Assembly: GCA_007571305.1 (NCBI GenBank)
Contig: RKRR01000138.1
Coordinates: forward strand, 27,331 to 91,330
Length of the DNA stretch: 64,000 bases
From: Candidatus Poribacteria bacterium
GTDB taxonomy: Bacteria > Poribacteria > WGA-4E > WGA-3G
Direction: 5' to 3'
Positions 1 through 64,000 of the stretch are shown here, one piece after another. Position 1 is the first letter of the stretch. Each line of letters begins with the position of its first letter. The position numbers were made by a program, and so were the translations under genes. The notes below the pieces were generated by a model. It had not been told where the DNA came from and did not search any database. It saw only the letters and a list, made by a program, of their open reading frames with translations.

Positions 1-2937
1 CGCAACGCCTATCGCATTTCCTTGTGTGGCGTGGCTTCCGACGAGACGCGGAGCTGCCGGCCCTGTGATGTCGAAGACATGTAGTCCTCCTTCAAGGGCT
101 GCGACATAGGCGTGTGCGGGTGTGTTGGGATCGACGACAACCCCATAAGCACTTCCCAGCATATCGCGTCTGGATACGATTCTGCTTTGCTGAGGTACCC
201 GGCTATCAACGACAATTAGGGATCCTGCACAGAGGTAGGCATACCCTTCGTGCAACGCTATATCTGAAACAGGTGAAGTTGTCGAAATATGGGCTGCAAT
301 CGTATCTGTGGCGAGATTGACAACGTACATGCCGGTATCAGTCGCAACAAAGCCATACCCATTTTGGACCCGAATTTTGGTGCAGCTTGCAGTCTCAAAC
401 TGATTGTTAGTGGTGATGATATTCGTAGGCAAGGACAGTCTTTTTGTCACAGTGCCTTGATAAGGTGTCGTAAATTCGAGCGTTTTCAATCCGCCTACAC
501 CGTTCGCGACGTAGACAGTCCGTTCCCCTGCGTCTGTTTCAACAACGTCAAGTCCGTAAGTTGTACCACCAGAGGCGTACCGGTGTAACCACTTCGGCGA
601 TTCTGATTCACTTACGTCTATTGTTTGGATTCCACCTCTACCATCAGCAATATATGCGAATGTATCTCTGATGACTATATCGGTTGCATTGCCAGCTGTC
701 GGTTGTGTGGAAATTCGCCGTGGCTGTTGTGGATTACGCACGTTGATAACATGGAGTCCTGTTTGTCTGTCTGCAAGGTAGACGGTGTCATTACGGAATT
801 GGATGCCTGTTGCAAATCCTGGCGTATTAAGTCGGGAATCTATTTCGGGGTTTTGATCATCCGTAACATCCACCAAGGTGAGGTTGCCTGAGGCGACATA
901 GGCGTGAATTGTTCCTCTTGTCTCTTCGATCTCGTGGGCGTTGGATAAGATTGGAGCAACGCTGCGCACAACAAAATCACCGAATGGACTTGGGTCGAGA
1001 ATAATAAGTCCGTGTCTATTATCACTGAAATAGACAGTGCCGTTGTGGATGGCAACATTGATTGGTGTACCTGCAGTCCGAAAGAAACGTCGGGGTCGAG
1101 GTGCTTGCATGTTGTGAACGTCACGTAAATTGAAAACAAGCATTCCACGCTCACGATCGAGCGCGTATAGTTGGTCATCAGCGACTCGAATTCTGTGTAC
1201 ATTCGTGAACCCTCCGATCGTCTTTACAATGCTCGGTTTGCTCGGCTCCGCGATATCAATGACCTGTACACCTGCGGCACCGTCAGCGACGTAAGCGGTA
1301 TCTCCCTCAACGGCGGCAGATCGCGCCCTGCCAGGCGTGGCAATCTCACCAATTCGGGCGGGTTGTGCCGGCTCTATCAACGTGAAGATTTCAAGTCCCC
1401 AATCACTCGCCGCGTAAAGATGGGAGGCATTCGGACCACCGATCACAACATCGGCATAATCACTCGCAAGGTGGATTTGTGTCCTCGGTTCAAGTTGCGT
1501 TTCCGGCGTAAGTTTCGCGGGTGAAGTACTCCGATGCGTGAGATTGCCCAGTGCATACGTTACAGCGTCAGGTATCGGGTCTGACACATGCTGGCGTGGG
1601 GCATCCGCTGCGCCAACGTTGTTGGCAGCGGGCATATCCACAACGACATAGCGGAAGGTCTGTGGGACATCTGCGGTCACCATTAACACAATTTTACCAT
1701 TGCGCTGGAGTCCTTCTCGGCGGAGATGCCCTCTATTTTTCGTGTCAAATAGAATAGGTGTAACAATGGGATGTCCGTTGGACAGCTGATAAAGGGTTGT
1801 CGCGTAAAGATTCCCCGATCCGCTTCCGATCACAGATAGATCCAGAGTTTCGGGTAGATTCTCAAAGGTAATATAGTACGCCCCCCATTGATTGATGGGA
1901 ATATTATTTCTCTCGCTCGGGTAACCGCGGACGCGCGGTGCTACAGCACTCACTTTTCGGTTCCGCAGAGCAGCGTAACCGAGTTGTTTGTTTTGAGTCT
2001 GTGTATTCACCCAATTCGCAAGCCCCCAATTCAGAAAAACTTCAGGGAATCTTTCACTTTTTTTGCTGCTTACTAAGGCAGCATCAATCGCTTGTTCACC
2101 GAGCGCGTCCGTTTCTACAATATCGCGAATAAATTCCGGTCCGCCATACTGCTCATAGAGATAGAGCATAAGCATGAAAGCACCACCGTAATAGGTATCC
2201 CACGTGTTTGCGTAAGCAAGCGAGACGCTGGGATTTGCCAAGTAACCGTCAACAAAAATGTTATGTACAGTCCCGTAGACTGCCCATTCAACGAAGCTCG
2301 CCGTGCCTTCCTCTAACCATCGCTGATCGGTGGTGCCACCGTTCTGGAACCAATTGATAAGATGTGCAAATTCATGTGCGAGGCTGCTATGAAAAGTATG
2401 TCGAGACCGTTCTCTGAACTGGAAAACATCCATATAGAGCATTTCGCGACGATTGCTATTCGGCAGCGTGGGTAACTGATCGGTGGGCGAGAAATAGCCG
2501 CCGTAATCCTGTCCGGAGTTATTCATGCCGACATCATGCATCAGCAAAGTGATACGGTTGTCTCTATCGAGTCCGGGTTTCCATTCAGTTCCCATCCACT
2601 TTCGCACCTCCGGGTAGATGCGGTTGTCAAATTCTCTTGCTACGGCAGCAGCTTCGGCATCCGTGAACAGATCGCGCACCGAGTTCTCTATGTAGACGTA
2701 GAGATGTTCACTCTTAGCAATACAAGTAGCGCTTACCTCTGTCTCAGGAATATGAATAAAGAATCGCTCTACCTGTCCGATTTGAGCAGGAGCGGCGGGT
2801 GCAGCAGGAATCTCTTCAAGAGGGTGTTCGTTGATATGTGCTTGGTGCAGGAGGGGGGTCCCGCACAACCACGGCTCTGCGGATACAAAACCACTCACGA
2901 GACAAAAGGTAAGAGAGGTTAATATTAAGAATCGCAT
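1..2937 (-). CDS. secreted zinc-metallopeptidase-like protein with LVIVD-repeat beta-propeller region (3' end runs off the window)
   Basis: Absent from the ORF track because no stop lies inside the window. Plus-strand triplets in register with position 1 carry no TTA/CTA/TCA in the stretch checked by hand (1-660). ATG is the complement of 2935-2937. N-terminus MRFLILTSLTFCLVSGFVSA is signal-like. SLAHEFAHL (HExxH) lies at about 2362-2376. Many xYVADGxxGhxVhDh units (AYVADGAAGVQVIDI, AYIADGRGGIQTIDV, VYLADRQTGLHVINV) are typical of LVIVD repeats. Confidence 0.75.
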   Translation of the reverse strand, partial: MRFLILTSLTFCLVSGFVSAEPWLCGTPLLHQAHINEHPLEEIPAAPAAPAQIGQVERFFIHIPETEVSATCIAKSEHLYVYIENSVRDLFTDAEAAAVAREFDNRIYPEVRKWMGTEWKPGLDRDNRITLLMHDVGMNNSGQDYGGYFSPTDQLPTLPNSNRREMLYMDVFQFRERSRHTFHSSLAHEFAHLINWFQNGGTTDQRWLEEGTASFVEWAVYGTVHNIFVDGYLANPSVSLAYANTWDTYYGGAFMLMLYLYEQYGGPEFIRDIVETDALGEQAIDAALVSSKKSERFPEVFLNWGLANWVNTQTQNKQLGYAALRNRKVSAVAPRVRGYPSERNNIPINQWGAYYITFENLPETLDLSVIGSGSGNLYATTLYQLSNGHPIVTPILFDTKNRGHLRREGLQRNGKIVLMVTADVPQTFRYVVVDMPAANNVGAADAPRQHVSDPIPDAVTYALGNLTHRSTSPAKLTPETQLEPRTQIHLASDYADVVIGGPNASHLYAASDWGLEIFTLIEPAQPARIGEIATPGRARSAAVEGDTAYVADGAAGVQVIDIAEPSKPSIVKTIGGFTNVHRIRVADDQLYALDRERGMLVFNLRDVHNMQAPRPRRFFRTAGTPINVAIHNGTVYFSDNRHGLIILDPSPFGDFVVRSVAPILSNAHEIEETRGTIHAYVASGNLTLVDVTDDQNPEIDSRLNTPGFATGIQFRNDTVYLADRQTGLHVINVRNPQQPRRISTQPTAGNATDIVIRDTFAYIADGRGGIQTIDVSESESPKWLHRYASGGTTYGLDVVETDAGERTVYVANGVGGLKTLEFTTPYQGTVTKRLSLPTNIITTNNQFETASCTKIRVQNGYGFVATDTGMYVVNLATDTIAAHISTTSPVSDIALHEGYAYLCAGSLIVVDSRVPQQSRIVSRRDMLGSAYGVVVDPNTPAHAYVAALEGGLHVFDITGPAAPRLVGSHATQGNAIGVA

Positions 2938-3217
2938 TCGGTGTGTAATTATTCTCCGATAGATGTGTTGTGTAGCGCGTCGGTTTTTAGTCAGTTTCAG
3001 TCCTTTTCGATCGGATATACCTCTAAAAAATGCTATACAAATTGCCCTAACCTGGGAGATTGCTATATCTATTTTACAACGATTGTGACCTAAATTCAAC
3101 CGATACAACAATTTACGTAAGAACGAGACGCGTCGATGGACAAACCACCCAGCAAGCGATAACAACCCTCTCACGTACGAAAATAAAAAGTTAATTCCCA
3201 CCAATTCTCCTATTCAC

Positions 3218-3246
3218 TTGCCAACTTCTCGCGTCTATGCTATCTT
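3218..3246 (+). promoter_or_regulatory. sigma70-like promoter candidate (TTGCCA-17 nt-TATCTT)
   Basis: Hexamers with 17-nt spacing lie 33 nt upstream of the ATG at 3279. AAAGGAG RBS follows at about 3265. Confidence 0.3.
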
Positions 3247-3278
3247 CTTAGGCAACCCTCGACAAAGGAGAAATCGCA

Positions 3279-4304
3279 ATGTATCGTGTCGGTATCATCG
3301 GGTTGGGCAGTATCGCCTCCCGTTATTCAACGCCAGATGACGCTTATCCCTATTGCCACACAGGCGGCATCCGTTTTTGTGAGACCACCGAATTGGTCGC
3401 AGTCGCGGACATGTCTGAGGAACGCCAGATGGAGTTTCAACAGGTGTGGGGCCCCGCTTTCCCAGACAATTCCATAAACTACTATGAAACAGATACGCAG
3501 ATGCTTGAAAGTGAAGATTTGGACATCGTTGCTGTCTGTGTCCGTGGCCCCCATCACTTCAAGGTAATGCAAAACGTCTTGAAGGCGGACATCAAAGCCA
3601 TCTTCCTCGAAAAGCCAGCCGGATGCTCCCTCGAAGAGGTCGATATGATGACCGCAGGGGCTGACGCGAAAGGTATCCCTATCGTTGTGGACTACACGCG
3701 GCATTGGGCACCACACCTCATCCGTCTCCAATCACTTATCAAGGATGGACTTATAGGTGAGGTGCAAACTGTCATCGGTTATTGTGGTGGCGGTGTGCTC
3801 TCCTTTGCTATCCACACGACAGATATGATCTGCCAATTCGCTGGCTATGATCCGGTTTCTGTCACTGGATTCGTTGCTGGGGGTGGAGATGTACCAGAAC
3901 CTTACGCACCTGAACCAGCGATTATCGGTTCAACCATCCAATTTGAGAGTGGCGTTGTCGGTTTCCATGTCGGTAACCATGGAGCACGAGGTGGATTCTC
4001 TGTTGATGTCCTCGGTAGCGAAGGCAGCGTGCAGGCAGGATTTTATAGCGGCACGACCGTGCATAAAGCAGGGGAGTTGATTGATAACGTTACCCTCGGT
4101 CTGCCTGAAAACGCCGGTCCGTTCAATGTCGCGTATCAACAGATTACGGATTACCTGGATGGGGGTTCGCTGCCCCATTGTGCGCGGGATGATTATACGG
4201 CTGTCAATGAAATCGGATTTGCGACGATTGAAAGCAGCATCACCGGACAGATAATACAACTCCCGTGCCAGAACAGGGAACGACTCATCTTCGCGAACGG
4301 TTAA
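3279..4304 (+). CDS. Gfo/Idh/MocA family oxidoreductase
   Basis: N-terminal Rossmann motif MYRVGIIGLGSIA, an EKP motif (IFLEKPAG), a 341-aa ORF and a good RBS. Confidence 0.85.
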   Translation: MYRVGIIGLGSIASRYSTPDDAYPYCHTGGIRFCETTELVAVADMSEERQMEFQQVWGPAFPDNSINYYETDTQMLESEDLDIVAVCVRGPHHFKVMQNVLKADIKAIFLEKPAGCSLEEVDMMTAGADAKGIPIVVDYTRHWAPHLIRLQSLIKDGLIGEVQTVIGYCGGGVLSFAIHTTDMICQFAGYDPVSVTGFVAGGGDVPEPYAPEPAIIGSTIQFESGVVGFHVGNHGARGGFSVDVLGSEGSVQAGFYSGTTVHKAGELIDNVTLGLPENAGPFNVAYQQITDYLDGGSLPHCARDDYTAVNEIGFATIESSITGQIIQLPCQNRERLIFANG

Positions 4305-4317
4305 TGTCGAGGCACCT

Positions 4318-5058
4318 ATGGCATCTATATTCAATCTGGACAATCTATACCGCTTCTTTATGAGGGCATACCCTGTCAAGTCTCATGGTGTGACACCTCC
4401 TAACGCACCGCTTCGCCAGGAATTAAACCAATGCCGTGTCGCGCTCATTACAACTGCTGGATTACATCTCCAAGCACAAGCACCTTACAATGATAGAATT
4501 ATAGGTGGAGATTGTTCGTATCGAGAAATACCGAATACGATCGAGACACAAGTCCTTGCACTTGGGCATAGAAGTAAGGCTTTCGATTCGAGTGGCACAG
4601 AAAATGATATAAACTTGGTATTCCCGCTTGATCGGTTTCGAGAATTAGAAACCGAAGGTAAGATCGGTTCACTGAATCATAGACACTTCAGTTTCATGGG
4701 GTCGATTACAAAACCGAAACCACTCATCGAAAAAACCGCACCTGAAGTCGCGCAGATGCTCGAATCCGATGATGTTGATGTTGCATTCTTAACCCCTGTG
4801 TGACCGATGTGCAATCAATCCGTGGGATTGATACAACGTGCTGTTGAAGAAAGAGGAATATCGACTGTCTCCGTGACGCTTGATGAAAGCATAACAAAAA
4901 GGGTGAACCCTCCACGTGCGTTGTCAGTGCCTTATAGATTCGGTTATCCACTTGGAGAACCGAACAACCCAGAATTACAACACGTACTCATCGCTGAAGC
5001 ACTCGCACTCTTAGAGGATAAAACACCGCCTCCTATCCTAAAAACGAGCTCAGTGTAA
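4318..5058 (+). CDS. candidate selenoprotein, glycine/sarcosine/betaine/D-proline reductase B (GrdB/PrdB)-like, with in-frame UGA at 4801-4803
   Basis: Track ORFs 4318-4803 and 4807-5058 are in the same frame, separated only by TGA plus CCG. There is no RBS before the ATG at 4807. Read-through gives ...AFLTPV-U-PMC-NQSVGLIQRAVEERGISTVSVTL...PRALSVPYRFGYPLGEP, with U-x-x-C spacing. A hairpin lies 11 nt downstream of the UGA. Confidence 0.6.
4814..4832 (+). promoter_or_regulatory. candidate bacterial SECIS hairpin
   Basis: ATCAATCC-GTG-GGATTGAT forms a perfect 8-bp stem. It starts 11 nt after the UGA, and its apical loop contains G and U. Confidence 0.5.
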
Positions 5059-5105
5059 AATTGCAAGGTATGCCTGTAGCATAAACTTTCAGTTTGTGCC
5101 TATAG

Positions 5106-5265
5106 TAACCCAAGTTACTACTCACAAGATTTTCGGCATCCTGTCCCATTTTTCACTGAAACGGTTTCATGATTCGGAGGTATTCCGTAGCGTAGGGTGT
5201 TGGTCTCCTACGTGCTTAAAATGCAGACCCTAACAGGTTATGCTACAAACTGGCAACTTGGGTTA
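5106..5265 (-). repeat. MITE-like repeat, family B, copy B1
   Basis: Termini TAACCCAAGTT ... AACTTGGGTTA. Flanking ATAGT is duplicated on both sides. Carries the shared hairpin core (reverse orientation, about 5226-5247). Similar to 60868-61014. Confidence 0.75.
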
Positions 5266-5317
5266 TAGTAGTTCTCTATAACCAACCATGCTTCGTCACA
5301 ACCTAAAGGAGAAACCC

Positions 5318-6379
5318 ATGGACAAAATCAGAGTTGGTATCATTGGATGTGGCGGTATCTTCCGCAGCCTCCACGCCCCTTATTACGAAGAATCGACGCG
5401 GCGTGCAGATATAGTCGCAATCGCTGACCTCAATGAGACATCCGCAAATGAGCAAGCGGATCGATTTGGTGCGGATGCCTACACAGATTATCGTGAGCTC
5501 CTCGACAGGCAGGATATAGACGCTGTTGATGTGTGTGTCCATCCGCGTCCTCATCTCGAAATTACCCGTGCTGCCGCCGATGCTGGCAAGCATATTTTGA
5601 TGGAGAAGCCGATGTGTTGTAGTGTAGCCGAAGGTGAAGCGATGATCGCCTCCGCTGAAGATGCAGGTGTTCTTCTGATGGTCGCCTATATGATGCGGTT
5701 CAGTCCGGGCTACATGAAACTGAAATCGTTGTTAGACGATGGCACACTCGGCACACTACAGATGGCGTATTCCAATCAGGTCGGTTGGTTTTCGCCGGAC
5801 CGACATCCGTGGCTATTTGTGAAGGCAGAGTCGGGCGGTATGTTAGTGGAGCAAGCGATTCACGAACTCGATATTTGGTTGTGGCTTTACGGTCCCGCCT
5901 CTACTGTCTACGGATTCACCAGCCATGTTCCACTCGGTGGCACCTACCCACCTGCGGAACGGGCTGTGGAGAACAATGCAGTGCTCACCGTGCATTTCAA
6001 GAACGGTGGTGTCGGGATGATGATGAAGAGTTGGGCGGCTGAGATTCGGAACAGCGGTAACGGTCTCGTCACGAGCAAAGGTTCTGCGACGTTGATTCAC
6101 AATGGACTCCGTTGGAAAACCCACGACATGGTGGAAGCGGAAGAATTCACGGCTCCTGTGCCAGATGATGGCACCTACCGCAATATGCCAGAAGAGCGGC
6201 GTCAACAACGGTATTGGGGGGTAGCGGCGAAAGGAACAAGCATCAACCATTGGCTCCAATGTATCGCCGGTGAGGCAGAGCCGACAACCCACGGACGTAT
6301 GGGAAGAGACGGTATAGAATTGGCAGAGGCAACGTATCGTTCCTCCCAAATCGGCGCACCGATCTCTTTACCGCTGTAG
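5318..6379 (+). CDS. Gfo/Idh/MocA family oxidoreductase
   Basis: MDKIRVGIIGCGGIF Rossmann start preceded by AAAGGAG. The track start at 5288 lacks an RBS. MEKP motif present. Confidence 0.85.
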   Translation: MDKIRVGIIGCGGIFRSLHAPYYEESTRRADIVAIADLNETSANEQADRFGADAYTDYRELLDRQDIDAVDVCVHPRPHLEITRAAADAGKHILMEKPMCCSVAEGEAMIASAEDAGVLLMVAYMMRFSPGYMKLKSLLDDGTLGTLQMAYSNQVGWFSPDRHPWLFVKAESGGMLVEQAIHELDIWLWLYGPASTVYGFTSHVPLGGTYPPAERAVENNAVLTVHFKNGGVGMMMKSWAAEIRNSGNGLVTSKGSATLIHNGLRWKTHDMVEAEEFTAPVPDDGTYRNMPEERRQQRYWGVAAKGTSINHWLQCIAGEAEPTTHGRMGRDGIELAEATYRSSQIGAPISLPL

Positions 6380-6386
6380 TGGTACT

Positions 6387-6510
6387 TATAGTAGAATCCG
6401 ACAATAAATTTCCATTTGTAGCATAGCCTGTTAGGCTGTGCCATCAGAACAGATAACTTCAGAGTCCACACGCCGCTACAAGTGTCCAAGTAATTACGGA
6501 ATCTACTATA
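6387..6510 (+). repeat. MITE-like repeat, family C, copy C1
   Basis: Termini TATAGTAGAATCCG ... CGGAATCTACTATA. Core TGTAGCATAGCCTGTTAGGCTGTGC. Alignable by eye to 36073-36199 and 46368-46498. Confidence 0.75.
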
Positions 6511-6610
6511 ATCTTTACCCCCTGAAAAGGCATCTCCACAATCCTGTGTCAATTTCCGATACCCATTTTGTGGATTGGGAGAAAAGAATAATTTGGAGGA
6601 GAAGGAAGCC

Positions 6611-7555
6611 ATGACCACCGGAATCATGCTGGTTTTAATGGGTCTTGCATCAGCCTCAATTATGAGCAACAACGTAATTGGGAGCATTGAAGTGACACCG
6701 AGAATTGAAATCGTAGAAGTACCGAGCGAATTTTCTGCTTTCAAGCGAGTAGGCTGTGACAAATATGTCAACGTTTTCGGCATTCACATCTTTGCAACCC
6801 TAACGGCCTCTGAAGATAAGCTCGCTCACGCTGCGGGAGTTTTGGCACAATACCTTGATAATGACGAAGACGGTGTTCCTGACAACACGCGAGTTCTCAG
6901 CCACCTTGTGAGCCGAAACGTCTTCATCGTTATGCCCGGAACAGAGGCGGAGATGGACAGATTGGAAATGCATCTGGTAGAAGAAGCGGGCTATCGATAT
7001 GGGCAAGACTTGTATGGCGAAGAGACCAAGCCGGATTTCCTTGTTGATGGCAAAATCAACGCTCCTGATGGCTCGTACTACGACGGTGCATTAGAGGAAA
7101 TTCTGCATCCGATCACACATTATGGTTACGCGAACGCCTACCCTGAAATATTCGAAACGAGACGAGGATCCACCTTAGCGAAGTGCATGGATGCCGCCCG
7201 TGGCGGATATTTTGAACAAGTGCCACAAGATGGTCCCAAGAGTGGCTACCCGGCGGATGCTTGGTATCATTATACAGATGAAACTTGTGATTATGGTTGC
7301 ATGGTTACGGAGTATATCTACTGGGCCTTAACATCAATACTGGAGACGCAAGACTTCCCGGGACGACACGAAGCACTTGAAGTCGAATGGGAGTTGAATA
7401 CCAGAGAACGGGTTAGAACCGGGGATGCTGCGGTGTATGCACTTCTGACAGACCCTCAGTACAAATTCCCTACCAAAGCACCAGATGGAAACTACAAACC
7501 CTCCACATTTCCTGTTACAGTTGTTCCTCTCATTGCGATTAAAGATGAAGATTAA
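6611..7555 (+). CDS. hypothetical secreted/anchored protein
   Basis: ATG at 6611 follows GGAGGAGAAGGAAG. Hydrophobic N-terminus MTTGIMLVLMGLASASIM. No family recognised. Confidence 0.6.
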   Translation: MTTGIMLVLMGLASASIMSNNVIGSIEVTPRIEIVEVPSEFSAFKRVGCDKYVNVFGIHIFATLTASEDKLAHAAGVLAQYLDNDEDGVPDNTRVLSHLVSRNVFIVMPGTEAEMDRLEMHLVEEAGYRYGQDLYGEETKPDFLVDGKINAPDGSYYDGALEEILHPITHYGYANAYPEIFETRRGSTLAKCMDAARGGYFEQVPQDGPKSGYPADAWYHYTDETCDYGCMVTEYIYWALTSILETQDFPGRHEALEVEWELNTRERVRTGDAAVYALLTDPQYKFPTKAPDGNYKPSTFPVTVVPLIAIKDED

Positions 7556-7747
7556 TGGCAGTAATAGCATCTTATGAAATACCAGATTGTAGCATTGCAG
7601 TAGGAAATAGAGGCGCGCAAACAAAGGTATCAGGTATGGATGAGGTTTATTCCCGCACCAAATTCGGGTATGCGCCCATATTATGAAGACACATTGGACA
7701 AACCGACCTGATCGCAAGCCGTAGTCGGAAATTAGCAGAGGTTTATA

Positions 7748-8926
7748 ATGAGAACTCGTTTTATGTTTCACAAAGCCATTTCTCTTTTCTGCTTTGTGGC
7801 TTTTATTTTTCTTTCCTTCGTGTATGAAGGATATCCGCAAACTCAAATCGAACAGAGCATCTCTCTAAAAGAGCAGCAGGAAGGCAGGACGTTACTGGTC
7901 GGTGCTGCAACACTCTATGGGCTTTCCCTCTACGGACCGGGGATAGCGCGCCTCCTTGATATTGAATCAGAAAGTCAATTCGCTGGATTGGAACTGCTAA
8001 TCGGAGGCGGATCTTTTGCAGGAGCACTTGCAGCGACAAAGAATCATCGGCTCGGTGTAGGGCGATCCAATTTAATCCTATCGGGCAGTTTCGCTGGTAC
8101 TCTATATGGTATCGGAGTGCCAGTGTTGTTTGAATCACAGAATGACAAAGTCTACTTTGCTTCTGCGATGCTCGCTACGCCAATAGGGGGGCTGATTGCC
8201 CATAGACTTACTGATCACAGATGGTTCAAAAGGGGTGAATCATATTTGATGACCAACGGCGGATTTGTGGGCGGTCTGTATGGGTTTGCAATCCCGTATG
8301 TTTGGAATATTGAAAATCTGGAAGAGTGGACGCAAGCCAAAATCTATGTTGCATCCATGATGGCTGGAGTCCCTATCGGAGCGTGGACCACAACAAAGTT
8401 GATTTACAACAAACCCCTTAGTCCGGGGCACTCATATCTAATCTCCTTTGGGGGATTTATCGGTAGTGCCTATGCCAATGGAATTATCTCCCTACTGGAT
8501 ATAGAATCAAGTAGAACCTATATGGTAGCCTCCATGGTCGGTTTACCAATAGGAGCATATCTTGGCTATAAATTGACTGCTGGTGGTGAATACACAGTTG
8601 GCAGGGCAGTTTTAATACAAATTGGCGCGTTTGCAGGTGCCCTATTCGGCAATGGGGTGCCGCTGTTGGCTGAAGTGGAGAGCCATAAACCTTATGTTGT
8701 AGTGAGTATCCTTGGATCAGCCGCTGGAATGTGGTTTGCACACCGTGCTACACGAGGTTGGGGTGAGAAAATTCCTTTTACGAGAATCGATCTCGGACAT
8801 GAATCAGAAAAATTCACCGTCTCACTGCCTTCAATCGATAAATGGTTGACTCTCGGTATGATGGCCCTCCGCAAGCCAGCTGTCATGGCGGATTTCCCTG
8901 TGGAGTTGGTGCGGATCTCATTCTAA
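7748..8926 (+). CDS. hypothetical polytopic membrane protein with five-fold internal Gly-rich repeat
   Basis: Recurring units GGSFAGALAA, GSFAGTLYGIGVPVLFE, GGFVGGLYGFAIPYVWN, GGFIGSAYANGIISLLD and GAFAGALFGNGVPLLAE. Confidence 0.65.
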   Translation: MRTRFMFHKAISLFCFVAFIFLSFVYEGYPQTQIEQSISLKEQQEGRTLLVGAATLYGLSLYGPGIARLLDIESESQFAGLELLIGGGSFAGALAATKNHRLGVGRSNLILSGSFAGTLYGIGVPVLFESQNDKVYFASAMLATPIGGLIAHRLTDHRWFKRGESYLMTNGGFVGGLYGFAIPYVWNIENLEEWTQAKIYVASMMAGVPIGAWTTTKLIYNKPLSPGHSYLISFGGFIGSAYANGIISLLDIESSRTYMVASMVGLPIGAYLGYKLTAGGEYTVGRAVLIQIGAFAGALFGNGVPLLAEVESHKPYVVVSILGSAAGMWFAHRATRGWGEKIPFTRIDLGHESEKFTVSLPSIDKWLTLGMMALRKPAVMADFPVELVRISF

Positions 8927-9041
8927 TCAGAACGACGAAATTGTTTAAGGTGCAGCCCAAGTCTAAACACATGGCAGTTTCCAACCACGACGGCTATACT
9001 TGTAGGATGAGGTCGTTGGCATCGTCTCTACAATACAGGCG

Positions 9042-11774
9042 TTACATCGAAATCCCCAACAACCCTCGCGTCAACTGAAAATCTGTATTCCCTTTGCTGT
9101 GCAGTTTTGGCGTATACTGCCGCGAAGCCACTTCTACAACTAACGCCAATAGCTGGTCAACATCGGCAGTCGTCAAGTCTAAATCTGCACCGTAATTAAC
9201 TTGCGTTATGGCATCCGTAGAGACTTGGATCAGCGGCACCATCACATGCGATTGCAAAGGTGCTCCGACGATATGCGCAAGTGCTAAATCTACACCCGTC
9301 GCACCTAAACCTGTCAACGTTTCCGTTTGTTGATCGGTCGGCATCTCCATGATATGGAAACCTGCGTTCTCAACCCGTTGCCCATACGCCAAAGTCGTAT
9401 GCACACGCCGTGTGTCGTGACGTATAAATGTTGCGTTCGCTGGTGCGACTACCGTTCCACCTGCAGCGACGACTCTATGTGTCAATTGCGTCAGGGATTC
9501 CGAGACTTCTCCAGTTATCTTACCAGTTGATGTCACGGCCATGCAGAGGTTCTCTAATCCTGCCTCGACAACAGGAACAGCCGGTTTGTCCGCAAGTTCC
9601 TCCGAAAACCAATCTTGCACCTTCTCAATGACAGCATCAATCCCACCATCCAATTGCACGCTTGCCCAACCGTAGCGTTCCGGCGATATTCCCAATTTCT
9701 GAATCTCGTGTCGGACGTGGTCGTTGTGGGTTTTCTCACAACCGTGTTCAAGGAGTAAACCGAGGGCAACTGTTGGATGTGTGAGGTGTCCAATCATCGT
9801 GCGGGTATAAATCTCCTCGGAACGTCCGCTGGAGACACCACATCCTTCTGTATGTGGGAGCGCAACAAAACGTGATATACCTTGCTCCTTGCCAATATTC
9901 CGCTCGTTGCAACGGTGCGCAATCATCTGTGCAATTTGACCCGAACAGAGACTGGTCGGCAAAATCAGTCCCACTTGATTCGTACGGCATCCATCTTCTG
10001 TTTGAAGTGCACTGAATTGCAATTCCTGAGAACTCGCGGCTACATCGGAGGTTTCGATAGGAATCGGCTCGCCAGACTTCAATTCAGATTCTGTCAACAA
10101 TGGATTTAAATCCACGGGACCCGTCTGCTTCCAATCGCGCCAGAGTGAGACTTGGGAATGCCCTGCTTTCTCACCGACAGAACGTTCACCCGATGCAACG
10201 TCTACCGTCACGTCGAGCATAGACTCACCGAGTTTTTCCATAGGTGTACCATCAAGGTAGGCACCGGCATTCACGTCCATGTCCTTTTCAAGCATTTCAT
10301 ATCGCCCTGTCGTGGTGACGATCTTAATCGTCGGCACGAATGGGAAGTTCGTAATCGAACCGTTCCCTGTTACGAAGAAAATCATGTTAGATCCCGAGGC
10401 TACCTGTCCAGCGATGCTCTCCAGATCGTTACCGGGACTGTCCATGAAATAGTAGCCCGATTTCTCCATCAGTTGACTGTAATCAATAACGTAATCGAGA
10501 CAGACATCAGGATGCCTTTTCATTGCCGCACCGATTGATTTAATGGCGATGTTATAGAGTCCACGGAAGTTATTGCCGCCAGATGGATTCGCTTCTGTGG
10601 AGTGGCCATGCCACGCTGCACGTTCCTTGAACCGTTCAATCGTATTGAGGAATTTGCGAGCTGTCGGCAGGTCACGGGTATTCTGCAGTACGTAGGCCTC
10701 AGAACCGATAAGTTCATCGGTTTCTGCGAGGTTGGCACACCCACCATAACGGATAACCTCTTTCGCAACGTAAGCGGCAAGTGGATTACCCGATACGCCA
10801 GAAAACGCATCCGATCCGCCACACTGCAAGGCAATTTTGAGATGTTCCAGGGATTGCTCGGTGCGTGCGACGCTGTCTACACTGTCCAACCATCTACGAA
10901 TAATCTCTGTACCACCTGCTAAATCTGTGTCGAAACTTCCGTGTAACCGATGGAAATGGTGGACAACGTCATCTAAAGCATAACCCTCCCGTAGCATATA
11001 CGCCTTAAGCATCTCGTTTGTAACTGACTCGGTGCCGTAATCTACAAGCAGTATCGCTCCGATATTCGGATGGACAGTGAAACCGGCGAGCGTTCGGAGC
11101 AGCATATCAATGTTGTTGGGAGTTTTGCTTTCGCCTCCCTCCGTGTGCGTTACTGCAACAATACCGTCTATGTTCGGGAATGTATCGGGGTTACAAATCT
11201 CTCCTACAGAACACATATCAGCGAGCTTTCTTGCAAAGCCGGAGGTGCGTGCAGTTGTCCCCATAACGACGATATAGTTTCGCGTGCCAACGCCACGATT
11301 ACCGGGACGTTGATAACCGAGGAAAGGACGGTCGTGTGCATGACGCGGCACCTGTGTGCCTGATCGGAATTCTGTTTCATTCAACTCATACGGTGCCATT
11401 TTATCGCTGAAGTTCGGTGTCTTTGGCAATTCAAAGGGTAGGTTTCTAATCGATAACGAATCAATCATCTTCTGATTACACACGTAATCGCCCGAGGAAA
11501 TAGAACGTATGGCAAAACCGAAGGGTAGCCCCCACGACAAGAGTGGCTCAGTTTCCGATATTGATTGTATCGCGAACCGATGCCCTTCTAAAATGGTGTG
11601 TGATAGTTGAAACTGCTGTTCTCCATGAGAGCCGATGTAACAGATCCGTGTGCCGCACGCCAATGTTTGTGTGGCAATAGCGACGTTATCGTCTGGCGAA
11701 GGCAGCCGTGCCACGTCGGTAAAATCAACTTCTAATTTATCTTGCCGTTCACTCAAATGGTTTATGTTTTTCAC
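9042..11774 (-). CDS. UxaA-family (altronate/galactarate dehydratase-like) protein with an extra C-terminal copy of the catalytic module
   Basis: SAF-like N-terminus (DDNVAIATQTL..GHRFAIQSI). PFLGYQRPGNRGVGTRNYIVV. The first module has HTEGGES / DYGTES; the second module (last ~350 aa) has HTEGCGVS / EHGCEKT. Confidence 0.8.
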   Translation of the reverse strand: MKNINHLSERQDKLEVDFTDVARLPSPDDNVAIATQTLACGTRICYIGSHGEQQFQLSHTILEGHRFAIQSISETEPLLSWGLPFGFAIRSISSGDYVCNQKMIDSLSIRNLPFELPKTPNFSDKMAPYELNETEFRSGTQVPRHAHDRPFLGYQRPGNRGVGTRNYIVVMGTTARTSGFARKLADMCSVGEICNPDTFPNIDGIVAVTHTEGGESKTPNNIDMLLRTLAGFTVHPNIGAILLVDYGTESVTNEMLKAYMLREGYALDDVVHHFHRLHGSFDTDLAGGTEIIRRWLDSVDSVARTEQSLEHLKIALQCGGSDAFSGVSGNPLAAYVAKEVIRYGGCANLAETDELIGSEAYVLQNTRDLPTARKFLNTIERFKERAAWHGHSTEANPSGGNNFRGLYNIAIKSIGAAMKRHPDVCLDYVIDYSQLMEKSGYYFMDSPGNDLESIAGQVASGSNMIFFVTGNGSITNFPFVPTIKIVTTTGRYEMLEKDMDVNAGAYLDGTPMEKLGESMLDVTVDVASGERSVGEKAGHSQVSLWRDWKQTGPVDLNPLLTESELKSGEPIPIETSDVAASSQELQFSALQTEDGCRTNQVGLILPTSLCSGQIAQMIAHRCNERNIGKEQGISRFVALPHTEGCGVSSGRSEEIYTRTMIGHLTHPTVALGLLLEHGCEKTHNDHVRHEIQKLGISPERYGWASVQLDGGIDAVIEKVQDWFSEELADKPAVPVVEAGLENLCMAVTSTGKITGEVSESLTQLTHRVVAAGGTVVAPANATFIRHDTRRVHTTLAYGQRVENAGFHIMEMPTDQQTETLTGLGATGVDLALAHIVGAPLQSHVMVPLIQVSTDAITQVNYGADLDLTTADVDQLLALVVEVASRQYTPKLHSKGNTDFQLTRGLLGISM

Positions 11775-11813
11775 ATTCTCCTCCGTAGCGTTTTTAATTT
11801 ATGGACTCCTCGA

Positions 11814-11845
11814 CCGCTCTCCATTCCATTACGAGCAGGTTTCCG
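11814..11845 (+). repeat. short dispersed repeat, family E, copy E1
   Basis: CCGCTCTCCATTCCATTACGAGCAGGTTTCCG closely matches 29755-29787. Weaker similarity continues about 35 nt downstream. Confidence 0.5.
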
Positions 11846-11915
11846 ATGAAGTTCAAAACACCTTCATAACTATAGGCGATTGGAATTATGGTAAAGCCCG
11901 AAAAATAGAAGAGAA

Positions 11916-12485
11916 TTACCGGCGATAGATGCTAACTTCGATTGCGTCCTGTTTCACCCACGGCAGGTCGATGTCAAACCAGTGTGTTTCAGACTCATAA
12001 CGCTCTCGGACGTGTTCCAGATAATCCGCCATTGATTCGGCACCGATACCGACGTTGTCCGCTACAACAGTTGCTGGATTTGTCAACTGTGGTTCAATTG
12101 CCTGAAAGCAGGGGAAGTAGTTGTTGAAATTGTTATCGAGGAGCAGAAAATCAACAGGAGCTTGAATGCTTTTGAGGACTTCTTGGGCATCCCCAATGCG
12201 TGAGTCGACGAGATCAGCCATTCCAGCACGCTCGAAATTTGTTCGCGCTTGCGCGGCACGGTCAGTATCTATTTCTATCGTTATCAAGCGTCCAGTGCCA
12301 GCGGCTTTCAACACCCGTAGTATCCAGAGTCCGGAATAACCGATAGCGGTTCCGCATTCAACAATGAGCGATGGTTCCGCCTTTTCGACGCAGGTAGCAA
12401 GAAATTTCGCCTTTTCTTCTCCCAACATCGGGATCCTCTCTGCTTTACACTGGGCTTCGACTTCTTGTAAGACTTGATCAAACAT
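11916..12485 (-). CDS. class I SAM-dependent O-methyltransferase (family 3-like)
   Basis: VECGTAIGYSGLWI SAM-binding motif and LLLDNNFNNY. ATG at 12485 is preceded by GGAGG. The track start at 12497 is 4 codons upstream. Confidence 0.8.
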   Translation of the reverse strand: MFDQVLQEVEAQCKAERIPMLGEEKAKFLATCVEKAEPSLIVECGTAIGYSGLWILRVLKAAGTGRLITIEIDTDRAAQARTNFERAGMADLVDSRIGDAQEVLKSIQAPVDFLLLDNNFNNYFPCFQAIEPQLTNPATVVADNVGIGAESMADYLEHVRERYESETHWFDIDLPWVKQDAIEVSIYRR

Positions 12486-12731
12486 GTGGACCTCCATCTG
12501 AAAGTGATTGTTCTATTCTGAATTTGACACCTGTTGTATTTTTGTAGGGTTTGCGCAGTGCTTTATGAAAATAATCATACACGAAAACCGCTTTGGAGTC
12601 AAGAGAGGGCATTTGGTGCTTCTGTAGGAGAAACTCCGAATTTCCGGTCTCCATTCTCATGCCCCGAAAAAATTTGAAACCAAATCTGGAGTTCGGTGTA
12701 TATTATGGATAGGCACCTCTGGAGGAACCTG

Positions 12732-13331
12732 ATGCTTGATTTAGATGATGAATTAATGGAATGCTACCAAAAAGGAGATGAAGGCGCGTTTACGCTTCTC
12801 GTGCGCCGGCATCAGCAGCCACTCATTAATTTCATTGCTCGGTTCATTAATGATAGGGATACCGCTGAGGATTTAGCTCAGGAGACGTTCATTCGTATAT
12901 TTAAAGCGGCGCACCGTTATAAACCGGGGCGGGCGCATTTTAAGACATGGATGTATCACATCGCCAAAAATCTTTGCAAAAATGAAATCCGAAATCGAGA
13001 ACGACGGGACAAGTACAAGGTTGATAACGTTGTAGACAGCGGGAGTGATGGGAATAACCAAACAGAAAAAATTGACTTGATTGCAAATGCACCCGCGAAC
13101 TCTGGTTTCCAACCGGAAGTGGAACTTGAACGCAAGGAATTACGCAATGCTATCCAAAAGTCAATCGCAGAATTACCAGAACAATACAGGCTCCCGCTCG
13201 TCTTACGTGATCTACAGGGGCTAAGTTACGACGAAATCAGTGAGGTGTTGGAACTCCGGAGCGGGACAACGAAATCTCGGATCAACCGTGCCCGACTCAT
13301 GCTGAAAGATAAGTTAAAACCGTTTATCTAA
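12732..13331 (+). CDS. ECF-type RNA polymerase sigma factor (sigma-70 family)
   Basis: Region 2 (DTAEDLAQETFIRIF) and region 4 (LPLVLRDLQGLSYDEISEVL). ATG at 12732 is preceded by GGAGG. Confidence 0.85.
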   Translation: MLDLDDELMECYQKGDEGAFTLLVRRHQQPLINFIARFINDRDTAEDLAQETFIRIFKAAHRYKPGRAHFKTWMYHIAKNLCKNEIRNRERRDKYKVDNVVDSGSDGNNQTEKIDLIANAPANSGFQPEVELERKELRNAIQKSIAELPEQYRLPLVLRDLQGLSYDEISEVLELRSGTTKSRINRARLMLKDKLKPFI

Positions 13332-13349
13332 TGTTCATAGGAGTAGTGG

Positions 13350-13931
13350 ATGATGAACTGCCTACAAGCTGAGGAATATTTTTCTGCCCATTTTGAGGAC
13401 GCACTTGATTATGAGACGTTGCAGCGTCTTGGCGAACACCTCACAGCGTGTGAGACGTGTCAACAGGAATATGCCAGATTCCAGGAATCTGTTAAGGTGG
13501 TCCAGCAATTGCCACAGATTGAGCCCTCACCCTACTTTATGCCGACGTTGCTACAACGGATCGCCGAAGAGCAACGCGGGATCAGTGGCGTTAAGGGGAT
13601 CTCGACAGCGGATTGGAGGCAACTGCTGGATGTATTTCGCCGTCCGATATGGGCATTCAGCGGTATTCTGGCGTTAATCCTCGCAGTAACTGGCACCTAT
13701 CTCTCTCAAGATGGATTCCTGTTCGATCGAGACTCCCGCTCAGCTGCAGTAACATCTGAGCCTGAACAAATACGAGTTGTGACCCCACCAGTAGAGATTC
13801 GGCGTACCGTCGGAAACGGCAGTCAGTTCCGACCGGGCGGTGTTCTCTCAACGCCTGCACGGCCACTGCAACAACACTACGTCTTAAAGCAAGTGAGTTA
13901 TGCCAACGCGTCCACAGGAGGTGGACTTTGA
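13350..13931 (+). CDS. anti-sigma factor (zf-HC2 type) with one TM segment
   Basis: HLTACETCQQEY zinc-finger motif, a central hydrophobic helix, and a position immediately downstream of the ECF sigma gene. Confidence 0.7.
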   Translation: MMNCLQAEEYFSAHFEDALDYETLQRLGEHLTACETCQQEYARFQESVKVVQQLPQIEPSPYFMPTLLQRIAEEQRGISGVKGISTADWRQLLDVFRRPIWAFSGILALILAVTGTYLSQDGFLFDRDSRSAAVTSEPEQIRVVTPPVEIRRTVGNGSQFRPGGVLSTPARPLQQHYVLKQVSYANASTGGGL

Positions 13932-14075
13932 TTTCGCAGAGATTTTTATTTAACTGTTAAATTTCTATTTTTTTCGTTCCTTGTTAAGGCATGCAGTTCT
14001 TATAACGTTACGATTCACCGAAGACCCGATTGACCTTTCAGTTCAATCGGAGCGAAAACCTAATAACTAAGAGAA

Positions 14076-15230
14076 ATGTACACGATAAGATCAAAACATC
14101 AACAATTAATAATTGGATCACTGGGGCTGCTCTTCTCTGTCGTCATTTCCAGTTTCGCGAATGAGAACGTGCTGCAGATGCTTGAAAAGGATTTTCAGAG
14201 AGTCGTCACTGATGCACGTCCGGCAGTTGTAAAGGTTGTCGCGACACAGGTGATGTCTGGGCCGCTTTCATCAAGCATTGACGAGTTAGCATTTACGCGT
14301 CAAAATATCGGTTCCGGTATTCTTATCGATGCCGCTGGACATGTTGTGACAACAACTTTCGAGATGGAAACTCCAAGCAAGATTGAGGTTATCTTTAATA
14401 ATAAAAAGGTGTCTTCAGCGAAATTGATCGGCACTGATATACTCACTGATATTGCTGTGCTTCGAGTTGCAAATGCACCGCGCGAATCCGCACCACCAAC
14501 GAATGCAGTCAAGTCAAAAGGATCTGATGAATGGAGCGAACTCACGCCTCCTCATAACTGGGGTGATTCTTCAAAAATTGATACCGGTTCCTGGGTCGTG
14601 ACAATAGGGAGCACTTATGGACAGAGTCCCATTGTCTCCTTCGGTATTGTAGGAGGTTGGGACCCCTTACCAAATCAAATGTGTGGAGAATTGATGAAGA
14701 TCAACGCCGCGGTTACGCCCGGCAACAGCGGCGGGGCAGTCGTGAACACTTCAGGAGAGGTCGTTGGGATGATCTTGGCAGTCTTAACGGAACCCGTCCG
14801 GGATAATTCGCCTGCTGACTTGCTGTTCGAGAAACCGAGCGATATAGACATTACGCAATTGCTTGCTCCATCACCACCATTGGGGATCCGTAATCAGGAA
14901 ATTACCTTCGCTCTGCCGATAGAGACGGTTCGCTCTGTTGCCAAAGAAATTATAGAGCACGGGAAAGTCGCGCGTGGCTGGCTCGGTGTTGAAGTTGATG
15001 TCGGCGAGTTGGGGGTCTTCGTTACAGGTGTGATTGAAAACAGTCCTGCACACAAAGGCGGTCTTTTGCCCAAAGATCTTATCCTCGAATTTAACGAAGT
15101 CCCTGTTCACTCCTATGCCGAATTGTTAAGATGCGTTGTCAGCAAGCGACCCGATACAGAAGTACGGCTTAAGGTCGGTAGGAACGGTGTCGAACAACAT
15201 TGTACCGTGATGTTAGGCGAAAAGCATTAG
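14076..15230 (+). CDS. HtrA/DegP-family trypsin-like serine protease with PDZ domain
   Basis: GNSGGAVVN catalytic Ser motif, HVVTT and DIAVLRV triad contexts, a C-terminal PDZ-like GVFVTGVIENSPAHKGGL, and a signal-like N-terminus. Confidence 0.85.
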   Translation: MYTIRSKHQQLIIGSLGLLFSVVISSFANENVLQMLEKDFQRVVTDARPAVVKVVATQVMSGPLSSSIDELAFTRQNIGSGILIDAAGHVVTTTFEMETPSKIEVIFNNKKVSSAKLIGTDILTDIAVLRVANAPRESAPPTNAVKSKGSDEWSELTPPHNWGDSSKIDTGSWVVTIGSTYGQSPIVSFGIVGGWDPLPNQMCGELMKINAAVTPGNSGGAVVNTSGEVVGMILAVLTEPVRDNSPADLLFEKPSDIDITQLLAPSPPLGIRNQEITFALPIETVRSVAKEIIEHGKVARGWLGVEVDVGELGVFVTGVIENSPAHKGGLLPKDLILEFNEVPVHSYAELLRCVVSKRPDTEVRLKVGRNGVEQHCTVMLGEKH

Positions 15231-16303
15231 CGAGCGATCCGATCAAATTCAGCGAGGTATATTTGCGCAATATCGGGATTTTCTTTGATAATCAATAGAT
15301 TCTCGCTATTACGTTCTTCCGCGTTTTTGGAGAAGTTATACGAACCCGTAATCACGATCTCCTCATCAATAACAATGACCTTGTGGTGCATGCTCCCCTT
15401 GTGTCTATCCAGAGTCACGCCTAATCCAGCCTTTTTCATAGCATTGTATTCCGAATAACGATCATCAACCAGTCGTTTCTCGAACACACCGCGTACGTTA
15501 ATCCCTGATTCAAAACGCTCCCGCATCGCAGTGCCCAGTGCATCTTGCGTGAACGAAAATGCCATGAAATGAATCGATTTCTTGGCGGATCCGATCTCCC
15601 TCAGAAGCGACGAAATAATATCATTTTCTGGTGAAAAGTAGGTGTATATCTGTGTCCCATCGCCAAGTGTCACTTTCGGATGCACAACAGACGCGCCAGC
15701 AGATTTCTCAGCCCGCATTTGCCGAAACAGTTCTCGGAACTCCTGTGTGAAGTTGTATGCCAGCGGGACGGAATCTATGAATATTACGTTATTCTTGTTT
15801 CTATATGCGCCGTTGTAGGTCGTGTTATAGGAACCGGTCCAGACGTACTGCTCATCAATCACAATGAATTTGTGGTGCATATAACTGCCGGAGTCTCCAT
15901 CGTCAGCGACGGGGATGCCGACTTCCTGCAATTGCGCAATTGCGTCCTCATCAATGTTGTCCGTTTCAGTGACGACTCGCACCTGTACGCCGCGGCGGTG
16001 TGCTTTAATGAAAGCATCAGCTATGGATGTGGAGTCCAAGTGGTAGAGTGCCGCATCGACCCGTGATACGGCGATAGAAAGCCTCTCGACAAGACGGCTC
16101 TCAAGCGTCGGGTGACTGTCCCCAGCATCGACTTCACTGAAGTAGATGTCCCACGATACGACGGGAGGTCTACTGCTTTTGTAATGTCTGATACCGATGC
16201 CGATGGCAACGGCACAAAACAGGATGAAAAGGAGGGGTAGAAATTTGGAAGTTTTCTTTTTGGGTGTTATGTTAGTTTCATATCCACCCGAATCACTGTT
16301 CAT
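15227..16303 (-). CDS. membrane-anchored phospholipase D-like (two HKD motifs) protein
   Basis: MHHKFIVIDEQYVWTGSYNTT and MHHKVIVIDEEIVITGSYNFS both fit HxKx4Dx6GSxN. N-terminal TM helix. Confidence 0.85.
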   Translation of the reverse strand: MNSDSGGYETNITPKKKTSKFLPLLFILFCAVAIGIGIRHYKSSRPPVVSWDIYFSEVDAGDSHPTLESRLVERLSIAVSRVDAALYHLDSTSIADAFIKAHRRGVQVRVVTETDNIDEDAIAQLQEVGIPVADDGDSGSYMHHKFIVIDEQYVWTGSYNTTYNGAYRNKNNVIFIDSVPLAYNFTQEFRELFRQMRAEKSAGASVVHPKVTLGDGTQIYTYFSPENDIISSLLREIGSAKKSIHFMAFSFTQDALGTAMRERFESGINVRGVFEKRLVDDRYSEYNAMKKAGLGVTLDRHKGSMHHKVIVIDEEIVITGSYNFSKNAEERNSENLLIIKENPDIAQIYLAEFDRIAR

Positions 16304-16312
16304 TGCATCCCT

Positions 16313-17203
16313 CTAAATGCCCCATCTCTGCCGTGATTTCTCCAAAGACTCAATCTGCGCGCCTTGCTGCTTCCACGCATAATGTCCCTTCGGTTTTTCA
16401 CCAACCCAGCGTTCATCGATGGGTTCAGCGGCGAGTTGGTAGCGGGTATCTGCTGTAATCCGGATCTTATCCGAGGTGTTAACGAGTGAAGCGTGCATCA
16501 GAAACATGCTAAAAATAATAACATCACCCGCTGAAAACGTTGTTGTTGCCCAGTGCCCCCCAAATTTCTCGACAATCTCAAGCGGTTTATCGCTGAAGTG
16601 TCCCTCAATCAGATCCCGATCCACATCTGATTTGCCATAAGTTGCTCGGACTTCTTCAAATAGGTTGGAGCCGAGACAGAGCACAATAGGCCCCATGTCC
16701 AGGGATACATCGCCAAAGGGTGTCCAACAGGAGTAGAGGTTTTGTGTGCCTCTGCCCATAAAAACGATGTCGTAATGTATCGGGGATCCTGATTGGGGTC
16801 CCGCTGTGCGAAGCCATTTGAAATCGAATGTCCGGGCATCGCCGCCGAGGAACGCTTTGAAAAAGTTCATGATGGGTTCACCCTCAACAACTGCTTTGAA
16901 TGCTGGCATCTGCGTGAGTTCTTTATTACCCATTGACCCGGTTGATGTCGGTTCAGGGTAATTGGGGTTGAATATCCCGTCCATCAGCGGTGTATTCGGT
17001 GCGATCATCCCTTTTGCTGCGAGTTTCTCCATGATCTGTCTGCGCGCTGTGAAGATCGCGTCCTTGTCGTGTAATCCGCGAATTAAGAGATACCCATCTG
17101 TTGCTATCCGCTCCTGCAGGGCATCCGGGTTGTCAAGGATGTCGTTACTTTCTCGCAACTCGGTACTGACATCTACTTCCTGATGTAAAAAAGGGAGTTT
17201 CAT
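16313..17203 (-). CDS. phytanoyl-CoA dioxygenase (PhyH) family Fe(II)/2-oxoglutarate oxygenase
   Basis: PIHYDIVFMGRGT (HxD) and a distal MHASLVN His. Start MKLPFLHQ at 17203 avoids overlap with the upstream gene; the track start is 17236. Confidence 0.8.
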   Translation of the reverse strand: MKLPFLHQEVDVSTELRESNDILDNPDALQERIATDGYLLIRGLHDKDAIFTARRQIMEKLAAKGMIAPNTPLMDGIFNPNYPEPTSTGSMGNKELTQMPAFKAVVEGEPIMNFFKAFLGGDARTFDFKWLRTAGPQSGSPIHYDIVFMGRGTQNLYSCWTPFGDVSLDMGPIVLCLGSNLFEEVRATYGKSDVDRDLIEGHFSDKPLEIVEKFGGHWATTTFSAGDVIIFSMFLMHASLVNTSDKIRITADTRYQLAAEPIDERWVGEKPKGHYAWKQQGAQIESLEKSRQRWGI

Positions 17204-17207
17204 ATTT

Positions 17208-19217
17208 TTAATTGTGGTCCTCTTGCAACCAAGCAAGGTTAAATCGATAATGTTGACGACTGCTAATTAGATGTATAATCCCATTCTGTCCTTGGCAAAC
17301 GGCGAGATAACCGCCGAGTTCTGCATCGTTTAACCCCATCGTAAAGGGACGTCCATCCATCGTCTCGATCTCTCGATCTTCTCCATCATCTGTAATCAGG
17401 CGCATACATTCCCATGTTTCGCCGTCGTCATAAGATAACGCACCGAAGAGCCCTGTGACGAGCCGTTCATTTCCAGAAGCATCAACGATCGGCATGGGGG
17501 TCGGAACTGTCCGCTCTCCTGTGAAGGTCGCAAGAAAAATCGGTCCCTCTTGAAGTCGTAGCAGAACGCAGCGTTGTCCACCAGAAACGAGTGGAAACGG
17601 ACTTGCACTGTAATGCCATGTCCTGCCACCATCTGAGGAGAGGCTCTTCGGCATCCGTCCGTTAATTGTATCACCTCTACCGTAAGCCATCAACCTTCCA
17701 TCTGTGAGTTCAACCACGGCTGCATGGATGCCAGCGATCCATCCACCCTGTTTGCCGTCGGCGAATTCAGGGATCGGTTGTCCCGCTCCCGGATCGTACC
17801 ATGTTTCACCATCGTCGTCACTCAGCCATATTGCGGTGCCACCGTTACCCCCGCTCACTGCATCGCAGGCGAGGAGGATCGAACCGTTCTGTCTGCGGAA
17901 AACAGAGGCAATCGGCATATGCCGAAGTCGGTGCTCTGGCGATATGAGGCGCGGTCTAGACCAAGTAGCACCGTTATCGTCAGAGTAGCGTAACACCAAC
18001 GCTAAGGGCCCCCATGTTGCAGCAGCGGAGAGGCCATTGAAGTGATAAATCCGTCCATTCTCGTTTCGCCAAAGGGACGTAGCGTGGTTGTTCCGATCGG
18101 GCGGACCCCAGAAGGGTTCGGCTGGGTCCCATTCGGTTTCACCAAAGCGCAATCGGCTCGCGGCGACTGTCAATTCACGTCCACGCTCTGTTACACACGA
18201 ATACCACGCCGCGAACATATCACCGTTCGGACATTCCGCAATCGCTGGGACATGATTATGCGCCGAAAAAAGCGGACCATTTGAACCTTCTGGAATTTGA
18301 ACGTATGTGAGTGGTTCCGCAAAATAAGGGGATTCTGGCGCGGGTGCACCCCTATTTTCCTGTTTAACGTCGCGTCCCCATAAGGCTACTTTAGATGCTG
18401 GGGTTGGAGAGGCCTGCGGCATCTCGCCACAGACGACACGGAATCCGATGTACCAGTGTTTATCTTCTGGTACTGCTCCCATCCGATTGGCTGATCGTAG
18501 ATAACAGAGTAACGTCGAGTGACTGCCACCCCGTGTAACGCGATACAAGCCTTCTTCCCGACCCACAGGATCCACCTGTGAATCTGGTTCGTAAGTCCCA
18601 TACCAATCTTGGCACCACTCCTCTACATTTCCGTGCATATCGTATACGCCCCAGGCGTTGGGTGGTGTCTGCCCAACATGTAAAGGCACGATTTCTTCTA
18701 CCCCACGACTCCGTTCTGTATCCGGGTACCAACTCTCTCCAACATTTTTATGGTACGCAGGCGGTAATGTATCGCCCGTATGAAAATGGGTTGTTGTCCC
18801 TGCACGACACACATATTCCCACTCTGCTTCGGTTGGCAGGCGATACGGAAGTCCCTCCTTTTCGGATAGCCATTTACAGAATCGCGTCGCATCGTACCAA
18901 TCCACAAACACAACCGCTTCAGTATCGTCCTGTGAAAAGCCCAGTTTTCCGCGGAGTTCCTTGTGGGCAGGTTGGAATTCTTCATATTGTGCATTCGTCA
19001 TCTGAAAAATGCCGATGTAGAACGGTGTAGTGAGGGTTACTTGATGCACCGGCTGTTCATCCCAATCGCCGTCGCGGAGGTATGCTTTTCCGGCTGTCAA
19101 CTCATCTGATAGCCCTGCGTTCTTTGAACCCATGCGAAAGGTCCCGGGTTCAATTCTAACGAGCTGCATCCCTATTGAATTTGTATACGTTTGACCTTCA
19201 ATCGCCAATTTCTGCAT
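17208..19217 (-). CDS. fusion protein: FGE-sulfatase (SUMF1-like) domain plus BNR/Asp-box sialidase-like propeller
   Basis: N-terminal half carries RLPTEAEWEYVCRAG, MHGNVEEWCQDWY, RGGSH and GFRVV. C-terminal half has four SxDxGxTW boxes (SDDNGATW, SDDDGETW, SSDGGRTW, SYDDGETW). ATG at 19217 has an AAGGAAG RBS; the TTG at 19253 is an alternative start. Confidence 0.8.
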   Translation of the reverse strand: MQKLAIEGQTYTNSIGMQLVRIEPGTFRMGSKNAGLSDELTAGKAYLRDGDWDEQPVHQVTLTTPFYIGIFQMTNAQYEEFQPAHKELRGKLGFSQDDTEAVVFVDWYDATRFCKWLSEKEGLPYRLPTEAEWEYVCRAGTTTHFHTGDTLPPAYHKNVGESWYPDTERSRGVEEIVPLHVGQTPPNAWGVYDMHGNVEEWCQDWYGTYEPDSQVDPVGREEGLYRVTRGGSHSTLLCYLRSANRMGAVPEDKHWYIGFRVVCGEMPQASPTPASKVALWGRDVKQENRGAPAPESPYFAEPLTYVQIPEGSNGPLFSAHNHVPAIAECPNGDMFAAWYSCVTERGRELTVAASRLRFGETEWDPAEPFWGPPDRNNHATSLWRNENGRIYHFNGLSAAATWGPLALVLRYSDDNGATWSRPRLISPEHRLRHMPIASVFRRQNGSILLACDAVSGGNGGTAIWLSDDDGETWYDPGAGQPIPEFADGKQGGWIAGIHAAVVELTDGRLMAYGRGDTINGRMPKSLSSDGGRTWHYSASPFPLVSGGQRCVLLRLQEGPIFLATFTGERTVPTPMPIVDASGNERLVTGLFGALSYDDGETWECMRLITDDGEDREIETMDGRPFTMGLNDAELGGYLAVCQGQNGIIHLISSRQHYRFNLAWLQEDHN

Positions 19218-19357
19218 CGTCTTCCTTTTTCCTTTGTTTTCAAGCAGTGCCAAGTTCAGTATAGGAAGCCTGAAAGTTGAATTCTAAATCGCTTTCACCG
19301 ATGTTATTATACCAAATCGGACTGAATTTATCCTCAGAAAAAGTATGATTGCTTGTT

Positions 19358-19485
19358 ATAACCCAAGTTGCCAGTGCTGTAGCATCACCTGTTAGGTTGT
19401 GCCTCTTCACATCGAAAATCACACGGATTACCGCCAATTTTTCGCAAAAATGAAGGAGTTTCGCTGAAAAATGGGGTTCGTGGAT
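19358..19485 (+). repeat. MITE-like repeat, family B, copy B2 (right end missing)
   Basis: ATAACCCAAGTTGCCAGTGCTGTAGCATCACCTGTTAGGTTGTGCC..., collinear with 56249-56407 up to GTTCGTGGAT. Confidence 0.7.
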
Positions 19486-19507
19486 GGGAATGTTTCATTA
19501 AATTTAC

Positions 19508-19536
19508 TTGCATTCTTAACAGAGTTGTAGTATAAT
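19508..19536 (+). promoter_or_regulatory. sigma70-like promoter candidate (TTGCAT-17 nt-TATAAT)
   Basis: Near-consensus hexamers lie 70 nt upstream of the ATG at 19606, which has an AGGAG RBS. Confidence 0.5.
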
Positions 19537-19605
19537 TAATAGTGGAAAATTCCTATTTTTAGACCGAAATTCGACTTTCCAATTGCGCCGAAATAGGAGA
19601 ACCCA

Positions 19606-21549
19606 ATGCAATCCCAAGACGTTATCGAAGAACAGTACCGCGAAGCCGTGGAGATGCTTGTCGAAAAGGTTCAGAAGGATCCTTACGTTCTCGCTGCCAT
19701 TGTTGGGGGCAGTTTCTCTTATGCCCAGGTATGGGAAAAATCGGATGTTGATATGGAACTCATCGGCAGAGACGCGATTCGTCCGACGCAAAGTTTCTTT
19801 TCGCTTGTTGAAAATGGTGTAAATATCCACCTGAGTATAATCCCACGTAATGCTTTTAAACGGCTCATAGAGGGTGCTCAACAGGGGTCCTTCATGCACT
19901 CCTATTTCTCGCACAGCACACTCCTTTTTTCACGCGATGCCTCCATCCAAGAATGGTATGATAAGAACGCGAACCGCGACAACATCGGCGAACGAGATAA
20001 ACAGTTTCAACTGCTCAGCGTCATTGCCAGCACACTGCCGAGCCTCGTCTATGCTGAAAAGCAGTTTTACGTCAACAAAGATTGCCTCACCTCTTTTCTC
20101 TCACTGCTGAATGTTGTGCAAGGATTAGCGCGTTTGGAGGTGCTTTTGAACAATGAAATTCCGGTACGAGAGGTCATTCAACCTGCACTCCGTTACAACC
20201 CAGATTTCTTTCACAGCGTCTATACAGATTTGATGAACTGTGAAAAGAACGAGAGAGTCATACAGGACGCACTGGATGCAATTAACGCCTATCTTGATGA
20301 GCGGCAGTTTATCTTCCAGCCGATTCTTGATTATCTCATTGAGCAGAAGGCACCGCGGACGAATACCGAATTGAACGCAGACTTAGGGCGTGGCTTACAT
20401 GTCAACAGTGAAGGTCTTCCTGAATTTGAGGACGAACCCTTAGATTTAGTCTGTCAATGGCTTGCTTGGAAAGGGATTATTAGACAAGTCGCGATGCCGA
20501 TAAAACTTACAGCAAAAAGTCAGGTCCCTGTGGAGGAGCCAGCTTATTATTACGATGGTACTGTAGGAGCGAGCGGTGCTCGCGATTCCTCTCAAGTACA
20601 CCAGCAAGATGACATCCATGCTCAGATTCATCAGGCATTGGACAATTTAACGGACACATTTGAGGAGGACATGTACATCCTCGCGGCGATTCTCACCAGT
20701 AACCTCGCCGAGGACAACATCTGGGAAAAAACGATACCTTACATTACACTTATCCTGAGAGATGGAACAAAAATCAAGCGGAAGGAATATCAGTTGATTG
20801 AAGATGGAATTCCGTTCCGGGTTCAACTCTACACCCGCGGCGACTATAGAAAGTTGTTGGATGGCGCACTACAAGGGAGTTCACTCCATTCAATTCTCGC
20901 CGAAAGCCGTGTCCTGTTTTCGAAAGATAGTCTCTTTTCTGTAGGTGGTAATGCTAATTTCCGTGTGGGTGATCCTTCCTGTCTGCAGGTAGGTGAACGG
21001 GATAAACACTCTCAACTCCTCAATGCTGCCTCTCAGGTGACAGCCATACTCGCAAAAGCCGAAAAGTGGTTCCACCTCAAGCGCGATATGGATTATACGT
21101 TTCTCTATCTAACATACGCTGTCAGAGAATTGGCACGTATTGAAGTCCTCCTGCACAATGAAACGCCGAGACGTAAGGTGATTTATCAAGCACTTGCGCA
21201 CAACCCCTCCTTTTTCAATGCCGTTTTCGCGGATCTCATAGACAAACAAAAAGACGAGACAATGCTTCGCGATGCCCTTGAACAGATGGATGCATATTTA
21301 GAGGAGAATCTACAGACGCTGTTCAAGCCGTTGCTCGATTTCTTAGAGGAATCGGGTGACGAGCGCACAATAACCGATATCTTTATCCATTTCGGTGGGC
21401 GCGCGCTTGCCTTTGAATTGGCGTGTGAATGGCTAGCACAGAAAGGGGTTATTGAACAGTTTTCCGCACCGATCCGTTTGACAAAGGATAGCCAAACTTC
21501 CGTGGAGGAACCCGCATATTATTTCGATGCAAATAATCCGTTTCTATAG
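19606..21549 (+). CDS. tandem-duplicated nucleotidyltransferase-fold protein (active-looking N-half, degenerate C-half)
   Basis: The two halves align by eye. Each ends in WLAxKGxIxQ..PIxLTxxSQ..VEEPAYYxD. Half 1 keeps GGS...DVD (GGSFSYAQVWEKSDVDMEL). Half 2 has TSNLAEDNIWEKTIPYITL at the same place. Confidence 0.7.
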   Translation: MQSQDVIEEQYREAVEMLVEKVQKDPYVLAAIVGGSFSYAQVWEKSDVDMELIGRDAIRPTQSFFSLVENGVNIHLSIIPRNAFKRLIEGAQQGSFMHSYFSHSTLLFSRDASIQEWYDKNANRDNIGERDKQFQLLSVIASTLPSLVYAEKQFYVNKDCLTSFLSLLNVVQGLARLEVLLNNEIPVREVIQPALRYNPDFFHSVYTDLMNCEKNERVIQDALDAINAYLDERQFIFQPILDYLIEQKAPRTNTELNADLGRGLHVNSEGLPEFEDEPLDLVCQWLAWKGIIRQVAMPIKLTAKSQVPVEEPAYYYDGTVGASGARDSSQVHQQDDIHAQIHQALDNLTDTFEEDMYILAAILTSNLAEDNIWEKTIPYITLILRDGTKIKRKEYQLIEDGIPFRVQLYTRGDYRKLLDGALQGSSLHSILAESRVLFSKDSLFSVGGNANFRVGDPSCLQVGERDKHSQLLNAASQVTAILAKAEKWFHLKRDMDYTFLYLTYAVRELARIEVLLHNETPRRKVIYQALAHNPSFFNAVFADLIDKQKDETMLRDALEQMDAYLEENLQTLFKPLLDFLEESGDERTITDIFIHFGGRALAFELACEWLAQKGVIEQFSAPIRLTKDSQTSVEEPAYYFDANNPFL

Positions 21550-21589
21550 GGCAAATTTTCATGTTTTTTCAGAAAGGGGTATCGATCAA

Positions 21590-21831
21590 ATGACTGAAAT
21601 AGGCGTTCACGAAGCAAAGAGGCATTTGTCAAGGTTTCTCAAACGGGTTGAAAACGGAGAAAGTTTTCTTTAACCAATAGAGGTAAAGTTGTAGCAGTAA
21701 TGGTTCCGCCTTGTGAGGTCGAGCAAGTTAAGGGGAGTGACGCTTACAGTCAATTAATTGAATTACGCGCAAGATTCCCGATTGGAACAGTTCGTGAGGT
21801 GAGGGATTGGAAGAACGAAGACCGTAGATGA
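21590..21831 (+). pseudogene. Phd/YefM-type antitoxin, frameshifted
   Basis: MTEIGVHEAKRHLSRFLKRVENGESFL stops at 21671-21673. The expected continuation TNRGKVVAVMVPP...DWKNEDRR lies in the +1 frame. The frame breaks in a T-rich run. Confidence 0.6.
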
Positions 21832-21914
21832 TGGTCGTTGATTGTTCAGTGTTAATTGCCGGTCTTCTACCTGATGAAATTGAGTTACAAGCGCAAGCAT
21901 TTTTGGTAGACTGA
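21828..21914 (+). pseudogene. PIN-domain (VapC-like) toxin, N-terminal 28-codon remnant
   Basis: The start overlaps the antitoxin stop (ATGATG). [17 protein letters not shown] is a typical PIN N-terminus. The frame ends after 28 codons, just before uvrA. Confidence 0.5.
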
Positions 21915-21956
21915 CAACTGCTGTAAATTTTTCTAACTGACAGGAGGGACATATAG

Positions 21957-24827
21957 ATGAGACAGACGGTCGCCGTTAAAGGCGCACGAGAAAATAATCT
22001 ACAAAATATTGAAGTTGAGATTCCACGAGACCAACTCGTCGTTGTTACAGGTATCAGCGGTTCAGGGAAATCTTCATTGGCATTTGATACAGTCTATGCC
22101 GAGGGGCAACGTCGATTCTTGGAGTCTATGTCCACGTACGCCAAACGTTTTATTACACAACTCAAAAAACCGGATGTCGATTTCGTTGATGGGTTGTCCC
22201 CTGTCGTTTCTATTGAACAGAAAACCATCACGATGAATCCGCGCTCCACCGTCGGCACGATGACCGATTTACAAGACTTCCTCCGAATGCTCTTCGCAAC
22301 TATTGGTGTCGCGCATTGTCCATATTGTGAAGGTGAAATCCCGATCCGTTCCCATTATCAGATATTGGAACGGATGCTCTCAATGCCAGAAGGCACCGAG
22401 GTTGAGATTCACGCTCCGGTCTTCAAAATCTACGGTGAAGATTATGACTATCTCTTTGACGACATTCGTACCAAAGGGTGTAGACACGTCAGGATTGATG
22501 GGATTGAACACGACATCAGCGAAGAAATTGAACTCGATCCGGATCAGGAATATGACATCCAAGTTATCGTTGACAAATTCTTTGTGAAAAAAGAGATTGA
22601 CAAACAGGTGCTCGCTTCTCTTGAGCACGCTATGCTCGTCGGCGAAGGATTCATGCGTTTTGATGTGCAGTTTCCGGAGGATACCGAAACTGATGCAATA
22701 GATTTATTGGAAGGTTTCGGATGTCCTAAACACGGAGTGCTCATGGCTGAGTTGGGACCGCATCACTTTACTTTTAATGAACCGACTGGAGCATGTGTAA
22801 CCTGTTCTGGACTTGGCACCTATTTGCAGGTGCATCCGAATCTACTCGTTCCTGATAAGAGTCGGAGTATTGCTGATGGAGCGTTCGTCCATCAAGCCTT
22901 TAACTACGATCCCGATAGGTGGGATGGTAGGACAATGTACAGCCTTGCTGGACACTACGGGTTCGACCTGGGTGCTCCTTTTGCAGACCTTCCAGGAAAA
23001 ATTATTGATATCCTTTATCACGGCACACACGGCGAAGAGTTCCCAATCCTGCAACCAGAAGGGGCACGACCTGTTGAGAGACGCCACCTCGGTCGGAAGA
23101 TCCGTTTTGATGGGATCATCACTCGGATTGATAGGCATTATCGGCGTTACCGAAAACAGGGCGAGGCACACTCTGGGATGGAAGAGTATCTCCGAAAGGT
23201 GATGGTAGAGCGGACCTGTCCCGATTGCCACGGGGCCAAACTCAAGCGACAGCGACTTCTCGTTACTATTGAGGGTCAAACAATTCATGATGTCGGTGAA
23301 CTGCACTTTGAAGAATTACGGGATTTCTTGCTGACTATCACGGATATTCCAGAGAAGCAGCGGGAAGCAGGCAATCGCGTTATCAAAGAACTGGTCACTC
23401 GGATTAACCTTCTGCTCGGTATCGGATTGGATTACCTAAACCTCAATCGCCGTTCTGCAACACTCTCCGGTGGAGAATCGCAACGCATCCGTCTCTCCAC
23501 ACAGATCGGCTCTGGATTGATGGGGATGCTCTATGTTCTTGATGAACCGAGTATCGGTCTACATCCAAAAGACAATGTGAAAATGATAGAGACCCTACGC
23601 AAGTTGCGTGACATTGGGAACACCGTTATCGTTGTTGAACACGATGAAAACACAATTCGCGCCGCGGATCATATCATTGAACTCGGACCCGGACCGGGTA
23701 TCCACGGTGGGGAGGTCGTTGTTCAAGGCAAGCTTGAAACAATTCTTGGCTGTCCTGAATCTCTGACAGGGCTCTATATGAGTGGACGGCGCGAAATCCC
23801 ACTTCCCGAACAGCGTCGTAACTTAAATGGGACCTTCTTGAGTATCACCGGTGCCAGCGAAAACAATCTCAGAAACATTGACGTTGATATTCCGCTCGGT
23901 GTGCTTATCTGCATCACGGGGGCATCTGGCTCCGGTAAGAGTACGCTCGTCAACGAGATCCTTTACAAGAAACTTCATTCTCTCTACCATGACAGTCGGA
24001 CGCTCTATGGCGCACACGAGGAGCTTGAAGGGCACCAGCACCTGAATGACGTTATCAACATTGATCAATCCCCTATTGGACGTTCACCACGCTCAAATCC
24101 TGCTACCTACATCGGATTTTACGATAATATTCGCAAACTTTTCGCCAGTACCCCACTTGCCCTTGCGAGGGACTATACCGCCTCTCGGTTCAGTTTCAAC
24201 GTCAAAGGCGGACGATGTGAAGAGTGCCACGGCGAAGGCACTATCACTACTAAACTCCACTTTATGCCGGATGTTGAAGTCGTTTGTCCGACCTGTAAGG
24301 GCGCACGTTATAATGAGGATACGCTTGATGTTACCTACAATGGAAGGAATATCTCCGAGATTCTCAATATGTCAATTGAGGAAGGCGTTGCGTTCTTTGC
24401 AGATCAGCGGTTGATTCATCATAAATTGAATGTCCTTTACCAACTTGGTATGGGGTATCTCCAGATTGGTCACCCTGCTACTATTCTCTCTGGTGGTGAA
24501 GCGCAACGGGTAAAGTTGGCAAGCGAGCTTGGCAAAATCAAGCGAGGTAAGCATAATCTCTATATCCTAGATGAACCGACCACAGGACTCCACATCGCAG
24601 ACGTGCAGAAACTCTTGGACAGCCTCAACCGCCTCGTCGATAGTGGACATACAGTCGTTGTGATTGAGCATCATTTGGATGTCATCAAAACTGCCGATTA
24701 TGTCATCGATCTCGGTCCTGAGGGTGGACATAAGGGGGGCGAGGTATTAGCTCACGGAACTCCCGAAGAGATCGCTAAAGTCAAGGTATCTTACACTGGA
24801 CAATTTTTGAAAGAATATCTTATCTAA
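21957..24827 (+). CDS. uvrA: excinuclease ABC subunit A
   Basis: 956 aa. Two ABC modules ([20 protein letters not shown]; [22 protein letters not shown]), zinc-finger Cys clusters and a GGAGG RBS. Confidence 0.97.
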
Positions 24828-24890
24828 ACATGTTGAGGCACGGTTGCAATATTGTATGAGAACCTATAAACTTAAGTGGATCGGATCCGT

Positions 24891-25133
24891 ATGAGGCGAA
24901 AGGACAGACTGGTAGCAAAAGCAAGAAATAATCCGAACAGTTTGAGTTTTCGTGAATTTGAAACCTTACTTTCCCAGTGTGGATGGGTTTTTGACCATCA
25001 GACAGGTAGTCATCGTATCTGGTACTCGTCTAATCGCTATCGTTTGCCAATTCAGTCTAAGAGGGGACAAGCAAAAGGATATCAGGTAAGAGAATTTCTC
25101 AGTCAATATGATCAGGAGACGCAAAATGAGTAA
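24891..25133 (+). CDS. hicA: HicA-family mRNA interferase toxin
   Basis: FREFETLLSQCGWVFDHQTGSHRIWY...LPIQ fits the HicA/YcfA pattern (GSH). Toxin-first order. The stop overlaps the hicB start. The track start is GTG at 24876. Confidence 0.8.
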   Translation: MRRKDRLVAKARNNPNSLSFREFETLLSQCGWVFDHQTGSHRIWYSSNRYRLPIQSKRGQAKGYQVREFLSQYDQETQNE

Positions 25134-25488
25134 AGATGTATTTGATGGGTTTAACGTGAACGTATTTCTTGACGAAGACGGTGATTACTTAGCTCATTTT
25201 GTTGAGATGCCCAACGTGTCGGCGTTTTCGGATACACCAGAAGGAGCGTTGAGAGAACTCGCTGTCGCTTGGAAAGGGGTTAAAGAAAGTTATGAAAAAT
25301 ATCGTGAACCTATTCCAAAAGCACCTATTCGGCCGGAGGATGAAGCACCGTTCAAAGTTGCCATTGATGCCCAACTTTATCATGACCTGGCAGATGAAGC
25401 TGCGGAAACAGGAATGAGTCTTTATGCTCTCGTGGTGCAAAAATTGAAGTTGACAGGACCCATCGTTCGAGAAGGAGTGGATGGGTAG
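25126..25488 (+). CDS. hicB: HicB-family antitoxin
   Basis: ATG at 25126 follows AGGAG and overlaps the hicA stop (ATGAGTAA). N-terminal HicB fold signature (YLAHFVEMPNVSAFSDTPEGALREL) and a C-terminal RHH-like tail. Confidence 0.8.
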   Translation: MSKDVFDGFNVNVFLDEDGDYLAHFVEMPNVSAFSDTPEGALRELAVAWKGVKESYEKYREPIPKAPIRPEDEAPFKVAIDAQLYHDLADEAAETGMSLYALVVQKLKLTGPIVREGVDG

Positions 25489-25637
25489 AAGGTTGTCAAT
25501 AGTGGACATACCGTTGATATTTTCCCCTTGCAAAATTAACCCAAATCGTGTACACTTTATCTAATCTTCCGCTACAAAACCCCTTCCTTTAGGTTTGGGA
25601 GGTAGTAGCGGTTCGGCAGTTGTGTGAAGAAAAAAAC

Positions 25638-25666
25638 TTGACACATACACAAAAATATGTTATAAC
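25638..25666 (+). promoter_or_regulatory. sigma70-like promoter candidate for tnpB (TTGACA-17 nt-TATAAC)
   Basis: Consensus -35 box and a good -10 box, about 100 nt upstream of the ATG at 25767. Confidence 0.4.
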
Positions 25667-25766
25667 GAGCGTATCAAGTTGGCAGACAGGAATAGCATTA
25701 CCGCTTGGTAATGTGTCGGTTTCCTACCCACTATTCAGGGGGTAAAGACTTGATACTTGATAGACC

Positions 25767-26870
25767 ATGCGAACCTATAAATATCAAATACGCGAAACTC
25801 CGAAAAATAAGCGTATCGGCAACTTACTCGATGATATGTGGCAGGTGCATGAGTATTTCCATAAATGGCAACGACAACGCTATAAAGATGGCTTATCCTA
25901 TGCTAACTATAATGCAATGTCTGCTCATTTAACAGCGATCAAAAAGATTACATATCCTCATTGGCAAGCATTACCAAGTCAAGCGATACAATCCGAATTA
26001 AAACGGATTGATGCGGCATACCAACAGTTTTTTAAGAAACTTGGGGGTAGACCGAACATCAAAAAACGCCATAAGTTTAAGTCTATTACTTTTCCGGGTC
26101 ATGCGGGATGGAAACTAAAAGAAAACCGCCTGATATTATCTTTTCGTAAATGGGATTCGGGGACCTCCAAGTGGAAGTTTGATAAAGTGCCTTATACCTT
26201 TCATAAACATAGAGGATTTAAGAGAACTATCAGATGTATTACGATAAAACGCGATACTGTTGGCACTTATTGGCTTTATGTGATAACCGATGCCTCCACG
26301 ACCGACCCTTATTCACCTACAGGTGAGAGCGTAGGAATAGATTTTGGTTTGGAGACCTACTTGACCCTGAGTAACGGCGAAAAGATTCAATCGCCACACT
26401 ATCTGAAACAGTCCTTGAAAACATTGCGCATTCTTCACAAAAGTCTTTCGCGTAAAGTGAGAGGTTCTAATAATTGGTGGCGTTGTGTGCGTCAATTGGC
26501 ACGTGTGTATCGGCATATCGCGAATCAACGCAAAGATTGGCATTGGAAACTGGTGACTGACCTCTGTAGGCGTTTTGATACCCTCGCTGTTGAGCTGCTG
26601 AACCTTGAGGGTATGAAACGGCTTTGGGGCCGGCAAGTCTCCGATCTTTCGTTTGGACAGTTTGTCGAGATCTTGAAGTTCAAGTGTATCAAACATCATC
26701 GTGAGTTCTGTCAAGTCGGACAGTGGACACCGACAACAAAACCGTGTTCAGATTGTGGGTCTCCTAATCACACGCTTTCTCTCTCGGATCGGCAGTGGAT
26801 CTGTCCTGAATGTGGGTCTCACCACGATAGAGATGTCAACGCTGCGAGAAACATTCTTCGGGCTGCTTAG
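25767..26870 (+). CDS. tnpB: TnpB (IS605 OrfB family) RNA-guided endonuclease
   Basis: MRTYKYQI N-terminus. RuvC triad contexts GIDFG, AVELLNLEGM and HHDRDVNAARNI. Zinc finger CSDCG...CPECG. Confidence 0.92.
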   Translation: MRTYKYQIRETPKNKRIGNLLDDMWQVHEYFHKWQRQRYKDGLSYANYNAMSAHLTAIKKITYPHWQALPSQAIQSELKRIDAAYQQFFKKLGGRPNIKKRHKFKSITFPGHAGWKLKENRLILSFRKWDSGTSKWKFDKVPYTFHKHRGFKRTIRCITIKRDTVGTYWLYVITDASTTDPYSPTGESVGIDFGLETYLTLSNGEKIQSPHYLKQSLKTLRILHKSLSRKVRGSNNWWRCVRQLARVYRHIANQRKDWHWKLVTDLCRRFDTLAVELLNLEGMKRLWGRQVSDLSFGQFVEILKFKCIKHHREFCQVGQWTPTTKPCSDCGSPNHTLSLSDRQWICPECGSHHDRDVNAARNILRAA

Positions 26871-26965
26871 ATCCCCCTGTGGAGCAGACGTAAGACGGTT
26901 CTTCGGAAACGCCGACTGCTACGAAGCACAAGCCCACGCCTTTAGGCGGTGGGTGCTATGACAGC
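26760..26965 (+). ncRNA. putative omega (right-end) guide RNA scaffold of TnpB; extent approximate
   Basis: The position overlaps the tnpB 3' end and the right end, as in characterised TnpB systems. Terminal hairpin GCCCACGCC-TTTA-GGCGGTGGGTGC lies at 26932-26957. Confidence 0.4.
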
Positions 26966-27051
26966 ATGAAGTTGGGGGTGATAACACACGACTTACAAGT
27001 CTATATGACAAAGTGTGCTTTCCCCGAATACGACAAGGCAAGAGGTAACCA

Positions 27052-29250
27052 TTGACCGATAACCTATTAAGTTCCTTAAATGATGTTCAACGCGAAGCCG
27101 TCCAGCACGTTGAAGGACCGCTCCTCATCTTATCCGGTGCCGGCAGCGGAAAGACGCGCGTCATCACACACCGAATTGCCTACCTCCTCGAACATTACGA
27201 TGTCTCTCCGTACCGTATCCTCGCTGTGACCTTTACAAACAAGGCAGCAAAGGAGATGAAAGATCGGTTGGATCTGCTTGTTGAAGGTAATGTGAGCCAG
27301 GATCTCTGGGTGGCCACCTTCCATTCGACCTGTGCTCGCATACTCCGCCGAGATATTGAGAGGTTAGGCACGCATGCGGAGTCAGAAAACAGATCCCAAT
27401 CCAGAGTTCGCGCCTACACCCGCGATTTTACTATCTTCGATACAGGTGAGCAAGCCACGCTTGTCAAGGACGTGCTCCGACAACTTAACTATAGTGACAA
27501 GCAGTACAATCCGCGCGCCATCCTCAGCCACATTAGTCGTGCGAAAAATGAATCTATATCACCGGAGACGTACCAGAATATAGCAGATGGCTATTTTGAA
27601 CGGATCGTGGCAGAGGTCTATACGCTCTATCAAGATGCTCTGCGTGTGAACAACTCTCTTGATTTCGATGATTTACTGCTTTTCACAGTGGAGCTCCTGA
27701 ATGAAAATCTTGAGATCCGCCAATTTTATCAGAACAAATTTGAATATATCCTCGTTGATGAGTATCAAGATACCAATAGATGTCAATATGAGTTAGTGAA
27801 TTTATTAGCTGGCGAGAAGCAGAACATCTGTGTCGTCGGAGACGATGACCAGTCTATCTACGCCTTCCGCGGTGCGGACATCAGAAATATCCTTGATTTT
27901 GAGCAGGATTATCCGAACACACGTGTCCTCCGTTTGGAGCAGAACTATCGTTCCACCCAAAACATCTTAGATGCCGCATGGGGGGTTGTGCACAACAATA
28001 GGGCGCGGAAAGCGAAAAAACTCTGGACAGAAAACGATCTTGGCGAACCTGTTACATGCTATGAGGCGATGGACGAAAACGACGAGGCGGGTTACGTCGG
28101 CACACAAATTGAGGATTGGCACGCCGAAGGCGTAGATTACAAAGCTTTTGCCGTCTTTTACCGGACCAACGCCCAATCCCGAATCTTTGAAGAGGCATTC
28201 CGCGCTGCAGACATCCCGTATCAGATTGTCGGGGGTGTCGGTTTCTATGATCGGATGGAGATCAAAGATATCCTTGCCTACCTCCGTGTAGTGTGTAATC
28301 CCAACGACTCTATGAGTGTTCGGCGTATTATCAACGTGCCAAGTCGCGGCATCGGGGCTACAACACTTGACAGGCTTATCAATTTTGCGGCACAGGAAGG
28401 GATTTCTCTCTTTGAAGCTATCCAACGTGTCGATGAAATTACCACCATTAACCGTGGTCTCCAAGCGAAGGTGCAACGTTTTGCTAAGATTTTTGATGAT
28501 TTCGATGCATCTATGCTACCCGCTGATGCCCTTGACTATGTTTTAAAGGCAACTGGCTACCTGAAAAATTTAAAGGATCAGAGGACAATTGAAGCTCAAA
28601 ACCGCGTTGAGAACATTGAGGAATTGATTAACGCCGTTGTAGAATATGAACAGAACACATCTGAACCAACCCTTTCAGATTATTTGGAGAACGTGGCACT
28701 CATAGCTGATATAGACACTATGGAGACCGATACAACCGATATGGTTACATTGATGACCTTGCACAGTGCGAAAGGTTTGGAGTTTCCGTTTGTTTTCATT
28801 GTCGGTCTGGAAGAGGGGTATCTACCGCATCAACGTTCACTTGATACGCAAGCGGAATTGGAGGAAGAACGACGACTCTGTTACGTCGGGATCACACGAG
28901 CCATGGAGCAGTTATATCTCTCACATGCAAGTTCGAGGAGAACGTTTCGAGAGACGGAGTACCGTATCCCATCTCGTTTTATCTCTGAAATTCCTGAACA
29001 GCTCATCAAACATGTTGATCGGTACCGATCTCCCTTTCGTCAATTGGAGAGGCTGTATGAAATAGTTCCTGAAAGTGCAGGGGATTACTACGTCGACCAG
29101 ATTGTTCTCCACCCGAAATTCGGGAGGGGTAAGATAACGAAAATCAGTGGAGCCGGTCAGGATGGTTATGTTACCGTTCGTTTTAGTCGTGCTGGAACGA
29201 AGCAATTCGCTGCTTCAGTCGCACCACTGCAAACAGTATCTGATGAATAA
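27052..29250 (+). CDS. pcrA: ATP-dependent DNA helicase, UvrD/PcrA family
   Basis: TTG start. SF1 motifs GAGSGKT, VDEYQDTN, QNYRS, TLHSAKGLEF and VGITRA. 732 aa. Confidence 0.92.
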   Translation: MTDNLLSSLNDVQREAVQHVEGPLLILSGAGSGKTRVITHRIAYLLEHYDVSPYRILAVTFTNKAAKEMKDRLDLLVEGNVSQDLWVATFHSTCARILRRDIERLGTHAESENRSQSRVRAYTRDFTIFDTGEQATLVKDVLRQLNYSDKQYNPRAILSHISRAKNESISPETYQNIADGYFERIVAEVYTLYQDALRVNNSLDFDDLLLFTVELLNENLEIRQFYQNKFEYILVDEYQDTNRCQYELVNLLAGEKQNICVVGDDDQSIYAFRGADIRNILDFEQDYPNTRVLRLEQNYRSTQNILDAAWGVVHNNRARKAKKLWTENDLGEPVTCYEAMDENDEAGYVGTQIEDWHAEGVDYKAFAVFYRTNAQSRIFEEAFRAADIPYQIVGGVGFYDRMEIKDILAYLRVVCNPNDSMSVRRIINVPSRGIGATTLDRLINFAAQEGISLFEAIQRVDEITTINRGLQAKVQRFAKIFDDFDASMLPADALDYVLKATGYLKNLKDQRTIEAQNRVENIEELINAVVEYEQNTSEPTLSDYLENVALIADIDTMETDTTDMVTLMTLHSAKGLEFPFVFIVGLEEGYLPHQRSLDTQAELEEERRLCYVGITRAMEQLYLSHASSRRTFRETEYRIPSRFISEIPEQLIKHVDRYRSPFRQLERLYEIVPESAGDYYVDQIVLHPKFGRGKITKISGAGQDGYVTVRFSRAGTKQFAASVAPLQTVSDE

Positions 29251-29269
29251 GAGGATAAAATAGTAAAAA

Positions 29270-29602
29270 ATGGCAACAATTACGATTGAGGGCGTGCGAC
29301 ATGTCGCAAACTTGGCCCGCCTGGAATTTAACGAGGAAGAGACAGGACACTTTACCGAGCAGCTGACCCGCATTTTGGACTATATCGGGAAGTTGAATGA
29401 GCTCGAGACAGATGATGTACCACCGACATCGCACATCCATCCGCATCAAGTTTTCATCATGGGTTCAGAGTCTGAGGCATCTCATGTCGCCAAGCCGGAT
29501 GTTGTCAAACCCTCATACCCACGCGAAAAAGTGCTCGCGAATGCTCCTGAAGTTGAAGAGGGATACTTCGGCGTTCCCAGAGTGGTTGACCGTAGCCATT
29601 AA
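29270..29602 (+). CDS. gatC: Asp/Glu-tRNA amidotransferase subunit C
   Basis: ITIEGVRHVANLARLEFNEEE...ILDYIGKLNELETDDVPPTSH is the typical GatC pattern, and gatA follows downstream. Confidence 0.9.
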   Translation: MATITIEGVRHVANLARLEFNEEETGHFTEQLTRILDYIGKLNELETDDVPPTSHIHPHQVFIMGSESEASHVAKPDVVKPSYPREKVLANAPEVEEGYFGVPRVVDRSH

Positions 29603-29613
29603 GCGTTTTTTAT

Positions 29614-29732
29614 AGGACTTACGCGTGCTGCTCTTTTGTAGCATAACCTGTTGGGGTGTGTCAGGGAACCGTGTGTTTTTTGTCGGTTCGCCCGCTCAGA
29701 GACCGTATGATTGTCAAAATTGCATAAGTCCT
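29614..29732 (+). repeat. MITE-like repeat, family A, copy A1
   Basis: Termini AGGACTTACGC ... GCATAAGTCCT. Core TGTAGCATAACCTGTTGGGGTGTG. Flanks TTTTAT / TTTTAC. Confidence 0.8.
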
Positions 29733-29754
29733 GTTTTACTAACGCACCGCCGCC

Positions 29755-29787
29755 CCGCTCCCCATTCCATTACGAGTGAGTTTTCGG
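29755..29787 (+). repeat. short dispersed repeat, family E, copy E2
   Basis: CCGCTCCCCATTCCATTACGAGTGAGTTTTCGG matches 11814-11845. Confidence 0.5.
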
Positions 29788-29951
29788 GCATCTGAAACTG
29801 CAACCCTTTGATAGCAAAAGGAATACCCAGGCAAAAACGCCTCGCCACATAACATCAAAAACGTTAGCCCATTGTCCTGTAAGCCCACACGCGGCTTGTG
29901 CAAGTGAATGGGTTTTTGATGGGGTGTTTCTTCAACTCGAACACGGAACAC

Positions 29952-31451
29952 ATGAAGATACAAGCAACCGATACTTCTCCGCAGGAAAAATTAGAAAGAT
30001 TGACGGCACATGTCCTGCATGAAAAACTCAAAGCCCGTGAGATCACTGCTGTGGAACTCACCGAATCTGTTTATGCACGTATTGCTGCGGTGGAACCTCA
30101 CGTCAAGGGCTACCTGACGCTCACAAAGGATCTTGCCTTGGAGCAGGCGAGTCTTGCCGATGCCGGGTTTCAGAAAGGTGACGATATGTCACCTCTGGCT
30201 GGCATCCCGATTGCAATTAAAGATGTGATATGCACGCAGGACGTTCGCACGACCTGTGCTTCTAAGATCCTTGAAACTTTCGTGCCACCCTATGACGCAA
30301 CCGTCATGACGAAACTCCATGAACAAAGTATTGTTATGCTCGGTAAGACGAACATGGATGAGTTTGCGATGGGGTCCTCTACAGAAAACTCGGCATATCA
30401 GATTACACACAATCCGTGGGATTTGGGCACTATCCCTGGTGGTTCCAGTGGTGGTTCTGCCGCTGTGGTATCTGCGGATACTGCTATCTGTTCGCTGGGT
30501 TCGGATACTGGGGGTTCGATCCGACAACCCGCTGCACTCTGTGGTGTTGTTGGAATGAAGCCGACGTATGGGCGTGTCTCCCGTTACGGTTTAGTTGCAT
30601 TCGCTTCCTCACTTGACCAGATCGGTCCTTTTACCAAAGATGTCACCGATTGTGCGTTGATACTCAATGCCATCTGTGGGAGGGACGCTATGGATGCCAC
30701 TTCTGTTGATATACCCGTCCCTGATTTCACGCAGAGTCTGATTAACGACGTGAAAGGCGTGAAAATCGGTATCCCCAAGGAGTATTTCACACCGGCGTTA
30801 GATCCAGAAATTGCCGATCGGGTGCACACTGCTATCGCTGTTCTTGAATCTGTCGGAGCGACGGTTGAGGAAATTTCTTTGCCGCATACGGAATATGCCA
30901 TTGCGACCTACTATATTATCGCTCCCGCTGAAGCGAGCGCAAACCTCGCAAGGTACGATGGGGTTCGCTACGGATATCGGAAGGAGAATCCGGAGGATCT
31001 GATTGATATGTATAAAACCACGCGGAGTGAAGGATTCGGTGAAGAGGTGAAGCGTCGGATTATGATCGGCACCTTCGCACTGAGTGCAGGCTATCAAGAC
31101 GCATATTATCGAAAGGCGCAAAAAGTGCGGACACTCATCAAATCTGACTTTGATGCCGCGTTTGAGAAAGTTGACGTTATTGCAACGCCGACTTCGCCGA
31201 CACCCGCATTCAAAATAGGGGAACGGACTGCTGATCCCTTGCAAATGTATCTGTCCGATGTGATGACAACGCCTGCGAGTCATGCCGGGTTGCCCGGTAT
31301 CTCTGTCCCCTGTGGTTTTGTAGAGGATGGGTTACCGGTTGGGTTGCAACTGCTCGGTGCGCCTTTTGCGGAAGAAAAAGTGCTGCGCGTTGCTTATACC
31401 TTTGAGCAGAACACGGATCACCACCGACAGAAGCCGCAGATCGGAATTTGA
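29952..31451 (+). CDS. gatA: Asp/Glu-tRNA amidotransferase subunit A
   Basis: Amidase signature [11 protein letters not shown] and [15 protein letters not shown] at 29952 is chosen because the track start at 29898 extends towards the repeat-filled spacer. Confidence 0.93.
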
Positions 31452-31462
31452 AGGAGTGATTT

Positions 31463-31945
31463 GTGATGAATGCTTTAGTAGCACCATTCGGCGGACTCCT
31501 CGGCTCGGCAATTGGCGGCGTACTTTGGGCGAAATATATCCAGTGGACAGGACACACTGCTGGTTTTATCGCTATCGGTATTGGTATATTTATTGGAGCA
31601 GGGATGCTCTTGACAAGCAGCCGATGCCTCGAACGTGATGCGAGAACGATGTGGCGCGTTATCAGCACTGCGGCTGCGTTTTTCGCTATACTTGGTATCT
31701 TTATTGGGAAATACTTGGACGTTCAGTGGAATGCGGTTGCGCAAATTGCGGAACAATTGAGCCAAGAACATAATATATCTATAGAGCAAGCCTTGCCAAT
31801 CGCGAAGACTGTGTTTAACGGGCAGTCTGTGTGGGAACTTATGCAGACACGGATGAGTCGTATTGATCTGCTTTATTGTGCTGCCGCAGCTTTTATCGCT
31901 TTTCGGATTCCAAGTATCCAAAGGCTACGAGACTACCTTTATTAA
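31463..31945 (+). CDS. hypothetical membrane protein
   Basis: Several hydrophobic segments. AAGGAG lies 6 nt upstream of GTG/ATG at 31463/31466. Confidence 0.6.
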   Translation: MMNALVAPFGGLLGSAIGGVLWAKYIQWTGHTAGFIAIGIGIFIGAGMLLTSSRCLERDARTMWRVISTAAAFFAILGIFIGKYLDVQWNAVAQIAEQLSQEHNISIEQALPIAKTVFNGQSVWELMQTRMSRIDLLYCAAAAFIAFRIPSIQRLRDYLY

Positions 31946-31946
31946 T

Positions 31947-32065
31947 AGGACTTACACGTGCTGCTCTTTTGTAGAAGAACCTGTGAGGTTGTGCCACGAG
32001 AACATTTGTGTCTTTGGGGTTCTCCTTCTCACAAAGTGTCTTATGGTCAAAATTGCGTAAGTTCT
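31947..32065 (+). repeat. MITE-like repeat, family A, copy A2
   Basis: AGGACTTACAC ... GCGTAAGTTCT. ATTAAT is present on both flanks. Confidence 0.8.
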
Positions 32066-32218
32066 GATTAATAAAGACTTGCAGAAATGTTCTAATTATT
32101 AAGTTTTCGCTCTAAAGAAACGCCCGAGCAAAAATCCCTCCACTCTGTTTCGGGCAGGTTTTCGCGAAGATCGTGAGGGATTTCGTAACTTGTATGGGAC
32201 GAAAGGAGAAGGTAAAAA

Positions 32219-33664
32219 ATGAAATTTTTAACGATAGGTTTTGGCTCGCGAACTTCCTCCAAAACCTGTTTTCACATCTTGTTATCAATATTTCTTATTT
32301 CCGCACTTCTACCGATCGGTTGGAGCTCAGAAGAAACCGGCAAGACATCCGAGGACGAATTGGTAGAAAACCTCGCGCTTTTCTCAGAAATCTTTGCTTA
32401 TATCAAGCAAGCGCATCTTGACGCGCCGAATGCTAAGGAACTCGTAGAGGGTGCTATCAAGGGCGCGCTTCGCGAATTAGACCCATATAGTCAATACATT
32501 CCAGACTACGCTGCCTTTCGAACCCAAAACCGTGGTAACTACGGTGGTCTCGGAATGCTGATCGGAATTCGAGAGGATATGTTGACTGTGGTTACGCCTT
32601 TTAAAGGGAGTCCGGCTTCGTTGGCTGGTTTACAAAGCGGAGATGTTATTAGTCATATTGAAGGTGAATCAACAGCTGTAATGACCTTAAATGAGGCAGT
32701 CGAGCAATTGCTTGGTGAACCGGGGACTCCAGTTTCCATCACGGTCGTGCGTCAGAACGATAACCGTCCCTTTGAGGTGACTGTCACACGTGAAGTCATT
32801 CGGATTCCGAGCGTTGAGCAGAATCTGATTGGAGATAATATCGGCTATATCAAAATCAATCAATTTCTTGGGACGACAGCGAACGATGTAGATAACGCTT
32901 TGTTGGACTTCAAAGCAGAGAATGTCCGTGGTGTTATTCTCGACCTCCGCTCAAATCCTGGAGGACTACTCACTTCAGCTGTTGATATCGCGAGCGATTT
33001 CCTTGCCCCCGATCAGCTTGTTGTTTACAGTGAGGGAATTGAGCCGCGTGAGGACTTCAAGTCGAAAGGTGAAAAAAGGGAGCACTTTCCCTTGATTGTA
33101 CTTGTTAATGGTGGGAGCGCGAGTGCTTCTGAGATCGTCGCCGGGGCTATCAAAGACCATAGACGCGGACTTGTCATGGGTAACAAAACCTTCGGGAAAG
33201 CCTCTGTTCAACGTGTGTTTCCACTGAGCAATGCCAAATCTGCTGTGAAATTAACCGCGGCGCGTTACTTTACACCGAACGGAATCAATATCGACAAGGT
33301 CGGCATTACTCCAGATGTTAAGTCCGCATGGTTTAGCCGATCTGAACGGCAGATGCAGTTGAAACTCCGCGATAATGAGAAACTCAAAACCTTTATAGAT
33401 GAGAATGGCGACGACGTGTTGGTCCAACTCGCGACCGCTGAGCATGCCTCGCGCGATGACCGCCATGCGGCAAAAATCCTGCGGAGTTACCAACGTTTGA
33501 GTGATGCCCTGACTGAAGAACAGATTGTTCTCAGCGATATCGGCATTAAATACGCACTTGCTCAAATTACAGAAAACGACCGTGATGAATTAGAGCACGA
33601 TCCGCAAATCGTCGCCGCGATGGAACAATTGAAGGTGCTTGAACTCTTTGCAATGGAGAACTAA
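32219..33664 (+). CDS. S41-family carboxyl-terminal processing protease with PDZ domain
   Basis: PDZ (GSPASLAGLQSGDVI) and catalytic region (NGGSASASEIVAGAIKDHRRGLVMGNKTFGKASVQ). Signal-like N-terminus. Confidence 0.88.
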   Translation: MKFLTIGFGSRTSSKTCFHILLSIFLISALLPIGWSSEETGKTSEDELVENLALFSEIFAYIKQAHLDAPNAKELVEGAIKGALRELDPYSQYIPDYAAFRTQNRGNYGGLGMLIGIREDMLTVVTPFKGSPASLAGLQSGDVISHIEGESTAVMTLNEAVEQLLGEPGTPVSITVVRQNDNRPFEVTVTREVIRIPSVEQNLIGDNIGYIKINQFLGTTANDVDNALLDFKAENVRGVILDLRSNPGGLLTSAVDIASDFLAPDQLVVYSEGIEPREDFKSKGEKREHFPLIVLVNGGSASASEIVAGAIKDHRRGLVMGNKTFGKASVQRVFPLSNAKSAVKLTAARYFTPNGINIDKVGITPDVKSAWFSRSERQMQLKLRDNEKLKTFIDENGDDVLVQLATAEHASRDDRHAAKILRSYQRLSDALTEEQIVLSDIGIKYALAQITENDRDELEHDPQIVAAMEQLKVLELFAMEN

Positions 33665-33676
33665 GGAGGAAGTATA

Positions 33677-35176
33677 ATGGCTGATGTTAGTCTTCTTAAA
33701 GACGGTTCGCAGGCGGTGTCAGGGGTCCAAACGTCGCTACCGAACTACGTGAATAATACATGGCAGCAGTCGGAGGCAACTGAACTGATCAACGTCACGA
33801 ATCCAGCGACTGGGGAAGTCCTCACCCAAGTACCACTTTCACCCGCAGAAGAGGTCCATCAAGCCGCTGCAGCCGCCGCCGATGCGCTCCATGAATGGCG
33901 GCGGACACCACCTGTCCAACGCATTCAGTATCTCTTTGCCCTGAAAAACCTTTTAGAGGAGAATTTGGAGGATATCGCCAGAACAATTACATTGGAGTGT
34001 GGAAAAACGCTTGACGAAGCAACGGGTGAAATGCGGCGTGCGATTGAGAATGTTGAGGTCGCCTGTGGTATCCCGACACTCATGCAAGGCACGAACTTGG
34101 AAGATATTGCTACCGGGATTGACGAATTTATGATCCGCCAACCTGTTGGTGTGTGTGCTGTAATTGCACCTTTCAATTTTCCGGGAATGATTACCTTCTG
34201 GTTTCTGCCTTATGCCATTGCCTGTGGCAACACCTACATCGTGAAACCTTCCGAAAAGGTGCCAATCACGATGCAAAAGATATTTCAATTACTGGAACAG
34301 ACGGGACTGCCGAAAGGCGTTGTCAATCTTGTGAATGGTGGTAGGGAGACTGTGGACGCACTCTTAACGCATCCAGATATTCGGGGCATCAGTTTCGTCG
34401 GGGCGACTGCGACTGCGAAAGAAATCTACGCGAAAGCTGCTGCAAACGGTAAACGCGTCCAGTGTCAAGGGGGCGCGAAAAATCCGCTGATTGTCCTTCC
34501 TGATGCTGATCCGCAGTTTACTGTCAACGCTGCAGTCGAGAGTGCCTTCGGCTGTGCTGGGCAACGGTGTCTTGCGGCATCTCTCACCCTCACTGTGGGT
34601 GAGGCACGCCACTGGTTCACAGAAGCCATCGCCGACACCGCCGCTGATCGGGTGGTCGGAAATGGATTGGAAGAAGGTGTCGAGATGGGACCCGTCATCA
34701 CCTCTGAGAGCAGAAGCCGAATTGAAAACCTTATTCAAGCGGGGGCTGATGAGGGCGCGCAACTGCTTGTTGATGGCAGGTATCCGAGCATTCCCGGGGG
34801 TGAAAGCGGCAACTTTATTCGTCCCACGATCCTCAATGACCTTAACCCACAGGGTGATATTGCCAGGACCGAGATATTCGGACCCGTCTTAGGGCTTATC
34901 CATGTCGAAACGATTGACGATGCAATCGAACTCATCAATAGCGGGCGTTATGGCAACATGGCGTGTCTCTTTACGAGTAGTGGTGCATCTGCCCGTAAGT
35001 TCCGATATGAAGCAGAGATCGGTAATATCGGCATTAACATTGGTGTCGCCGCGCCGATGGCGTTCTTTCCTTTCAGCGGTTGGAAGGATAGTTTCTTCGG
35101 GGATCTCCACGGTCAGAGTTGGGATGCTGTGGACTTCTTCACGCAGAAGAAAGTCGTCGTTGAACGTTGGGCATAG
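33677..35176 (+). CDS. mmsA: methylmalonate-semialdehyde dehydrogenase (CoA-acylating)-like aldehyde dehydrogenase
   Basis: ALDH fold with [12 protein letters not shown] catalytic Cys context and PFNFP, plus EIFGPVL. 499 aa. Confidence 0.85.
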
Positions 35177-35184
35177 CCTTGTAT

Positions 35185-35211
35185 CCTTTTGCCGGTAATG
35201 AAAGGGTTTTT
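35185..35211 (+). terminator. weak intrinsic terminator candidate after mmsA
   Basis: CCTTTT-11 nt-AAAGGG followed by TTTTT. The stem is short and AT-rich. Confidence 0.3.
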
Positions 35212-35277
35212 GCGAATCAATAGTTTGCAATGCAGGCAGATTTAAGGGACGCATCTGATATTTCTAATGCACATAAT

Positions 35278-35377
35278 TTAACCCAAATTGCGAGTTCTGT
35301 AGCGTAGGGTGTTGGTCTCCTGCGCCGAAGCTGCACAACCTCACAGGTTATGCTACAAAGGTAGCAACTTGGGTTAA
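35278..35377 (+). repeat. MITE-like repeat, family B, short copy B3
   Basis: TTAACCCAAATTGC ... GCAACTTGGGTTAA. Two core hairpins in opposite orientation. AATTT duplicated on both flanks. Confidence 0.75.
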
Positions 35378-35407
35378 TTTAACCGCAAGGTTAAATTAAA
35401 TTAAAAT

Positions 35408-35431
35408 GGGTCGGGCGAATATGCCCGACCC
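35408..35431 (-). terminator. intrinsic terminator of the 35452-35955 gene
   Basis: GGGTCGGGC-6 nt-GCCCGACCC is a perfect 9-bp GC-rich stem. On the minus strand it is followed by ATTTTAATTTAATTT. Confidence 0.55.
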
Positions 35432-35451
35432 GGATTGATAGTGAGCAAACC

Positions 35452-35955
35452 TTAACGGTGTCTACGAGACTCTCGCTGGCTACGACGAACTTGGTTAGCA
35501 CGTTTCCGCATTTCTGTGCGCCGTTTCTCCTTTAATTCCATGAGTTTCGTCATCTGATCTTCTGTCAAAATTTTCTTGAGGCTCGCGTTGAATTTAGCAT
35601 GCGTTTCCTTGATGCTCTCACGGAGTTTCGTCATTGCAGCCCGCTTGTCATCAGATTTACGCGCCTCTTTAATCTGTGTCTGGAGCGTTTTACGGGTTTC
35701 CTGATAGATCGGATGTGCTTTTGCTAACGTCTCTGCATCAACTTCCATACCGAAAGTCAAATCTATCCAAGAGTGATTGAGAGCGGCAACGGGGTTTACT
35801 GTCGCTATTCTGCCACGAGCAGCACGAGTATTGTCATTGCGATACTGTTGTCTACTATGAACCTCTCGATGTGCTGCAGCCGTATTTTCAAAAACGACCA
35901 TTCCGACCATTGCGATTGTCGCGATTGCGCTGAGTACAAACCATTTCTTTTTCAT
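35452..35955 (-). CDS. periplasmic Spy/CpxP-like (LTxxQ motif) protein
   Basis: Signal peptide MKKKWFVLSAIATIAMVGMVVF, a helical charged body, and an LTEDQ motif. Confidence 0.6.
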   Translation of the reverse strand: MKKKWFVLSAIATIAMVGMVVFENTAAAHREVHSRQQYRNDNTRAARGRIATVNPVAALNHSWIDLTFGMEVDAETLAKAHPIYQETRKTLQTQIKEARKSDDKRAAMTKLRESIKETHAKFNASLKKILTEDQMTKLMELKEKRRTEMRKRANQVRRSQRESRRHR

Positions 35956-36072
35956 TTTTTTTCTCCTATCAGATTTATGATTTTGTGAATGCCCAATTAT
36001 CTTTTTAGGAAAGGCATTTACTTTTTGGTTTTACTCCTGTTAGTCATATCCGTTCAGAAAAGGTTCGTTTTT

Positions 36073-36199
36073 TATAGTAAAATCCGAAAATAATTTCACG
36101 CCTGTAGCATAGGAGACCGTTAGCCTGTGCTATTAAAAACATATAACTTCATCGTTCACACGACGATAGGTGTGTCCAAGTAATTACGGAATCTACTAT
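36073..36199 (+). repeat. MITE-like repeat, family C, copy C2
   Basis: TATAGTAAAATCCG ... CGGAATCTACTATA. Core TGTAGCATAGGAGACCGTTAGCCTGTGC. Confidence 0.75.
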
Positions 36200-36239
36200 A
36201 ATTTGTAAGAGTTTGAGAAGTATGCGAGTTTAAAGTTGT

Positions 36240-36360
36240 CAGCACTTGCGCCCGCTGCTCTTTTGTAGCATAACCTGTTAGGTTGTGCCGGGAGAACATC
36301 TGTGTTTTTTGGGTTCTGCCTTTCACAAAGCGTCCTCTGGTCAAAATTGCGTAAGTCATG
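36240..36360 (+). repeat. MITE-like repeat, family A, copy A3
   Basis: AGCACTTGCGC ... GCGTAAGTCAT. Consensus core. Flanks GTTGTC / GTTGTT. Confidence 0.8.
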
Positions 36361-36366
36361 GTTGTT

Positions 36367-38259
36367 TTACCACGGATGCTTATATGATGGCGCGTTGACG
36401 AAGCGATGCATCCCTAATTCCAATTCGATTTGTGTGTAGGGTGATAAATGGACGTGAAGATATGGACCATTGACCGAGACACTGTGTTTGTGTTGGTCGT
36501 CCTTGATGCTTACTGACGTGAACTTGTGTTCACCCATCGCACCCGCTTGCACGATGACATCCCGCGGTTCTGTGGTGTCGAGATTCACCAGTTGCAGTTC
36601 AGTGGTGTCTGCAGCCATTTTGGTAACCAATGCTCCGACATCGGGTGGAAGTCCGGGGCGTTTCTGTTGGCAGTCGAAGTACCGCACCCGCGTCACGAGC
36701 AAACCTCCGTTATAATGCGGCAACGGACCGCCACAGGTGAGTTGAACGAGCCCTTCACATGTGATTGGATTCCGTCGCTGAAAATAAGCGTCTCCATAGT
36801 TCGCGGGGTCTTCGTCGTCATCAGCCATGAAGGCGAGACGTGCCTCGACTTGGGAAAGGTTGTGGTTGAGGATTGTTTCTGGGTATTCGGGATATTCGCC
36901 TCGCATATAGGCAAGCCACCCGCCGTCGTGTCCACCGCTATCCTTGATATGGTGCCATGCATTGATGTCGAATTTTGAGCCTGTCCTTTTGGCGATTTTC
37001 TTTGCCCGTTCCTGATCCATCGGTTCCATTGACATTGCCCATAAATGCGCGACATCCGACGGATGCATCGGCATAAATTCGAACCAGCCGTCCAATTGCA
37101 AAGCCGTGCCGTCTTCATTTGTAATCGGATATTGTAACCATGGACCCGGGACATAATTGACTTTACCCGGGTCACCGTACTTCTGTGGGACGTAAAGCTG
37201 ATCGTTCTTTTGGATGCCCCTTTCAATTAAAATATCAATCTGTGAGCGCGGAAAGTCGAGATATGCCATATCCTGCCAGAGCAACATGGCATTCTGTGCC
37301 GCGATGCCTACCGCTTGTCCAACACTATGCCAACCATGGGGCCAACTCCATCCGTAGTAAGAACCGTACCATTTTCCATCAATATGCTCGCCGATTTCCC
37401 CTGATAGCCCGACGTTGTCTGGGACAATGCCTCCGTTTTCTTTTGTCCGTTCTATCCATGCGTCAACATATTCCCGAACCCATGCCTTGTATTTCTCTCC
37501 GCCAGTCAGTAGGTAGGCATTCGTGGCAAGCGTTGTCGCAGCGAGGTTGACGACAGTGTCCCCGACACCCTGACGTTCATGGTTTATCCTTCCGATATGC
37601 TCACGCAACGGTTCATTTTCCCTAACGGCTTCATGACTCGTGCCTCCGGGGATGTCGTAGAACGGCATGTTATAACCGTCCCAAGGGAAGTATGGATGTC
37701 CAGTGAAAGCCCAGAATGCTGGGCCCTTACTTCCGTTCATCGCGCATTTGATAATTTTGTGATGCGTGTCATAGTTCCGTGCATCTGGGTCTTCATTCAT
37801 GAAGAATCCTGCAAACCGTTTTGCCCGTTCGATGTTCTTCGGGTTTGAGGGATCCGCCATGCAGAGCATGTAAAAGAGATAGTTCCCTTCGCCTTGATGA
37901 AACCAGTCGTAGCCGGGTTGGTATTCTTTGACCACCATCGGATAGCCGTGACCTGTTCCGTATCGTTCCATATCGTTTGTGATGACATCGAATTCCGTAT
38001 CTGCATCCGTTAGGAACCGCGCGTCGCCACCGAGCATATAAAAGAGGGCCCAGTTATGGAAACTCTCGTAGGCATCATCCAACCCGTCGATACTCTGAAA
38101 ATCTGGGTGTGTAGGCCAGAGCAGTGTTCCGTCTGGACGCGTATATTTCTCCATGACTGCTGGCCCTGCGACATTCATTTTGTCAATGAGTTGGCGTTCC
38201 AGTACGGCCCACGTTGGTGGTGTTTGAATTAATGTCTGTGCTTCAATCCTTGGGAACAT
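36367..38259 (-). CDS. hypothetical protein (630 aa)
   Basis: Long ORF with an AAGAGG RBS and Trp/Tyr-rich composition. No family recognised from memory; a glycoside-hydrolase-like fold is only a guess. Confidence 0.7.
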   Translation of the reverse strand: MFPRIEAQTLIQTPPTWAVLERQLIDKMNVAGPAVMEKYTRPDGTLLWPTHPDFQSIDGLDDAYESFHNWALFYMLGGDARFLTDADTEFDVITNDMERYGTGHGYPMVVKEYQPGYDWFHQGEGNYLFYMLCMADPSNPKNIERAKRFAGFFMNEDPDARNYDTHHKIIKCAMNGSKGPAFWAFTGHPYFPWDGYNMPFYDIPGGTSHEAVRENEPLREHIGRINHERQGVGDTVVNLAATTLATNAYLLTGGEKYKAWVREYVDAWIERTKENGGIVPDNVGLSGEIGEHIDGKWYGSYYGWSWPHGWHSVGQAVGIAAQNAMLLWQDMAYLDFPRSQIDILIERGIQKNDQLYVPQKYGDPGKVNYVPGPWLQYPITNEDGTALQLDGWFEFMPMHPSDVAHLWAMSMEPMDQERAKKIAKRTGSKFDINAWHHIKDSGGHDGGWLAYMRGEYPEYPETILNHNLSQVEARLAFMADDDEDPANYGDAYFQRRNPITCEGLVQLTCGGPLPHYNGGLLVTRVRYFDCQQKRPGLPPDVGALVTKMAADTTELQLVNLDTTEPRDVIVQAGAMGEHKFTSVSIKDDQHKHSVSVNGPYLHVHLSPYTQIELELGMHRFVNAPSYKHPW

Positions 38260-38463
38260 GGTTTTTTACCTCTTAGGTTGGGGTTGGTTTCAGTATATCA
38301 TATTGTTGTGTGTTCGTGAAATTCAATTGATGCCATAACTGAAGTGCTCAGTTCCCCTACGCTCACTGTCCCTATTGGCAAAGTTCCCTAATCTCGTCAA
38401 CCCACAATATCCAGTTCCTTCTCATATACACTATAGGCTGACCCGTTCATAGTTAGATTTTCC

Positions 38464-38503
38464 TTGACATCTGCTTCCCGTTATGATACGTTAAATTTAA
38501 CGT
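38464..38503 (+). promoter_or_regulatory. promoter-like hexamers (TTGACA-17 nt-TACGTT) overlapped by a perfect 16-bp palindrome ACGTTAAATTTAACGT
   Basis: The palindrome lies at 38488-38503. A half-site-like CGTTAAATTTAA recurs at about 38665-38679. Confidence 0.3.
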
Positions 38504-38757
38504 GAGTTTGATAAATATTCAGGGTAGACACATTTTCGCTTAAAGTCCCCTGATAAGGGGATTTCGGGGGTTTCTCCCTAAAAAACCGCCTCTTTTTGAG
38601 CAAATATATTGTTTTTTTGCTCAATTTGCGTCCGTTTTGGACCTCTAATATTTTTTTTAAACTGGCGTTAAATTTAATAAAGTGCCCTACTTTGTATGAA
38701 GTTAATTTATGATAGAAAATTACCAAGCGAAGTTTGGATACCCGTGTGTAGACCAAT

Positions 38758-38994
38758 TTGCAAGCATGGAAAGTTTATCTTGATACATGTTGCTTGAGTC
38801 GGCTTCTTGATCCACCAACACAAGTGCGACTTATTGAAGATGAAACCGTTGCTGAAGATGAGGCCGGTAAGTTGATGGAAGTCCCAACAGAGAAAATGCT
38901 TCATGATCGAATTCCGAGGTATCTTTGCAAAAATTGTCAGAGAATGCAGACAAACAAGGGTTTAAAACAATATCTATTACACCTAAACCAATGA
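38758..38994 (+). pseudogene. PIN-domain toxin relic
   Basis: WKVYLDTCCLSRLLDPPTQVRLIEDETVA resembles the KIYLDTCxLxRPxDxxxQxRI N-terminus of one PIN family as I recall it. The remaining ~50 codons lack PIN features. At 78 aa it is too short. Confidence 0.4.
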
Positions 38995-39185
38995 ACATAA
39001 AGGCAGCAATCCAATACTATGAAGGTCTAAATGATGTCGGAAAGGCAGGTTTCATTTTGACACTAAAAAGAGAAGACCAAAAACTCTTTTTAGATGCTTA
39101 TGAAGAGCACTACTACCGATACGATCCAGAAAACGCACCGAAAGTCAAGATATCTGCACACATCTTTGAAGATGAAAAATCCTAA
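38991..39185 (+). CDS. small hypothetical protein
   Basis: The ATG overlaps the previous stop (ATGA). 64 codons with no motif and no clear RBS. Confidence 0.3.
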   Translation: MNIKAAIQYYEGLNDVGKAGFILTLKREDQKLFLDAYEEHYYRYDPENAPKVKISAHIFEDEKS

Positions 39186-39306
39186 CCGATACACATGTAG
39201 CGGGTATGCTCATGACTTTGAAATCTTCTCTTAAGACTTTATTTTTCAAACTCACGTTAGTAGTACTGAAACTTTGCTAACTGATTCCAATTATACAGGA
39301 GATAGA

Positions 39307-39981
39307 ATGTCGAATTCTCGTTACTCGTTACACCAATATTCTGTTGATACATTGTTGAATTGGATTAAGACCGAGGATATAGTTATTCCGGAAATCCAGA
39401 GGCCTTTTGTTTGGACAGCACCCAAAGTGCGTGATTTTATTGATTCACTTTACCATGGCTATCCTGTTGGGTATCTCATTACTTGGCCGAAGTCGGATGT
39501 TTCCCTCCGGGGCGGCGAAGCATCAACCCGTGAAAGGATCCTGATTGATGGGCAGCAGCGCACAATGGCACTTCGAGCGGCATTGCTTGGAAAAAAGGTT
39601 TTGACCAAAAAGTATAAGGAACAGCAAATTCAGATAGCTTTTCATCCTGATAAGGAGAGTTTCGCAGTAGCGACTAAGGCTATCTGTAACGATCCAGAAT
39701 GGATTTCTGACATCTCCACTGTTTTCAACTCTAATTCTGGTCTGCTCCGATTGGTTGATGCGTACTGTGAGAGGAATGACGAGGTGGACAGGTATAAAAT
39801 GGGGGAACGTATAGGGAAACTTTATGAAATTCGGAATAATTCTCTGGGTGTTATTGATCTTACGGCAGACCTTGATATAGATACTATCATGGAAATTATC
39901 GGCCGTATGAATAAAACAAGTTTGCACTTGCCTACGGCGAATTTCATTAAGTCTAGGATGGCCGCTATAAATTCGCCATAG
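39307..39981 (+). CDS. stand-alone DUF262 (GmrS/ParB-like, DGQQR) domain protein
   Basis: IPEIQRPFVWTAPKVRDFIDSLYHGYPVGYLITW and LIDGQQRTMAL. ATG at 39307 follows AGGAG. There is no DUF1524/HNH part. Confidence 0.8.
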   Translation: MSNSRYSLHQYSVDTLLNWIKTEDIVIPEIQRPFVWTAPKVRDFIDSLYHGYPVGYLITWPKSDVSLRGGEASTRERILIDGQQRTMALRAALLGKKVLTKKYKEQQIQIAFHPDKESFAVATKAICNDPEWISDISTVFNSNSGLLRLVDAYCERNDEVDRYKMGERIGKLYEIRNNSLGVIDLTADLDIDTIMEIIGRMNKTSLHLPTANFIKSRMAAINSP

Positions 39982-40039
39982 GTCAAGTTGCCCTGATATA
40001 CTGGTTTTATCAGTATGAGGAAAGGTTATATCTCAATTC

Positions 40040-41353
40040 ATGTCACCGAATGAAATTCTGGAATGGTTTAATCAAGCATCTATTGACAAAGCGTGGTCGT
40101 TTGCTGGCTGCAAGCCATCAGACACAGGGAAATGGACGCATGGTTACCACCGTTATCCTGCCAAGTTTATTCCACAACTTGTTGAACGCTTGATGGATGA
40201 TTACATAACCAATGGGACTGCTAGTGTAAATGATCCATTTATGGGGTGCGGAACGACAGTTGTTAGTGCAATATCGCGCGGTTTTCGCGCGAGTGGAACG
40301 GACATTAATAAAGTTGCTCACTTGGTAACTAAAGCGAAGGCATCGCCTATTGCCCCTGACTACCTTGAAAAAAAGGTTAAACAATTTCTTTCGGGAATTT
40401 TGCCATCGGATGATGAACAGGATATTTTTGATAGAGTGTGGGTACAACCCCATATCCCAAAGAAACATTTAGAAAGAATTGATTATTGGTTTATGGAAGA
40501 GGTGCGGGACGAATTGGGAAGGATCCTGACTTTAATTTATGATGAAGATGATTCGGCTGTTCAATCCTTTTTGGTGGTGGCGTTTAGTCATGTGCTTAAA
40601 ACGTGTTCAATTTGGAGTCAAAGTAGCACTAAGCCGACGCGGGATTTGAAGAAACGACCTACACTACCCTACGATGCTATTAAAAGACACCTTTTTAAAA
40701 TGCTAAAGGGCAATGAACAGTTTTACGGTGTTGTTCCATCTTGCGTTAAAGATAAGCCCGACAGTTTTCTAAATATCCAAGTACGTTCTGCCGAAAGGCA
40801 GCCTGTCCCGGACGACAGCGTAGATTTAATTGTTAGTTCAAGTCCGTATGTAACCAGTTACGAGTATGCCGATCTACATCAACTCTCGACGCTTTGGCTT
40901 GATTTAGCAGATGACCTTAAAGAGTATAAGAAAAAGTTCATCGGGACCTCTTACAAGCAGTATGAAGACAAAACGCTATCAAGTCAAATTGCTTCTAATA
41001 TTGTTGCTGAGATGCTATCTAAAAATAAAAAAAAGGCAAAGGAAATAGAAGCTTTCTTTATTGATATGCAGGGTGTCTTTAAGGAAAGTTTTAGGATTCT
41101 GAAACCGGGTGGGCGATGTTGTTACGTCATTGGGAATACCAAGTTAAGGGGCGTTGATATACTTAACGCTGAAGCATTTGCTGAGTCCTTACAACACTCA
41201 GGTTTTAAGTTGGATCGGCTTATAAAGCGCGAAATTCCACTAAAGATCCTCCCTCAGAAAAGAGATGAAAAAACAGGAAGATTTGCCAGCAAGGATAAAG
41301 CTGACTCCGAAGCATATCCAACGGAGTATATCGTTATTGGGTTAAAGGAATAG
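40040..41353 (+). CDS. DNA amino-methyltransferase (N6-adenine or N4-cytosine class)
   Basis: YPAKFIPQLVERLM...NDPFMGCGTTVV (AdoMet motif I) comes first. DLIVSSSPYVTSYEY ((D/S)PPY-like motif IV) lies about 200 aa later. No C5-MTase PCQ/ENV motifs. Confidence 0.85.
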   Translation: MSPNEILEWFNQASIDKAWSFAGCKPSDTGKWTHGYHRYPAKFIPQLVERLMDDYITNGTASVNDPFMGCGTTVVSAISRGFRASGTDINKVAHLVTKAKASPIAPDYLEKKVKQFLSGILPSDDEQDIFDRVWVQPHIPKKHLERIDYWFMEEVRDELGRILTLIYDEDDSAVQSFLVVAFSHVLKTCSIWSQSSTKPTRDLKKRPTLPYDAIKRHLFKMLKGNEQFYGVVPSCVKDKPDSFLNIQVRSAERQPVPDDSVDLIVSSSPYVTSYEYADLHQLSTLWLDLADDLKEYKKKFIGTSYKQYEDKTLSSQIASNIVAEMLSKNKKKAKEIEAFFIDMQGVFKESFRILKPGGRCCYVIGNTKLRGVDILNAEAFAESLQHSGFKLDRLIKREIPLKILPQKRDEKTGRFASKDKADSEAYPTEYIVIGLKE

Positions 41354-41360
41354 GAGAGTT

Positions 41361-42038
41361 ATGAAATTTGAAGATTTGAAAGATATGTACAGCAAGACAC
41401 AATTAGTAGAGGGAGAGGAAGCTTACAAAACGGTTTCTCAAATTTTGCAGGACGCTAAAGAACTTCATAAGAAAGATTTTTTAAGGGACAAACCCAATGG
41501 GGACCATGAACAAAGTTGGCGGGCTTTCAAGGGAAAGAATTTTGAGAGATTAATCCAACACATTATCACGGAATCAATTGAAGCCCTTGGTATGAAAGTG
41601 ATTAATGGCAATAAGTTAGAACGGAGTAAGAATTTGCCGCTGGAACTGAGACGAGTTAAACGGAACTTAGCAATTGATTACAGAGAATTTGGGTTGCATT
41701 TACCTGATGTTGATATTGTAGTTTATAGTCCAGAAGATCAGGGTGTAATTGCTGTTATCTCGAGCAAAGTTACGTTGCGCGAGCGGATAGCTCAAACAGG
41801 ATATTGGAAACTTAAGTTGTTGGCAGATCAAACCACAGAACATATCAAAGTCTATTTTATTACGCCAGACGAAGACGGCACCTTGACAGACACATATCTT
41901 CCAAAGAAAGGAAGAGCCATTGTAGAAATTGACCTTGATGGTACCTACGTATTAACAGAGGCGGATCTTGATCAAAGTGGCAAGGTCAAACTTTTTGAAC
42001 ATTTTATTGAGGATTTCAAGCAGCTTATTAAAAAGTGA
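41361..42038 (+). CDS. PD-(D/E)xK restriction endonuclease-like protein, paralogue 1
   Basis: GKNFERLI (E), LPDVDIVVY (PD) and VISSKVTLRER (SxK followed by K-x3-R-E-R). Starts 7 nt after the MTase stop. Confidence 0.7.
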   Translation: MKFEDLKDMYSKTQLVEGEEAYKTVSQILQDAKELHKKDFLRDKPNGDHEQSWRAFKGKNFERLIQHIITESIEALGMKVINGNKLERSKNLPLELRRVKRNLAIDYREFGLHLPDVDIVVYSPEDQGVIAVISSKVTLRERIAQTGYWKLKLLADQTTEHIKVYFITPDEDGTLTDTYLPKKGRAIVEIDLDGTYVLTEADLDQSGKVKLFEHFIEDFKQLIKK

Positions 42039-42156
42039 TGGATGTCTTATCTATTTTGGATATAGAATTCTTTTGTGTAAGACATATTGGAGTCGTTTCA
42101 AAATCCGATGCAAAACAGATTTGTGCGCTATCTTGTTTCTGCTATGGAAATACAGC

Positions 42157-42190
42157 ACGGTAGTATATCTTTATTGGGTTAAAGGAATAG
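42157..42190 (+). other. fossil copy of the last 33 nt of the methyltransferase gene
   Basis: ACGGTAGTATATCTTTATTGGGTTAAAGGAATAG differs from 41321-41353 (ACGGAGTATATCGTTATTGGGTTAAAGGAATAG) by one indel and one mismatch. Confidence 0.7.
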
Positions 42191-42196
42191 GTAATT

Positions 42197-42871
42197 GTGA
42201 ACAGTTTTGAAGTTTTGAAAACTCTGTATGGCGAAATGCAAGAGGAACGAGGAGAAGAAGTTTACAAGTATGTTCTCGAACTCTTACAAGAAGTTCAAAG
42301 GGTACGGAACGTATCTGGTAAAGACAAAGGGCAAAGTTCGCGTTCTTCTAATGGACATAATTTTGAAAAATTGATTCAGCATATTATCACAGAACCACTT
42401 GGGGCACTAGGCCTAGAAGTTGTTAATGGTAATACGTTAGGACGGAAGGTTGATCGAAACCTGTCGGAAGCATTAAGACAGGTTAAGCAAAATTTGCTTA
42501 TTGACTATGACAAATTTGAACGCCTTCTGCCTGACGCTGATATTGTTATTTTTAATCCCGAAAATTCGGAAGTTATTGCTATTATTTCATGTAAAATCTC
42601 TTTGAGAGAACGAATTGCTCATACCGTATATTGGAAGTTCAAACTTCTTAAAAGTCAGAAGACAGAACACATCAAACTGTATCTAATTACACTTGATAAG
42701 GACAAACACTTGACAGAAAGGGAACATCCAAAAAGACAGCGAATCATTGTGGAAACGGAGCTTGATAGCACCTATGTACTAACAACAGAGAATCTTGAGG
42801 AAAGCGATAAGGTCAAACTGTTTGAACATTTCATTGAAGATTTTAAACAAGTCATAGAAGAAAGTAAATAA
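42197..42871 (+). CDS. PD-(D/E)xK restriction endonuclease-like protein, paralogue 2
   Basis: GTG start 6 nt after the fossil stop. GHNFEKLI, LPDADIVIF and IISCKISLRER. The C-terminus KVKLFEHFIEDFKQ is identical to paralogue 1. Confidence 0.7.
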   Translation: MNSFEVLKTLYGEMQEERGEEVYKYVLELLQEVQRVRNVSGKDKGQSSRSSNGHNFEKLIQHIITEPLGALGLEVVNGNTLGRKVDRNLSEALRQVKQNLLIDYDKFERLLPDADIVIFNPENSEVIAIISCKISLRERIAHTVYWKFKLLKSQKTEHIKLYLITLDKDKHLTEREHPKRQRIIVETELDSTYVLTTENLEESDKVKLFEHFIEDFKQVIEESK

Positions 42872-42875
42872 TATA

Positions 42876-43769
42876 ATGAAAATTGCAAATGCCCCGTGTT
42901 CCTGGGGCGTACTTGAGTTTGAGTTAGACGGTGAAGCACCCGGCTACGTACAAGTGTTAGACGAGATGCACACTCTCGGCTATCTCGGCACCGAATTGGG
43001 CGATTGGGGGTTTATGCCAACAGATGCGAAACGCCTCCGTGCCGAACTTAAGGAACGGGACTTAACGCTGTTAGGGGCATTCGTAGGTGTCGCACTGGCT
43101 GATAAAAAAACACATGCATCAGGTGAAGAAGTGGCACTACGGCATGCCCGTTTGTTAGCCGATGTCGGTGGACAAACACCTTTCATCGTGCTTTCGGATG
43201 ATAACGCTACCACAGAATTGCGTACCCGCTATGCCGGTCGCATCCGTCCTGAACATGGGTTGACACCAGCACAGTGGGATACGTTTATACAGGGCGCGCA
43301 CCGTATCGCCCGATCTGTGCGAGAAGAGACGGGACTTCGCACCGTCTTCCATCCACACTGTGCAGGATATGTAGAGGCCCCAGCAGAAGTGGACACATTG
43401 ATGGAACGCACCGATCCAAACCTCATCGGATTGTGTTTCGATACAGGACATTACCGATTCGGCGGCGGTGATCCGATTGAAGCGTATGCCTGCCACGCTG
43501 ACCGGGTCTGGCACGTTCATTTCAAGGATTGTCATCCCGATATCGCCGCCCGTTCTCGTAAGGAGGAGTGGGATTATTTCGAGGCTGTTGGGAATGGCGT
43601 TTTCTGCGAGTTAGGCAACGGGGACGTTGACTTCCCTGCGTTCCTTGAAGAATTACGAAAACGAGACTACGACGGCTGGATCGTTGCGGAGCAAGATGTC
43701 TTACCGGGGATGGGCAGTCCGTATGAGAGCGCGGAGCGAAATCTGCGGTATCTGAATTCAATTGTATAA
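42876..43769 (+). CDS. sugar phosphate isomerase/epimerase (xylose isomerase-like TIM barrel; inosose dehydratase-like)
   Basis: MKIANAPCSWGVLEF start, conserved His/Asp/Glu pattern (HPH, DTGH, EQD), and an adjacent inositol-dehydrogenase-like gene. Confidence 0.8.
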   Translation: MKIANAPCSWGVLEFELDGEAPGYVQVLDEMHTLGYLGTELGDWGFMPTDAKRLRAELKERDLTLLGAFVGVALADKKTHASGEEVALRHARLLADVGGQTPFIVLSDDNATTELRTRYAGRIRPEHGLTPAQWDTFIQGAHRIARSVREETGLRTVFHPHCAGYVEAPAEVDTLMERTDPNLIGLCFDTGHYRFGGGDPIEAYACHADRVWHVHFKDCHPDIAARSRKEEWDYFEAVGNGVFCELGNGDVDFPAFLEELRKRDYDGWIVAEQDVLPGMGSPYESAERNLRYLNSIV

Positions 43770-43815
43770 CCCTGAAATAGAAATTGACCTGCAATGTGGA
43801 GTTAGGAGACCTTTG

Positions 43816-44835
43816 GTGAACAAATCCTCAAAAATCGGTGTTGGTGTTATCGGCGCAGGGCGTATTGGTAGACTTCATATTGAGCATCTTGCACAGCGTA
43901 TACCAGAAGTCGACCTCATCGCGATTTGTAGTTTGGATTTCGACAACCTTGAGGCTCTCGACGTACAGTTTAATGTGCCGAAATTGGCTGCCGATTACAA
44001 TATCCTCTTGGAGGACCCACAGATTGATGCGGTGCTTGTTGCCTCTTCAACGGATACACACGTAGAAATTAGCCAAGCCGCCGCACAGGCAGGAAAACAC
44101 GTCTTTTGTGAGAAACCGATTTCCTTAGATTTGGAGCAGATTGATGAAACCTTGGCGATTGTTGAGAAAGCAGGCGTTAAGTTTCAGGTCGGTTTCAATC
44201 GTCGGTTTGATGTAAGTTTCGCGCGTATCCGTGAAGCCGTTGCCTCTGGAGAGATTGGCGAGCCGCACATCCTGCGGATCACGAGCCGAGACCCCTCACC
44301 GCCACCGATTGAATACGTTAAGGTTTCCGGCGGTATTTTTCTTGACATGACCATCCACGATTTCGATATGGCGCGCTATCTCATCGAGGACGAGGTTATT
44401 GAAGTCTACGCGGCGGGCGGGGTGCGTATTGACCCACAGATCGGTGAGGCGGGTGACATTGACACTACTGTTATCACCTTACGATTCCAAAATGGGGTTA
44501 TCGCAACTATTGATAACAGCAGAAAGGCTGTCTATGGTTACGACCAACGTGTTGAGGTTTTCGGTTCAAAGGGGATGGTTACGGTGGCGAACCCACGGAC
44601 GAATACCGTTACGTTTAGCGGGAATGAGGGGACACGCGCTGCATCGCCTCCATATTTTTTTGTGGAACGTTACAAGGAGGCGTTTCTCTCGGAGTTACAA
44701 GCGTTCTTTGCGTGCATTCAGGAGGACACGTCGCCGCCAGTTACAGGTGAGGATGGTCGCGCGCCTGTTGTGATGGGGCTCGCCGCATTGAAGTCACTCC
44801 GCGAAAATAGACCTGTGCTCTTGTCGGAAATTTAA
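43816..44835 (+). CDS. Gfo/Idh/MocA family oxidoreductase (inositol 2-dehydrogenase-like)
   Basis: GTG at 43816 follows AGGAG. KIGVGVIGAGRIGRLH and CEKP. The track start at 43762 overlaps the upstream gene. Confidence 0.85.
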   Translation: MNKSSKIGVGVIGAGRIGRLHIEHLAQRIPEVDLIAICSLDFDNLEALDVQFNVPKLAADYNILLEDPQIDAVLVASSTDTHVEISQAAAQAGKHVFCEKPISLDLEQIDETLAIVEKAGVKFQVGFNRRFDVSFARIREAVASGEIGEPHILRITSRDPSPPPIEYVKVSGGIFLDMTIHDFDMARYLIEDEVIEVYAAGGVRIDPQIGEAGDIDTTVITLRFQNGVIATIDNSRKAVYGYDQRVEVFGSKGMVTVANPRTNTVTFSGNEGTRAASPPYFFVERYKEAFLSELQAFFACIQEDTSPPVTGEDGRAPVVMGLAALKSLRENRPVLLSEI

Positions 44836-44842
44836 CGCTTCT

Positions 44843-45577
44843 TTACTCACCTTCACCACCGACTTCGCCGACTTCGATGTCAATTTCATCTCGGTTCCTG
44901 ATACGTTCCACGAGTCCATCTCGGATGTCCACGATCCTATCAGAGACATCAAGCATCTTCAGATCGTGCGTTGCCGAAATTACGGTGACACTCTGATCCG
45001 TATTCAGGCGTTTAATCAGATCTATAATTTCACGTCCGGTGATGGTATCAAGGTTCGCTGTCGGTTCGTCAGCGAGAACGATGCTCGGATCGTTCGCGAG
45101 GGCTCTGGCGATAGCGACGCGTTGACGTTGTCCACCCGATAGTTCGTCGGGGAGGTGGTACATCCTATCTCCCAATCCTACCAAATCCAGCAACTGTTCC
45201 GCTTTTTCATTGCGTTGTTTTTCAGGTATCCCAGCGAAGATCATCGGGAGTGTTACGTTTCCGTGTGCGCTCCGCACGTGCAGCAAGTTGTAGCTCTGAA
45301 AAATATAGCCCACGCGGTGGCATCGAAATGCCGCAATCTGTCTTTGCGACAGTTGGGACATATTTTGCCCGTCGATGTACACTTGACCCTCTGTAGGGCG
45401 ATCGAGGGCACCGATCATATTAAAGAGCGTGGATTTACCCGAACCGGAGGGGCCCATGAGCGAGATATACTCCCCGCGTTCAATCTCAATATTGATTCCA
45501 TCCAAAGCACGAAGAATGTTTGAACCCATGCGATATTCTTTGACAACATCTTCAGTTTTTACAACGATATCAGCCAT
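44843..45577 (-). CDS. ABC transporter ATP-binding protein (LolD/MacB type)
   Basis: [24 protein letters not shown] and IVLADEPT. Confidence 0.9.
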   Translation of the reverse strand: MADIVVKTEDVVKEYRMGSNILRALDGINIEIERGEYISLMGPSGSGKSTLFNMIGALDRPTEGQVYIDGQNMSQLSQRQIAAFRCHRVGYIFQSYNLLHVRSAHGNVTLPMIFAGIPEKQRNEKAEQLLDLVGLGDRMYHLPDELSGGQRQRVAIARALANDPSIVLADEPTANLDTITGREIIDLIKRLNTDQSVTVISATHDLKMLDVSDRIVDIRDGLVERIRNRDEIDIEVGEVGGEGE

Positions 45578-45591
45578 AATTTCCTCCGTGC

Positions 45592-46299
45592 CTATACCTC
45601 GGTTCGCATTGCTTCAGCAGGGGGTAGTTTCGCCGCACGCCATGCAGGAAACGATGAACCGATGACTGCCAAAATCATGCCGAGAATACATCCCAGTAAA
45701 ATGACCACGATAACACCGAGCTGCATTGTACCGTCTTCAGGCTGCGCAGGTAACAGGGGAAAATAAAAGAATAAGTCTAATCCGTAGTCTTTAAGCCCTA
45801 AAAGGACTGCGCCGAGTGTTCCGATAAGGGCTCCGATGAGTGCACCTGAAAACCCTTGAAACCCTGATTCAAGTAGAAACAACCTAACCACGAATCCGTC
45901 TAATGCGCCGAGACATTTCATCGTTCCGATCTCGCGAAAACGTTCTGTGACTGCCATCAGCATTGAATTCGCAATACCGACGACACAGACAATCAGCGAC
46001 ATTACAATCAACCAGATATCTTTTGTGGAAATGCCTTTTTCTGTTGTCTCTTCAAAAGTGTTAATTGCCGATTGTCGTCCGCTTTCCTGTAATGCGAGAC
46101 CGATTTCATTATTTGTCCACACCGACACGAGAAATGCGATACCGAGCGTAATACCAGCTGTCGTAATGATTGAACGTCCAAAACGGATTTTTAAACTCTG
46201 AAAACTAATTCGTAAAGATTCTACAAAAGGGAGATCAATCTGTTCTTGAATTGGTGTTCTTTGCTGCAAATGTCTATACTCCTTATCCTTGATTTGCAT
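45592..46299 (-). CDS. FtsX-like ABC permease with minimal periplasmic loop
   Basis: TM1, a short loop and three C-terminal TMs. MAVTERFREIGTMKCLGA is the typical FtsX/MacB motif. Confidence 0.8.
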   Translation of the reverse strand: MQIKDKEYRHLQQRTPIQEQIDLPFVESLRISFQSLKIRFGRSIITTAGITLGIAFLVSVWTNNEIGLALQESGRQSAINTFEETTEKGISTKDIWLIVMSLIVCVVGIANSMLMAVTERFREIGTMKCLGALDGFVVRLFLLESGFQGFSGALIGALIGTLGAVLLGLKDYGLDLFFYFPLLPAQPEDGTMQLGVIVVILLGCILGMILAVIGSSFPAWRAAKLPPAEAMRTEV

Positions 46300-46367
46300 T
46301 TGTTTATGTGTATTTTAGCAAATTTACAATTTTCAGTCAAGTTTTTCATGTGTAGTTCAGGGTGATT

Positions 46368-46498
46368 TATGGTAAACCCTAAAAATAAGTTCACACTTGT
46401 AGCATAGGAAACCGTTGGTTTCCTGTGCTATTAGAAGCATATTACTTCAGAGTTCACACGACGCTACGAGCGTATCAGTAATTACGGAATCTACTATA
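46368..46498 (+). repeat. MITE-like repeat, family C, copy C3
   Basis: Degenerate left end TATGGTAAACCC and right end CGGAATCTACTATA. Core TGTAGCATAGGAAACCGTTGGTTTCCTGTGC. Confidence 0.7.
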
Positions 46499-46616
46499 TG
46501 GTAAATCCTAAAAATATATGCAGCATTTCGTAGCATAGGAAACCGTTGGTATCCTGCGGGCGAGGATGCACAGGAGACCAACACCCTATGCTACAGGACT
46601 GGCAACTCGGGTTAAG
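46497..46616 (+). repeat. chimeric repeat: family C-like left end, family B-like right end
   Basis: Starts TATGGTAAATCCTAAAAATA (as C3) and ends CTGGCAACTCGGGTTAAG (family B terminus). Contains two core hairpins in opposite orientation. Confidence 0.6.
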
Positions 46617-46723
46617 TAATTCTAATATCTACCATAGTTCTTATAGAAACTGTGCCGACAAGGAACAAGATTGACTTTCCGATCTCTCGTTGTTATACTG
46701 GATGCCGAGGCAGGTACAGATTG

Positions 46724-47347
46724 ATGCTCCGAAATTCCCTTTATTTTCCACTCCTATTGTTATCTGTCGGTATATTGTGCTGGAGTACGCAGATTTTTGC
46801 ACACGATGCTTTCTATCCACACCATCGCGAGGATTTTGAGAGCCTGACGCGCCGTCGCGAGTTACGAGGGACGGTTATTTTCAGTACCACTGTTTTTCTT
46901 TGTGTGCTTGGAACAATCGTCTACATCGCTTTGCGGAAGATTAAGGATGCTGATGACATAGACGAGCGTGAGACAAAGAAGGTTCAGGAACGTTTGGTCG
47001 ACGCTGCAAACAGAGCGGCACATGCGGCAAAATACGTCCTTAACACCGAAGAGAACATTGCGAAAGCCGCCGAAACAGCCCTAACAACATACGCTGAGGT
47101 ATCCGGTGTGACGTGGCAATCGCGTTCTTATAGGCGGAGTCATGCTGAATCAGTTCCGTACCAAATCCGGTGCAAAATCGGAACTGACATTGTTACCCTT
47201 AACATCAATACTGAAGTTGTGAAATTAAAAGCGGAACACAACCTTCCTAAATCCGTTATCGGTTCACAAGGAACATCGAAAAGCGCAAATGTGGTGCTAA
47301 GAATCGCGGATAAGGAAAGGGAGAAAGGCGTTTCGTGTGAGAAATAA
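46724..47347 (+). CDS. hypothetical protein with signal peptide and one TM helix
   Basis: MLRNSLYFPLLLLSVGILCWSTQIFA. The track start at 46652 lies inside repeat-derived sequence. Confidence 0.55.
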   Translation: MLRNSLYFPLLLLSVGILCWSTQIFAHDAFYPHHREDFESLTRRRELRGTVIFSTTVFLCVLGTIVYIALRKIKDADDIDERETKKVQERLVDAANRAAHAAKYVLNTEENIAKAAETALTTYAEVSGVTWQSRSYRRSHAESVPYQIRCKIGTDIVTLNINTEVVKLKAEHNLPKSVIGSQGTSKSANVVLRIADKEREKGVSCEK

Positions 47348-47355
47348 TCGGTAAA

Positions 47356-48108
47356 TTACGGACTGAGTCGGTTGATGAGTGCCGCGCTATAACCCGCGCC
47401 GAAACCGTTATCAATATTCACGACAGTAACACCGGACGCGCAACTGTTTAGCATCCCTAATAGAGCGGCGAGCCCTCCGAAACTGGCACCGTAGCCGATA
47501 CTTGTCGGGACTGCGATAACTGGGCAATCCACCAACCCACCCACAACGCTCGGAAGCGCGCCTTCCATGCCAGCAACAACGATGATAACCCGTGCGTTCA
47601 AGAGTTTCTCGTGATTGCTCATGAGTCGGTGTAATCCTGCTACACCGACATCGTACAGACGTTCCGGTTGGTTTCCCATCATTCGTGCGGTTTCGGCGGC
47701 TTCCTCGGCTACTGGTAAATCGGAAGTGCCAGCAGAAACGACGAGGATACCTGAAACGCCTGTGTCTTCCTCGGATGGAGAGACGGTGATTGTCCGTCCA
47801 AGTTCGTTGTAACGTGCGGCAGGTTGAACTTCTTTCACGGCTTCATACATGTCAGGTGTCGCACGGGTTGCGAGGAGGGGATGTCCTGCGGCGAGGATAT
47901 GTTCACTAATCTGCTTGACGTGTTCTACCGTTTTTCCTTGACAGAAAATGACTTCAGGAAATCCAGTACGGAGTTGACGATGATGATCTATTTTTGAAAA
48001 TCCTAAATCTTCAAAAGGAAGTGTGCGGAGGGATTGTAGGGCATCATCCACTGCAACCTCTCCGCTTTTGATTTGTTCAAGCAGGATTCTCAGTTTTTCA
48101 ATTTCCAT
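47356..48108 (-). CDS. larB: LarB-like (PurE-related) nickel-pincer cofactor biosynthesis carboxylase
   Basis: [20 protein letters not shown], then a PurE-like [15 protein letters not shown] and [15 protein letters not shown]. Confidence 0.75.
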
Positions 48109-48123
48109 TCACTTAACCGGGTC

Positions 48124-48242
48124 AGGACTTACGCATGCTGCTCTTTTGTAGCATAACCTGTCAGGTTGTGCCAAGAGAACATCTGTGTTTTTTTGGGTTC
48201 TCCCTATCACAAAGTGTCCTATGGTCAAAATTGCGTAGGCCC
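48124..48242 (+). repeat. MITE-like repeat, family A, copy A4
   Basis: AGGACTTACGC ... GCGTAGGCCCC (degenerate right end). Core TGTAGCATAACCTGTCAGGTTGTGCC. Confidence 0.8.
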
Positions 48243-48275
48243 CGTTAATTTTATCTCTATGCCTCGGGAAGACCT

Positions 48276-48686
48276 TTAGGCTTCCTCAGTAGCCTCTTCA
48301 TCGGTTTCTTCGGAATCGCTGATACCCGGGATAGATCCAGCGATTTTGGATCGGACATCCGCGGAAACTTTACGTCCGGTTTCCACAGCACTTTTTACCT
48401 GCTCGCCAGCGTGTTGGATACGTTCTTTTCCACTATCTACGATGGTGTGGACGCTTTCTTTTCCCTGTTCCATGAGAGCTTCAGCACTTTGCCGCGCACT
48501 ATCACTAGCTTGGCTTGCGAATTCAACCGTCCTGTTTTTTGCTTCAATCGAAGTATCTCGAATCTTTCGGCGGGTTTCCTTGCCGGAACTTGGGGCATAG
48601 AGCAGGCTAATAACAGCACCGGCCATAAATCCAGTGAAAAATGCAAGGACCATTGCGAGCCCGTTGTTTTGTCCATTGTTACTCAT
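48276..48686 (-). CDS. YtxH domain-containing protein
   Basis: GFMAGAVISLLYAPSSGKETRRKIRD. ATG at 48686 follows AAAGGA. The track start is 48734. Confidence 0.75.
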   Translation of the reverse strand: MSNNGQNNGLAMVLAFFTGFMAGAVISLLYAPSSGKETRRKIRDTSIEAKNRTVEFASQASDSARQSAEALMEQGKESVHTIVDSGKERIQHAGEQVKSAVETGRKVSADVRSKIAGSIPGISDSEETDEEATEEA

Positions 48687-48862
48687 TATTTTTATCCTTT
48701 CTGTTAAATTGAGATTGTTTTGGGCAGCTTGCATACTTCCAAAACACGTTGTTCAAATTTACGAAACTCAGGGTGGGAGGTTTCAATTTTCATGCTTATT
48801 TTTGGTTGACTCCTTTTTTGGGTGCTCTATTACAATTTAAATACTAATTGCTCGACGGCTTC

Positions 48863-50176
48863 TTATGATACGAAAAATTCGGGTTCAAACACGAGCCTGG
48901 GGTATTCGTGCACTTGGCATCGAGGTTTTGTGAGGTCTTTGAGGTCTCGGAGTTCCGGCGGCACATCAAGGTATTCTTGGAGTTCTGGGAATTCCGAGCG
49001 GATGAAGTCTTCAAAGGCTTTGGCAGCGGCGGCCTGCTGCTGTGCGGCGCGTGCGGCGGCCTCTGCTTGATGTGCGGCTTCGGCCTCTGCATCGGAAAAC
49101 TGGGAAACATCCGCGCCCTCCGGTGCTGTCCGTGTCGAAAACTCGGCGGGTATATCAAACTGTCCTCTAGTGCGCGTCGCAACGGTGTCGGGGCTGCCGG
49201 TTTCGGTACCCATGGGGAGCGGTGTCTCCTGAACCGGGCGTTGAATCGGCTCGATCAGCGGCTTGCCCTCTTCAATCGCACGGATCTGCCGCGCCGATTC
49301 CCAATTTTGTGTCTTCGCGTAGTCCTCACGATAGATCGCTAACGCCTTCTGATATTGACCCAGCCGTTGGTAGGTGTCACCTATTAAGTCTACAAAGGAA
49401 TTCTTGGAGAGTTTTGCGGCTTCCTGCTGGTAGCGGAGTGCTTCTTCGGGTTTATAGTACCAGATCGTGCCGGCAAAGGAATCCAGGTATCTGGCGCGAT
49501 CCTCCGGGGGGAGTCCCTCCATAGCGATGAGTTTCTCGTAGGCGGCTTCGCGCTCCGGGTTCGGGCCTTCGGGGATATAGCCCTGCTGTCCTATCCATAA
49601 ATAGAGGCGTTCCGGATCGTCGGGTGCCTCTGCGAGTGCCTGATCGGCGAGTTCTTTGAGGTAGTCATCCGGACCCGATGCGGTGTTGTAGAGGTATTCT
49701 GCTGCCTCCCAGGCGGACATGCCCTCGGTTTTGGCAATCGCGCGTTGCCGTTCTAAGATGGCATCACTCTCCTCTCGGGAAATCTCGTCCCTTTGGACAG
49801 CATAGTGGAGATGGTGGCGGAGTTCATCGAGACGTTTCCATTGGGTATCGGTGAGTTCGCGTTCCGCGGGCCGCGTGTAGGTAGCTGTTTCACGCCGCAG
49901 TGCCCCTTGCAACGGTGCTGGCGACTGTCCTTGTGGTGCCCCCCGCATCAATGGGGTGTTGCCGCGGGTGGGAAAACCGTCGGGCTCGGTGCGTTTTTCC
50001 GTGTCGGCGTTCTCTGCTGCTGGGCGGGGTTCCGCGCCGGGGGTGTCGGTGCCGGTTTTCCAGCGTTTTGTGGCATAGATCCCCGCGAAGACGAGGCAGC
50101 AGCCCGCGAGAGTGATGAGAAACACGCGATCGGTGAAAAGGGTTCGGATGAGGTGTTTCAAAAAGTCTCTCAACAT
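48863..50176 (-). CDS. hypothetical membrane-anchored protein with TPR-like helical region and Ala/Gln-rich tail
   Basis: N-terminal TM (VFLITLAGCCLVFAGIY) and low-complexity AEAEAAHQAEAAARAAQQQAAAAKA. Visibly more GC-rich than its neighbours. Confidence 0.6.
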   Translation of the reverse strand: MLRDFLKHLIRTLFTDRVFLITLAGCCLVFAGIYATKRWKTGTDTPGAEPRPAAENADTEKRTEPDGFPTRGNTPLMRGAPQGQSPAPLQGALRRETATYTRPAERELTDTQWKRLDELRHHLHYAVQRDEISREESDAILERQRAIAKTEGMSAWEAAEYLYNTASGPDDYLKELADQALAEAPDDPERLYLWIGQQGYIPEGPNPEREAAYEKLIAMEGLPPEDRARYLDSFAGTIWYYKPEEALRYQQEAAKLSKNSFVDLIGDTYQRLGQYQKALAIYREDYAKTQNWESARQIRAIEEGKPLIEPIQRPVQETPLPMGTETGSPDTVATRTRGQFDIPAEFSTRTAPEGADVSQFSDAEAEAAHQAEAAARAAQQQAAAAKAFEDFIRSEFPELQEYLDVPPELRDLKDLTKPRCQVHEYPRLVFEPEFFVS

Positions 50177-50751
50177 GTCTCTACTTCTCTTTTATTATGG
50201 TTAGAAGCGGCGGATATTGTGCCTTCCTCTTCCGGTTCGGGAGGTTGTGTAGAAGAAAAACTATCCCATCCCGCTTTGATGCCCTGCCATAAGCTTACGA
50301 TATCAGCGAGTGAAACTGCGATCTGATTGCGGAAAAATACCGCTTGTTCTATCGTTTGTCCAGAAAAATTGCTCACTTTTTGAACTAATTCATTAAGTTC
50401 TTGAATGCTTTGGTTCAGAACACTACTTATTTCTTGGATATTATGTACGGTGGGTTGAATTTCGGACTCGCTAATCCCTTGTAAGGAAGCCGTCAACCCG
50501 TTCAGGTTTTGAAGTAGTTCCGGTAGTTCTTTATTCACCTCTTTTACTGTCCTATCTACGTCAGTAATCAACTCTCCTACCTCTTGGTTAACGATATTTT
50601 CTGTGGAGTTCAGCGTATTTCGGATGCTGTTTAATGAGTTTCGGAGGCTCCCTACAGCAGCGCACATGTACCCCGCGAGAGCTGTGAGGGCAATTAGGAA
50701 AATACCGAGGCTGAATTTCCAAAAAAGTGAAGCAATCAAACTCCAATCCAT
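50170..50751 (-). CDS. DUF948-like membrane-anchored coiled-coil protein
   Basis: ATG at 50751 follows AAAGGAG. TM helix, then repetitive N/S/L-rich heptads (LRNSLNSIRNTLNSTENIVNQEVGELI). Confidence 0.6.
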   Translation of the reverse strand: MDWSLIASLFWKFSLGIFLIALTALAGYMCAAVGSLRNSLNSIRNTLNSTENIVNQEVGELITDVDRTVKEVNKELPELLQNLNGLTASLQGISESEIQPTVHNIQEISSVLNQSIQELNELVQKVSNFSGQTIEQAVFFRNQIAVSLADIVSLWQGIKAGWDSFSSTQPPEPEEEGTISAASNHNKREVETC

Positions 50752-50839
50752 AATTTCTCCTTTGGGCATTGTAACTGCCGCTTCCGATAAGCGGCTTTTC
50801 AAACACAATTTTTACTTTACAGAGATATTACCTGCAAGT

Positions 50840-53497
50840 TTAAGCTGTGAGTTGTTTCCCGACGATTTCGTTGGTTTTGGCAATTGCTGCATTCACTTTG
50901 CTGGGGTTCTTGCCTCCGCCTTGTGCGAGTTCTGGACGGCCCCCGCCGCGACCGTCTGCGAGTTGGGTGAGTTCGGAAATGATTTTGCCAGCATGCAAAT
51001 CACGATTTTTCACCAAGTCTGGGGTTACACCAACCACAAAAGCGACTTCGTTTCCCGACACAGCGGCAAGCGCGACAACACCAGATTCTAAGCGGGTTTT
51101 GAGTTCATCAACGAGTTGTCGCAACCCGTTCCTATCCGCGCCCGTTACGACGGATGCGACCACTTGCACATCTACGACACGTGTGGCACCTTCAACCAAG
51201 GTGCTGACGTTGGCAAGAGCATGCTGACTTTTAAGTTGTTGAAGTTGCTGCTCCAGGATTCGTTGTTCTTCAAGCAGTCGTTCGATCCGTTCAGGCAGAG
51301 CAGTTTTGGGTGTTTTCAGCAGATTCGCCACATTGGCGAGGAGCGTGGTATCTTCTTGAACCGTTGTTACCGCTGAGGTGCCTGTCAGTGCCTCAACGCG
51401 TCGGACCCCTGCAGCGATGCTACTTTCGCTCATGAGCTTCACGAAACCGAGTTCACCCGTTGCATCAACGTGGGTGCCACCACAGAGTTCAACGCTATAG
51501 GTACCGGCTTGTACGACACGGACAACATCACCGTACTTATCACCGAAGAAGGCTAAAGCCCCTTTCGATTTCGCCTCATCCAACGGCATTTCACCGATAG
51601 ACAGGGCATCGTTTCCACGGATTTTGTCGTTGACAAATTCCTCAATATCTCGTAATTGTTCCGGTGAGACAGATTCGTAGTGTGAAAAATCAAACCGCAA
51701 CCTACCGGCTTCAACGAGCGAACCTGCTTGCGCGACATGTGTTCCGAGTACTTCCCGCAATCCACTGTGTAGAAGGTGCGTTGCTGTATGGCTCACAGCG
51801 ACAGCGTTTCGGTGTTCGATATCTATTTGCGCGTGCACCGTAGTATATGGTGTGATTTCACCCTCAAGGACTTTACACTTATGAACAGCTAAGTCTGCTG
51901 AAGGTTTGAGTGTGTCTGCTACAGCCAACCTTGCCTTGCCATTCTCAAGTGTGCCGATATCGCCAACTTGTCCACCCGATTCACCGTAAAAAGGTGTTCG
52001 GTTCAACAGGACAAGCACCTCATCGCCCTGTTGCGCGCTGGCTACAGATTCCGAATCGGCGATTAAAGCCACGACCTCTGCATCAATGTTATTTTGCGTA
52101 TAGCCGACGAATTCGGTTTCGCCATGCTCTTTAAGGACTTCGGCATAGATGGAAATATCTTCGTCTTTAGTACCACCTCTGGTTTCCCATGCCTCCCGTC
52201 CGCGCGCACGTTGCTCCTCCATACTCTGTTCAAAACCCATATTGTCAACCGTGAGCCCACGTTCACGTGCAAGCATCTGCGTCAAATCAAGGGGAAAGCC
52301 AAAAGTATCGTACAACTCAAATGCCCGCTTTCCGTCAATCTGTGTCTTGTTCTGCTCCTGGAGCGTGTCAAATGAGCGATCAAGGAGTTCCAAACCGCGT
52401 TCGATGGTTTGATGGAAGCGATGCTCTTCACCCTGAATCGTGCGAGTGATGAACTCACGGCGCTGTAGAACATCGGGAAATACATCACCCAGCAATTCGA
52501 TGACGTTATCAACCAGCCGGTAGATGAACGCTTCGTTCATCTCTAATTTCTTACCGTAAAGCACAGCCCGTCTCAAAATCCTGCGGATGACATAGCCTCG
52601 CCCTTCGTTGGATGGCATGACACCATCGCCGATGGCAAAAGTCAAACATCGGATATGGTCAGCGATAACTCGGTGTGGTAATCCGCGTTCATCATCGAAA
52701 TAGGCGGAGTCTGTCATATCAGCGATGGTCGTTAAGAGTGATGTGAACAGATCCGTCTTGTAGTTTGAATCGACCCCTTGCAATATGGAGGTAATCCGCT
52801 CGAACCCCATGCCAGTATCTACATGTGTTGCTGGTAAAGGCTCAAGCGTTCCGCTTTCGTTGCGGTTGTACTGAATGAACACGAGATTCCAGAATTCTCT
52901 GAAGCGATCGCTCGTATTGGGACCTGCGTCTGGGTCATTTTCGGTTTCAGGATAGGCTTCCACACCCATGTCAACAAAAAGTTCGCTGCACGGACCACAA
53001 GGACCCGTTTCACCCATTTCCCAAAAGTTATCCTTATCGCAACGGCGGATGCGCGAAAGCGGGAGGTCTGTCTCTTGGAGCCAGAGTTTTTCTGCTTCGT
53101 CGTCTTCAAGATAGACTGTCGCCCAGAGACGCTCCTTCGGAATCTGCCAAAGTTCGATCACCAATTCCCACGCAAAAGCGATGGCTTCTTGCTTGTAATA
53201 ATCGCCGAATGACCAGTTTCCGAGCATTTCAAAGAAAGTGTGGTGGCTTGGTGAATAACCGACCTCTTCGAGATCGTTGTGTTTGCCACTGACCCGTAGA
53301 CATTTTTGTGTATCAACGGCGCGTGTGTACTCCCGCTGTCCAATACCGAGAAACACATCCTTGAATTGGTTCATACCTGCATTGGTGAACAACAGCGTCG
53401 GGTCATCTGCTGGTATCAGGGACGCACTCGGCACAATAGCATGCCCGTGCTTACGAAAGTATTCTAAGAAACTGGCTCTAATTTCATCTGATGTCAT
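50840..53497 (-). CDS. alaS: alanine--tRNA ligase
   Basis: MTSDEIRASFLEYFRKHGH...FTNAGMNQFKD, an editing-domain HTATHLLH, and a C-terminal DHHA1-like tail. 885 aa. Confidence 0.97.
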   Translation of the reverse strand: MTSDEIRASFLEYFRKHGHAIVPSASLIPADDPTLLFTNAGMNQFKDVFLGIGQREYTRAVDTQKCLRVSGKHNDLEEVGYSPSHHTFFEMLGNWSFGDYYKQEAIAFAWELVIELWQIPKERLWATVYLEDDEAEKLWLQETDLPLSRIRRCDKDNFWEMGETGPCGPCSELFVDMGVEAYPETENDPDAGPNTSDRFREFWNLVFIQYNRNESGTLEPLPATHVDTGMGFERITSILQGVDSNYKTDLFTSLLTTIADMTDSAYFDDERGLPHRVIADHIRCLTFAIGDGVMPSNEGRGYVIRRILRRAVLYGKKLEMNEAFIYRLVDNVIELLGDVFPDVLQRREFITRTIQGEEHRFHQTIERGLELLDRSFDTLQEQNKTQIDGKRAFELYDTFGFPLDLTQMLARERGLTVDNMGFEQSMEEQRARGREAWETRGGTKDEDISIYAEVLKEHGETEFVGYTQNNIDAEVVALIADSESVASAQQGDEVLVLLNRTPFYGESGGQVGDIGTLENGKARLAVADTLKPSADLAVHKCKVLEGEITPYTTVHAQIDIEHRNAVAVSHTATHLLHSGLREVLGTHVAQAGSLVEAGRLRFDFSHYESVSPEQLRDIEEFVNDKIRGNDALSIGEMPLDEAKSKGALAFFGDKYGDVVRVVQAGTYSVELCGGTHVDATGELGFVKLMSESSIAAGVRRVEALTGTSAVTTVQEDTTLLANVANLLKTPKTALPERIERLLEEQRILEQQLQQLKSQHALANVSTLVEGATRVVDVQVVASVVTGADRNGLRQLVDELKTRLESGVVALAAVSGNEVAFVVGVTPDLVKNRDLHAGKIISELTQLADGRGGGRPELAQGGGKNPSKVNAAIAKTNEIVGKQLTA

Positions 53498-53528
53498 GTT
53501 AGGTTCGCTCCTACGTTATCCTGTTCCT

Positions 53529-53558
53529 ATTATAGTCTATTTGTTACAGAGAAGTCAA
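53529..53558 (-). promoter_or_regulatory. sigma70-like promoter candidate for alaS (TTGACT-18 nt-TATAAT)
   Basis: On the minus strand it reads CTTGACTTCTCTGTAACAAATAGACTATAATAGG, about 30 nt upstream of an AGGAG RBS and the ATG. Confidence 0.45.
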
Positions 53559-53613
53559 GACAAAAACGGATGCAAAAATCTGTTTGGAAACCTTGATATA
53601 ATGTGCTGATGGA

Positions 53614-54294
53614 TTAGAAAATCTCTTGGAGTACGTGCCGCACCGTTTCTGATGCGAACCCACGTCGTGCTAAAAACCCGTGTAATCGACGTTTCGCGAC
53701 ATGAATGGGGAGACGTTCATACTGCTTCGCCCGTTTTTTAGCAATCTGGAGTGCGATTTTCATTTCGTCTTCAGTTTCTACGTTTGCCACGACCTGTTCT
53801 GCTGTTTCTCGGTCGATGCCCTTGTCGACAAGTTCGTTCTTAAGCAACGTTTTTCCACGTGGATTAGATTTTTGCCTACGAGTTATCCAATTTTCTGCAT
53901 ACTTCTTGTCACGAATATGTCCGGAGTGAATCAATTCCTCAATAACTGTTTCAATTGCTTTGGTTGAGAAGCTTTCTCGCTCAAGCCGCTGTTCCATCTC
54001 ATTCTTGGTATAAATTTTAGGCTTTCCTGTAAATCGAGGTCCCTCTGACCCTTCTCTTGCGGTGTTATCCTTCTCTTCACGGAATAGCTTGAGCGCGTAG
54101 TTCTTCGCACGCATCACTTCATCAGCCGCAATTATCTTTTCAATGGTCTCAGCTTGAATTTCTAAACCAATGCGCAATCCGAATTTTTCAACCAGAGATG
54201 TATGAAGCACAACAAATGGAGTGCCATTCAAAAAGAGTTGTTGGTGTAAAGGCAATTCAGGAACTGCCTGAATGCTGGTAATTTTCTGCTTCAT
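53614..54294 (-). CDS. recX: RecX family regulatory protein
   Basis: Three-helix repeat architecture and a C-terminal RRLHGFLARRGFASETVRHVLQEI, typical of RecX. Confidence 0.7.
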   Translation of the reverse strand: MKQKITSIQAVPELPLHQQLFLNGTPFVVLHTSLVEKFGLRIGLEIQAETIEKIIAADEVMRAKNYALKLFREEKDNTAREGSEGPRFTGKPKIYTKNEMEQRLERESFSTKAIETVIEELIHSGHIRDKKYAENWITRRQKSNPRGKTLLKNELVDKGIDRETAEQVVANVETEDEMKIALQIAKKRAKQYERLPIHVAKRRLHGFLARRGFASETVRHVLQEIF

Positions 54295-54431
54295 GTTTAT
54301 TAGAAAATCGCCCTGCGAAGGATATGGTGTAACAGCGAGCGCGAGGTTTAAAGACAGGTGTATGGCAACCTATATGACTGAGACCTCGCGCTTGAAAAGA
54401 ATGTATTCGCTGTGACAAAAGGCGGTAACGT

Positions 54432-55064
54432 TTATTCGCTACCGTTGCTACCTGCCCAGAGCGCACCCCGTTGCAGGAGTGTTCCAAACATCTCATGCTG
54501 ACACGCTGCAGCGTCGTGACCGAGTGCAAGATAAAATACTTTGCCTTCACCCCAATTTTTAGTCCACGCGACCGGCACGGCATCGCCTTTCCAGAGTGCT
54601 GATGCGAGTACGTGGTTCCGGGGATCGTAATCGAGGATATACTGCTCGTCCGTCACGACAAACTCGTCAAGCCCCTCTGTGATTTCGTGCTCAGTATCGA
54701 CAATACTCACTTGATAATCGCGGTAGCGCGGATGTGTAACGAAATAACCACCTACCATTGAACGGTACTCTGGACACTCACGGAACGAATCTGCGGCTGA
54801 ATGGACACCGACGTATCCTTTGCCTGAAGCGACGTGGTTGAGCAAACCGTTTTTCTGTGCGTCCGAAATCTCGCCAACTGTGTAATAGAAAACAATGAGA
54901 TCATACGAATCTAAATTCGGTGAAACGAGAGCATCCAAGTCTTCCTCGACTCTGGTAATCTCAAATTCATCTCGCTGTGAGAGCACCTTTACAATTTCAT
55001 CACTACAGCCTTTCCAGTCATGGATGGCTCCGCCTGCAAAGACGAGTGTGTTAATTTTTGCCAT
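54432..55064 (-). CDS. ThuA domain-containing protein
   Basis: MAKINTLVFAGGAIHDW, GYVGVHSAADSF and ALGHD are the class I glutamine-amidotransferase-like ThuA pattern. Confidence 0.75.
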   Translation of the reverse strand: MAKINTLVFAGGAIHDWKGCSDEIVKVLSQRDEFEITRVEEDLDALVSPNLDSYDLIVFYYTVGEISDAQKNGLLNHVASGKGYVGVHSAADSFRECPEYRSMVGGYFVTHPRYRDYQVSIVDTEHEITEGLDEFVVTDEQYILDYDPRNHVLASALWKGDAVPVAWTKNWGEGKVFYLALGHDAAACQHEMFGTLLQRGALWAGSNGSE

Positions 55065-55138
55065 CAGTTAGCCTCCTTACTATATGATAGTGCTATTATA
55101 TCACGCGGGCAGAAATACAAGCAACTTTTAATGTCAAT

Positions 55139-55257
55139 AGGACTTACGCAGACCGCTCTTTTGTAGCATAACCTGTTAGGTTGTGCCAGGGGACCGTGTG
55201 TGTTTTGCTAGTTCGCCTGCTCAGAGACCGTGTTGTTGTCAAAATTGCGTAAGTCAT
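55139..55257 (+). repeat. MITE-like repeat, family A, copy A5
   Basis: AGGACTTACGC ... GCGTAAGTCAT. Flanks ATGTCAAT / GTGTCAAT. Confidence 0.8.
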
Positions 55258-55342
55258 GTGTCAATTAATTCTGAAATCTACCATAGTTATTGGTGTTCAT
55301 AGAAATCTGAAACCACCACCCTACTTTGCGTGAAGATATCTC

Positions 55343-55622
55343 TTAACGCAAGTTGCCAGTTCTGTAGTATAGGAAACCGTGTGTTTCCTGGGCATAAATG
55401 TGCACAAACGGAAAGTGAACACCACAAAAACCCGCGGATCCTCAACGACTCCCAATGAAATGGTCTCTATCGTTGTAGCATAACCTGTTAGGTTGTGCAT
55501 CTTCGGGCACAGGCTGACAGCCTATGCTACGAACTATGCTACGAAATACTGCGGATCCTAAGCGTTTTCACTGAAACATCGCAGATGCCTCTCTAAAATT
55601 GTGTCCGTAGCAACTTGGGTTA
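55343..55622 (+). repeat. composite family B repeat, copy B4
   Basis: TTAACGCAAGTTGCC ... GCAACTTGGGTTA, enclosing three core hairpins (55363, 55473 and a reverse one at 55509). Confidence 0.7.
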
Positions 55623-55704
55623 TTTTATGATATAATCATCAGATGTGAGAAGAATTCACTATTTATTGGTCACTGCCAGCAATCTTTACCAGAAAGGGAT
55701 CTAC

Positions 55705-56217
55705 ATGTCAAAGAAAATTGCCATATTCCCTGCCAGTTTCGATCCCGTCACGAACGGACACGTCGACCTCATTGATCGGATTTGCACCCTTAGTGTCTTT
55801 GATGAGCTCATCGTTGCAATTGGTGTGAATCCCGCCAAACCCGCCCGTTTCACGCTTGAGGAACGCACCCAAATGCTTGAGACTGTTATTGAACCGTATC
55901 CGCAAGCCTCCATTGATGGATACACCGGATTAACGGTGCATTACGCACAGGTACGTGGTGCTTGTTCCATTATCCGTGGACTACGCGAAATCTCCGATTT
56001 TGAATGGGAGTTCAAGATGGCTCGGATGAATCAACAGATCGCCCCCGACATTGATACCCTATTTATGATGGCAAATACACAATACGCGCATATCAGTTCA
56101 ACACTCGTGATGGAGGTAGTGCAGATGGCACAACGGAGGGTAAGTGAGGAGAAATTACAGGAGATGGTGCCTGCAGTGGTAATTGAATTTATCAAGAAGA
56201 AATATGATGTGCTCTAA
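55705..56217 (+). CDS. coaD: phosphopantetheine adenylyltransferase
   Basis: KKIAIFPASFDPVTNGHVDLIDR (T/HxGH) and ISSTLV. ATG at 55705 has an upstream purine-rich RBS. Confidence 0.92.
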   Translation: MSKKIAIFPASFDPVTNGHVDLIDRICTLSVFDELIVAIGVNPAKPARFTLEERTQMLETVIEPYPQASIDGYTGLTVHYAQVRGACSIIRGLREISDFEWEFKMARMNQQIAPDIDTLFMMANTQYAHISSTLVMEVVQMAQRRVSEEKLQEMVPAVVIEFIKKKYDVL

Positions 56218-56248
56218 ATAATGGCCGGTCGTCGGTTCCGCAGGTATT

Positions 56249-56407
56249 ATAACCTAAGTTGCCAGTTCTGTAGCATTACCTGTTAGGGTGTGTAACTTCG
56301 CACAGAAAACCACACGGAACACACCCAATTTTTCCCAAAAATGAAGGAGTCTCACTGAAACAGGGTGTTCGTGGATCTGACATCATATAGGTAGCAACTT
56401 GGGTTAA
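56249..56407 (+). repeat. MITE-like repeat, family B, copy B5
   Basis: ATAACCTAAGTTGCC ... GCAACTTGGGTTAA. Abuts the stop codon of the 56408-56881 gene. Confidence 0.75.
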
Positions 56408-56881
56408 CTAAGGTTTCAATACACGCGCATCACCAAATTTATCGACTAAGTAAGCGATCCCCTCAGCTTCAGCTATACCTAAAACCACCCTGGCTTTTCC
56501 ATCAGGAGCGAAAAGTGATAAGACCCCACCTCCCTCATTCACCATGAGAGAAGCACCGGTTTTCTCCTTTGACCCCTGAGTTGTCACAACGCCATTGCCC
56601 TCCGCAACCAAAAGAGAGGCGACACCTACTCCCTTTGGACCATAAGTTATCACCCGTCCACCATTTCTGTCCCAAGAGATATGAACTCGAGGGGCCATAC
56701 CATCATCCATTACCCTTATATCCTTACGGACGATTAATTCTCCAACGGTCAGTTTATCAATCGTTTCATACCCAAATTGTGCTTCTGTTCTATTGTTCGT
56801 GTTACCGAACATAAAACCAGCGAAGGTCAACAATCCCCCTAAAAGCATATATTTCAACTTTTCACACAATCTAAACTTCAT
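56408..56881 (-). CDS. hypothetical membrane-anchored beta-rich protein
   Basis: N-terminal TM and Gly/Val-rich repeats. No family recognised. Confidence 0.6.
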   Translation of the reverse strand: MKFRLCEKLKYMLLGGLLTFAGFMFGNTNNRTEAQFGYETIDKLTVGELIVRKDIRVMDDGMAPRVHISWDRNGGRVITYGPKGVGVASLLVAEGNGVVTTQGSKEKTGASLMVNEGGGVLSLFAPDGKARVVLGIAEAEGIAYLVDKFGDARVLKP

Positions 56882-57023
56882 TGAATTCTCCTCGTTAAAA
56901 AATTCGTGAAATTAAGGGAATTATAGCGTAGTGAATGACCTATGTCAATGGTTTGGGTCTTCTTCAAACCTTCAATAGTCGAAAGTTGGACTTGTGTCAA
57001 TCTACCACCGGTGCCTTCCTCAA

Positions 57024-59357
57024 TTAAAATCGATTATCAAGGCTCAAGCTTACATTGAAACCCGGGGAATTTACACCGGAGCCGTGCTGACGGTATCGCC
57101 TATCCAGTAGATTATCAAGTGAGAGTGTCAAACGTGTGTAATCAAAAAGCTTAACTCCACCGCGGATGTTGAACGTCCACCAACCGGGTGTCCCAGCGTC
57201 TATCGCGGTGCCATTAGCATCAAATTTAACTTCCGCCGGATCGCGCGTTGATCCTTGGATCCGTGGATCGCGGATATCGCTTCGGTTCAGCCTTCTTTGC
57301 TCGGCTGCGCCGCGCACAAAGAACGTCACCCAATACTGGGTATTCAACGGTTCCCACTGGACCCCGACGATGCCGTTCAAGGGCGGCTCTCTACGAATGC
57401 GTTCTTCCCAAGGCTTCTTCCCATCCTGATTCGGGGATTCTCCACCAATTGTGAGGACTTGCCCGTGTAGCAATGCTACATTACCAAAAACTGACAACGT
57501 GGATTGAATCGGAACACGTCCAGCAAATTCAACGCCTTGAAGCTGCGCCTTATCGATGTTATCAAACACGAGTATGTCAATATTCGGATACTCTCTGATG
57601 AGGTCTTTATGGAGTTGAGGTATCTTTTGACCTTCGTATGCCTCTTGAACAGGTTTGCGTCCAACTAAATCACTAACCCGACTGTAGAACAGTGTTAAAG
57701 CACCACGGAAGTAGGAATGTTTCGCCTTGAGACCCGCTTCAACTGTCCACGAGGTTTCCGGTCTAAGGTCGGGACTCGGTGCTGTGACACCCTCATTGGT
57801 GACTTCCACTGCTGTTGTATCGTTCAACGAAGGGGCACGAAACGCTGTCCCGAAGGTACTGACAAAGTTCAGGTACTCTGTCAAACCGACCACCACGCCG
57901 GTACTGCCTGTCAAACTGCTGTCGAATACACTGAACGCATCAAAAGCCGGATCTCGGATGGAGAGGTCAGCATTGGTTTGATAAAACGTGGCGCGTCCGC
58001 CGAATGTGAGTTCGACACGGTCGTGTACTGTAATTTCATCTTGAAGGTACAAACTTGCATCCCAGAACTGAGAACCGTTAATGAAGCGTCCCTTTTTCTC
58101 GTCAACATCTTCTGTGCCTTCATCGGTTTTGACGGTCCGACTCTGTATCGTATCGAAATAGAACTCAGCCCCGCCGACCAAACGTTGACGAGGGAGGATT
58201 GAGCTGACGGCTTGTGCACTCAAACCGATGGTGTTCACAGTGTCATATCTCTGCCGTCGAGCTGTTGCTCCGCGTACCACCTCGTTTCGTCCCTCTTTTT
58301 GTCTATGATAAGAGGTTGTTAGGCGGAACCTGTCGATGGATGCTTCTACCGGGGTAACTATATAGTTCGCATAGACGAGATCCCGATTTTGCGGTTCAAA
58401 AAAGAACTCGGCAAACTCTTGGGGGGCAATTTTATCATACCGCGGTGTTTGCGGTTGCCGCCACATCTGGTAAGCAACGTTGATATCGCTTGTATCGTTG
58501 AGTTGATACCCAAATTTTGCGTTAGCATCGTAGGCTTGCCAACCCAGAGGGCCCTCACTGTCAATGAGCCACTTGTCAGGGATGTTATCCTTTGCTATCG
58601 CACTGACTTCATCGTACGCATAGAGTTCCACACCCTTTGGCATTTCGTCCACGATTTCATACTTCCGATTTTTGTAGTGAAGGTCGTACCCACTGCCAGA
58701 GTTTATATCTCCGTAGAATCGCACACCACCACCTGCAATAAATCCAAACCGACCTTGGTTTCCTGTTAACTCCACCCGACCGAGTCGTTCCTGTGTGGCA
58801 GATGAATAGCGAGCCATGACTCGTGGTCGTATGGCTAAGGTTTTTTGTGATGGATCAATTGGAACTGCTTTCGTAAAGAAACTAACAACACCGCCCATCG
58901 CACCGCTTCCATACAGCATGGAATTTGAACCGAGTAACACCTCTGCGCGATCCAACATCTCTGGAGCGATGGTTGCGGTATATTGATTTGGTCCCGAACG
59001 AAATGTTGAATTATTGAGACGGACCCAATCAACCTGTACTGAGCTATGGTAACCGGTTAAACTCCGAAGCATGGGAGATCCTTGTCCGACTGTCGTTTCT
59101 TGAGCGATGACACCAACAGTATCACGAAGTAGGTTGGAGGCATGCTCCGCATTGGTCCGTTCCAATTGCTTTAGGTCCAAAACAGTAATGGAGTTAGGCG
59201 TTTTGAAAGGTTCTTTCTCGGCTCGTGTGGCAGTAACCGTCACCTCTTCCACTTCTCGGACTTCTTGGTCATCATGTCCATCCGCGTATACATGTGGAAA
59301 CCAACTTACTAACGCACCTAAACTTAGCGTAAGAAAAAAATAAAACGATTTGTTCAT
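57024..59357 (-). CDS. TonB-dependent outer-membrane receptor
   Basis: Signal peptide, plug region (VTVTATR...ITVLDLKQLERTNAEHASNLLRDTVGV) and a C-terminal ...SLSLDNRF with terminal Phe. Confidence 0.9.
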   Translation of the reverse strand: MNKSFYFFLTLSLGALVSWFPHVYADGHDDQEVREVEEVTVTATRAEKEPFKTPNSITVLDLKQLERTNAEHASNLLRDTVGVIAQETTVGQGSPMLRSLTGYHSSVQVDWVRLNNSTFRSGPNQYTATIAPEMLDRAEVLLGSNSMLYGSGAMGGVVSFFTKAVPIDPSQKTLAIRPRVMARYSSATQERLGRVELTGNQGRFGFIAGGGVRFYGDINSGSGYDLHYKNRKYEIVDEMPKGVELYAYDEVSAIAKDNIPDKWLIDSEGPLGWQAYDANAKFGYQLNDTSDINVAYQMWRQPQTPRYDKIAPQEFAEFFFEPQNRDLVYANYIVTPVEASIDRFRLTTSYHRQKEGRNEVVRGATARRQRYDTVNTIGLSAQAVSSILPRQRLVGGAEFYFDTIQSRTVKTDEGTEDVDEKKGRFINGSQFWDASLYLQDEITVHDRVELTFGGRATFYQTNADLSIRDPAFDAFSVFDSSLTGSTGVVVGLTEYLNFVSTFGTAFRAPSLNDTTAVEVTNEGVTAPSPDLRPETSWTVEAGLKAKHSYFRGALTLFYSRVSDLVGRKPVQEAYEGQKIPQLHKDLIREYPNIDILVFDNIDKAQLQGVEFAGRVPIQSTLSVFGNVALLHGQVLTIGGESPNQDGKKPWEERIRREPPLNGIVGVQWEPLNTQYWVTFFVRGAAEQRRLNRSDIRDPRIQGSTRDPAEVKFDANGTAIDAGTPGWWTFNIRGGVKLFDYTRLTLSLDNLLDRRYRQHGSGVNSPGFNVSLSLDNRF

Positions 59358-59850
59358 GATAGCGGTATCCTGTGAGTTTTACTCTATTGTGTATCGTTCA
59401 GGTGCTTGATGTTATCTGCAACCTGTGCTTTAACTGATTGCTTATTGCAAACCGTATGCCACCCACAATTCAACATGAAATTAGTGGATTTTGACGCTTT
59501 TTCTACCATAATTTGTCCTATGGTGTTCATTTGTTGAACACTCTATTTATTGTCCTTCAGCGGCTGCACAAGCGAATTTAAGAAACGGCCTCAAAAGTTT
59601 AACGCACCATGTTTCTCCGCAAGGTATCATTAAAAACTTGAATTTTGTTAAAGATTGTGATAGGTTAAGCGTCAAGATGAATAGGCAAGCGATACCATGT
59701 CACAAATGCGAACGTGGTGGAGAACTGCCTATGAGGTTATAGTGAGAAAATAATTAAGAAGCCTGTTCGATTCAAAAAATGATGTACAGGATGATCGGAA
59801 GCCTGTCCAAAACATAGCAGAAAACAGACCAGGAGGCAAGAAATTAAAAT

Positions 59851-60852
59851 ATGTCAAAACAGAAATTAAACTTCGCGTTCATCGGATGTGGCGGCAATGC
59901 ACGGGGACATGGACGCAGTGTTTCAAGCGTCGAAGGTGTAGAGATTGTTGCTCTTGCCGATCCAAGTGAAGCGTCGCTTGATGCGTTCAAAGAGACCGTC
60001 GGTTTAGACAATTCACTTCCGACTTACACAGACCACGTTGAGATGTTAAATACTGTCCAGCCGGATGCTGTCGTTATCAGTTCACCGCACGGTCTCCACT
60101 TCCAGCATATCATGGATGCCTTTAATGCAGGATGCCACGTCCATACCGAGAAACCGATGGTCTGCACGGTAGATCACGCGAAGCAGGTGATCGCAAAGGC
60201 AGAAGAGACCGGTCTGCACCTCATGATAGGTTATCAACGGCATTTGAGTCCTACCTATCAATACTGTCGCCAAGTGGTCCAGAGTGGGGAATTGGGGCGC
60301 GTTAATTTTGTCGCCGCACATCAATCGCAGAATTGGTATCGGAATCAGCAGGGCAAATGGCGGCAGGATCCATTCCTTGGGGGTGGCGGCCAACTGAATG
60401 ACTCAGGGAGTCACCTGATTGATATTCTCCTCTGGGTATTAGAGGCGAGTCCCGATACTGTCTTCGCGATGATAGACAATTTGGACATTCAGGTAGATGT
60501 ACTTACAGCGATGTCAATTAAGTTTGATACCGGTGCTTTGTGCAATATCAGCATTGTTGGACATGCTTATGGTGGCGTTCGAGAAGCTTTTTCTGTCTGG
60601 TTGGAGGAGGGCGCGCTCCATCTCCGTGAAGGGCAACTCTATCGTCAAGAACAGGATGGGACCTCAGAACTTGTTGACACATCTGAAATGCCAGAGCAAG
60701 CGAACAAAGACGTTGCCTTTATTGAGCTTATCCGCGGCGAACGGACAGAGAATCCGATCGGTGTCGAGAATGGTCTACGAGTCATTCAATTGACCGAAGC
60801 TGCATGGCAATCTGCTGAACTCGGCAAACCCGTCAAAGTTGATTTGAGTTGA
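59851..60852 (+). CDS. Gfo/Idh/MocA family oxidoreductase
   Basis: LNFAFIGCGGNARGH and TEKP. AGGAGG RBS. Confidence 0.85.
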   Translation: MSKQKLNFAFIGCGGNARGHGRSVSSVEGVEIVALADPSEASLDAFKETVGLDNSLPTYTDHVEMLNTVQPDAVVISSPHGLHFQHIMDAFNAGCHVHTEKPMVCTVDHAKQVIAKAEETGLHLMIGYQRHLSPTYQYCRQVVQSGELGRVNFVAAHQSQNWYRNQQGKWRQDPFLGGGGQLNDSGSHLIDILLWVLEASPDTVFAMIDNLDIQVDVLTAMSIKFDTGALCNISIVGHAYGGVREAFSVWLEEGALHLREGQLYRQEQDGTSELVDTSEMPEQANKDVAFIELIRGERTENPIGVENGLRVIQLTEAAWQSAELGKPVKVDLS

Positions 60853-60867
60853 GTATTTGGGGCAGTG

Positions 60868-61014
60868 CAATAGTTGTCAGTTTGTAGCAGAACCTGTTCG
60901 GTTGTGCAGCTTAAGCACGCAGACTCACGGTTTCCTACGCTACGAGATGCCTCCGAATTCAGTGAAAAATGGGACAGGATGCCTAAAATCTTGTGAGTAG
61001 CAGCTTGCGTTAAG
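60868..61014 (+). repeat. MITE-like repeat, family B, copy B6 (degenerate termini)
   Basis: Collinear with the reverse complement of 5106-5265. Core TGTAGCAGAACCTGTTCGGTTGTGCAG. Confidence 0.65.
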
Positions 61015-61067
61015 AATAAGATTTACTTTTTAGGACTCTCCGTTCTACGCTTAGCGAAAGATTGAAA

Positions 61068-61823
61068 ATGCTTGATGTCCGGAATCTTTGCAAATCCTTT
61101 GACAAGAAGCCAGTTCTTACGGAACTTACGTTTCAGGTGGCAACCGGAGAGTGCCTCATCCTACTCGGTAAAAATGGTTCAGGTAAAACGATCCTACTCA
61201 ATATATTAGCGACCTTGATCGAGCCGACATCAGGGAGTGTTTCTATTGATGGGATTGATGCATTTGCGAACTTGAAGCAGGTGCGTCCAAGCATCGGGTA
61301 TATCCCCGTTGCGTTTGAAGGGTATCCTGAGTTGTCCGTTGCAAATTACCTCAATTTTTTCGCTGCTGCGTACAAATTGGAGAAGCGAGGGCGCGTGGAA
61401 GCAATCAATGCAGTAGTTGAATTAATGGACATCCAGCACCTACGTGAGATTAAAATTAGCGAGTTGTCAACTGGGGAACGGCATCGACTTTTATTCGCCA
61501 AAACCTTTCTACATGAGCCGCAATTGTGGTTGCTCGATGAACCCTTCACACCGCTCGATCCGGTTGGGCAGGTCGAGATGATAGAGTTCCTTGGTGAACT
61601 TCAAGCCATGGGAAAAACTGTCGTAGTCGCTACCAATCGTCTTGAGGATGTCCGGCGGTTGTGTTGTTCTGACTCTCACGTCGAAAACCTCGTTGGAATC
61701 TTGGACAACGGTCAATTCGCTGCCTTCAACACATTTGGCAAGTTGCAGCGAGAAGTTAGAGAAGACGGTAGCACAGAAGGGCCTGTGTCAAATTGGTTAA
61801 GTGAGCTTTTCCCACAGGCATAG
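61068..61823 (+). CDS. ABC transporter ATP-binding protein
   Basis: GKNGSGKT, LSTGERHRL and LWLLDEP. No permease gene lies adjacent. Confidence 0.85.
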   Translation: MLDVRNLCKSFDKKPVLTELTFQVATGECLILLGKNGSGKTILLNILATLIEPTSGSVSIDGIDAFANLKQVRPSIGYIPVAFEGYPELSVANYLNFFAAAYKLEKRGRVEAINAVVELMDIQHLREIKISELSTGERHRLLFAKTFLHEPQLWLLDEPFTPLDPVGQVEMIEFLGELQAMGKTVVVATNRLEDVRRLCCSDSHVENLVGILDNGQFAAFNTFGKLQREVREDGSTEGPVSNWLSELFPQA

Positions 61824-61888
61824 GTTTCCTACAGATCACTTTTCGGATCAGCAAGGTAAAATTAAAAATCTGGAGGTGAGAAAACATA

Positions 61889-62662
61889 ATGTCAGATATC
61901 GGAAAATTCTTTCAAGAAAACGGATACTATTTCGCGAAAGCGGTCTATTCGTCCGAAGAAATCAAGGTGATGGAAAGCGACTTTGATCGGGTGGTGGATC
62001 AACTCCTTAAAAGCGATGAAAACGTCAACGCTCGCTGGAAAGGCAGATTGACAGATGCCCTTGATGGGGGTGAATCTATTATCATCCATACCCACAATAT
62101 CCAGAGTTTCTCTGGGGTCTGGATGCAGGCATTTTTGCATGAGAAGTTTCTGGATGTTACCGAATCCATTCTCGGACCGGATATTATGCTTCATCATTCC
62201 AAACTCTTTTGCAAACCTCCGGAGCAAGGTGCTCCTTTCCCGATGCATCAAGATTGGCAGTACTTTCCCTCTGTCAAAGACACCATGATAGCCGCTATCA
62301 TCTATGTCTCGGACGCTGCCGATGAAATGGGGTGTGTTCGTGTCTATCCGGGTTCCCACAAGGCGTTGGGACGCACCGATGGTATGATGGGAAGCGGAAA
62401 GAACGTTGAAGTTACCGATAGATACCCTATCGAGGAAGCCACCGTTTTAGAAGCGGAACCCGGAGATGTACTTTTCTTTAGTTACTTCACACTGCATGGT
62501 TCCATGCCGAACCGCTCAAACCGGACACGAAAGAGCGTCCTTGTTCAGATGTTTGCCGGGGACGATGAGATCGAAGCCGAGAATCGCCACACCAATGTCC
62601 AACTGGTGCTTCGTGGCTGGAACCATCTCGCAACCCGTTCTTCTGTAGGGCAGATTGGATAA
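61889..62662 (+). CDS. phytanoyl-CoA dioxygenase (PhyH) family oxygenase
   Basis: PMHQDWQYF (HxD), a distal TLHGSMPN His, and an RKS Arg. Confidence 0.8.
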   Translation: MSDIGKFFQENGYYFAKAVYSSEEIKVMESDFDRVVDQLLKSDENVNARWKGRLTDALDGGESIIIHTHNIQSFSGVWMQAFLHEKFLDVTESILGPDIMLHHSKLFCKPPEQGAPFPMHQDWQYFPSVKDTMIAAIIYVSDAADEMGCVRVYPGSHKALGRTDGMMGSGKNVEVTDRYPIEEATVLEAEPGDVLFFSYFTLHGSMPNRSNRTRKSVLVQMFAGDDEIEAENRHTNVQLVLRGWNHLATRSSVGQIG

Positions 62663-62904
62663 ATCAAGAGTACTTTGCTCTACTTGGTTATTGGGGTGAT
62701 CAACTGTTTATAGGGCTTTAACTATTGGCACGTCATCCACATTTTTTAAGGAAGTCCGGGTTGATAGTTAAGCAAAATCACGGGATTGCGTGAGTCCTAT
62801 TGGAAAAACGAAACATAGCCCGTAATGAAATGGAGGGCGGATCTACGGAATGGCACTTCACATTCCAAATCCGATCTGACCGAACCGCAAGGAAAATTAA
62901 AAAG

Positions 62905-63900
62905 ATGATTAGAGTCGCAAAGATGAGTATGGCACATGTCCACGCCGGTGGTTATGCCCGCAAAATCAACGAAAACCCTGAAACTGAACTCGTTGCTGTC
63001 TGGGACGAAGAGGAATACGGAGGAAGAGCAGCAGCAGAGCAATACGAAGTGCCTTTCTACACCGATCTCGCCGAAGTTCTCAGCCGCGACGATGTAGACG
63101 CAGTCGCAGTTGATGCGATCACATCCGACCATCCGCGTGTCATGATTGCCGCCGCTGAAGCTGGGAAACATATCTTCACTGAAAAAGCACTCGCAATTAC
63201 CGTCGCCGAATGCGATCCAATTATTGATGCCGTTGAGAAGGCGGGTATAAAATTCATGATTTCGCTGCCTTCCCGAGCAAACCCTGAAATCATATTTGCG
63301 AAAAGGGTGATTGACGATGGACTGCTTGGGGACATTACGTTCGGTAGAGGACGGATCGCACATTCTGCTGCACTGGATAGTTGGTTCAGCGGCACGAGCG
63401 CATGGTTCGCAGATCCAGTCCGTGCCGGTGGCGGTGCCCTTTTCGACTTGGGGTGTCACCGTGTTGATGTTATCCGATGGTTGATGGATGAGCCGAAGAG
63501 TGCTATCGCTAAGATTAACAACTTCACTGGCAACTTCCCGATTGATGACAACAGCGTTTCGGTCGTTGAGTTTGCGAACAAGGCACTCGGTGTGATTGAT
63601 GTGGCGTGGACACACCGTTCGGGTCCGAACATGCTTGAAATTTACGGCACGGAGGGTTCATTCGCGGCAGGACACGGCGAGATGCATTTTGAAACCCGCA
63701 AACTCTCTGATGAGGAGAAAGCGGAATACATCGCTAATGCTCCCGCTGCACCACCTGAACCGATGCAACAGTGGATTAACGCTATCCTTCGCGATGAACC
63801 GATGACGATTACCATCCAAGATGGACGTAATCTTACGGAACTGATGCAAGCGTTCTATATTTCCTCTGAACACGGACAGTCAGTTGATTTCCCACTTTAG
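62905..63900 (+). CDS. Gfo/Idh/MocA family oxidoreductase
   Basis: MIRVAKMSMAHVHAGGYA and TEKA. The track start at 62800 adds 35 codons with no support. Confidence 0.8.
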   Translation: MIRVAKMSMAHVHAGGYARKINENPETELVAVWDEEEYGGRAAAEQYEVPFYTDLAEVLSRDDVDAVAVDAITSDHPRVMIAAAEAGKHIFTEKALAITVAECDPIIDAVEKAGIKFMISLPSRANPEIIFAKRVIDDGLLGDITFGRGRIAHSAALDSWFSGTSAWFADPVRAGGGALFDLGCHRVDVIRWLMDEPKSAIAKINNFTGNFPIDDNSVSVVEFANKALGVIDVAWTHRSGPNMLEIYGTEGSFAAGHGEMHFETRKLSDEEKAEYIANAPAAPPEPMQQWINAILRDEPMTITIQDGRNLTELMQAFYISSEHGQSVDFPL

Positions 63901-63903
63901 GAG

Positions 63904-64000
63904 TTAACCCAAGTTGCTACGGACACGTTTTTAGGAAACCCATAGATGCCGTTTTTCAACGAAAATCCTTCAGTATTTGGCTGTTTTTGTAGCATAGGTT
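63904..64000 (-). repeat. family B repeat, copy B7 (cut by window end)
   Basis: TTAACCCAAGTTGCTACGGACAC... matches the reverse complement of the right part of 55343-55622. A core starts at 63988. Confidence 0.6.

Follow-up and report, generated by a model that had tools for sequence, protein, structure and literature searches.

The window analysed here, a stretch of 64,000 nucleotides (64 kb) from a Candidatus Poribacteria bacterium, carries in its intergenic spacers a short hairpin core with the consensus [T/C]GTAGCAT-stem-GTT-stem-GTGC, labelled REP1 in the following, which is common to three repeat families (A, B and C) with different inverted termini. Allowing up to 3 mismatches, the 25-mer core matched 12 times compared to 0.00 matches expected from shuffled sequence, and a covariance model derived from the core detected 17 copies at E<0.01, 14 of them with scores of at least 30 bits. 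The initial annotation had counted about 19 copies, and context reading at every coordinate found all 19, the one at 63988 being truncated by the window end. This earlier list lacked a long-stem copy at 46565-46597(-) as well as variants reading GTAGCG, located at 5186-5212 and 35296-35328. All window copies are located outside long open reading frames, at a density of about one copy per 3-4 kb (~0.3 per kb). Assuming uniform density, 19-22 copies in 64 kb would correspond to more than 1,000 copies per genome of 5-6 Mb, an estimate based on this one 64-kb window and 8-kb tiles from other genomes.

By context reading, the copies were assigned to individual elements (REP1 with short stem unless stated otherwise). 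A solo core at 5075-5099(+) with the stem AAACT/AGTTT and the loop TTC (38.7 bits) adjoins a family B element at 5107. Family A is represented by five MITEs on the + strand: 29613-29733 with IS701-type TIRs (REP1 29637-29661; TSD TTTTA on both sides), 31946-32066 (degenerate REP1 31970-31994; TSD ATTAA), 36240-36360 with a degenerate left TIR (REP1 36264-36288; flanking direct repeat GTTGT), 48122-48243 with a degenerate right end (REP1 48147-48171) and 55138-55258 (REP1 55162-55186, 48.1 bits). Family C elements lie at 6386-6511(+) (TATAGTAGAATCC...GGAATCTACTATA; REP1 6417-6441, stem AGCCT/AGGCT, 47.3 bits), 36072-36201(+) (long-stem/hybrid REP1 36103-36133, 19.7 bits) and 46366-46498(+) (long-stem REP1 46398-46428, GGAAACC/GGTTTCC). 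Family B is more heterogeneous. A MITE-like element at 5107-5264(-) with the TSD ATAGT combines REP1 at 5223-5247(-) with the inverted GTAGCG variant 5186-5212(+), and a B-type element with degenerate right end at 19358-19512(+) (REP1 19378-19402) is 84% identical to 56247-56376, the region of the family B element 56251-56405(+) (REP1 56269-56293). The interior of the short element 35280-35375(-) (TSD AATTT) consists entirely of an inverted, REPIN-like REP pair, 35333-35357(-) and 35296-35328(+). Further inverted pairs were found in the partial element 46519-46620(-), with two long-stem copies at 46529-46559(+) and 46565-46597(-), and in the composite element 55345-55621(+), with 55474-55498(+) and 55507-55531(-) next to a long-stem variant at 55363. 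Finally, 60862-61010(+) is B-type with degenerate termini (REP1 60883-60907; inverted GTAGCG variant near 60930), and a family B left terminus at 63904-63921 opens an element (63904-64000, +) whose REP1, starting at 63988, is cut by the window end.

The core had been proposed to occur in elements with unrelated termini. The three sets of termini are real and distinct, namely (T/C)AGGACTTACGC...GCGTAAGTCCT(A/G) for family A, AACCCAAGTTGCC...GGCAACTTGGGTT with 15-bp TIRs for family B and TATAGTAGAATCC...GGATTCTACTATA for family C. All three occur across Poribacteria, and core-free elements are found between each of them as well; many elements with these termini hold other cargo and yet keep their TSDs. 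In core-bearing elements of all three families, the distance from the left terminus inward to the core is 3-20 nt, and GTAG faces outward. The suggested search for DDE transposases with shared termini was successful for family A, the termini of which bound an insertion sequence of 1,086 bp in four loci (L063 and L128-L130); the encoded transposase belongs to the IS701 family (373 bits against a cut-off of 250). Elements with A termini showed perfect 5-bp flanking repeats in 26 of 55 cases (1 of 220 for shifted controls), including the window copies at 29615 and 31948, and an empty site was identified at window position 13333-13350, the ortholog of which in a related genome is filled by a MITE with family A termini (L115:5872-5960) and a 5-bp duplication, TAATG. 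Four near-identical copies of 117 nt were detected in differing flanks of one genome. The family A MITEs derive from an insertion sequence of the IS701 family and are non-autonomous. Among 11 family B elements, flanking repeats of at least 5 bp were perfect in 7 and matched at 4/5 positions in 2 more, and family C has TIRs with TA flanks, which are indistinguishable from an extension of the TIR; a full-length insertion sequence with B or C termini was not found in the DNA searched. The high local density of REP1 largely reflects MITE proliferation, since most copies ride in MITE-type elements that probably move as whole units.

The core itself is an imperfect palindrome of 25 nt, in which a 9-bp stem encloses a loop of 3 nt; the stem of the long variant has 12 bp. 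G, T, A and G of the head are all invariant in the seed of the covariance model. The GTAG strand folds as DNA with -6.1 kcal/mol (z = -3.8) and the complementary strand with -5.0 and an internal mismatch. Paired variation of the inner stem had been claimed from the window, and not only were all five quoted stem pairs found, covariation was also strong over 121 distinct copies, with 98.3% of cells paired and a covariation score reached by none of 500 shuffles. Most of it falls on two central pairs, 12/24 (A-U 64, G-C 52) and 13/23 (C-G 41, A-U 37, G-C 31, U-A 10), while the remaining stem positions are conserved, including the T·G pair (113 of 121), as had been noted. Anchoring sites on GTAGCAT alone gave a perfect 5/5 inner stem in 141 of 246 sites and seven stem types. 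Several variants occur side by side in single genomes and in homologous family A elements. As the covariation is seen across species inside one homologous element family, it does not arise only from mixing repeats that are unrelated. Because GTAG can pair through its last G with the C at the 3' end of GTGC, the tag is not wholly unpaired, unlike in the E. coli structure.

A stem-agnostic pattern scan of public genomes led to 106 matching stretches, 104 of which belong to Candidatus Poribacteria (~50 genomes). The copies are extragenic, with 151 of 155 outside long open reading frames, and about two thirds of those across Poribacteria are not in an A, B or C context but stand alone or form inverted pairs or tandem arrays, the latter with a period of 37-43 nt in three loci (L033, L056 and L109). 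The strand of REP1 showed no bias with respect to the local GC skew, so that its orientation lends no support to a mechanism via lagging-strand single-stranded DNA. An insertion polymorphism of REP1 only, with a clean empty site, was not found.

No RAYT gene was found in the 64-kb window by a six-frame motif scan and Pfam analysis of 10 small open reading frames, and the linkage of REP1 to RAYT therefore rests on relatives, where the RAYT search proposed in the initial annotation was positive. Six poribacterial loci (L050, L056 and L124-L127), four of which were retrieved via the protein and not via the DNA motif, contain a gene for a RAYT-type HUH/tyrosine transposase with REP1 clusters on both sides. 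They span at least three gene neighbourhoods, with 2-7 copies within ~300 nt of the gene and a density of ~8 per kb, the window value being 0.3 per kb. The hairpin beside the gene changes with the RAYT lineage (GCATAGGCT, GCATAGCCT, GCACAAACT, CCGCAAACT and GCGCAAACT) and GTAG is retained, with the exception of L126 (GTAC/GTAT); two further RAYTs are flanked by two different GTAG palindromes. In an alignment including two canonical RAYTs, the HUH motif and the tyrosine are invariant (H136, H138 and Y218), as are N222-P223. Among solved structures, E. coli TnpA-REP (4er8) is the best match (E = 0.002), and the alignment to it covers the HVH and YxxxNP regions. REP_Tyr_transpos was the only NCBIfam match of the REP1-linked clade, scoring 58.8 and 65.7 bits and thereby remaining under the cut-off of 80, whereas the two canonical poribacterial RAYTs exceed it (L033, 126.6 bits; L069, 96.9 bits). 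Pfam Y1_Tnp likewise remained below its cut-off of 23 (17-20 bits), and the IS200 model gave no match to this clade. Its proteins have ~250 aa and contain two insertions; a REP-like sequence codes for one of them. One homologue has been annotated as RayT by JGI.

From the short imperfect palindrome, the GTAG end, the extragenic location, the dimers and clusters and the RAYT genes flanked by the repeat, REP1 is very probably a GTAG-tagged REP of Candidatus Poribacteria and a hairpin recognised by RAYT, which in this genome is mostly a passenger of MITEs. On single-stranded DNA, the GTAG strand would fold into a hairpin of 9 bp, or 12 bp in long-stem copies, with GTT loop and T·G mismatch, and a RAYT of the HUH/Y1 type may recognise the stem base, the loop and the mismatch together with the GTAG tag on the 5' side. 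For E. coli TnpA-REP, a requirement for GTAG and an imperfect hairpin and a contact to the mismatch have been described (PMC3479197). The two central base pairs would then not be read by sequence and could change provided that pairing is kept, and the covariation at these positions may be explained by a recognition that needs pairing only. The enzyme, whose gene presumably lies between REP1 clusters in another part of the genome, may nick the DNA close to the hairpin and disperse REP1 in single copies, in inverted pairs and in tandem arrays, while most copies in the window would have been moved as passengers of the three miniature inverted-repeat families by DDE transposases. An entry of REP1 into each MITE family would have preceded this.

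REPs of Poribacteria were not described in the literature searched. REP1 shares with the known REPtron systems (E. coli REP/BIME with TnpA-REP, Pseudomonas REPINs and Stenotrophomonas SMAGs) the common GTAG head and short imperfect palindrome, the extragenic occurrence as singles, inverted dimers and tandem clusters, complementary stem sub-families, a G-T stem pair, a Y1/HUH RAYT gene flanked by repeats and several REP-RAYT pairs in one phylum. It differs in the host phylum, an AT-rich stem with only two freely covarying pairs, the pairing capacity of the tag's last G, a linked RAYT of ~250 aa with two insertions and the location of most copies of this genome in MITEs that are probably of the DDE type. 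The occurrence of the core in three elements with unrelated termini, as initially annotated, holds. The features taken as unusual, namely complementary stem sub-families, G-T pairs and placement inside longer palindromes, have already been described for GTAG REPs (Di Nocera et al. 2013, PMC3733652), of which 24 families were reported there. According to the same source, Anabaena variabilis GTAG-15 dimers are found inside TATAGGA...TCCTATA palindromes, and Thermomicrobium roseum GTAG-23 and chimeric TIRs of P. putida and P. fluorescens are further cases, so REPs regularly lie inside unrelated inverted repeats there as well. In contrast, the outer repeats here are MITE termini for family A (5-bp TSDs, empty site and an autonomous IS701-family partner) and putative ones for B (5-bp flanking repeats) and C, and one REP is common to three outer families, each of which also has other cargo. 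In size (90-160 nt), TIRs, TSDs, intergenic position, termini identical to a full-length insertion sequence (family A) and possible folding into a long hairpin, the carriers resemble bacterial DDE MITEs (Correia/NEMIS, MITEAba12 and cyanobacterial MITEs), although their interior is modular and includes the predicted recognition hairpin of an unrelated HUH/Y1 transposition system. The imperfect hairpin with an adjacent 4-nt guide and a putative recognition of one strand by a Y1 HUH enzyme may also be compared with IS200/IS605 subterminal hairpins and PATEs; however, the L033 and L069 proteins fit RAYT better than IS200 TnpA, the REP1-linked clade lacks an IS200 match, and REP1 hairpins are dispersed in hundreds of copies instead of forming the two ends of one insertion sequence.

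Among the three roles initially proposed for the core, the transposase-recognition hairpin is favoured, based on the REP1-flanked RAYT genes of relatives. A module acting as RNA, i.e. a terminator, a 3' stabiliser against exonucleases or a small-RNA/riboregulator kept as useful cargo, would agree with the compensatory stem changes, with the conservation of the G·U-compatible T·G pair on one strand and with the position of all copies in transcribed-looking intergenic spacers. E. coli REPs stabilise upstream mRNA and are a precedent. The RNA idea has also been raised for GTAG REPs (PMC3733652). However, in tandem gene pairs the GTAG strand was sense in 50 and antisense in 40 cases (p = 0.34), and divergent, convergent and tandem spacers were occupied (22/16/90) in proportion to their availability (72/77/429) and with no preference for 3' ends. 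The stem is followed by C/A and then mixed bases instead of a T-run, Rfam gave no match, and the family A copies of the window are all on the + strand next to genes on either strand, which makes an RNA module quite unlikely. The intrinsic terminator or 3' stabiliser is not supported, as sense bias, convergent/tandem enrichment and T-tract are all missing. Very little weight is given to a site that binds a chromosomal protein of the host (a nucleoid protein, gyrase, a site-specific ssDNA nuclease or similar) and is retained for a cellular role, with a secondary RAYT linkage. Base, loop and mismatch are conserved in sequence phylum-wide, E. coli REP/BIMEs bind IHF, gyrase and Pol I (PMC2817692), and REP-RAYT systems persist long and are thought to be domesticated (bioRxiv 10.1101/2021.07.10.451892), but nothing in this analysis points to a specific host factor, and RAYT recognition directly explains both the flanking of RAYT genes and the change of the hairpin with their lineage. 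Such a host role is compatible with the REP-RAYT explanation. An integral role of the hairpin in each MITE, as a subterminal site that DDE transposases need for binding or as an enhancer, is very unlikely despite its outward position near all three left termini and the amplification of whole composites as the recent unit, since the autonomous IS701-family element (L063:4798-5883) lacks REP1 (the only model match in L063 is at 6844), many elements with other cargo have TSDs as well, most poribacterial copies lie outside these families and three transposases with three unrelated TIR sets would need one common hairpin.

In addition to REP1 as a probable RAYT-recognised hairpin, a functional partnership of MITEs and REP-RAYT, in which REP1 would be more than a chance passenger and three families would each have fixed the predicted RAYT hairpin inside one terminus, is conceivable, though doubtful. 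It would give the MITE a second mobilisation or repair route via the Y1 enzyme or, alternatively, make the MITE a spreading vehicle for a vertically inherited RAYT-REP system, and the REP-derived insertion in the RAYT coding sequence would be a self-recognition or autoregulatory site.

The hairpin core (REP1; [T/C]GTAGCAT-stem-GTT-stem-GTGC), quoted as a 25-mer in the initial annotation, matched the window 12 times with up to three mismatches, compared to 0.00 matches expected from dinucleotide-preserving shuffles. A covariance model seeded on 15 copies and a separate listing of all GTAG[CT]A contexts in the window recovered all of the approximately 19 cores annotated there, comprising 14 strong short-stem copies, four long-stem or hybrid copies and one cut at the window end, and a few degenerate or GTAGCG variants were detected in addition. 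The five inner-stem pairs quoted were all present among the window copies, and repeat finding and alignments confirmed that the composites fall into three families, each with its own inverted termini, namely family A with (T/C)AGGACTTACGC...GCGTAAGTCCT(A/G) (~121 nt, five copies in the window), family B with AACCCAAGTTGCC...GGCAACTTGGGTT (96-277 nt, ~8 copies) and family C with TATAGTAGAATCC...GGATTCTACTATA (~125 nt, three copies). All window copies are intergenic, lying between long ORFs. Searching the whole window against Rfam at gathering thresholds gave zero matches, and no tRNAs were found in it.

When species-representative genomes (one each) were scanned with TGTAGCATANNNNGTTNNNNTGTGC, leaving four stem pairs free, 104 of the 106 stretches among the matches listed belonged to Candidatus Poribacteria (MAGs or single-cell genomes, ~50 assemblies). 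The nearest DNA compared, L115 (OZ242029.1), is syntenic with the window and 81-89% identical over window positions 11388-18921. The core is thus common to these sponge symbionts across the phylum, and its occurrence in ~50 species-level genomes (among the matches listed) supports ancient, vertically maintained systems of REPs and their REP-associated HUH/tyrosine transposases (RAYTs). A stem-agnostic pattern matched 17 stretches of viral contigs, with true hairpins in only three (L012, L015 and L016) and chance matches in the remainder. Within the syntenic DNA, L115:1761-1928 carries ~140 extra bases and two direct REP1 copies relative to window 17211-17239, separating two genes whose window counterparts overlap; this reflects either an insertion in L115 or a deletion in the window, and neither a terminal inverted repeat (TIR) nor a target-site duplication (TSD) was recognised.

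We were interested whether the stem variants reflect paired changes, as the initial annotation had claimed. With the 7-mer GTAGCAT as sole anchor, a perfectly complementary 5+5 inner stem followed at 141 of the 246 poribacterial sites compared, distributed over seven stem types (AGGCT 42, AACCT 34, AGACT 16, AAACT 15, AGCCT 8, AATCT 7 and AGTCT 1). Among 150 covariance-model hits (121 distinct), 98.3% of cells were paired. The variation in the 121 distinct copies resided in two central pairs, 12/24 (A-U 64, G-C 52) and 13/23 (C-G 41, A-U 37, G-C 31, U-A 10), with the seven remaining pairs nearly invariant, among them 10/26, which is U·G in 113 of 121. The observed covariation score was reached by none of 500 shuffles and the signal collapsed in slid registers, bearing out the claim for these two pairs. 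Since multiple stem variants were found together in single genomes as well as among homologous family A elements of different species, the variation is compensatory change inside one element lineage and not a mixture of unrelated repeats. Computed DNA folding of the GTAG strand gave an uninterrupted hairpin of 9 bp (-6.1 kcal/mol); the complementary strand contains an internal mismatch (-5.0), and the long-stem variant folds at -11.8.

The GTAG REP super-family is defined by a short imperfect palindrome with GTAG at its head, and its known traits include complementary stem changes between sub-families, G-T pairs at high frequency, occurrence as dimers and in clusters, placement within longer unrelated palindromes, and REP-flanked RAYT genes (Di Nocera et al., 2013, PMC3733652). 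REP1 shares the head and palindrome, the complementary stem sub-families, the G-T pair and the RAYT flanking. Four HUH/Tyr proteins were found by a motif scan of related-genome DNA, and those of L050 and L056 (265 and 250 aa) have the REP1 core on both flanks. Their family, with 2,485 matches at E <= 1e-5, is large in Poribacteria, and one homologue has been called RayT by JGI. Four more homologues, picked by protein identity independently of any DNA motif (66-80% identical, at least three gene neighbourhoods), all carried REP1 within ~300 nt of the gene, with two to seven copies each, which shows the linkage in these relatives. The flanking hairpin variant is specific to each RAYT lineage, and beside diverged RAYT genes the outer stem GCAT/GTGC changes to GCAC/GTGG, CCGC/GCGG or GCGC/GCGC. 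HUH and catalytic Tyr are invariant in the alignment, the only NCBIfam match of the REP1-linked clade is REP_Tyr_transpos (59-66 bits, below the cut-off of 80), and among solved structures E. coli TnpA-REP matches best. The NCBIfam cut-off is passed by two other poribacterial RAYTs, one flanked by the GTAG palindrome GGTAGGTGCGGTT...AACCGCACC and the other by the palindrome GTAGTAGGGCAATTCATTGCCC (L033:6851-6901 and 7591-7743; L069:6779-6843 and 7612-7688); Poribacteria therefore harbour at least three REP-RAYT pairs, of which REP1 is one. The first of these palindromes had 33 near-matches (up to one mismatch) in 21 DNA sources examined, its match at window 2613 being likely due to chance, and GTAGTAGGGCAATTCATTGCCC is absent from the window. 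A RAYT or other transposase was found neither by Pfam analysis of 10 small ORFs adjoining the window repeats nor by a six-frame HUH/Tyr motif scan, and the search for a RAYT suggested in the initial annotation succeeded in related genomes. The object is a poribacterial GTAG REP/REPtron and not categorically new, distinguished by its tidy two-pair covariation and its mosaic with IS701-type and other MITEs. REP-RAYT hosts thereby gain a deep-branching, uncultivated, sponge-associated phylum, for which no account of REPs, RAYTs or MITEs came up in a literature search.

A CRISPR-like reading of tandem arrays beside RAYT genes was rejected, as the 'spacers' repeat among themselves (L109). REP1-like hairpins were also detected within the coding sequence of the RAYT, on its opposite strand (L125:3478-3507(-) and L126:3478-3507(-), 38-42 bits; degenerate at L050:2774-2803(-) and L056:5482-5511(-)), at identical codon positions across lineages. 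They sit in a 22-aa insertion directly after the HUH strand (…AQT..LCY…) that is absent from canonical RAYTs and appears to stem from a REP that long ago inserted in frame into the gene of its own transposase. Neighbours of the REP1-linked RAYT often include a gene for an Mrr-type restriction endonuclease (L050:595-2198, L056:3363-4883, L124/L125 ~4350-5315) and, in two loci, a MutH/Sau3AI-like gene as well, with REP1 arrays between the genes.

E. coli TnpA-REP binds GTAG base-specifically, requires an imperfect hairpin, touches the mismatched base, tells the REP from its complement, and cuts at a nearby CT (Messing et al., 2012, PMC3479197). By analogy, the poribacterial RAYT would bind the single-stranded REP1 hairpin and introduce a nick close to it, the positions read presumably being the invariant ones (GTAG, the base of the stem, T·G and the CT/AG beside the GTT loop) and the two central pairs serving a structural role only; two free covarying pairs in an otherwise fixed hairpin, together with lineage-matched changes near RAYTs, predict the enzyme-read positions. 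The shared module extends slightly 5' with T at -1 in 92% and at -2 in 78% of contexts, and a CT within 6 nt upstream in 64% of contexts would fit, without proving, a nearby nick site. That the hairpin is a binding site for a host protein is compatible with recognition by a RAYT, and we consider it quite improbable.

The termini of family A turned out to be the TIRs of a 1,086-bp insertion sequence whose product is a DDE transposase of the IS701 family (373 bits in NCBIfam, cut-off 250), so that the search for a DDE transposase with the same ends, suggested in the initial annotation, was successful for this family. This IS (L063:4796-5885, with 12-bp TIRs and 5-bp TSDs; truncated copy at L063:6030-6993) was also found, bounded by the same ends, in L128, L129 and L130 (protein identity 66-90%) and represents the autonomous counterpart of the family A MITEs. 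Numerous homologues lie on contigs of ~1,089-1,091 nt, suggesting that the element breaks assemblies, which makes these repeats relevant for poribacterial MAG annotation and assembly. Perfect 5-bp direct repeats flank 26 of 55 elements with A termini, including window copies 29615 (TTTTA) and 31948 (ATTAA), compared to 1 of 220 shifted controls. A site that is empty in the window (13333-13350) is filled in L115 with an A-termini element and a TAATG duplication, and one genome holds four near-identical 117-nt copies with different flanks. Family A is therefore a classical MITE in which the whole composite moves, and REP1 copy number in the window's genome is inflated by MITE transposition. Family B has 15-bp TIRs with flanking direct repeats of 5 bp or longer, perfect or near-perfect in nine of 11 elements, and family C has TIRs with TA flanks; no full-length IS with B or C termini was found in the DNA examined.

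The same A, B and C termini also enclose REP2-like hairpins, G-rich/C-rich palindromes and a 38-nt hairpin on its own; one C element is nested within a B element (L025:148-408), another contains three REP1 units in tandem at a period of 37 nt (L109:7645-7824), and the short B element at window 35280-35375 encloses an inverted REP pair. As about two thirds of REP1 copies phylum-wide lie outside A/B/C contexts and the autonomous IS lacks REP1, core and termini are independent, combinable modules; these observations make it unlikely that the hairpin is a site for the DDE transposase. A single recently expanded element is ruled out, the termini being independent, phylum-wide and present with other cargo. 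REP1 probably entered each MITE family by inserting into hairpin-forming elements or being captured by them. REPs embedded in IS701-type and other MITEs illustrate how two transposition systems can merge into mosaic intergenic repeats, of interest to mobile-DNA specialists and of use in MAG annotation.

A role as RNA terminator or stabiliser, also considered in the initial annotation, is not supported, with 50 sense and 40 antisense copies in tandem gene pairs and thus no transcription-strand bias of the GTAG strand, no enrichment in convergent or 3' spacers and no T-tract after the stem; such mosaics could otherwise be mistaken for novel structured RNAs. Replication-strand bias was likewise not apparent, the GTAG strand showing no concordance with local GC skew at 106 loci (64 against 80). 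At |skew| > 0.04 a weak opposite trend was seen (22 against 42, uncorrected p = 0.017), from which nothing is concluded because gene orientation dominates skew in 8-kb tiles.

Apart from REP1, the window contains a further intergenic hairpin, its loop fixed as TCCATT(C/T)CATTAC and its stem covarying (CGCTC/GAGCG, ACCGC/GCGGT, GCCC/GGGC), at 11814-11845, 29755-29786 and 62833(-), more weakly at 32133-32164 and 49583-49614, which also occurs in six other poribacterial loci. Window 38500-43800, where GC is lower (0.42-0.45), GC skew is strongly positive (+0.14) and successive ORFs share one strand, may represent a foreign island.

Follow-up and report, generated by a model that had tools for sequence, protein, structure and literature searches.

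A probable Type II restriction-modification cassette of the CCGG family that carries an accessory second nuclease and lies in a variable Poribacteria defence hotspot

Layout of the island

The window (the whole 64,000-nucleotide stretch of Poribacteria DNA that was analysed) contains an island at 38260-42875 in which four co-oriented genes, here called DUF262N, M, R1 and R2, follow a PIN relic and a small open reading frame. The features are these:

38260-38757, no strand: non-coding leader, from reading of the sequence and an inverted-repeat search
38758-38994, forward strand: PIN-domain relic, its first ~25 codons (KVYLDTCCLSRLLDPPTQ) fused to unrelated sequence
38992-39186, forward strand: small ORF, 64 aa from its ATG
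39274-39981, forward strand: DUF262/GmrSD_N fragment (DUF262N), ORF of 235 aa
39973-40039, forward strand: conserved 5' control region of the cassette, of predicted function
40040-41353, forward strand: M, Type II DNA amino-methyltransferase, 437 aa
41361-42038, forward strand: R1, BsaWI-type restriction endonuclease, 225 aa
42039-42196, no strand: spacer between the nuclease genes R1 and R2
42197-42871, forward strand: R2, accessory BsaWI-family paralogue, 224 aa, GTG start

The block had been called AT-rich by eye, and computation bears this out. GC content is 39.2% (0.392) within the island against 48.1% (0.481) in the rest of the window, and falls below that of all 502 same-size windows elsewhere in it (minimum 0.454, mean 0.479, standard deviation 0.013). 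The low GC is counted as support for a foreign origin of the island. Spacings of 58, 7 and 158 nt between the four large co-oriented genes are exactly as described, and the last stop codon is likewise followed by 4 nt and then by the next gene, with its start at 42876.

The leader holds a perfect 16-nt palindrome, ACGTTAAATTTAACGT, read from the sequence at 38488-38503, and an imperfect inverted repeat at 38582-38638; parts of it show 76-88% similarity to sequence that lies upstream of the hotspot at many loci of Poribacteria. The promoter/palindrome leader of the original prediction is borne out only in part: the palindrome is present, and promoter-like matches across the island (13) are not enriched over shuffled sequence (12.1 expected). 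The PIN relic is real: positions 38758-38830 of the window align with the N-terminal ~25 residues of a complete 167-aa PIN ORF at another locus (L070:1360-1863), and the relic also matches the N-terminus of a split PIN copy in L061. It has no significant Pfam match of its own. The small ORF is likewise present, with 92-94% nucleotide identity at two other loci, L013 and L016, where it also lies upstream of the DUF262 fragment; it has no match in Pfam, NCBIfam or PADLOC.

The truly conserved element is not the leader but a promoter-like site with a palindrome immediately upstream of the methylase gene. A -35-like TCGCCA at 39973-39978, its last base directly ahead of the TAG stop codon of DUF262N (39979-39981), is followed by a putative extended -10, TGATATACT, at 39994-40002, the palindrome ATACTG-N7-CAGTAT at 39998-40016, and a predicted ribosome binding site, AGGAAAGG, ahead of M. 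A promoter scan also picks 39973-40002. The region can be aligned across loci whether the gene upstream is a TPR gene or the DUF262 fragment, and we infer a promoter or regulatory function for 39973-40039.

The methylase and the first nuclease

Profile searches return N6_N4_Mtase once and RE_BsaWI twice, in agreement with the original prediction of one DNA amino-methyltransferase and two intact, paralogous PD-(D/E)xK nucleases. The methylase call is backed further by a full-length match to PADLOC MTase_II (E = 2e-54) and by a match to PDB entry 2zie, in which SSPY is aligned with SPPY. Motif order is that of the alpha class, with motif I (DPFMGCGT) followed by the target-recognition region and then motif IV (SSSPY). 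Motif IV has the form (S/T)SSPY in 46 of the 52 M orthologues, and dN/dS for M is 0.09. Judged from the SSPY of motif IV, M is probably an N4-cytosine methylase.

R1 matches Pfam model PF18643 (RE_BsaWI) with E = 1.9e-33 and 115 bits, and R2 does so with E = 1.6e-28 and 99 bits, the gathering cut-off being 26.2. R1 also matches the PDB structure of BsaWI, 4zsf. Its key residues are Q51, R54, E62, D116 (and D118), K136 and R140-E141-R142, to which roles are given as described for BsaWI and PfoI among CCGG-family enzymes (PMC4652773, PMC6344858). Not one of 51 R1-type sequences, drawn from Poribacteria and from single-nuclease systems of other phyla, departs from these motifs. In all, 4054 R1 homologues were found, and dN/dS for R1 is 0.06.

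Of the ~80 loci examined, ~50 conserve the M-R1 pair, in several phyla; with one nuclease it occurs in many bacterial and archaeal phyla. Loci without a second nuclease include L027-L054, from archaea, Cloacimonadia, Omnitrophica, WOR-3, Atribacteria and others, and three from Poribacteria (L021, L029, L050). Because the same gene serves in single-nuclease systems of other phyla and of some Poribacteria, R1 is evidently autonomous, that is, not dependent on R2, on this genomic evidence. The Pfam and PADLOC assignments, the simple M-R1 pairs in L027-L054 and the invariant R1 motifs together identify M and R1, at the level of sequence, as a classical Type II pair of the CCGG/BsaWI family.

That family comprises BsaWI (W^CCGGW) and Type IIP/IIF relatives such as PfoI, AgeI, Kpn2I, PspGI, NgoMIV and SgrAI. 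Besides the RE_BsaWI matches of both nucleases and the adjoining amino-methyltransferase, Q51/E62/D116/K136 of R1 align with N81/E92/D145/K165 of BsaWI with matching spacing, and the continuous R-E-R of R1, which recurs in R2 as R137-E138-R139, resembles R169-D170-R171 of BsaWI, the motif after the catalytic Lys by which the family reads CCGG. There are also differences. Sequence identity with BsaWI is very low (phmmer E = 2e-3), the nucleases here are shorter (225 aa against 272 aa), and there are two paralogous nuclease genes rather than one. BsaWI reads the outer base pair with K85, in whose place R1 has Ala and R2 has Ser; a flanking specificity for W is therefore improbable here. The fourth active-site residue of BsaWI, D175, is Thr in both; since Kpn2I has Gln at the equivalent position (PMC6344858), this replacement does not rule out family membership. 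A word-avoidance analysis of NCCGGN and NCCNGGN words found none depleted specifically in cassette-carrying genomes, and the missing depletion counts against the explanation of the island that is preferred below.

The second nuclease

The three-gene block M-R1-R2 is present in ~20 species-level Poribacteria genomes (~21 loci) and in at least four genomic contexts, represented by loci beside the downstream gene DN297, L002/L003, L009 and L014; clusters of R2 are found on contigs that agree in length with those bearing clusters of R1. The spacer that precedes R2 varies from -4 to 284 nt across clades, is ~85-90% conserved by eye among loci of the window's clade (L084-L086), and carries an RBS-like AAAGGAATAGG ahead of the GTG start. 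An ORF of 42-50 aa within the spacer has no start codon in L086 and is therefore probably non-coding.

R2 is 54% identical to R1, and its key residues are Q46, R49, E57, D113, D115, K133 and the R-E-R at 137-139, with catalytic and recognition columns invariant or nearly so in 46 sequences. The AF2 model (pLDDT 88.6) has PfoI as its best Foldseek match (E = 1e-6, TMq 0.69), followed by BsaWI, PspGI and AgeI, and the predicted fold can be superposed on all four. R2 evolves ~3.4 times faster than R1, with dN/dS 0.21 over ~130 pairs and a mean amino-acid identity of 0.62 among orthologues; this dN/dS indicates a gene that is selected and not decaying. Close R2 alleles (73-87% identical) occur on contigs that also carry R1. 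That R2 is a real, linked gene follows from the ~20 loci, the several contexts, the dN/dS, the conserved catalytic columns and the predicted fold, and by sequence comparison it is a Poribacteria-specific paralogue of R1.

Some R2 orthologues depart from the catalytic pattern. The first catalytic Glu is changed to Gln in L008, L010, L015 and L056, and RER to AER in L003, L008, L010, L012 and L056; R2 of the window is unchanged at the Glu and keeps RER, and shows an unusual W-to-S change in its QSW motif. For the orthologues concerned, these substitutions are easier to reconcile with an altered or non-catalytic function than with a simple second nuclease, and they too count against the preferred explanation.

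The original prediction had offered a Type II system with a heterodimeric nuclease and a DUF262 regulator or sensor. A conserved two-nuclease Type II system is indeed found; since R1 and the same methylase form single-nuclease systems elsewhere, R1 is unlikely to need R2 as partner in an obligate heterodimer. A rival explanation is that R1 and R2 would join in a mixed oligomer, either a heterodimer or an R1(2)R2(2) tetramer (compare BslI alpha2beta2 and the two-site tetramers of the CCGG family), in which R2 would alter the specificity, supply a further DNA-binding unit or govern the activity of R1. The paralogues invariably lie side by side in one orientation and move together, and a layout with two nucleases arose independently at least three times: in Poribacteria (R2), in Latescibacterota (R') and in L046 (Ra/Rb). 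A non-catalytic partner could bear the E62Q and RER-to-AER changes that recur in some R2 lineages. R1 and R2 share one and the same C-terminal helix, KVKLFEHFIEDFK, although their genes differ there at synonymous sites; selection rather than gene conversion maintains it. BsaWI dimerises by a swap of N-domains and forms tetramers through contacts between C-domains, among them the C-terminal end of helix H9 with R259 and W262 (PMC4652773), which, with the shared helix, makes mixed oligomers plausible; the shared helix is listed likewise among the points against the preferred explanation. Even so, we consider joint action of this kind unlikely. R1 and its DNA-contact residues are the same in single- and double-nuclease systems, R1 is present without R2 in the three Poribacteria loci named above, and R2 falls to ~50-60% identity while R1 stays at 82-88%, which is hard to square with a tightly co-adapted interface.

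Comparison with known two-subunit enzymes leads the same way. Like Type IIT systems and BslI, the island has two adjacent nuclease genes of similar size in a restriction-modification operon, and the paired subunits of the Type IIT enzymes BbvCI and Bpu10I are, like R1 and R2, relatives of one another (PMC4081073, PMC6326814). For a Type IIT system, two methylases and an asymmetric site are the rule (PMC4081073), whereas the island has one methylase gene rather than two or a fused pair, and the occurrence of R1 apart from R2 in other genomes does not agree with a requirement for both subunits.

The DUF262 fragment and the hotspot

DUF262N, an N-terminal NTPase-type (ParB/Srx-like) domain, matches Pfam PF03235 (GmrSD_N/DUF262) with E = 6e-26 over profile positions 4-197 of 199 and contains DGQQR. 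As originally described, it stands alone, without a DUF1524 partner: the ORF ends at its residue 235 with no C-terminal DUF1524/His-Me nuclease half, and the gene that follows 58 nt downstream is the methylase and not a GmrD gene. The start is likely ATG 39307, giving 224 aa, which is the length of homologous database proteins (~25 database clusters have the 224-aa form). Likeness to Type IV enzymes of the GmrSD, BrxU and SspE type is clear in the complete GmrSD_N domain and the match to BrxU (PDB 7p9k); the best PADLOC matches are to the N-termini of HEC-05, PDC-M55C and NsnA and are generic DUF262 matches only. Unlike those enzymes, the window copy stops at residue ~224 with no nuclease half, and so cannot act alone as a GmrSD enzyme.

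Its origin can be read from full-length relatives. DUF262N is 81% identical to residues 1-220 of a 584-aa GmrSD-like protein in L067, and the homology stops four codons before the DUF262N stop codon. The L067 protein ends in a region with DIHHIFPKNH, and both it and a 597-aa relative in L070 carry the His-Me motif DIHHIFP(K/Q)N. Where the fragment is present, the 5' boundary of the cassette falls at about codon 220 of an otherwise full-length GmrSD-type gene, leaving a 224-aa DUF262-only ORF whose stop codon lies at the edge of the cassette promoter region. The identity to the L067 N-terminus, the shared cassette promoter region and presence in only 6 of ~21 loci together mark DUF262N, on sequence grounds, as the first ~220 codons of a GmrSD-like gene truncated at the cassette's 5' boundary.

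The truncated ORF is intact in L008, L010, L013, L016 and L056 as well as in the window. It is missing from ~15 of the ~21 M-R1-R2 loci, among them L001, whose flanks are the same as the window's, and L086, which has the same R2 allele class, and from all single-nuclease M-R1 systems. With the fragment in just six of these loci, it is no core component, and linkage of DUF262 to the other genes in homologous islands is largely lacking. The original picture of one non-canonical module centred on DUF262 thus falls away, and the idea that the nucleases replace DUF1524 as partners recruited by DUF262 finds no support.

The fragment appears nonetheless to be under purifying selection, with dN/dS 0.18 over dS 0.61, and for a retained fragment a regulatory role is therefore possible. 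This value is unlike the expectation for a mere by-product of insertion and counts against the preferred explanation. It is one ground for supposing that the truncated protein is a working member of the module, either a DndB-like regulator or sensor or an NTPase acting with the PD-(D/E)xK nucleases; others are that six species-level genomes and ~25 database clusters have the ORF intact, always immediately 5' of M-R1-R2, that it retains DGQQR and QR motifs, and that its stop codon adjoins the -35-like element of the M promoter. We nevertheless hold such membership improbable, given its absence from most loci, near relatives of the window included, and its plain derivation by truncation. Short DUF262 ORFs of this kind at other places turn out to be genes truncated by IS66 or split, and gene conversion from full-length genomic DUF262 paralogues could mimic purifying selection.

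The slot between the DUF8034 gene and the AP_endonuc_2/TIM-barrel gene carries different cargo among Poribacteria: M-R1-R2 with or without the DUF262 fragment, a beta-class methylase with HNH, full-length GmrSD, an Mrr_N-like gene, PIN/TA relics, or TPR genes. In this it resembles defence islands and integration hotspots with cassette turnover, but no integrase, transposase or tRNA is found at the island's borders within the window. The gap between R2 and DN297 is only a few nt, and is 4 nt in the window, L063 and L084. It is very improbable that R2 has no function, or no catalytic activity, as the remnant of an earlier slot resident that takes the path of the dead 'R270' homologues found at this position in other Poribacteria: the slot directly upstream of DN297 does hold either R2 or a BsaWI-like ORF of 271-283 aa without the catalytic D, K and RER, and both the rapid evolution of R2 and the W-to-S change in the window copy would suit decay, but the dN/dS indicates purifying selection, the window R2 retains E57, D113, D115, K133 and RER, R2 moves with M-R1 into other contexts, and its close alleles are maintained in other genomes.

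We favour, with moderate confidence, the explanation that the island came by horizontal transfer as a Type II restriction-modification cassette of the CCGG (BsaWI/PfoI/AgeI) family, that its second nuclease is accessory, and that the site it occupies is a variable defence hotspot. M would methylate a site with a CCGG core, and R1, as a homodimer or tetramer, would cut unmethylated sites, as its invariant Q-x-x-R, E62, D116, K136 and R-E-R suggest. R2 would be a second active nuclease of the same family. If it reads the same CCGG core, methylation by M would keep it harmless, and under this shared protection it would be free to drift in its outer contacts and N-domain and would thereby add a second, variable restriction activity; recognition site, methylated base and R2 activity are here predicted from sequence. 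The DUF262 fragment would be a by-product of insertion, not required for the cassette and kept as an ORF in some lineages. So read, this would be an ordinary methylase and nuclease system that, in sponge-symbiont Poribacteria, bears a second, fast-evolving copy of its nuclease.

Composition and gene layout of the island

The locus is a Type II restriction-modification (R-M) cassette of the CCGG family with an accessory paralogous nuclease, situated in a defence hotspot where a GmrSD gene has been truncated. GC content is 0.392 across positions 38260-42875 and 0.481 in the rest of the window, and the island falls below all 502 same-size windows elsewhere in it (minimum 0.454). Other short AT-rich stretches in the window occur at 31750-32500, 35500-36500 and 46000-46750 (GC 0.37-0.42). 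The four large island ORFs are co-oriented, with intergenic gaps of 58, 7 and 158 nt, and the last stop codon lies 4 nt from the next gene. The AT-rich island and the gene layout of the original prediction are confirmed, and its interpretation is supported in part.

Features of the island and its neighbours (positions in the window)
Upstream neighbour, minus strand: UP630, a 630-aa DUF8034 protein
Leader: contains a perfect 16-nt palindrome
PIN relic: matches the N-terminal ~25 residues of the intact 167-aa PIN ORF in locus L070
38992-39186: 64-aa ORF
39274-39981: DUF262 fragment, 235 aa (224 aa if started at ATG 39307)
40040-41353: M, Type II DNA amino-methyltransferase, 437 aa
41361-42038: R1, nuclease, 225 aa
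42197-42871: R2, nuclease paralogous to R1, 224 aa
Next gene downstream: DN297, an AP_endonuc_2/xylose-isomerase-like TIM barrel

Pfam models GmrSD_N/DUF262 (E = 6e-26) and N6_N4_Mtase match the DUF262 fragment and M, respectively, and RE_BsaWI matches both R1 and R2 (1.9e-33 and 1.6e-28), which are 54% identical. PADLOC recognizes in the island only the Type II methylase (2e-54), a weak Type II nuclease match to R1 and N-terminal DUF262 matches, and NCBIfam is uninformative for all four proteins. The PIN relic, claimed earlier from the window alone, is borne out by the intact ORF of L070, one of the compared loci (L numbers) from other genomes. The 64-aa ORF precedes the DUF262 fragment in L013:4531-4734 and L016:49-252 as well, three loci in all, at 92-94% nucleotide identity, a conservation above that of its neighbours, and has no family match. 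Promoter- and terminator-like matches across the island occur at chance level.

The M-R1 pair

M and R1 are an ordinary Type II pair of the CCGG family, found in several phyla. The database holds 4054 R1 homologues, and a scan with one genome per GTDB species gave 76 loci. The closest R1 loci (80-88% identity) are almost all from metagenome-assembled genomes (MAGs) of Candidatus Poribacteria, which are sponge symbionts, and several have the flanking genes of the window. This makes a poribacterial origin of the window almost certain. In L027-L054 (outside Poribacteria), a 437-aa methylase is followed by a single R1-type nuclease, with no other island gene; hosts include Methanoperedenaceae, Woese- and Pacearchaeota, Cloacimonadia, Omnitrophica, WOR-3, Atribacteria and Zixibacteria. 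Because of these single-nuclease systems and three Poribacteria loci with M and R1 only (L021, L029 and L050, the last with R1 directly adjoining DN297), R1 is autonomous and can dispense with R2. Carriage on plasmids or phages was sought by tblastn of R1 against PLSDB and INPHARED, without a match. A few MAGs have a split or truncated R1 beside an intact M (L056:7001-7668, L059:7001-8349, L026:7001-7680, L024:7001-7630); R2 is broken too in L059 and intact in L056. These broken copies could reflect real inactivation or assembly indel errors.

Residues of R1 were mapped by alignment to BsaWI, with roles from PMC4652773. The CCGG minor-groove contacts N81 and K84 of BsaWI correspond to Q51 and R54 of R1, the outer base-pair reader K85 to A55, the first catalytic Glu E92 to E62, the catalytic Asp D145 to D116, the catalytic Lys K165 to K136, and the CCGG recognition motif R169-D170-R171 to R140-E141-R142. 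At the fourth acidic residue, D175 of BsaWI, R1 has Thr; the CCGG family tolerates variation here, since Kpn2I has Gln (PMC6344858). The E62-D118-K136 spacing of R1 equals that of E113-D169-K187 in PfoI. A PfoI-like permuted active site (E...DxD...K) was rejected as the primary alignment, the Q/N minor-groove anchor indicating BsaWI-like spacing, in which D116 is the conserved Asp. Three stretches for DNA contact and catalysis, EQSWRAFKGKN(F/L)E, LPDVDI and SSKVTLRERIAQTGYWK, are invariant in 51/51 R1-type sequences, with or without a second nuclease.

In M, motif I (DPFMGCGT) is N-terminal to motif IV, the alpha-class order. Motif IV reads (S/T)SSPY in 46 of 52 orthologues and aligns with SPPY of TTHA0409. 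Motifs of the S-P-P-Y type in amino-methyltransferases point to N4-cytosine methylation, and by this resemblance M is probably an N4-cytosine (m4C) methylase.

Markov observed/expected ratios were calculated for CCGG, all NCCGGN, CCNGG and NCCNGGN words in the window, in 385 kb of loci carrying the M-R1-R2 cassette and in 213 kb of non-carrier Poribacteria loci. No carrier-specific depletion of these words was found, so the recognition site is not inferable from word statistics. Avoidance of several other palindromes is very strong: GGCGCC (0 vs 6.7 expected in the window, 1 vs 35.8 expected in the 385 kb), and, in the window and Poribacteria loci, CATATG and GACGTC (observed/expected 0.08-0.12), CTAG (0.11-0.24) and GGCC (~0.3). 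Such avoidance points to further active R-M systems in the genomes concerned.

The DUF262 fragment and the hotspot

The original prediction saw in the stand-alone DUF262 gene a component of a new defence system, a reading that its homologs do not bear out. L067 and L070 encode, in the corresponding position behind a TPR gene, proteins of 584 and 597 aa, respectively. Over their first 220 residues these share 81% and 52% identity with the window ORF, and their C-termini carry the DUF1524/His-Me signature DIHHIFP(K/Q)N. Homology of the window ORF ends after '...MAA', and the stop codon (39979-39981) follows four codons on. Adjoining that stop is the -35-like hexamer of a promoter-like element upstream of M (TCGCCA-N18-TATACT with an upstream TG), accompanied by the palindrome ATACTG-N7-CAGTAT and the ribosome-binding site AGGAAAGG. 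Because this region is conserved whether the DUF262 fragment or a TPR gene precedes it, the 5' boundary of the cassette is placed about 60 nt upstream of M, where the DUF262 ORF ends. By its homology and its end point, the ORF is best described as a decapitated GmrSD gene, truncated by the incoming R-M cassette.

L008, L010, L013, L016 and L056 share this truncated ORF and its end point, as do about 25 database clusters of 224 aa. The remaining ~15 M-R1-R2 loci lack it, among them L001, which has the window's flanks, and L086, whose R2 belongs to the allele class of the window (76% identical); in these loci the promoter is usually preceded directly by a TPR gene. Short DUF262 ORFs of more distant kind are either truncated by IS66 or split genes (243+334 and 242+276 aa). 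Contrary to expectation, the fragment shows no decay: over six copies dN/dS is 0.18 at dS 0.61, and DGQQR is intact. It may still have a function; a second possibility is that conversion from full-length paralogues refreshes it. A 14-nt inverted repeat (39931-39944 / 39969-39982, 93% complementary, 24-nt loop) spans the fragment's 3' end and stop, just upstream of the M promoter. A hairpin across the stop codon was rejected, the consensus fold over six loci being weak (-7.9 kcal/mol): 2 of its pairs covary and several are broken. To the left of M-R1-R2 or of the DUF262 fragment there is usually a TPR-repeat gene, seen in at least 14 of ~21 loci (L001:5322-6602, L002:5787-6617 and L086:4576-5766, for example). 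The non-syntenic context of L002/L003 has a TPR protein too, 60% identical to that of L001; the window has in its place the 1-kb leader with the PIN relic. For annotation, a 'stand-alone DUF262' beside an R-M system can be a truncation product, not a new component.

Cargo between UP630 and DN297 varies among Poribacteria, and comprises TPR genes, PIN/toxin-antitoxin remnants, full-length GmrSD, a 267-aa beta-class methylase paired with an HNH protein, and an Mrr_N-like gene. In at least 14 Poribacteria genomes without M-R1, the slot immediately upstream of the orthologue of DN297 is taken by R270, a BsaWI-like ORF of 271-283 aa that is absent from the window (L063:6734-7549 and L067:6725-7543 are examples among L061-L077). 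Its distance to DN297 is the same few nucleotides as for R2 (4 nt in L063), and its upstream partners are a beta-class methylase with HNH, an Mrr_N-like gene or full-length GmrSD. R270 has a different, novel N-domain of about 90 aa, has lost the catalytic Asp and Lys and R-E-R, and retains the C-terminal helix KVKLFEHFIEDFK; it looks like a retained, catalytically dead restriction-enzyme homologue. A closer kinship of R2 than of R1 to R270 is unsupported: the C-terminal region of R270 is 0.58 identical to R2 vs 0.61 to R1, and therefore only position links R270 to R2. The locus documents cassette turnover at a defence hotspot, with a Type IV (GmrSD) gene decapitated by an R-M cassette and a dead homologue kept at this slot in other genomes.

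The second nuclease

R2 is a Poribacteria-specific add-on that belongs to a three-gene block. About 20 Poribacteria loci have M-R1-R2 in the same order, most at the UP630...DN297 site and others in at least three further neighbourhoods (L002/L003, between B12-binding and RACo genes; L009; L014). R2-type database clusters lie on contigs matching those of R1 clusters in length. In a neighbor-joining tree (88 family members), the R1 sequences cluster tightly and lie nested among the single-nuclease systems; R2 is a sister group with long branches.

NG86 dN/dS and mean amino-acid identity over 17 loci
R1: dN/dS 0.06; identity 0.87
M: dN/dS 0.09; identity 0.80
DN297: dN/dS 0.10; identity 0.79
R2: dN/dS 0.21; identity 0.62

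By these estimates (0.21 vs 0.06) R2 is under selection, yet its protein changes about 3.4 times faster than R1. A sliding comparison of nucleotide identity gave no tract of recent R1-R2 gene conversion in the window, and the codons for the identical C-terminal peptide of the two differ synonymously. The spacer between R1 and R2 holds a small ORF that was rejected; it is not conserved as an ORF and lacks a start codon in L086.

The window R2 retains E57, D113, D115, K133 and R137-E138-R139, and its AlphaFold model (pLDDT 88.6) resembles PfoI, BsaWI, PspGI, AgeI, Kpn2I and SgrAI. The minor-groove/outer-base segment differs, QSSRSSNGHNFE in R2 vs QSWRAFKGKNFE in R1. Some other members of the R2 clade have substitutions: Gln replaces the first catalytic Glu in L008, L010, L015 and L056, and A-E-R replaces R-E-R in L003, L008, L010, L012 and L056; in AgeI, a different structural element can provide the first Arg of this motif (PMC6344858).

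Judged from gene content and residues, M would modify, probably to m4C, a site built around CCGG or CCNGG, and R1 would cut unmodified sites as a homodimer or tetramer. R2 would be a further nuclease that recognizes this core and is kept in check by the methylation that M sets; this would explain its fast change without killing of the host. The main alternative, a mixed R1/R2 oligomer, is suggested by the C-terminal helix common to both proteins and by the Glu-to-Gln and Arg-to-Ala variants of the R2 clade, but we consider it unlikely: R1 is autonomous, R2 diverges while R1 stays constant, and there is one methylase only, whereas Type IIT enzymes usually have two (PMC4081073).

Two-nuclease layouts arose independently in two further places. 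Latescibacterota (L022, L023, L025, L055) have R'-M-R1, the extra paralogue upstream of the methylase being ~40% identical to its own R1 with motifs intact. L046:6143-7720 encodes M-Ra-Rb, in which Ra and Rb, 62% identical and sisters in the tree, are a lineage-specific tandem duplicate; Ra has the same Glu-to-Gln change as some R2 copies. In the literature searched, no two paralogous CCGG-family nucleases that share a single methylase were described. Tentatively, the three-gene block may represent a natural design of 'one methylase, two nucleases', in which CCGG-core methylation shields the cell from any family member and R2 explores flanking specificities or oligomeric roles at 3-4 times the normal rate, reached independently in Poribacteria, Latescibacterota and L046; or R1/R2 may be the first natural heteromeric CCGG-family enzyme. 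Taken jointly, we rate these two outcomes as rather unlikely. If R2 is active, the system would be a tractable natural example of restriction specificity diversifying safely under a shared methylase, and a possible source of new CCGG-family enzymes, or of a heteromeric one, from uncultured sponge symbionts.

What the first reader, a model, noticed from the sequence alone, without database searches (positions are those of the whole stretch)
41321..42871. Tandem nuclease paralogues created by a duplication that also copied the last 33 nt of the methyltransferase gene
The two nucleases (225 and 224 aa) are identical at roughly half of their residues by eye. Both keep every putative catalytic position (E in GxNFExLI, PD, SxK), the K-x3-R-E-R segment and an identical KVKLFEHFIEDFKQ tail.

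Many synonymous differences indicate an old duplication under purifying selection rather than a decaying copy.

Upstream of copy 2, 42157-42190 repeats the MTase 3' end, stop and RBS region of 41321-41353 with one indel and one mismatch. It reproduces the same stop-to-start spacing (7 versus 6 nt).

Retention of both copies suggests a heterodimeric enzyme cutting an asymmetric site, as in Bpu10I/BbvCI-type systems. Those systems normally need two methylases, and only one is present here. From memory, the R-E-R after the SxK lysine resembles the CC/GG-recognition motif of the Ecl18kI/PspGI/EcoRII group.
Basis: partly seen in the sequence, partly recalled or inferred. Interest (0 to 1): 0.65.

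Follow-up and report, generated by a model that had tools for sequence, protein, structure and literature searches.

The report
Duplicated nuclease in CCGG-type restriction system
A restriction-modification gene cluster of a sponge symbiont (Poribacteria) carries two diverged copies of its DNA-cutting enzyme, made by an old tandem duplication: the first copy is the standard self-sufficient enzyme, and the second is a faster-evolving extra that is swapped between lineages and whose exact role is still open.

Summary
R1 (41361-42038) and R2 (42197-42871) are 54% identical BsaWI-family (CCGG-family PD-(D/E)XK) nucleases downstream of one methyltransferase. Both keep the E/D/K catalytic residues and the R-E-R motif. 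dN/dS between them is 0.14, with synonymous sites near saturation. A 34-nt copy of the methylase 3' end, stop and RBS lies upstream of R2.

Comparison with 80 related loci confirms and extends the duplication. The R1-R2 spacer is a chimera of an internal fragment of the downstream xylose-isomerase-like gene (XI) and the methylase 3' relic. This marks an in-situ tandem duplication that predates the divergence of the sampled Poribacteria that carry the pair.

The BbvCI/Bpu10I-type obligate heterodimer is not supported:
- M plus a single R1-type nuclease is the normal form in more than 25 genomes of other bacterial and archaeal groups, and in at least three Poribacteria.
- R1 is equally conserved with or without R2.
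- Only one methylase is present.

R2 evolves 3-5 times less constrained than R1 and is exchanged between lineages independently of its flanks. Some alleles have lost E62 or R140. Where M-R1 is absent, R2 survives only as a catalytically dead but selected "orphan".

Most likely R2 is an accessory, methylase-dependent second nuclease. Hetero-oligomerisation with R1 remains possible.

The parts
38260..42875 (.). Low-GC defence islet (37-44% GC; flanks about 50%) lying between a glycoside-hydrolase-like gene and the XI gene.
   Evidence: Composition profile. Related Poribacteria carry varied defence genes at the same chromosomal slot.
39274..39981 (+). Truncated GmrSD gene: only the N-terminal DUF262 domain, 235 aa.
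   Evidence: Pfam PF03235, E 6e-26. The orthologue is full length (584-597 aa) in L064 and L067.
39973..40002 (+). Promoter-like site (TCGCCA, 18-nt spacer, TG-TATACT) upstream of M. It is a candidate operon promoter.
   Evidence: Consensus scan only; the count of sites is not above the shuffle expectation. No terminator-like site lies between M, R1 and R2.
40040..41353 (+). The single DNA methyltransferase M (437 aa). Motif I (DPFMGCGTT) is N-terminal. Motif IV reads SSPY, so it is probably an N4-cytosine enzyme.
   Evidence: Pfam PF01555. PADLOC MTase_II, E 2e-54. Motif IV aligns with SPPY of 2ZIE. dN/dS is about 0.10 between species.
41321..41354 (+). Original copy of the junction: the last 30 nt of M, its stop codon and the Shine-Dalgarno region of R1.
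41361..42038 (+). R1, the conserved and autonomous BsaWI-family nuclease (E62, D116, D118, K136, R140-E141-R142).
   Evidence: Pfam. PDB profile hit to BsaWI 4ZSF, E 1.3e-7. AF2 model pLDDT 92.9. Foldseek hits PfoI, AgeI, Kpn2I and SgrAI. 82-88% identical across Poribacteria with dN/dS 0.04-0.08.
42044..42138 (+). Spacer segment conserved among species. Positions from about 42062 to 42138 are a decayed copy of an internal piece of the XI gene (XI nt about 399-478).
   Evidence: A profile of the spacers hits XI at the same offset in 25 loci, including loci that have no spacer, with E 1e-9 to 8e-3. In the window the hit is at 43274-43350, E 1.5e-5. In L005 the pairwise match is 54/80 identical, score 53 against a shuffle maximum of 29. 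In the window alone the pairwise similarity is not significant.
42157..42191 (+). Relic of the M 3' end, with stop codon and Shine-Dalgarno (AAAGGAA), serving as the translation-initiation region of R2.
   Evidence: The spacer profile matches the last 50-58 nt of M in 13 species, E 1e-10 to 7e-6. The TTAAAGGAAT core is the best-kept part of the relics (10 of 12 species).
42197..42871 (+). R2, the accessory paralogue. Its catalytic and R-E-R residues are intact. It is changed at the invariant QSWRAFKGKN DNA-contact segment (QSSRSSNGHN) and has a 6-aa deletion after helix 1.
   Evidence: dN/dS is 0.13-0.35 between orthologues. dS against L077 is 0.21, versus 1.3 for R1 and 1.2 for XI.
42876..43769 (+). 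XI, the xylose-isomerase-like TIM-barrel gene that marks the right border. Segment 43274-43350 is the source of the spacer fragment.
   Evidence: Pfam PF01261. Synteny..

Best explanation
The locus is a Type IIP, CCGG-family (BsaWI-like) restriction-modification operon in a Poribacteria genome, and its nuclease gene was duplicated in place.

How the duplication arose:
- A single tandem duplication of about 1.2 kb ran from about 55 nt before the end of M, through R, to about nt 478 of the downstream XI gene. It produced M-R1-XI'-M'-R2-XI.
- Most of XI' was later deleted. The present 158-nt spacer is what remains: an XI fragment followed by the M 3' relic that carries the RBS of R2.

The two copies:
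- R1 stayed the canonical, self-sufficient enzyme. By analogy with BsaWI it would be a homodimer or tetramer that reads CCGG through R-E-R.
- R2 is an accessory second nuclease that depends on the same methylase. In this window it keeps all catalytic and CCGG-reading residues.
- R2 has diverged most in the N-terminal dimerisation helix and in the segment that corresponds to the minor-groove and outer-base-pair contacts of BsaWI.
- I therefore infer that R2 works mainly as its own homodimer on CCGG-containing sites covered by M. This predicts that M methylates the CCGG core more broadly than R1 cuts.

Evolution of the R2 slot: it is less constrained than R1 and is exchanged between lineages by recombination. 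It drifts towards non-catalytic forms in some alleles. It becomes a dead but retained orphan when M-R1 is lost.

Shown: the anatomy, the duplication, family membership, the selection regimes, the autonomy of R1, and the link between M and an intact R2 active site.
Inferred: R2 activity, its oligomeric state, its site preference, and the specificity of M.

The confidence of 0.5 applies to the mechanistic part (R2 as an independently acting, M-dependent second nuclease). I would put the evolutionary and anatomical part at about 0.9.
For: Family membership: Pfam; BsaWI profile alignment of E62/D116/K136/RER to E92/D145/K165/R169-D170-R171 (PMC4652773); fold matches to PfoI, AgeI, Kpn2I and SgrAI.

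Duplication:
- Junction repeat.
- M relic in 13 species.
- XI fragment in the spacer.
- R2 plus orphans form one clade (95/100 bootstraps), drawn beside the Poribacteria R1 clade in the NJ tree and nested among single-R systems; only the R2-plus-orphan grouping was bootstrapped.

R1 autonomy: single-R loci in more than 25 genomes, plus L018, L026 and L047; invariant motifs.

R2 is functional but accessory:
- dN/dS is 0.13-0.35, against 0.04-0.08 for R1.
- D116, D118 and K136 are kept in 20/20 R2 genes that sit with M. They are kept together in only 1/15 orphan genes without M.
- The N-helix is 38% identical between R1 and R2, and the QSWRAFKGKN segment, invariant in R1, varies in R2.

Exchange: R2 dS is 0.21 between the window and L077, while R1 and XI have dS 1.2-1.3.
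Against: - No biochemical or expression data exist, and no RNA runs were found.
- Six of 20 R2 alleles have lost E62 and/or R140. The E62Q+R140A allele group remains under purifying selection (dN/dS 0.12-0.15 at dS about 1). Cleavage therefore cannot be the only selected function of the R2 lineage.
- The orphans are also under selection (dN/dS 0.14-0.33).
- The C-terminal helix is equally conserved in R1, R2 and the orphans (73-80%). In BsaWI the C-terminal helix H9 forms part of the tetramer interface (PMC4652773), which would fit mixed R1/R2 assemblies.
- If M has the same 6-bp specificity as R1, a second homodimeric nuclease would add no new targets.
- The M-versus-orphan contrast rests on one clade of orphans, so it is phylogenetically close to a single event.
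Confidence: 0.5

Rival explanations
1. R2 is a partner of R1 rather than a separate enzyme. R1 and R2 would form mixed dimers or R1(2)R2(2) tetramers through the conserved C-terminal helix, with R2 acting as a second-site-binding, modulating or strand-specific subunit. In some alleles R2 would be non-catalytic.
For: - The C-terminal helix is identical or nearly so in R1 and R2.
- BsaWI is optimally active as a tetramer on two sites, with C-domain helices at the interface (PMC4652773).
- E62Q/R140A alleles are kept under purifying selection.
- The genes share an operon with the same RBS context.
- One-M/two-paralogue layouts also occur in Latescibacterota (R'-M-R1) and in L043 (M-R-R).
Against: - R1 is unchanged in genomes lacking R2.
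- R2 alleles move independently of R1.
- The N-terminal dimerisation helix is the most diverged part.
- Orphans keep the same tail in complete genomes where the scan found no R1.
- The fused R1-linker-R2 model could not be run.
Confidence: 0.27
2. One reading: an obligate BbvCI/Bpu10I-type heterodimer in which each paralogue cuts one strand of an asymmetric site.
For: There are two paralogous subunits, both with intact active sites, in one operon. BbvCI is an example of such an enzyme (PMC6326814).
Against: - Single-gene homologues are the rule.
- M-R1 exists without R2 in Poribacteria.
- There is only one methylase.
- Both subunits keep the same R-E-R reader, so the core remains the palindrome CCGG.
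- R2 alleles with E62Q or R140A persist.
Confidence: 0.08
3. R2 is a functionless duplicate on its way to decay and has been retained only by chance.
For: R2 has a higher dN/dS than R1. Some alleles have lost key residues. R2 is absent from some species.
Against: - ORFs are intact in about 20 species despite saturated synonymous divergence.
- dN/dS is 0.12-0.35, not 1.
- The D116/D118/K136 triad is kept in all 20.
Confidence: 0.07
4. R2 is not a local duplicate. It would be the remnant of a second, independently acquired M2-R2 system whose methylase was deleted except for its last about 55 nt.
For: R2 is less similar to R1 (54%) than R1 is to archaeal single-R enzymes (62-69%). A methylase 3' relic precedes it.
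Against: - The spacer joins an XI fragment directly to the M relic, as expected for a tandem duplication at this site.
- The R2 clade is drawn next to the Poribacteria R1 clade in the NJ tree (this sister position was not itself bootstrapped).
- R2 shares Poribacteria-specific residues with R1 (NFE and FIEDF, against NLE and FIDDL elsewhere).
Confidence: 0.03

Closest known systems
BsaWI (W/CCGGW), Pfam PF18643, PDB 4ZSF
   Same: Same Pfam family. The catalytic E/D/K residues and the contiguous R-(D/E)-R CCGG reader are alignable. Both have an N-terminal helical domain followed by a PD-(D/E)XK core (PMC4652773).
   Different: - Similarity is distant: single-sequence E 0.002, profile E 1.3e-7.
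- R1 and R2 are 225 and 224 aa, against 272 aa for BsaWI.
- The BsaWI second acidic residue D175 corresponds to T146 here; D118 is the likely substitute.
- The BsaWI outer-base reader K85 corresponds to A (R1) or S (R2), so outer specificity cannot be transferred.
- BsaWI is a single-gene enzyme.
PfoI, AgeI, Kpn2I and SgrAI (other CCGG-family Type IIP/IIF enzymes)
   Same: These are the best fold matches of the R1 model: 6eko TM 0.69 (E 2e-6), 5dwc, 6ekr and SgrAI entries.
   Different: Sequence identity is 10-19%. All are encoded by one nuclease gene. Their oligomeric behaviour differs: AgeI is a monomer that dimerises on DNA (PMC5389614), and SgrAI forms filaments (from memory).
BbvCI / Bpu10I (Type IIT heterodimers of paralogous subunits)
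   Same: Two paralogous PD-(D/E)XK subunits are encoded side by side (PMC6326814).
   Different: Those enzymes need both subunits and cut asymmetric sites. From memory, they are accompanied by two methyltransferases. Here R1-type enzymes occur alone in most genomes, there is one methyltransferase, and both copies keep the same palindrome-reading motif.
Duplicated nuclease modules in which one copy becomes a non-catalytic DNA-binding or effector module (for example the two domains of Sau3AI; from memory)
   Same: A duplicated restriction-nuclease fold in which one copy loses catalytic residues but is kept. This is seen here in the E62Q/R140A alleles and in the orphans.
   Different: Here the copies are separate genes, not domains of one chain. 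The copy in this window still has an intact active site.

Membership tests
BsaWI family / CCGG-family PD-(D/E)XK Type II restriction endonucleases | Significant match to the family profile (Pfam PF18643 above the gathering score). | tested here: met
   R1 scores 115.1 bits and R2 99.2 bits, against a cut-off of 26.2. The profile of the family hits BsaWI 4ZSF at E 1.3e-7.
BsaWI family / CCGG-family PD-(D/E)XK Type II restriction endonucleases | Fold of the CCGG-family enzymes. | tested here: met
   The R1 AF2 model has pLDDT 92.9. Top PDB matches are PfoI, AgeI, Kpn2I and SgrAI. R2 was not modelled separately; it is 54% identical to R1.
BsaWI family / CCGG-family PD-(D/E)XK Type II restriction endonucleases | Catalytic E...PD...(S/T)xK residues and an R-(D/E)-R recognition motif four residues after the lysine. 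| tested here: met
   R1 has E62, D116, K136 and R140-E141-R142. R2 has the equivalent residues. They align to BsaWI E92, D145, K165 and R169-D170-R171 (PMC4652773). The BsaWI D175 equivalent is absent (T146).
BsaWI family / CCGG-family PD-(D/E)XK Type II restriction endonucleases | Cleavage at a CCGG-containing site that is blocked by the cognate methylation. | not testable with these tools
   CCGG O/E is 0.55-0.68 in Poribacteria loci with and without the system, which is not discriminating.
Type II R-M operon | An adjacent cognate DNA methyltransferase. | tested here: met
   M at 40040-41353 ends 7 nt before R1. The M-R arrangement is conserved in about 60 loci.
Type IIT heterodimeric endonucleases (BbvCI/Bpu10I type) | Two different subunits, both required. 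| tested here: not met
   Tested by comparative genomics only. R1-type nuclease with M and no second copy occurs in more than 25 genomes and in Poribacteria L018, L026 and L047.
Type IIT heterodimeric endonucleases (BbvCI/Bpu10I type) | Two methyltransferases (or one bifunctional enzyme) to protect the two different strands of an asymmetric site. | tested here: not met
   There is only one methyltransferase in the islet and in the 64-kb window.
Type IIT heterodimeric endonucleases (BbvCI/Bpu10I type) | An asymmetric recognition sequence. | not testable with these tools
   Both copies keep the same R-E-R half-site reader. Asymmetry would only be possible at flanking positions.
Tandem gene duplication | Head-to-tail copies with a novel junction that joins the downstream end of the unit to its upstream end. 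| tested here: met
   The spacer consists of an XI internal fragment (XI nt about 399-478) followed by the last about 55 nt of M. Direct repeats lie 837 nt apart.
Tandem gene duplication | The paralogues are each other's closest relatives relative to outgroups. | tested here: met
   NJ tree: R2 plus orphans form one clade (95/100 bootstraps). That clade is drawn next to the Poribacteria R1 clade and inside the single-R systems, but this sister position was not itself bootstrapped. No ML tree was made.

The most novel reading that the evidence does not exclude
One broad-specificity (CCGG-core, probably m4C) methyltransferase licenses two nucleases. One is a frozen "housekeeping" enzyme (R1). 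The other sits in a hypervariable slot (R2) whose alleles differ in DNA-contact residues, are traded between Poribacteria lineages by recombination at conserved flanks, and can turn into non-catalytic proteins that are kept for another job (the orphans). This would be a modular, diversifying Type II restriction system, functionally similar to the variable specificity subunits of Type I systems. Alternatively, R1/R2 could be a natural mixed oligomer within the CCGG family.
Probability: 0.25. Interest if true: 0.7.

Novelty: new variant of a known kind. Interest (0 to 1): 0.5.

Why it matters
Type II nucleases of the CCGG family are textbook single-gene enzymes. A one-methylase, two-paralogue arrangement conserved across much of a phylum is a natural experiment on what happens to a duplicated toxic gene.
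- One copy is frozen.
- The other diversifies, recombines, loses catalysis in some lineages, and is domesticated once the protecting methylase is gone.

If R2 alleles have distinct flank specificities or form mixed oligomers with R1, they would be a source of new CCGG-family specificities or nicking enzymes. They would also show how restriction systems broaden their range without new methylases.

The finding also documents a recombination-prone defence islet at a fixed chromosomal slot in sponge symbionts. These communities are known to be rich in defence genes (PMC5649159, PMC5099237).

Tried and rejected
1. Small ORF in the spacer (41 aa here, 50 aa in L077 and L080). It is not conserved across species: frames are broken and starts are missing. 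It was rejected as a gene and is the decayed XI/M relic.
2. Further methylase-derived sequence in the spacer. Nothing is detectable beyond the last 50-58 nt.
3. Concerted evolution of the relic with its own M end. Across 12 species the relic matches its own M end no better than foreign ones (mean 0.69 versus 0.68). In the window, L008, L011 and L014 the own M end is the best match. The window's 33/34 is the upper extreme, and the most conserved part is the Shine-Dalgarno core.
4. CCGG and NCCGGN under-representation as a clue to specificity. Depletion is the same with and without the system, so this was uninformative.
5. Promoter or terminator in the spacer. None was found above chance.
6. RNA evidence. 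No runs were found. DNA runs are sponge metagenomes kept as contigs only, and show no structural variants.
7. AF2 of a fused R1-linker-R2 with paired alignment.
8. Pairwise spacer-versus-XI similarity within the window alone is not significant (42/77 against a null of 38.8±2.8). The link rests on the multi-species profile and on L005.
9. NCBIfam gave no informative hit. PADLOC recognises only M, and R1 weakly.
Full report
**Observation**

The region holds three co-oriented genes:
- M, 40040-41353, 437 aa
- R1, 41361-42038, 225 aa
- R2, 42197-42871, 224 aa, GTG start

R1 and R2 are 54% identical (122/225, E 8e-81). Both match Pfam RE_BsaWI (PF18643) at E 1.9e-33 and 1.6e-28.

A codon alignment of 219 codons gives the following:
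- Nucleotide identity is 65%, and third-position identity is 51%.
- 59 of the 122 conserved residues use different codons.
- NG86 dN is 0.31 and dS about 2.2 (pS 0.71, near saturation), so dN/dS is 0.14.

The junction repeat is real. Positions 41321-41354 and 42157-42191 share 33 identities, with one mismatch and one 1-nt indel. The local score is 58 against a shuffle maximum of 30. The repeat finder found it independently at 97% over 30 nt with 837-nt spacing. Stop-to-start distances are 7 and 6 nt.

**What the proteins are**

A profile of the R1/R2 family hits BsaWI (PDB 4ZSF) at E 1.3e-7. It aligns R1 residues to the experimentally defined BsaWI residues as follows (PMC4652773):
- R1 E62, D116 and K136 align to BsaWI active-site residues E92, D145 and K165.
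- R1 R140-E141-R142 aligns to the CCGG-reading R169-D170-R171.

The AF2 model of R1 is confident (pLDDT 92.9, pTM 0.89). Its best PDB neighbours are PfoI (TM 0.69), AgeI, Kpn2I and SgrAI, all CCGG-family enzymes.

The residue equivalent to the BsaWI second acidic residue D175 is T146. The invariant D118 (PDxD) is a plausible substitute; this is an inference.

M is a Type II amino-methyltransferase (PF01555; PADLOC MTase_II, E 2e-54). Motif I lies at the N-terminus. Motif IV reads SSPY and aligns with SPPY of 2ZIE, which suggests N4-cytosine methylation; this too is an inference. No other methyltransferase is present in the 64 kb.

**Context**

The genes lie in a low-GC islet (about 38260-42875; 37-44% GC against about 50% in the flanks). 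The islet sits between a glycoside-hydrolase-like gene and a xylose-isomerase-like TIM-barrel gene, called XI here. The source is a sponge metagenome.

A scan of one genome per species returned 76 loci, and four more came from exact-protein look-ups. The architectures were as follows:
- About 19 Poribacteria species share GH-(GmrSD_N)-M-R1-R2-XI-GFO.
- Poribacteria L018, L026 and L047 have M-R1 without R2. In L047, R1 abuts XI.
- More than 25 genomes of other bacterial and archaeal groups (Omnitrophica, Atribacteria, Cloacimonadia, WOR-3, Methanoperedenaceae, Woesearchaeota and others) have M plus a single R1-type nuclease, 62-69% identical to R1.
- Four Latescibacterota have R'-M-R1, and L043 has M-R-R.
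- About 16 Poribacteria have no M or R1. They carry a 271-302-aa BsaWI-like "orphan" gene directly upstream of XI.

**The duplication**

A profile of the R1-R2 spacers of 14 loci matches the last 50-58 nt of M in 13 species (E 1e-10 to 7e-6). The relic is therefore ancestral, not a peculiarity of this window.

The first about 100 nt of the spacer are conserved among species. A profile of them hits an internal segment of XI (nt about 399-478) at the same offset in 25 loci. These include orphan loci that have no spacer (E 1e-9 to 8e-3).

In the window the hit lies at 43274-43350 (E 1.5e-5). In L005 the pairwise match is 54/80 identical, with a score of 53 against a shuffle maximum of 29. Within the window alone the pairwise similarity is not significant.

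The spacer is thus a chimera of an XI fragment followed by the M 3' end. That is the novel junction expected from one tandem duplication of [M-55 ... R ... XI+478], followed by loss of most of the partial XI copy.

An NJ tree groups R2 and the orphans in one clade (95/100 bootstraps). It draws that clade next to the Poribacteria R1 clade, inside the single-R systems, and places the orphans inside the R2 diversity. Only the R2-plus-orphan grouping was bootstrapped. Poribacteria-specific residues shared by R1 and R2 agree with this (NFE and FIEDF, against NLE and FIDDL elsewhere). An origin from a separately acquired M2-R2 system is therefore unlikely.

The window's 33/34 relic is the best-preserved example. 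Across species the relics are 56-87% identical to M ends and are no closer to their own M than to foreign ones. The best-kept part is the Shine-Dalgarno core TTAAAGGAAT, intact in the relics of 10 of 12 species. Functional constraint on the translation start of R2 probably accounts for most of the excess similarity.

**How the two copies evolve**

R1 and all single-R enzymes have invariant GKN[FL]EKL, LPDVDI and SSKVTLRERIAQ motifs, and the segment EQSWRAFKGKN. That segment aligns with BsaWI N81/K84/K85, which make the minor-groove and outer-base-pair contacts (PMC4652773).

dN/dS between species:

| Gene | dN/dS |
|---|---|
| R1 | 0.04-0.08 |
| M | about 0.10 |
| XI | mostly about 0.1 |
| R2 | 0.13-0.35 |

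Key residues in the 20 R2-slot genes:
- All 20 keep D116, D118 and K136.
- Four have E62Q (L005, L007, L012, L053).
- Five have R140A (L005, L007, L009, L016, L053).

The double-mutant alleles are still under purifying selection (dN/dS 0.12-0.15 at dS about 1).

R2 is most diverged from R1 in the N-terminal helix (38% identity) and varies in the QSWRAFKGKN segment (QSSRSSNGHN in the window). The C-terminal helix is equally conserved in R1, R2 and the orphans (73-80%). That conservation is at the protein level, because the R1 and R2 tails differ at 6 of 14 codons.

Synonymous distances are discordant along the locus:
- Between the window and L077, R2 has dS 0.21 while R1 has 1.3 and XI 1.2.
- Nucleotide identity rises from about 0.80 to about 0.91 between roughly 42100 and 42850.
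- Other species pairs show different mosaics.
- The R2-slot gene of L003 has an R1-like core between an R2-like N-terminus and tail.

The slot is therefore exchanged by recombination and occasionally converted by its paralogue.

**The orphans**

Where M-R1 is absent, the gene upstream of XI has changed as follows:
- E62 is lost in all of them.
- D116 is mostly Y, F or H, and K136 and R-E-R are mostly lost.
- D116, D118 and K136 survive together in only 1 of 15.

The orphans nevertheless keep intact ORFs, the conserved tail and dN/dS of 0.14-0.33. They carry an N-terminal extension and insertions, and they sit next to other defence genes (GmrSD, Mrr_N/HSDR_N, an SPPY methylase plus HNH).

The contrast of 20/20 against 1/15 indicates that R2 catalysis is maintained only under the protection of M. 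The caveat is that the orphans form one clade, so this is close to a single evolutionary event.

**Interpretation**

R1 is autonomous. It is the sole nuclease in most systems, its sequence does not depend on R2, and M-R1 occurs without R2 in other contexts. So do the single methylase and the shared palindrome-reading motif. A BbvCI/Bpu10I-type enzyme (PMC6326814) is therefore unlikely (about 0.08).

In this window R2 has every catalytic and CCGG-reading residue and is under purifying selection. I rate an accessory, M-dependent second nuclease that works mainly on its own as most likely (about 0.5). This predicts that M methylates the CCGG core more broadly than R1 cuts.

A mixed R1/R2 oligomer through the conserved C-terminal helix is the main rival (about 0.27). 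It would better explain the non-catalytic alleles. BsaWI uses C-domain helices for tetramerisation and needs two sites (PMC4652773).

Simple decay (about 0.07) and separate acquisition (about 0.03) are poorly supported.

**Limits**

- The genomes are MAGs, and some frameshifts (L021, L023, L053, L056) may be assembly errors.
- dN/dS values are NG86 pairwise estimates, several near saturation.
- The tree is NJ, not ML.
- There are no expression or methylome data.
- REBASE was not available.

**Novelty**

To my knowledge, a one-methylase, two-paralogue CCGG-family system has not been described. This is from memory only: my literature searches did not target this arrangement, and REBASE was not available. 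The enzymes themselves are ordinary members of a known family, which NCBI already names "BsaWI family type II restriction enzyme". I classify the finding as a new variant of a known kind, of moderate interest.

Noticed in passing
window 38491-38677 (arms 38491-38518 and 38650-38677); extra arm copy at 39240-39259: A MITE-like element with 28-nt imperfect terminal inverted repeats. Its word depth in the two sponge-metagenome runs is 10-20 times that of the flanks, with many different loose ends, so it is multi-copy. A 95% complementary copy of one arm lies just upstream of the truncated GmrSD gene. Together the two arm copies bracket about 720 nt containing small ORFs.
   Followed up: partly
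window 39274-39981: The GmrSD gene is reduced to its DUF262 N-terminal domain (235 aa). The same truncation accompanies M-R1-R2 in L005, L007, L010, L013 and L053. L064 and L067 have the full 584-597-aa gene directly followed by the orphan nuclease-like gene.
   Followed up: partly
L058-L074 (for example L064:5725-6543 and L058:5722-6552): A 271-302-aa BsaWI-like "orphan" gene lies directly upstream of XI in about 16 Poribacteria species that lack M and R1. The catalytic and R-E-R residues are lost. The ORF, the N-terminal extension and the ESDKVKLFEHFIEDFK tail are conserved, with dN/dS 0.14-0.33. It appears to be a domesticated dead nuclease of unknown function, often preceded by an Mrr_N/HSDR_N gene.
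   Followed up: partly
L019, L020, L022, L052 (Latescibacterota); L043 (Poribacteria): Other one-methylase/two-paralogue layouts exist: R'-M-R1, where R' is 220-231 aa, 41-45% identical to R1, has intact motifs and dN/dS 0.16-0.31; and M-R-R. In L019 and L052 the R1 copy is truncated or interrupted while R' is intact.
   Followed up: partly
window 42038-42163; L077:825-977; L080:6842-6994: A small ORF starts at the R1 stop (ATGA overlap). In L077 and L080 it reads through into the methylase C-terminal relic (...YIFIGLKE*), giving 50 aa. In the window a 1-nt insertion truncates it to 41 aa. It is not conserved in other species.
   Followed up: yes
whole window and Poribacteria loci: CTAG (O/E 0.11 in the window) and GGCC (0.32) are far more depleted than CCGG (0.68). 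This hints at other restriction pressures or repair biases in these genomes.
   Followed up: no
L003:6829-7518: The R2-slot gene is a mosaic. Its N-terminus and tail are R2-like, but its core (aa about 90-200) is 73-83% identical to R1, including R1-type motifs. This suggests gene conversion between the paralogues.
   Followed up: partly
window 38925-39185: An 86-aa ORF of unknown function with no Pfam or PADLOC hit. It is 91% conserved in the same position in L010 and L013.
   Followed up: no
L010 versus L013; L005 versus L007: Synonymous divergence is mosaic across the locus. For L010/L013: M 0.13, R1 0.58, R2 0.14, XI 0.59. The whole islet therefore recombines between Poribacteria lineages, not only the R2 slot.
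   Followed up: partly
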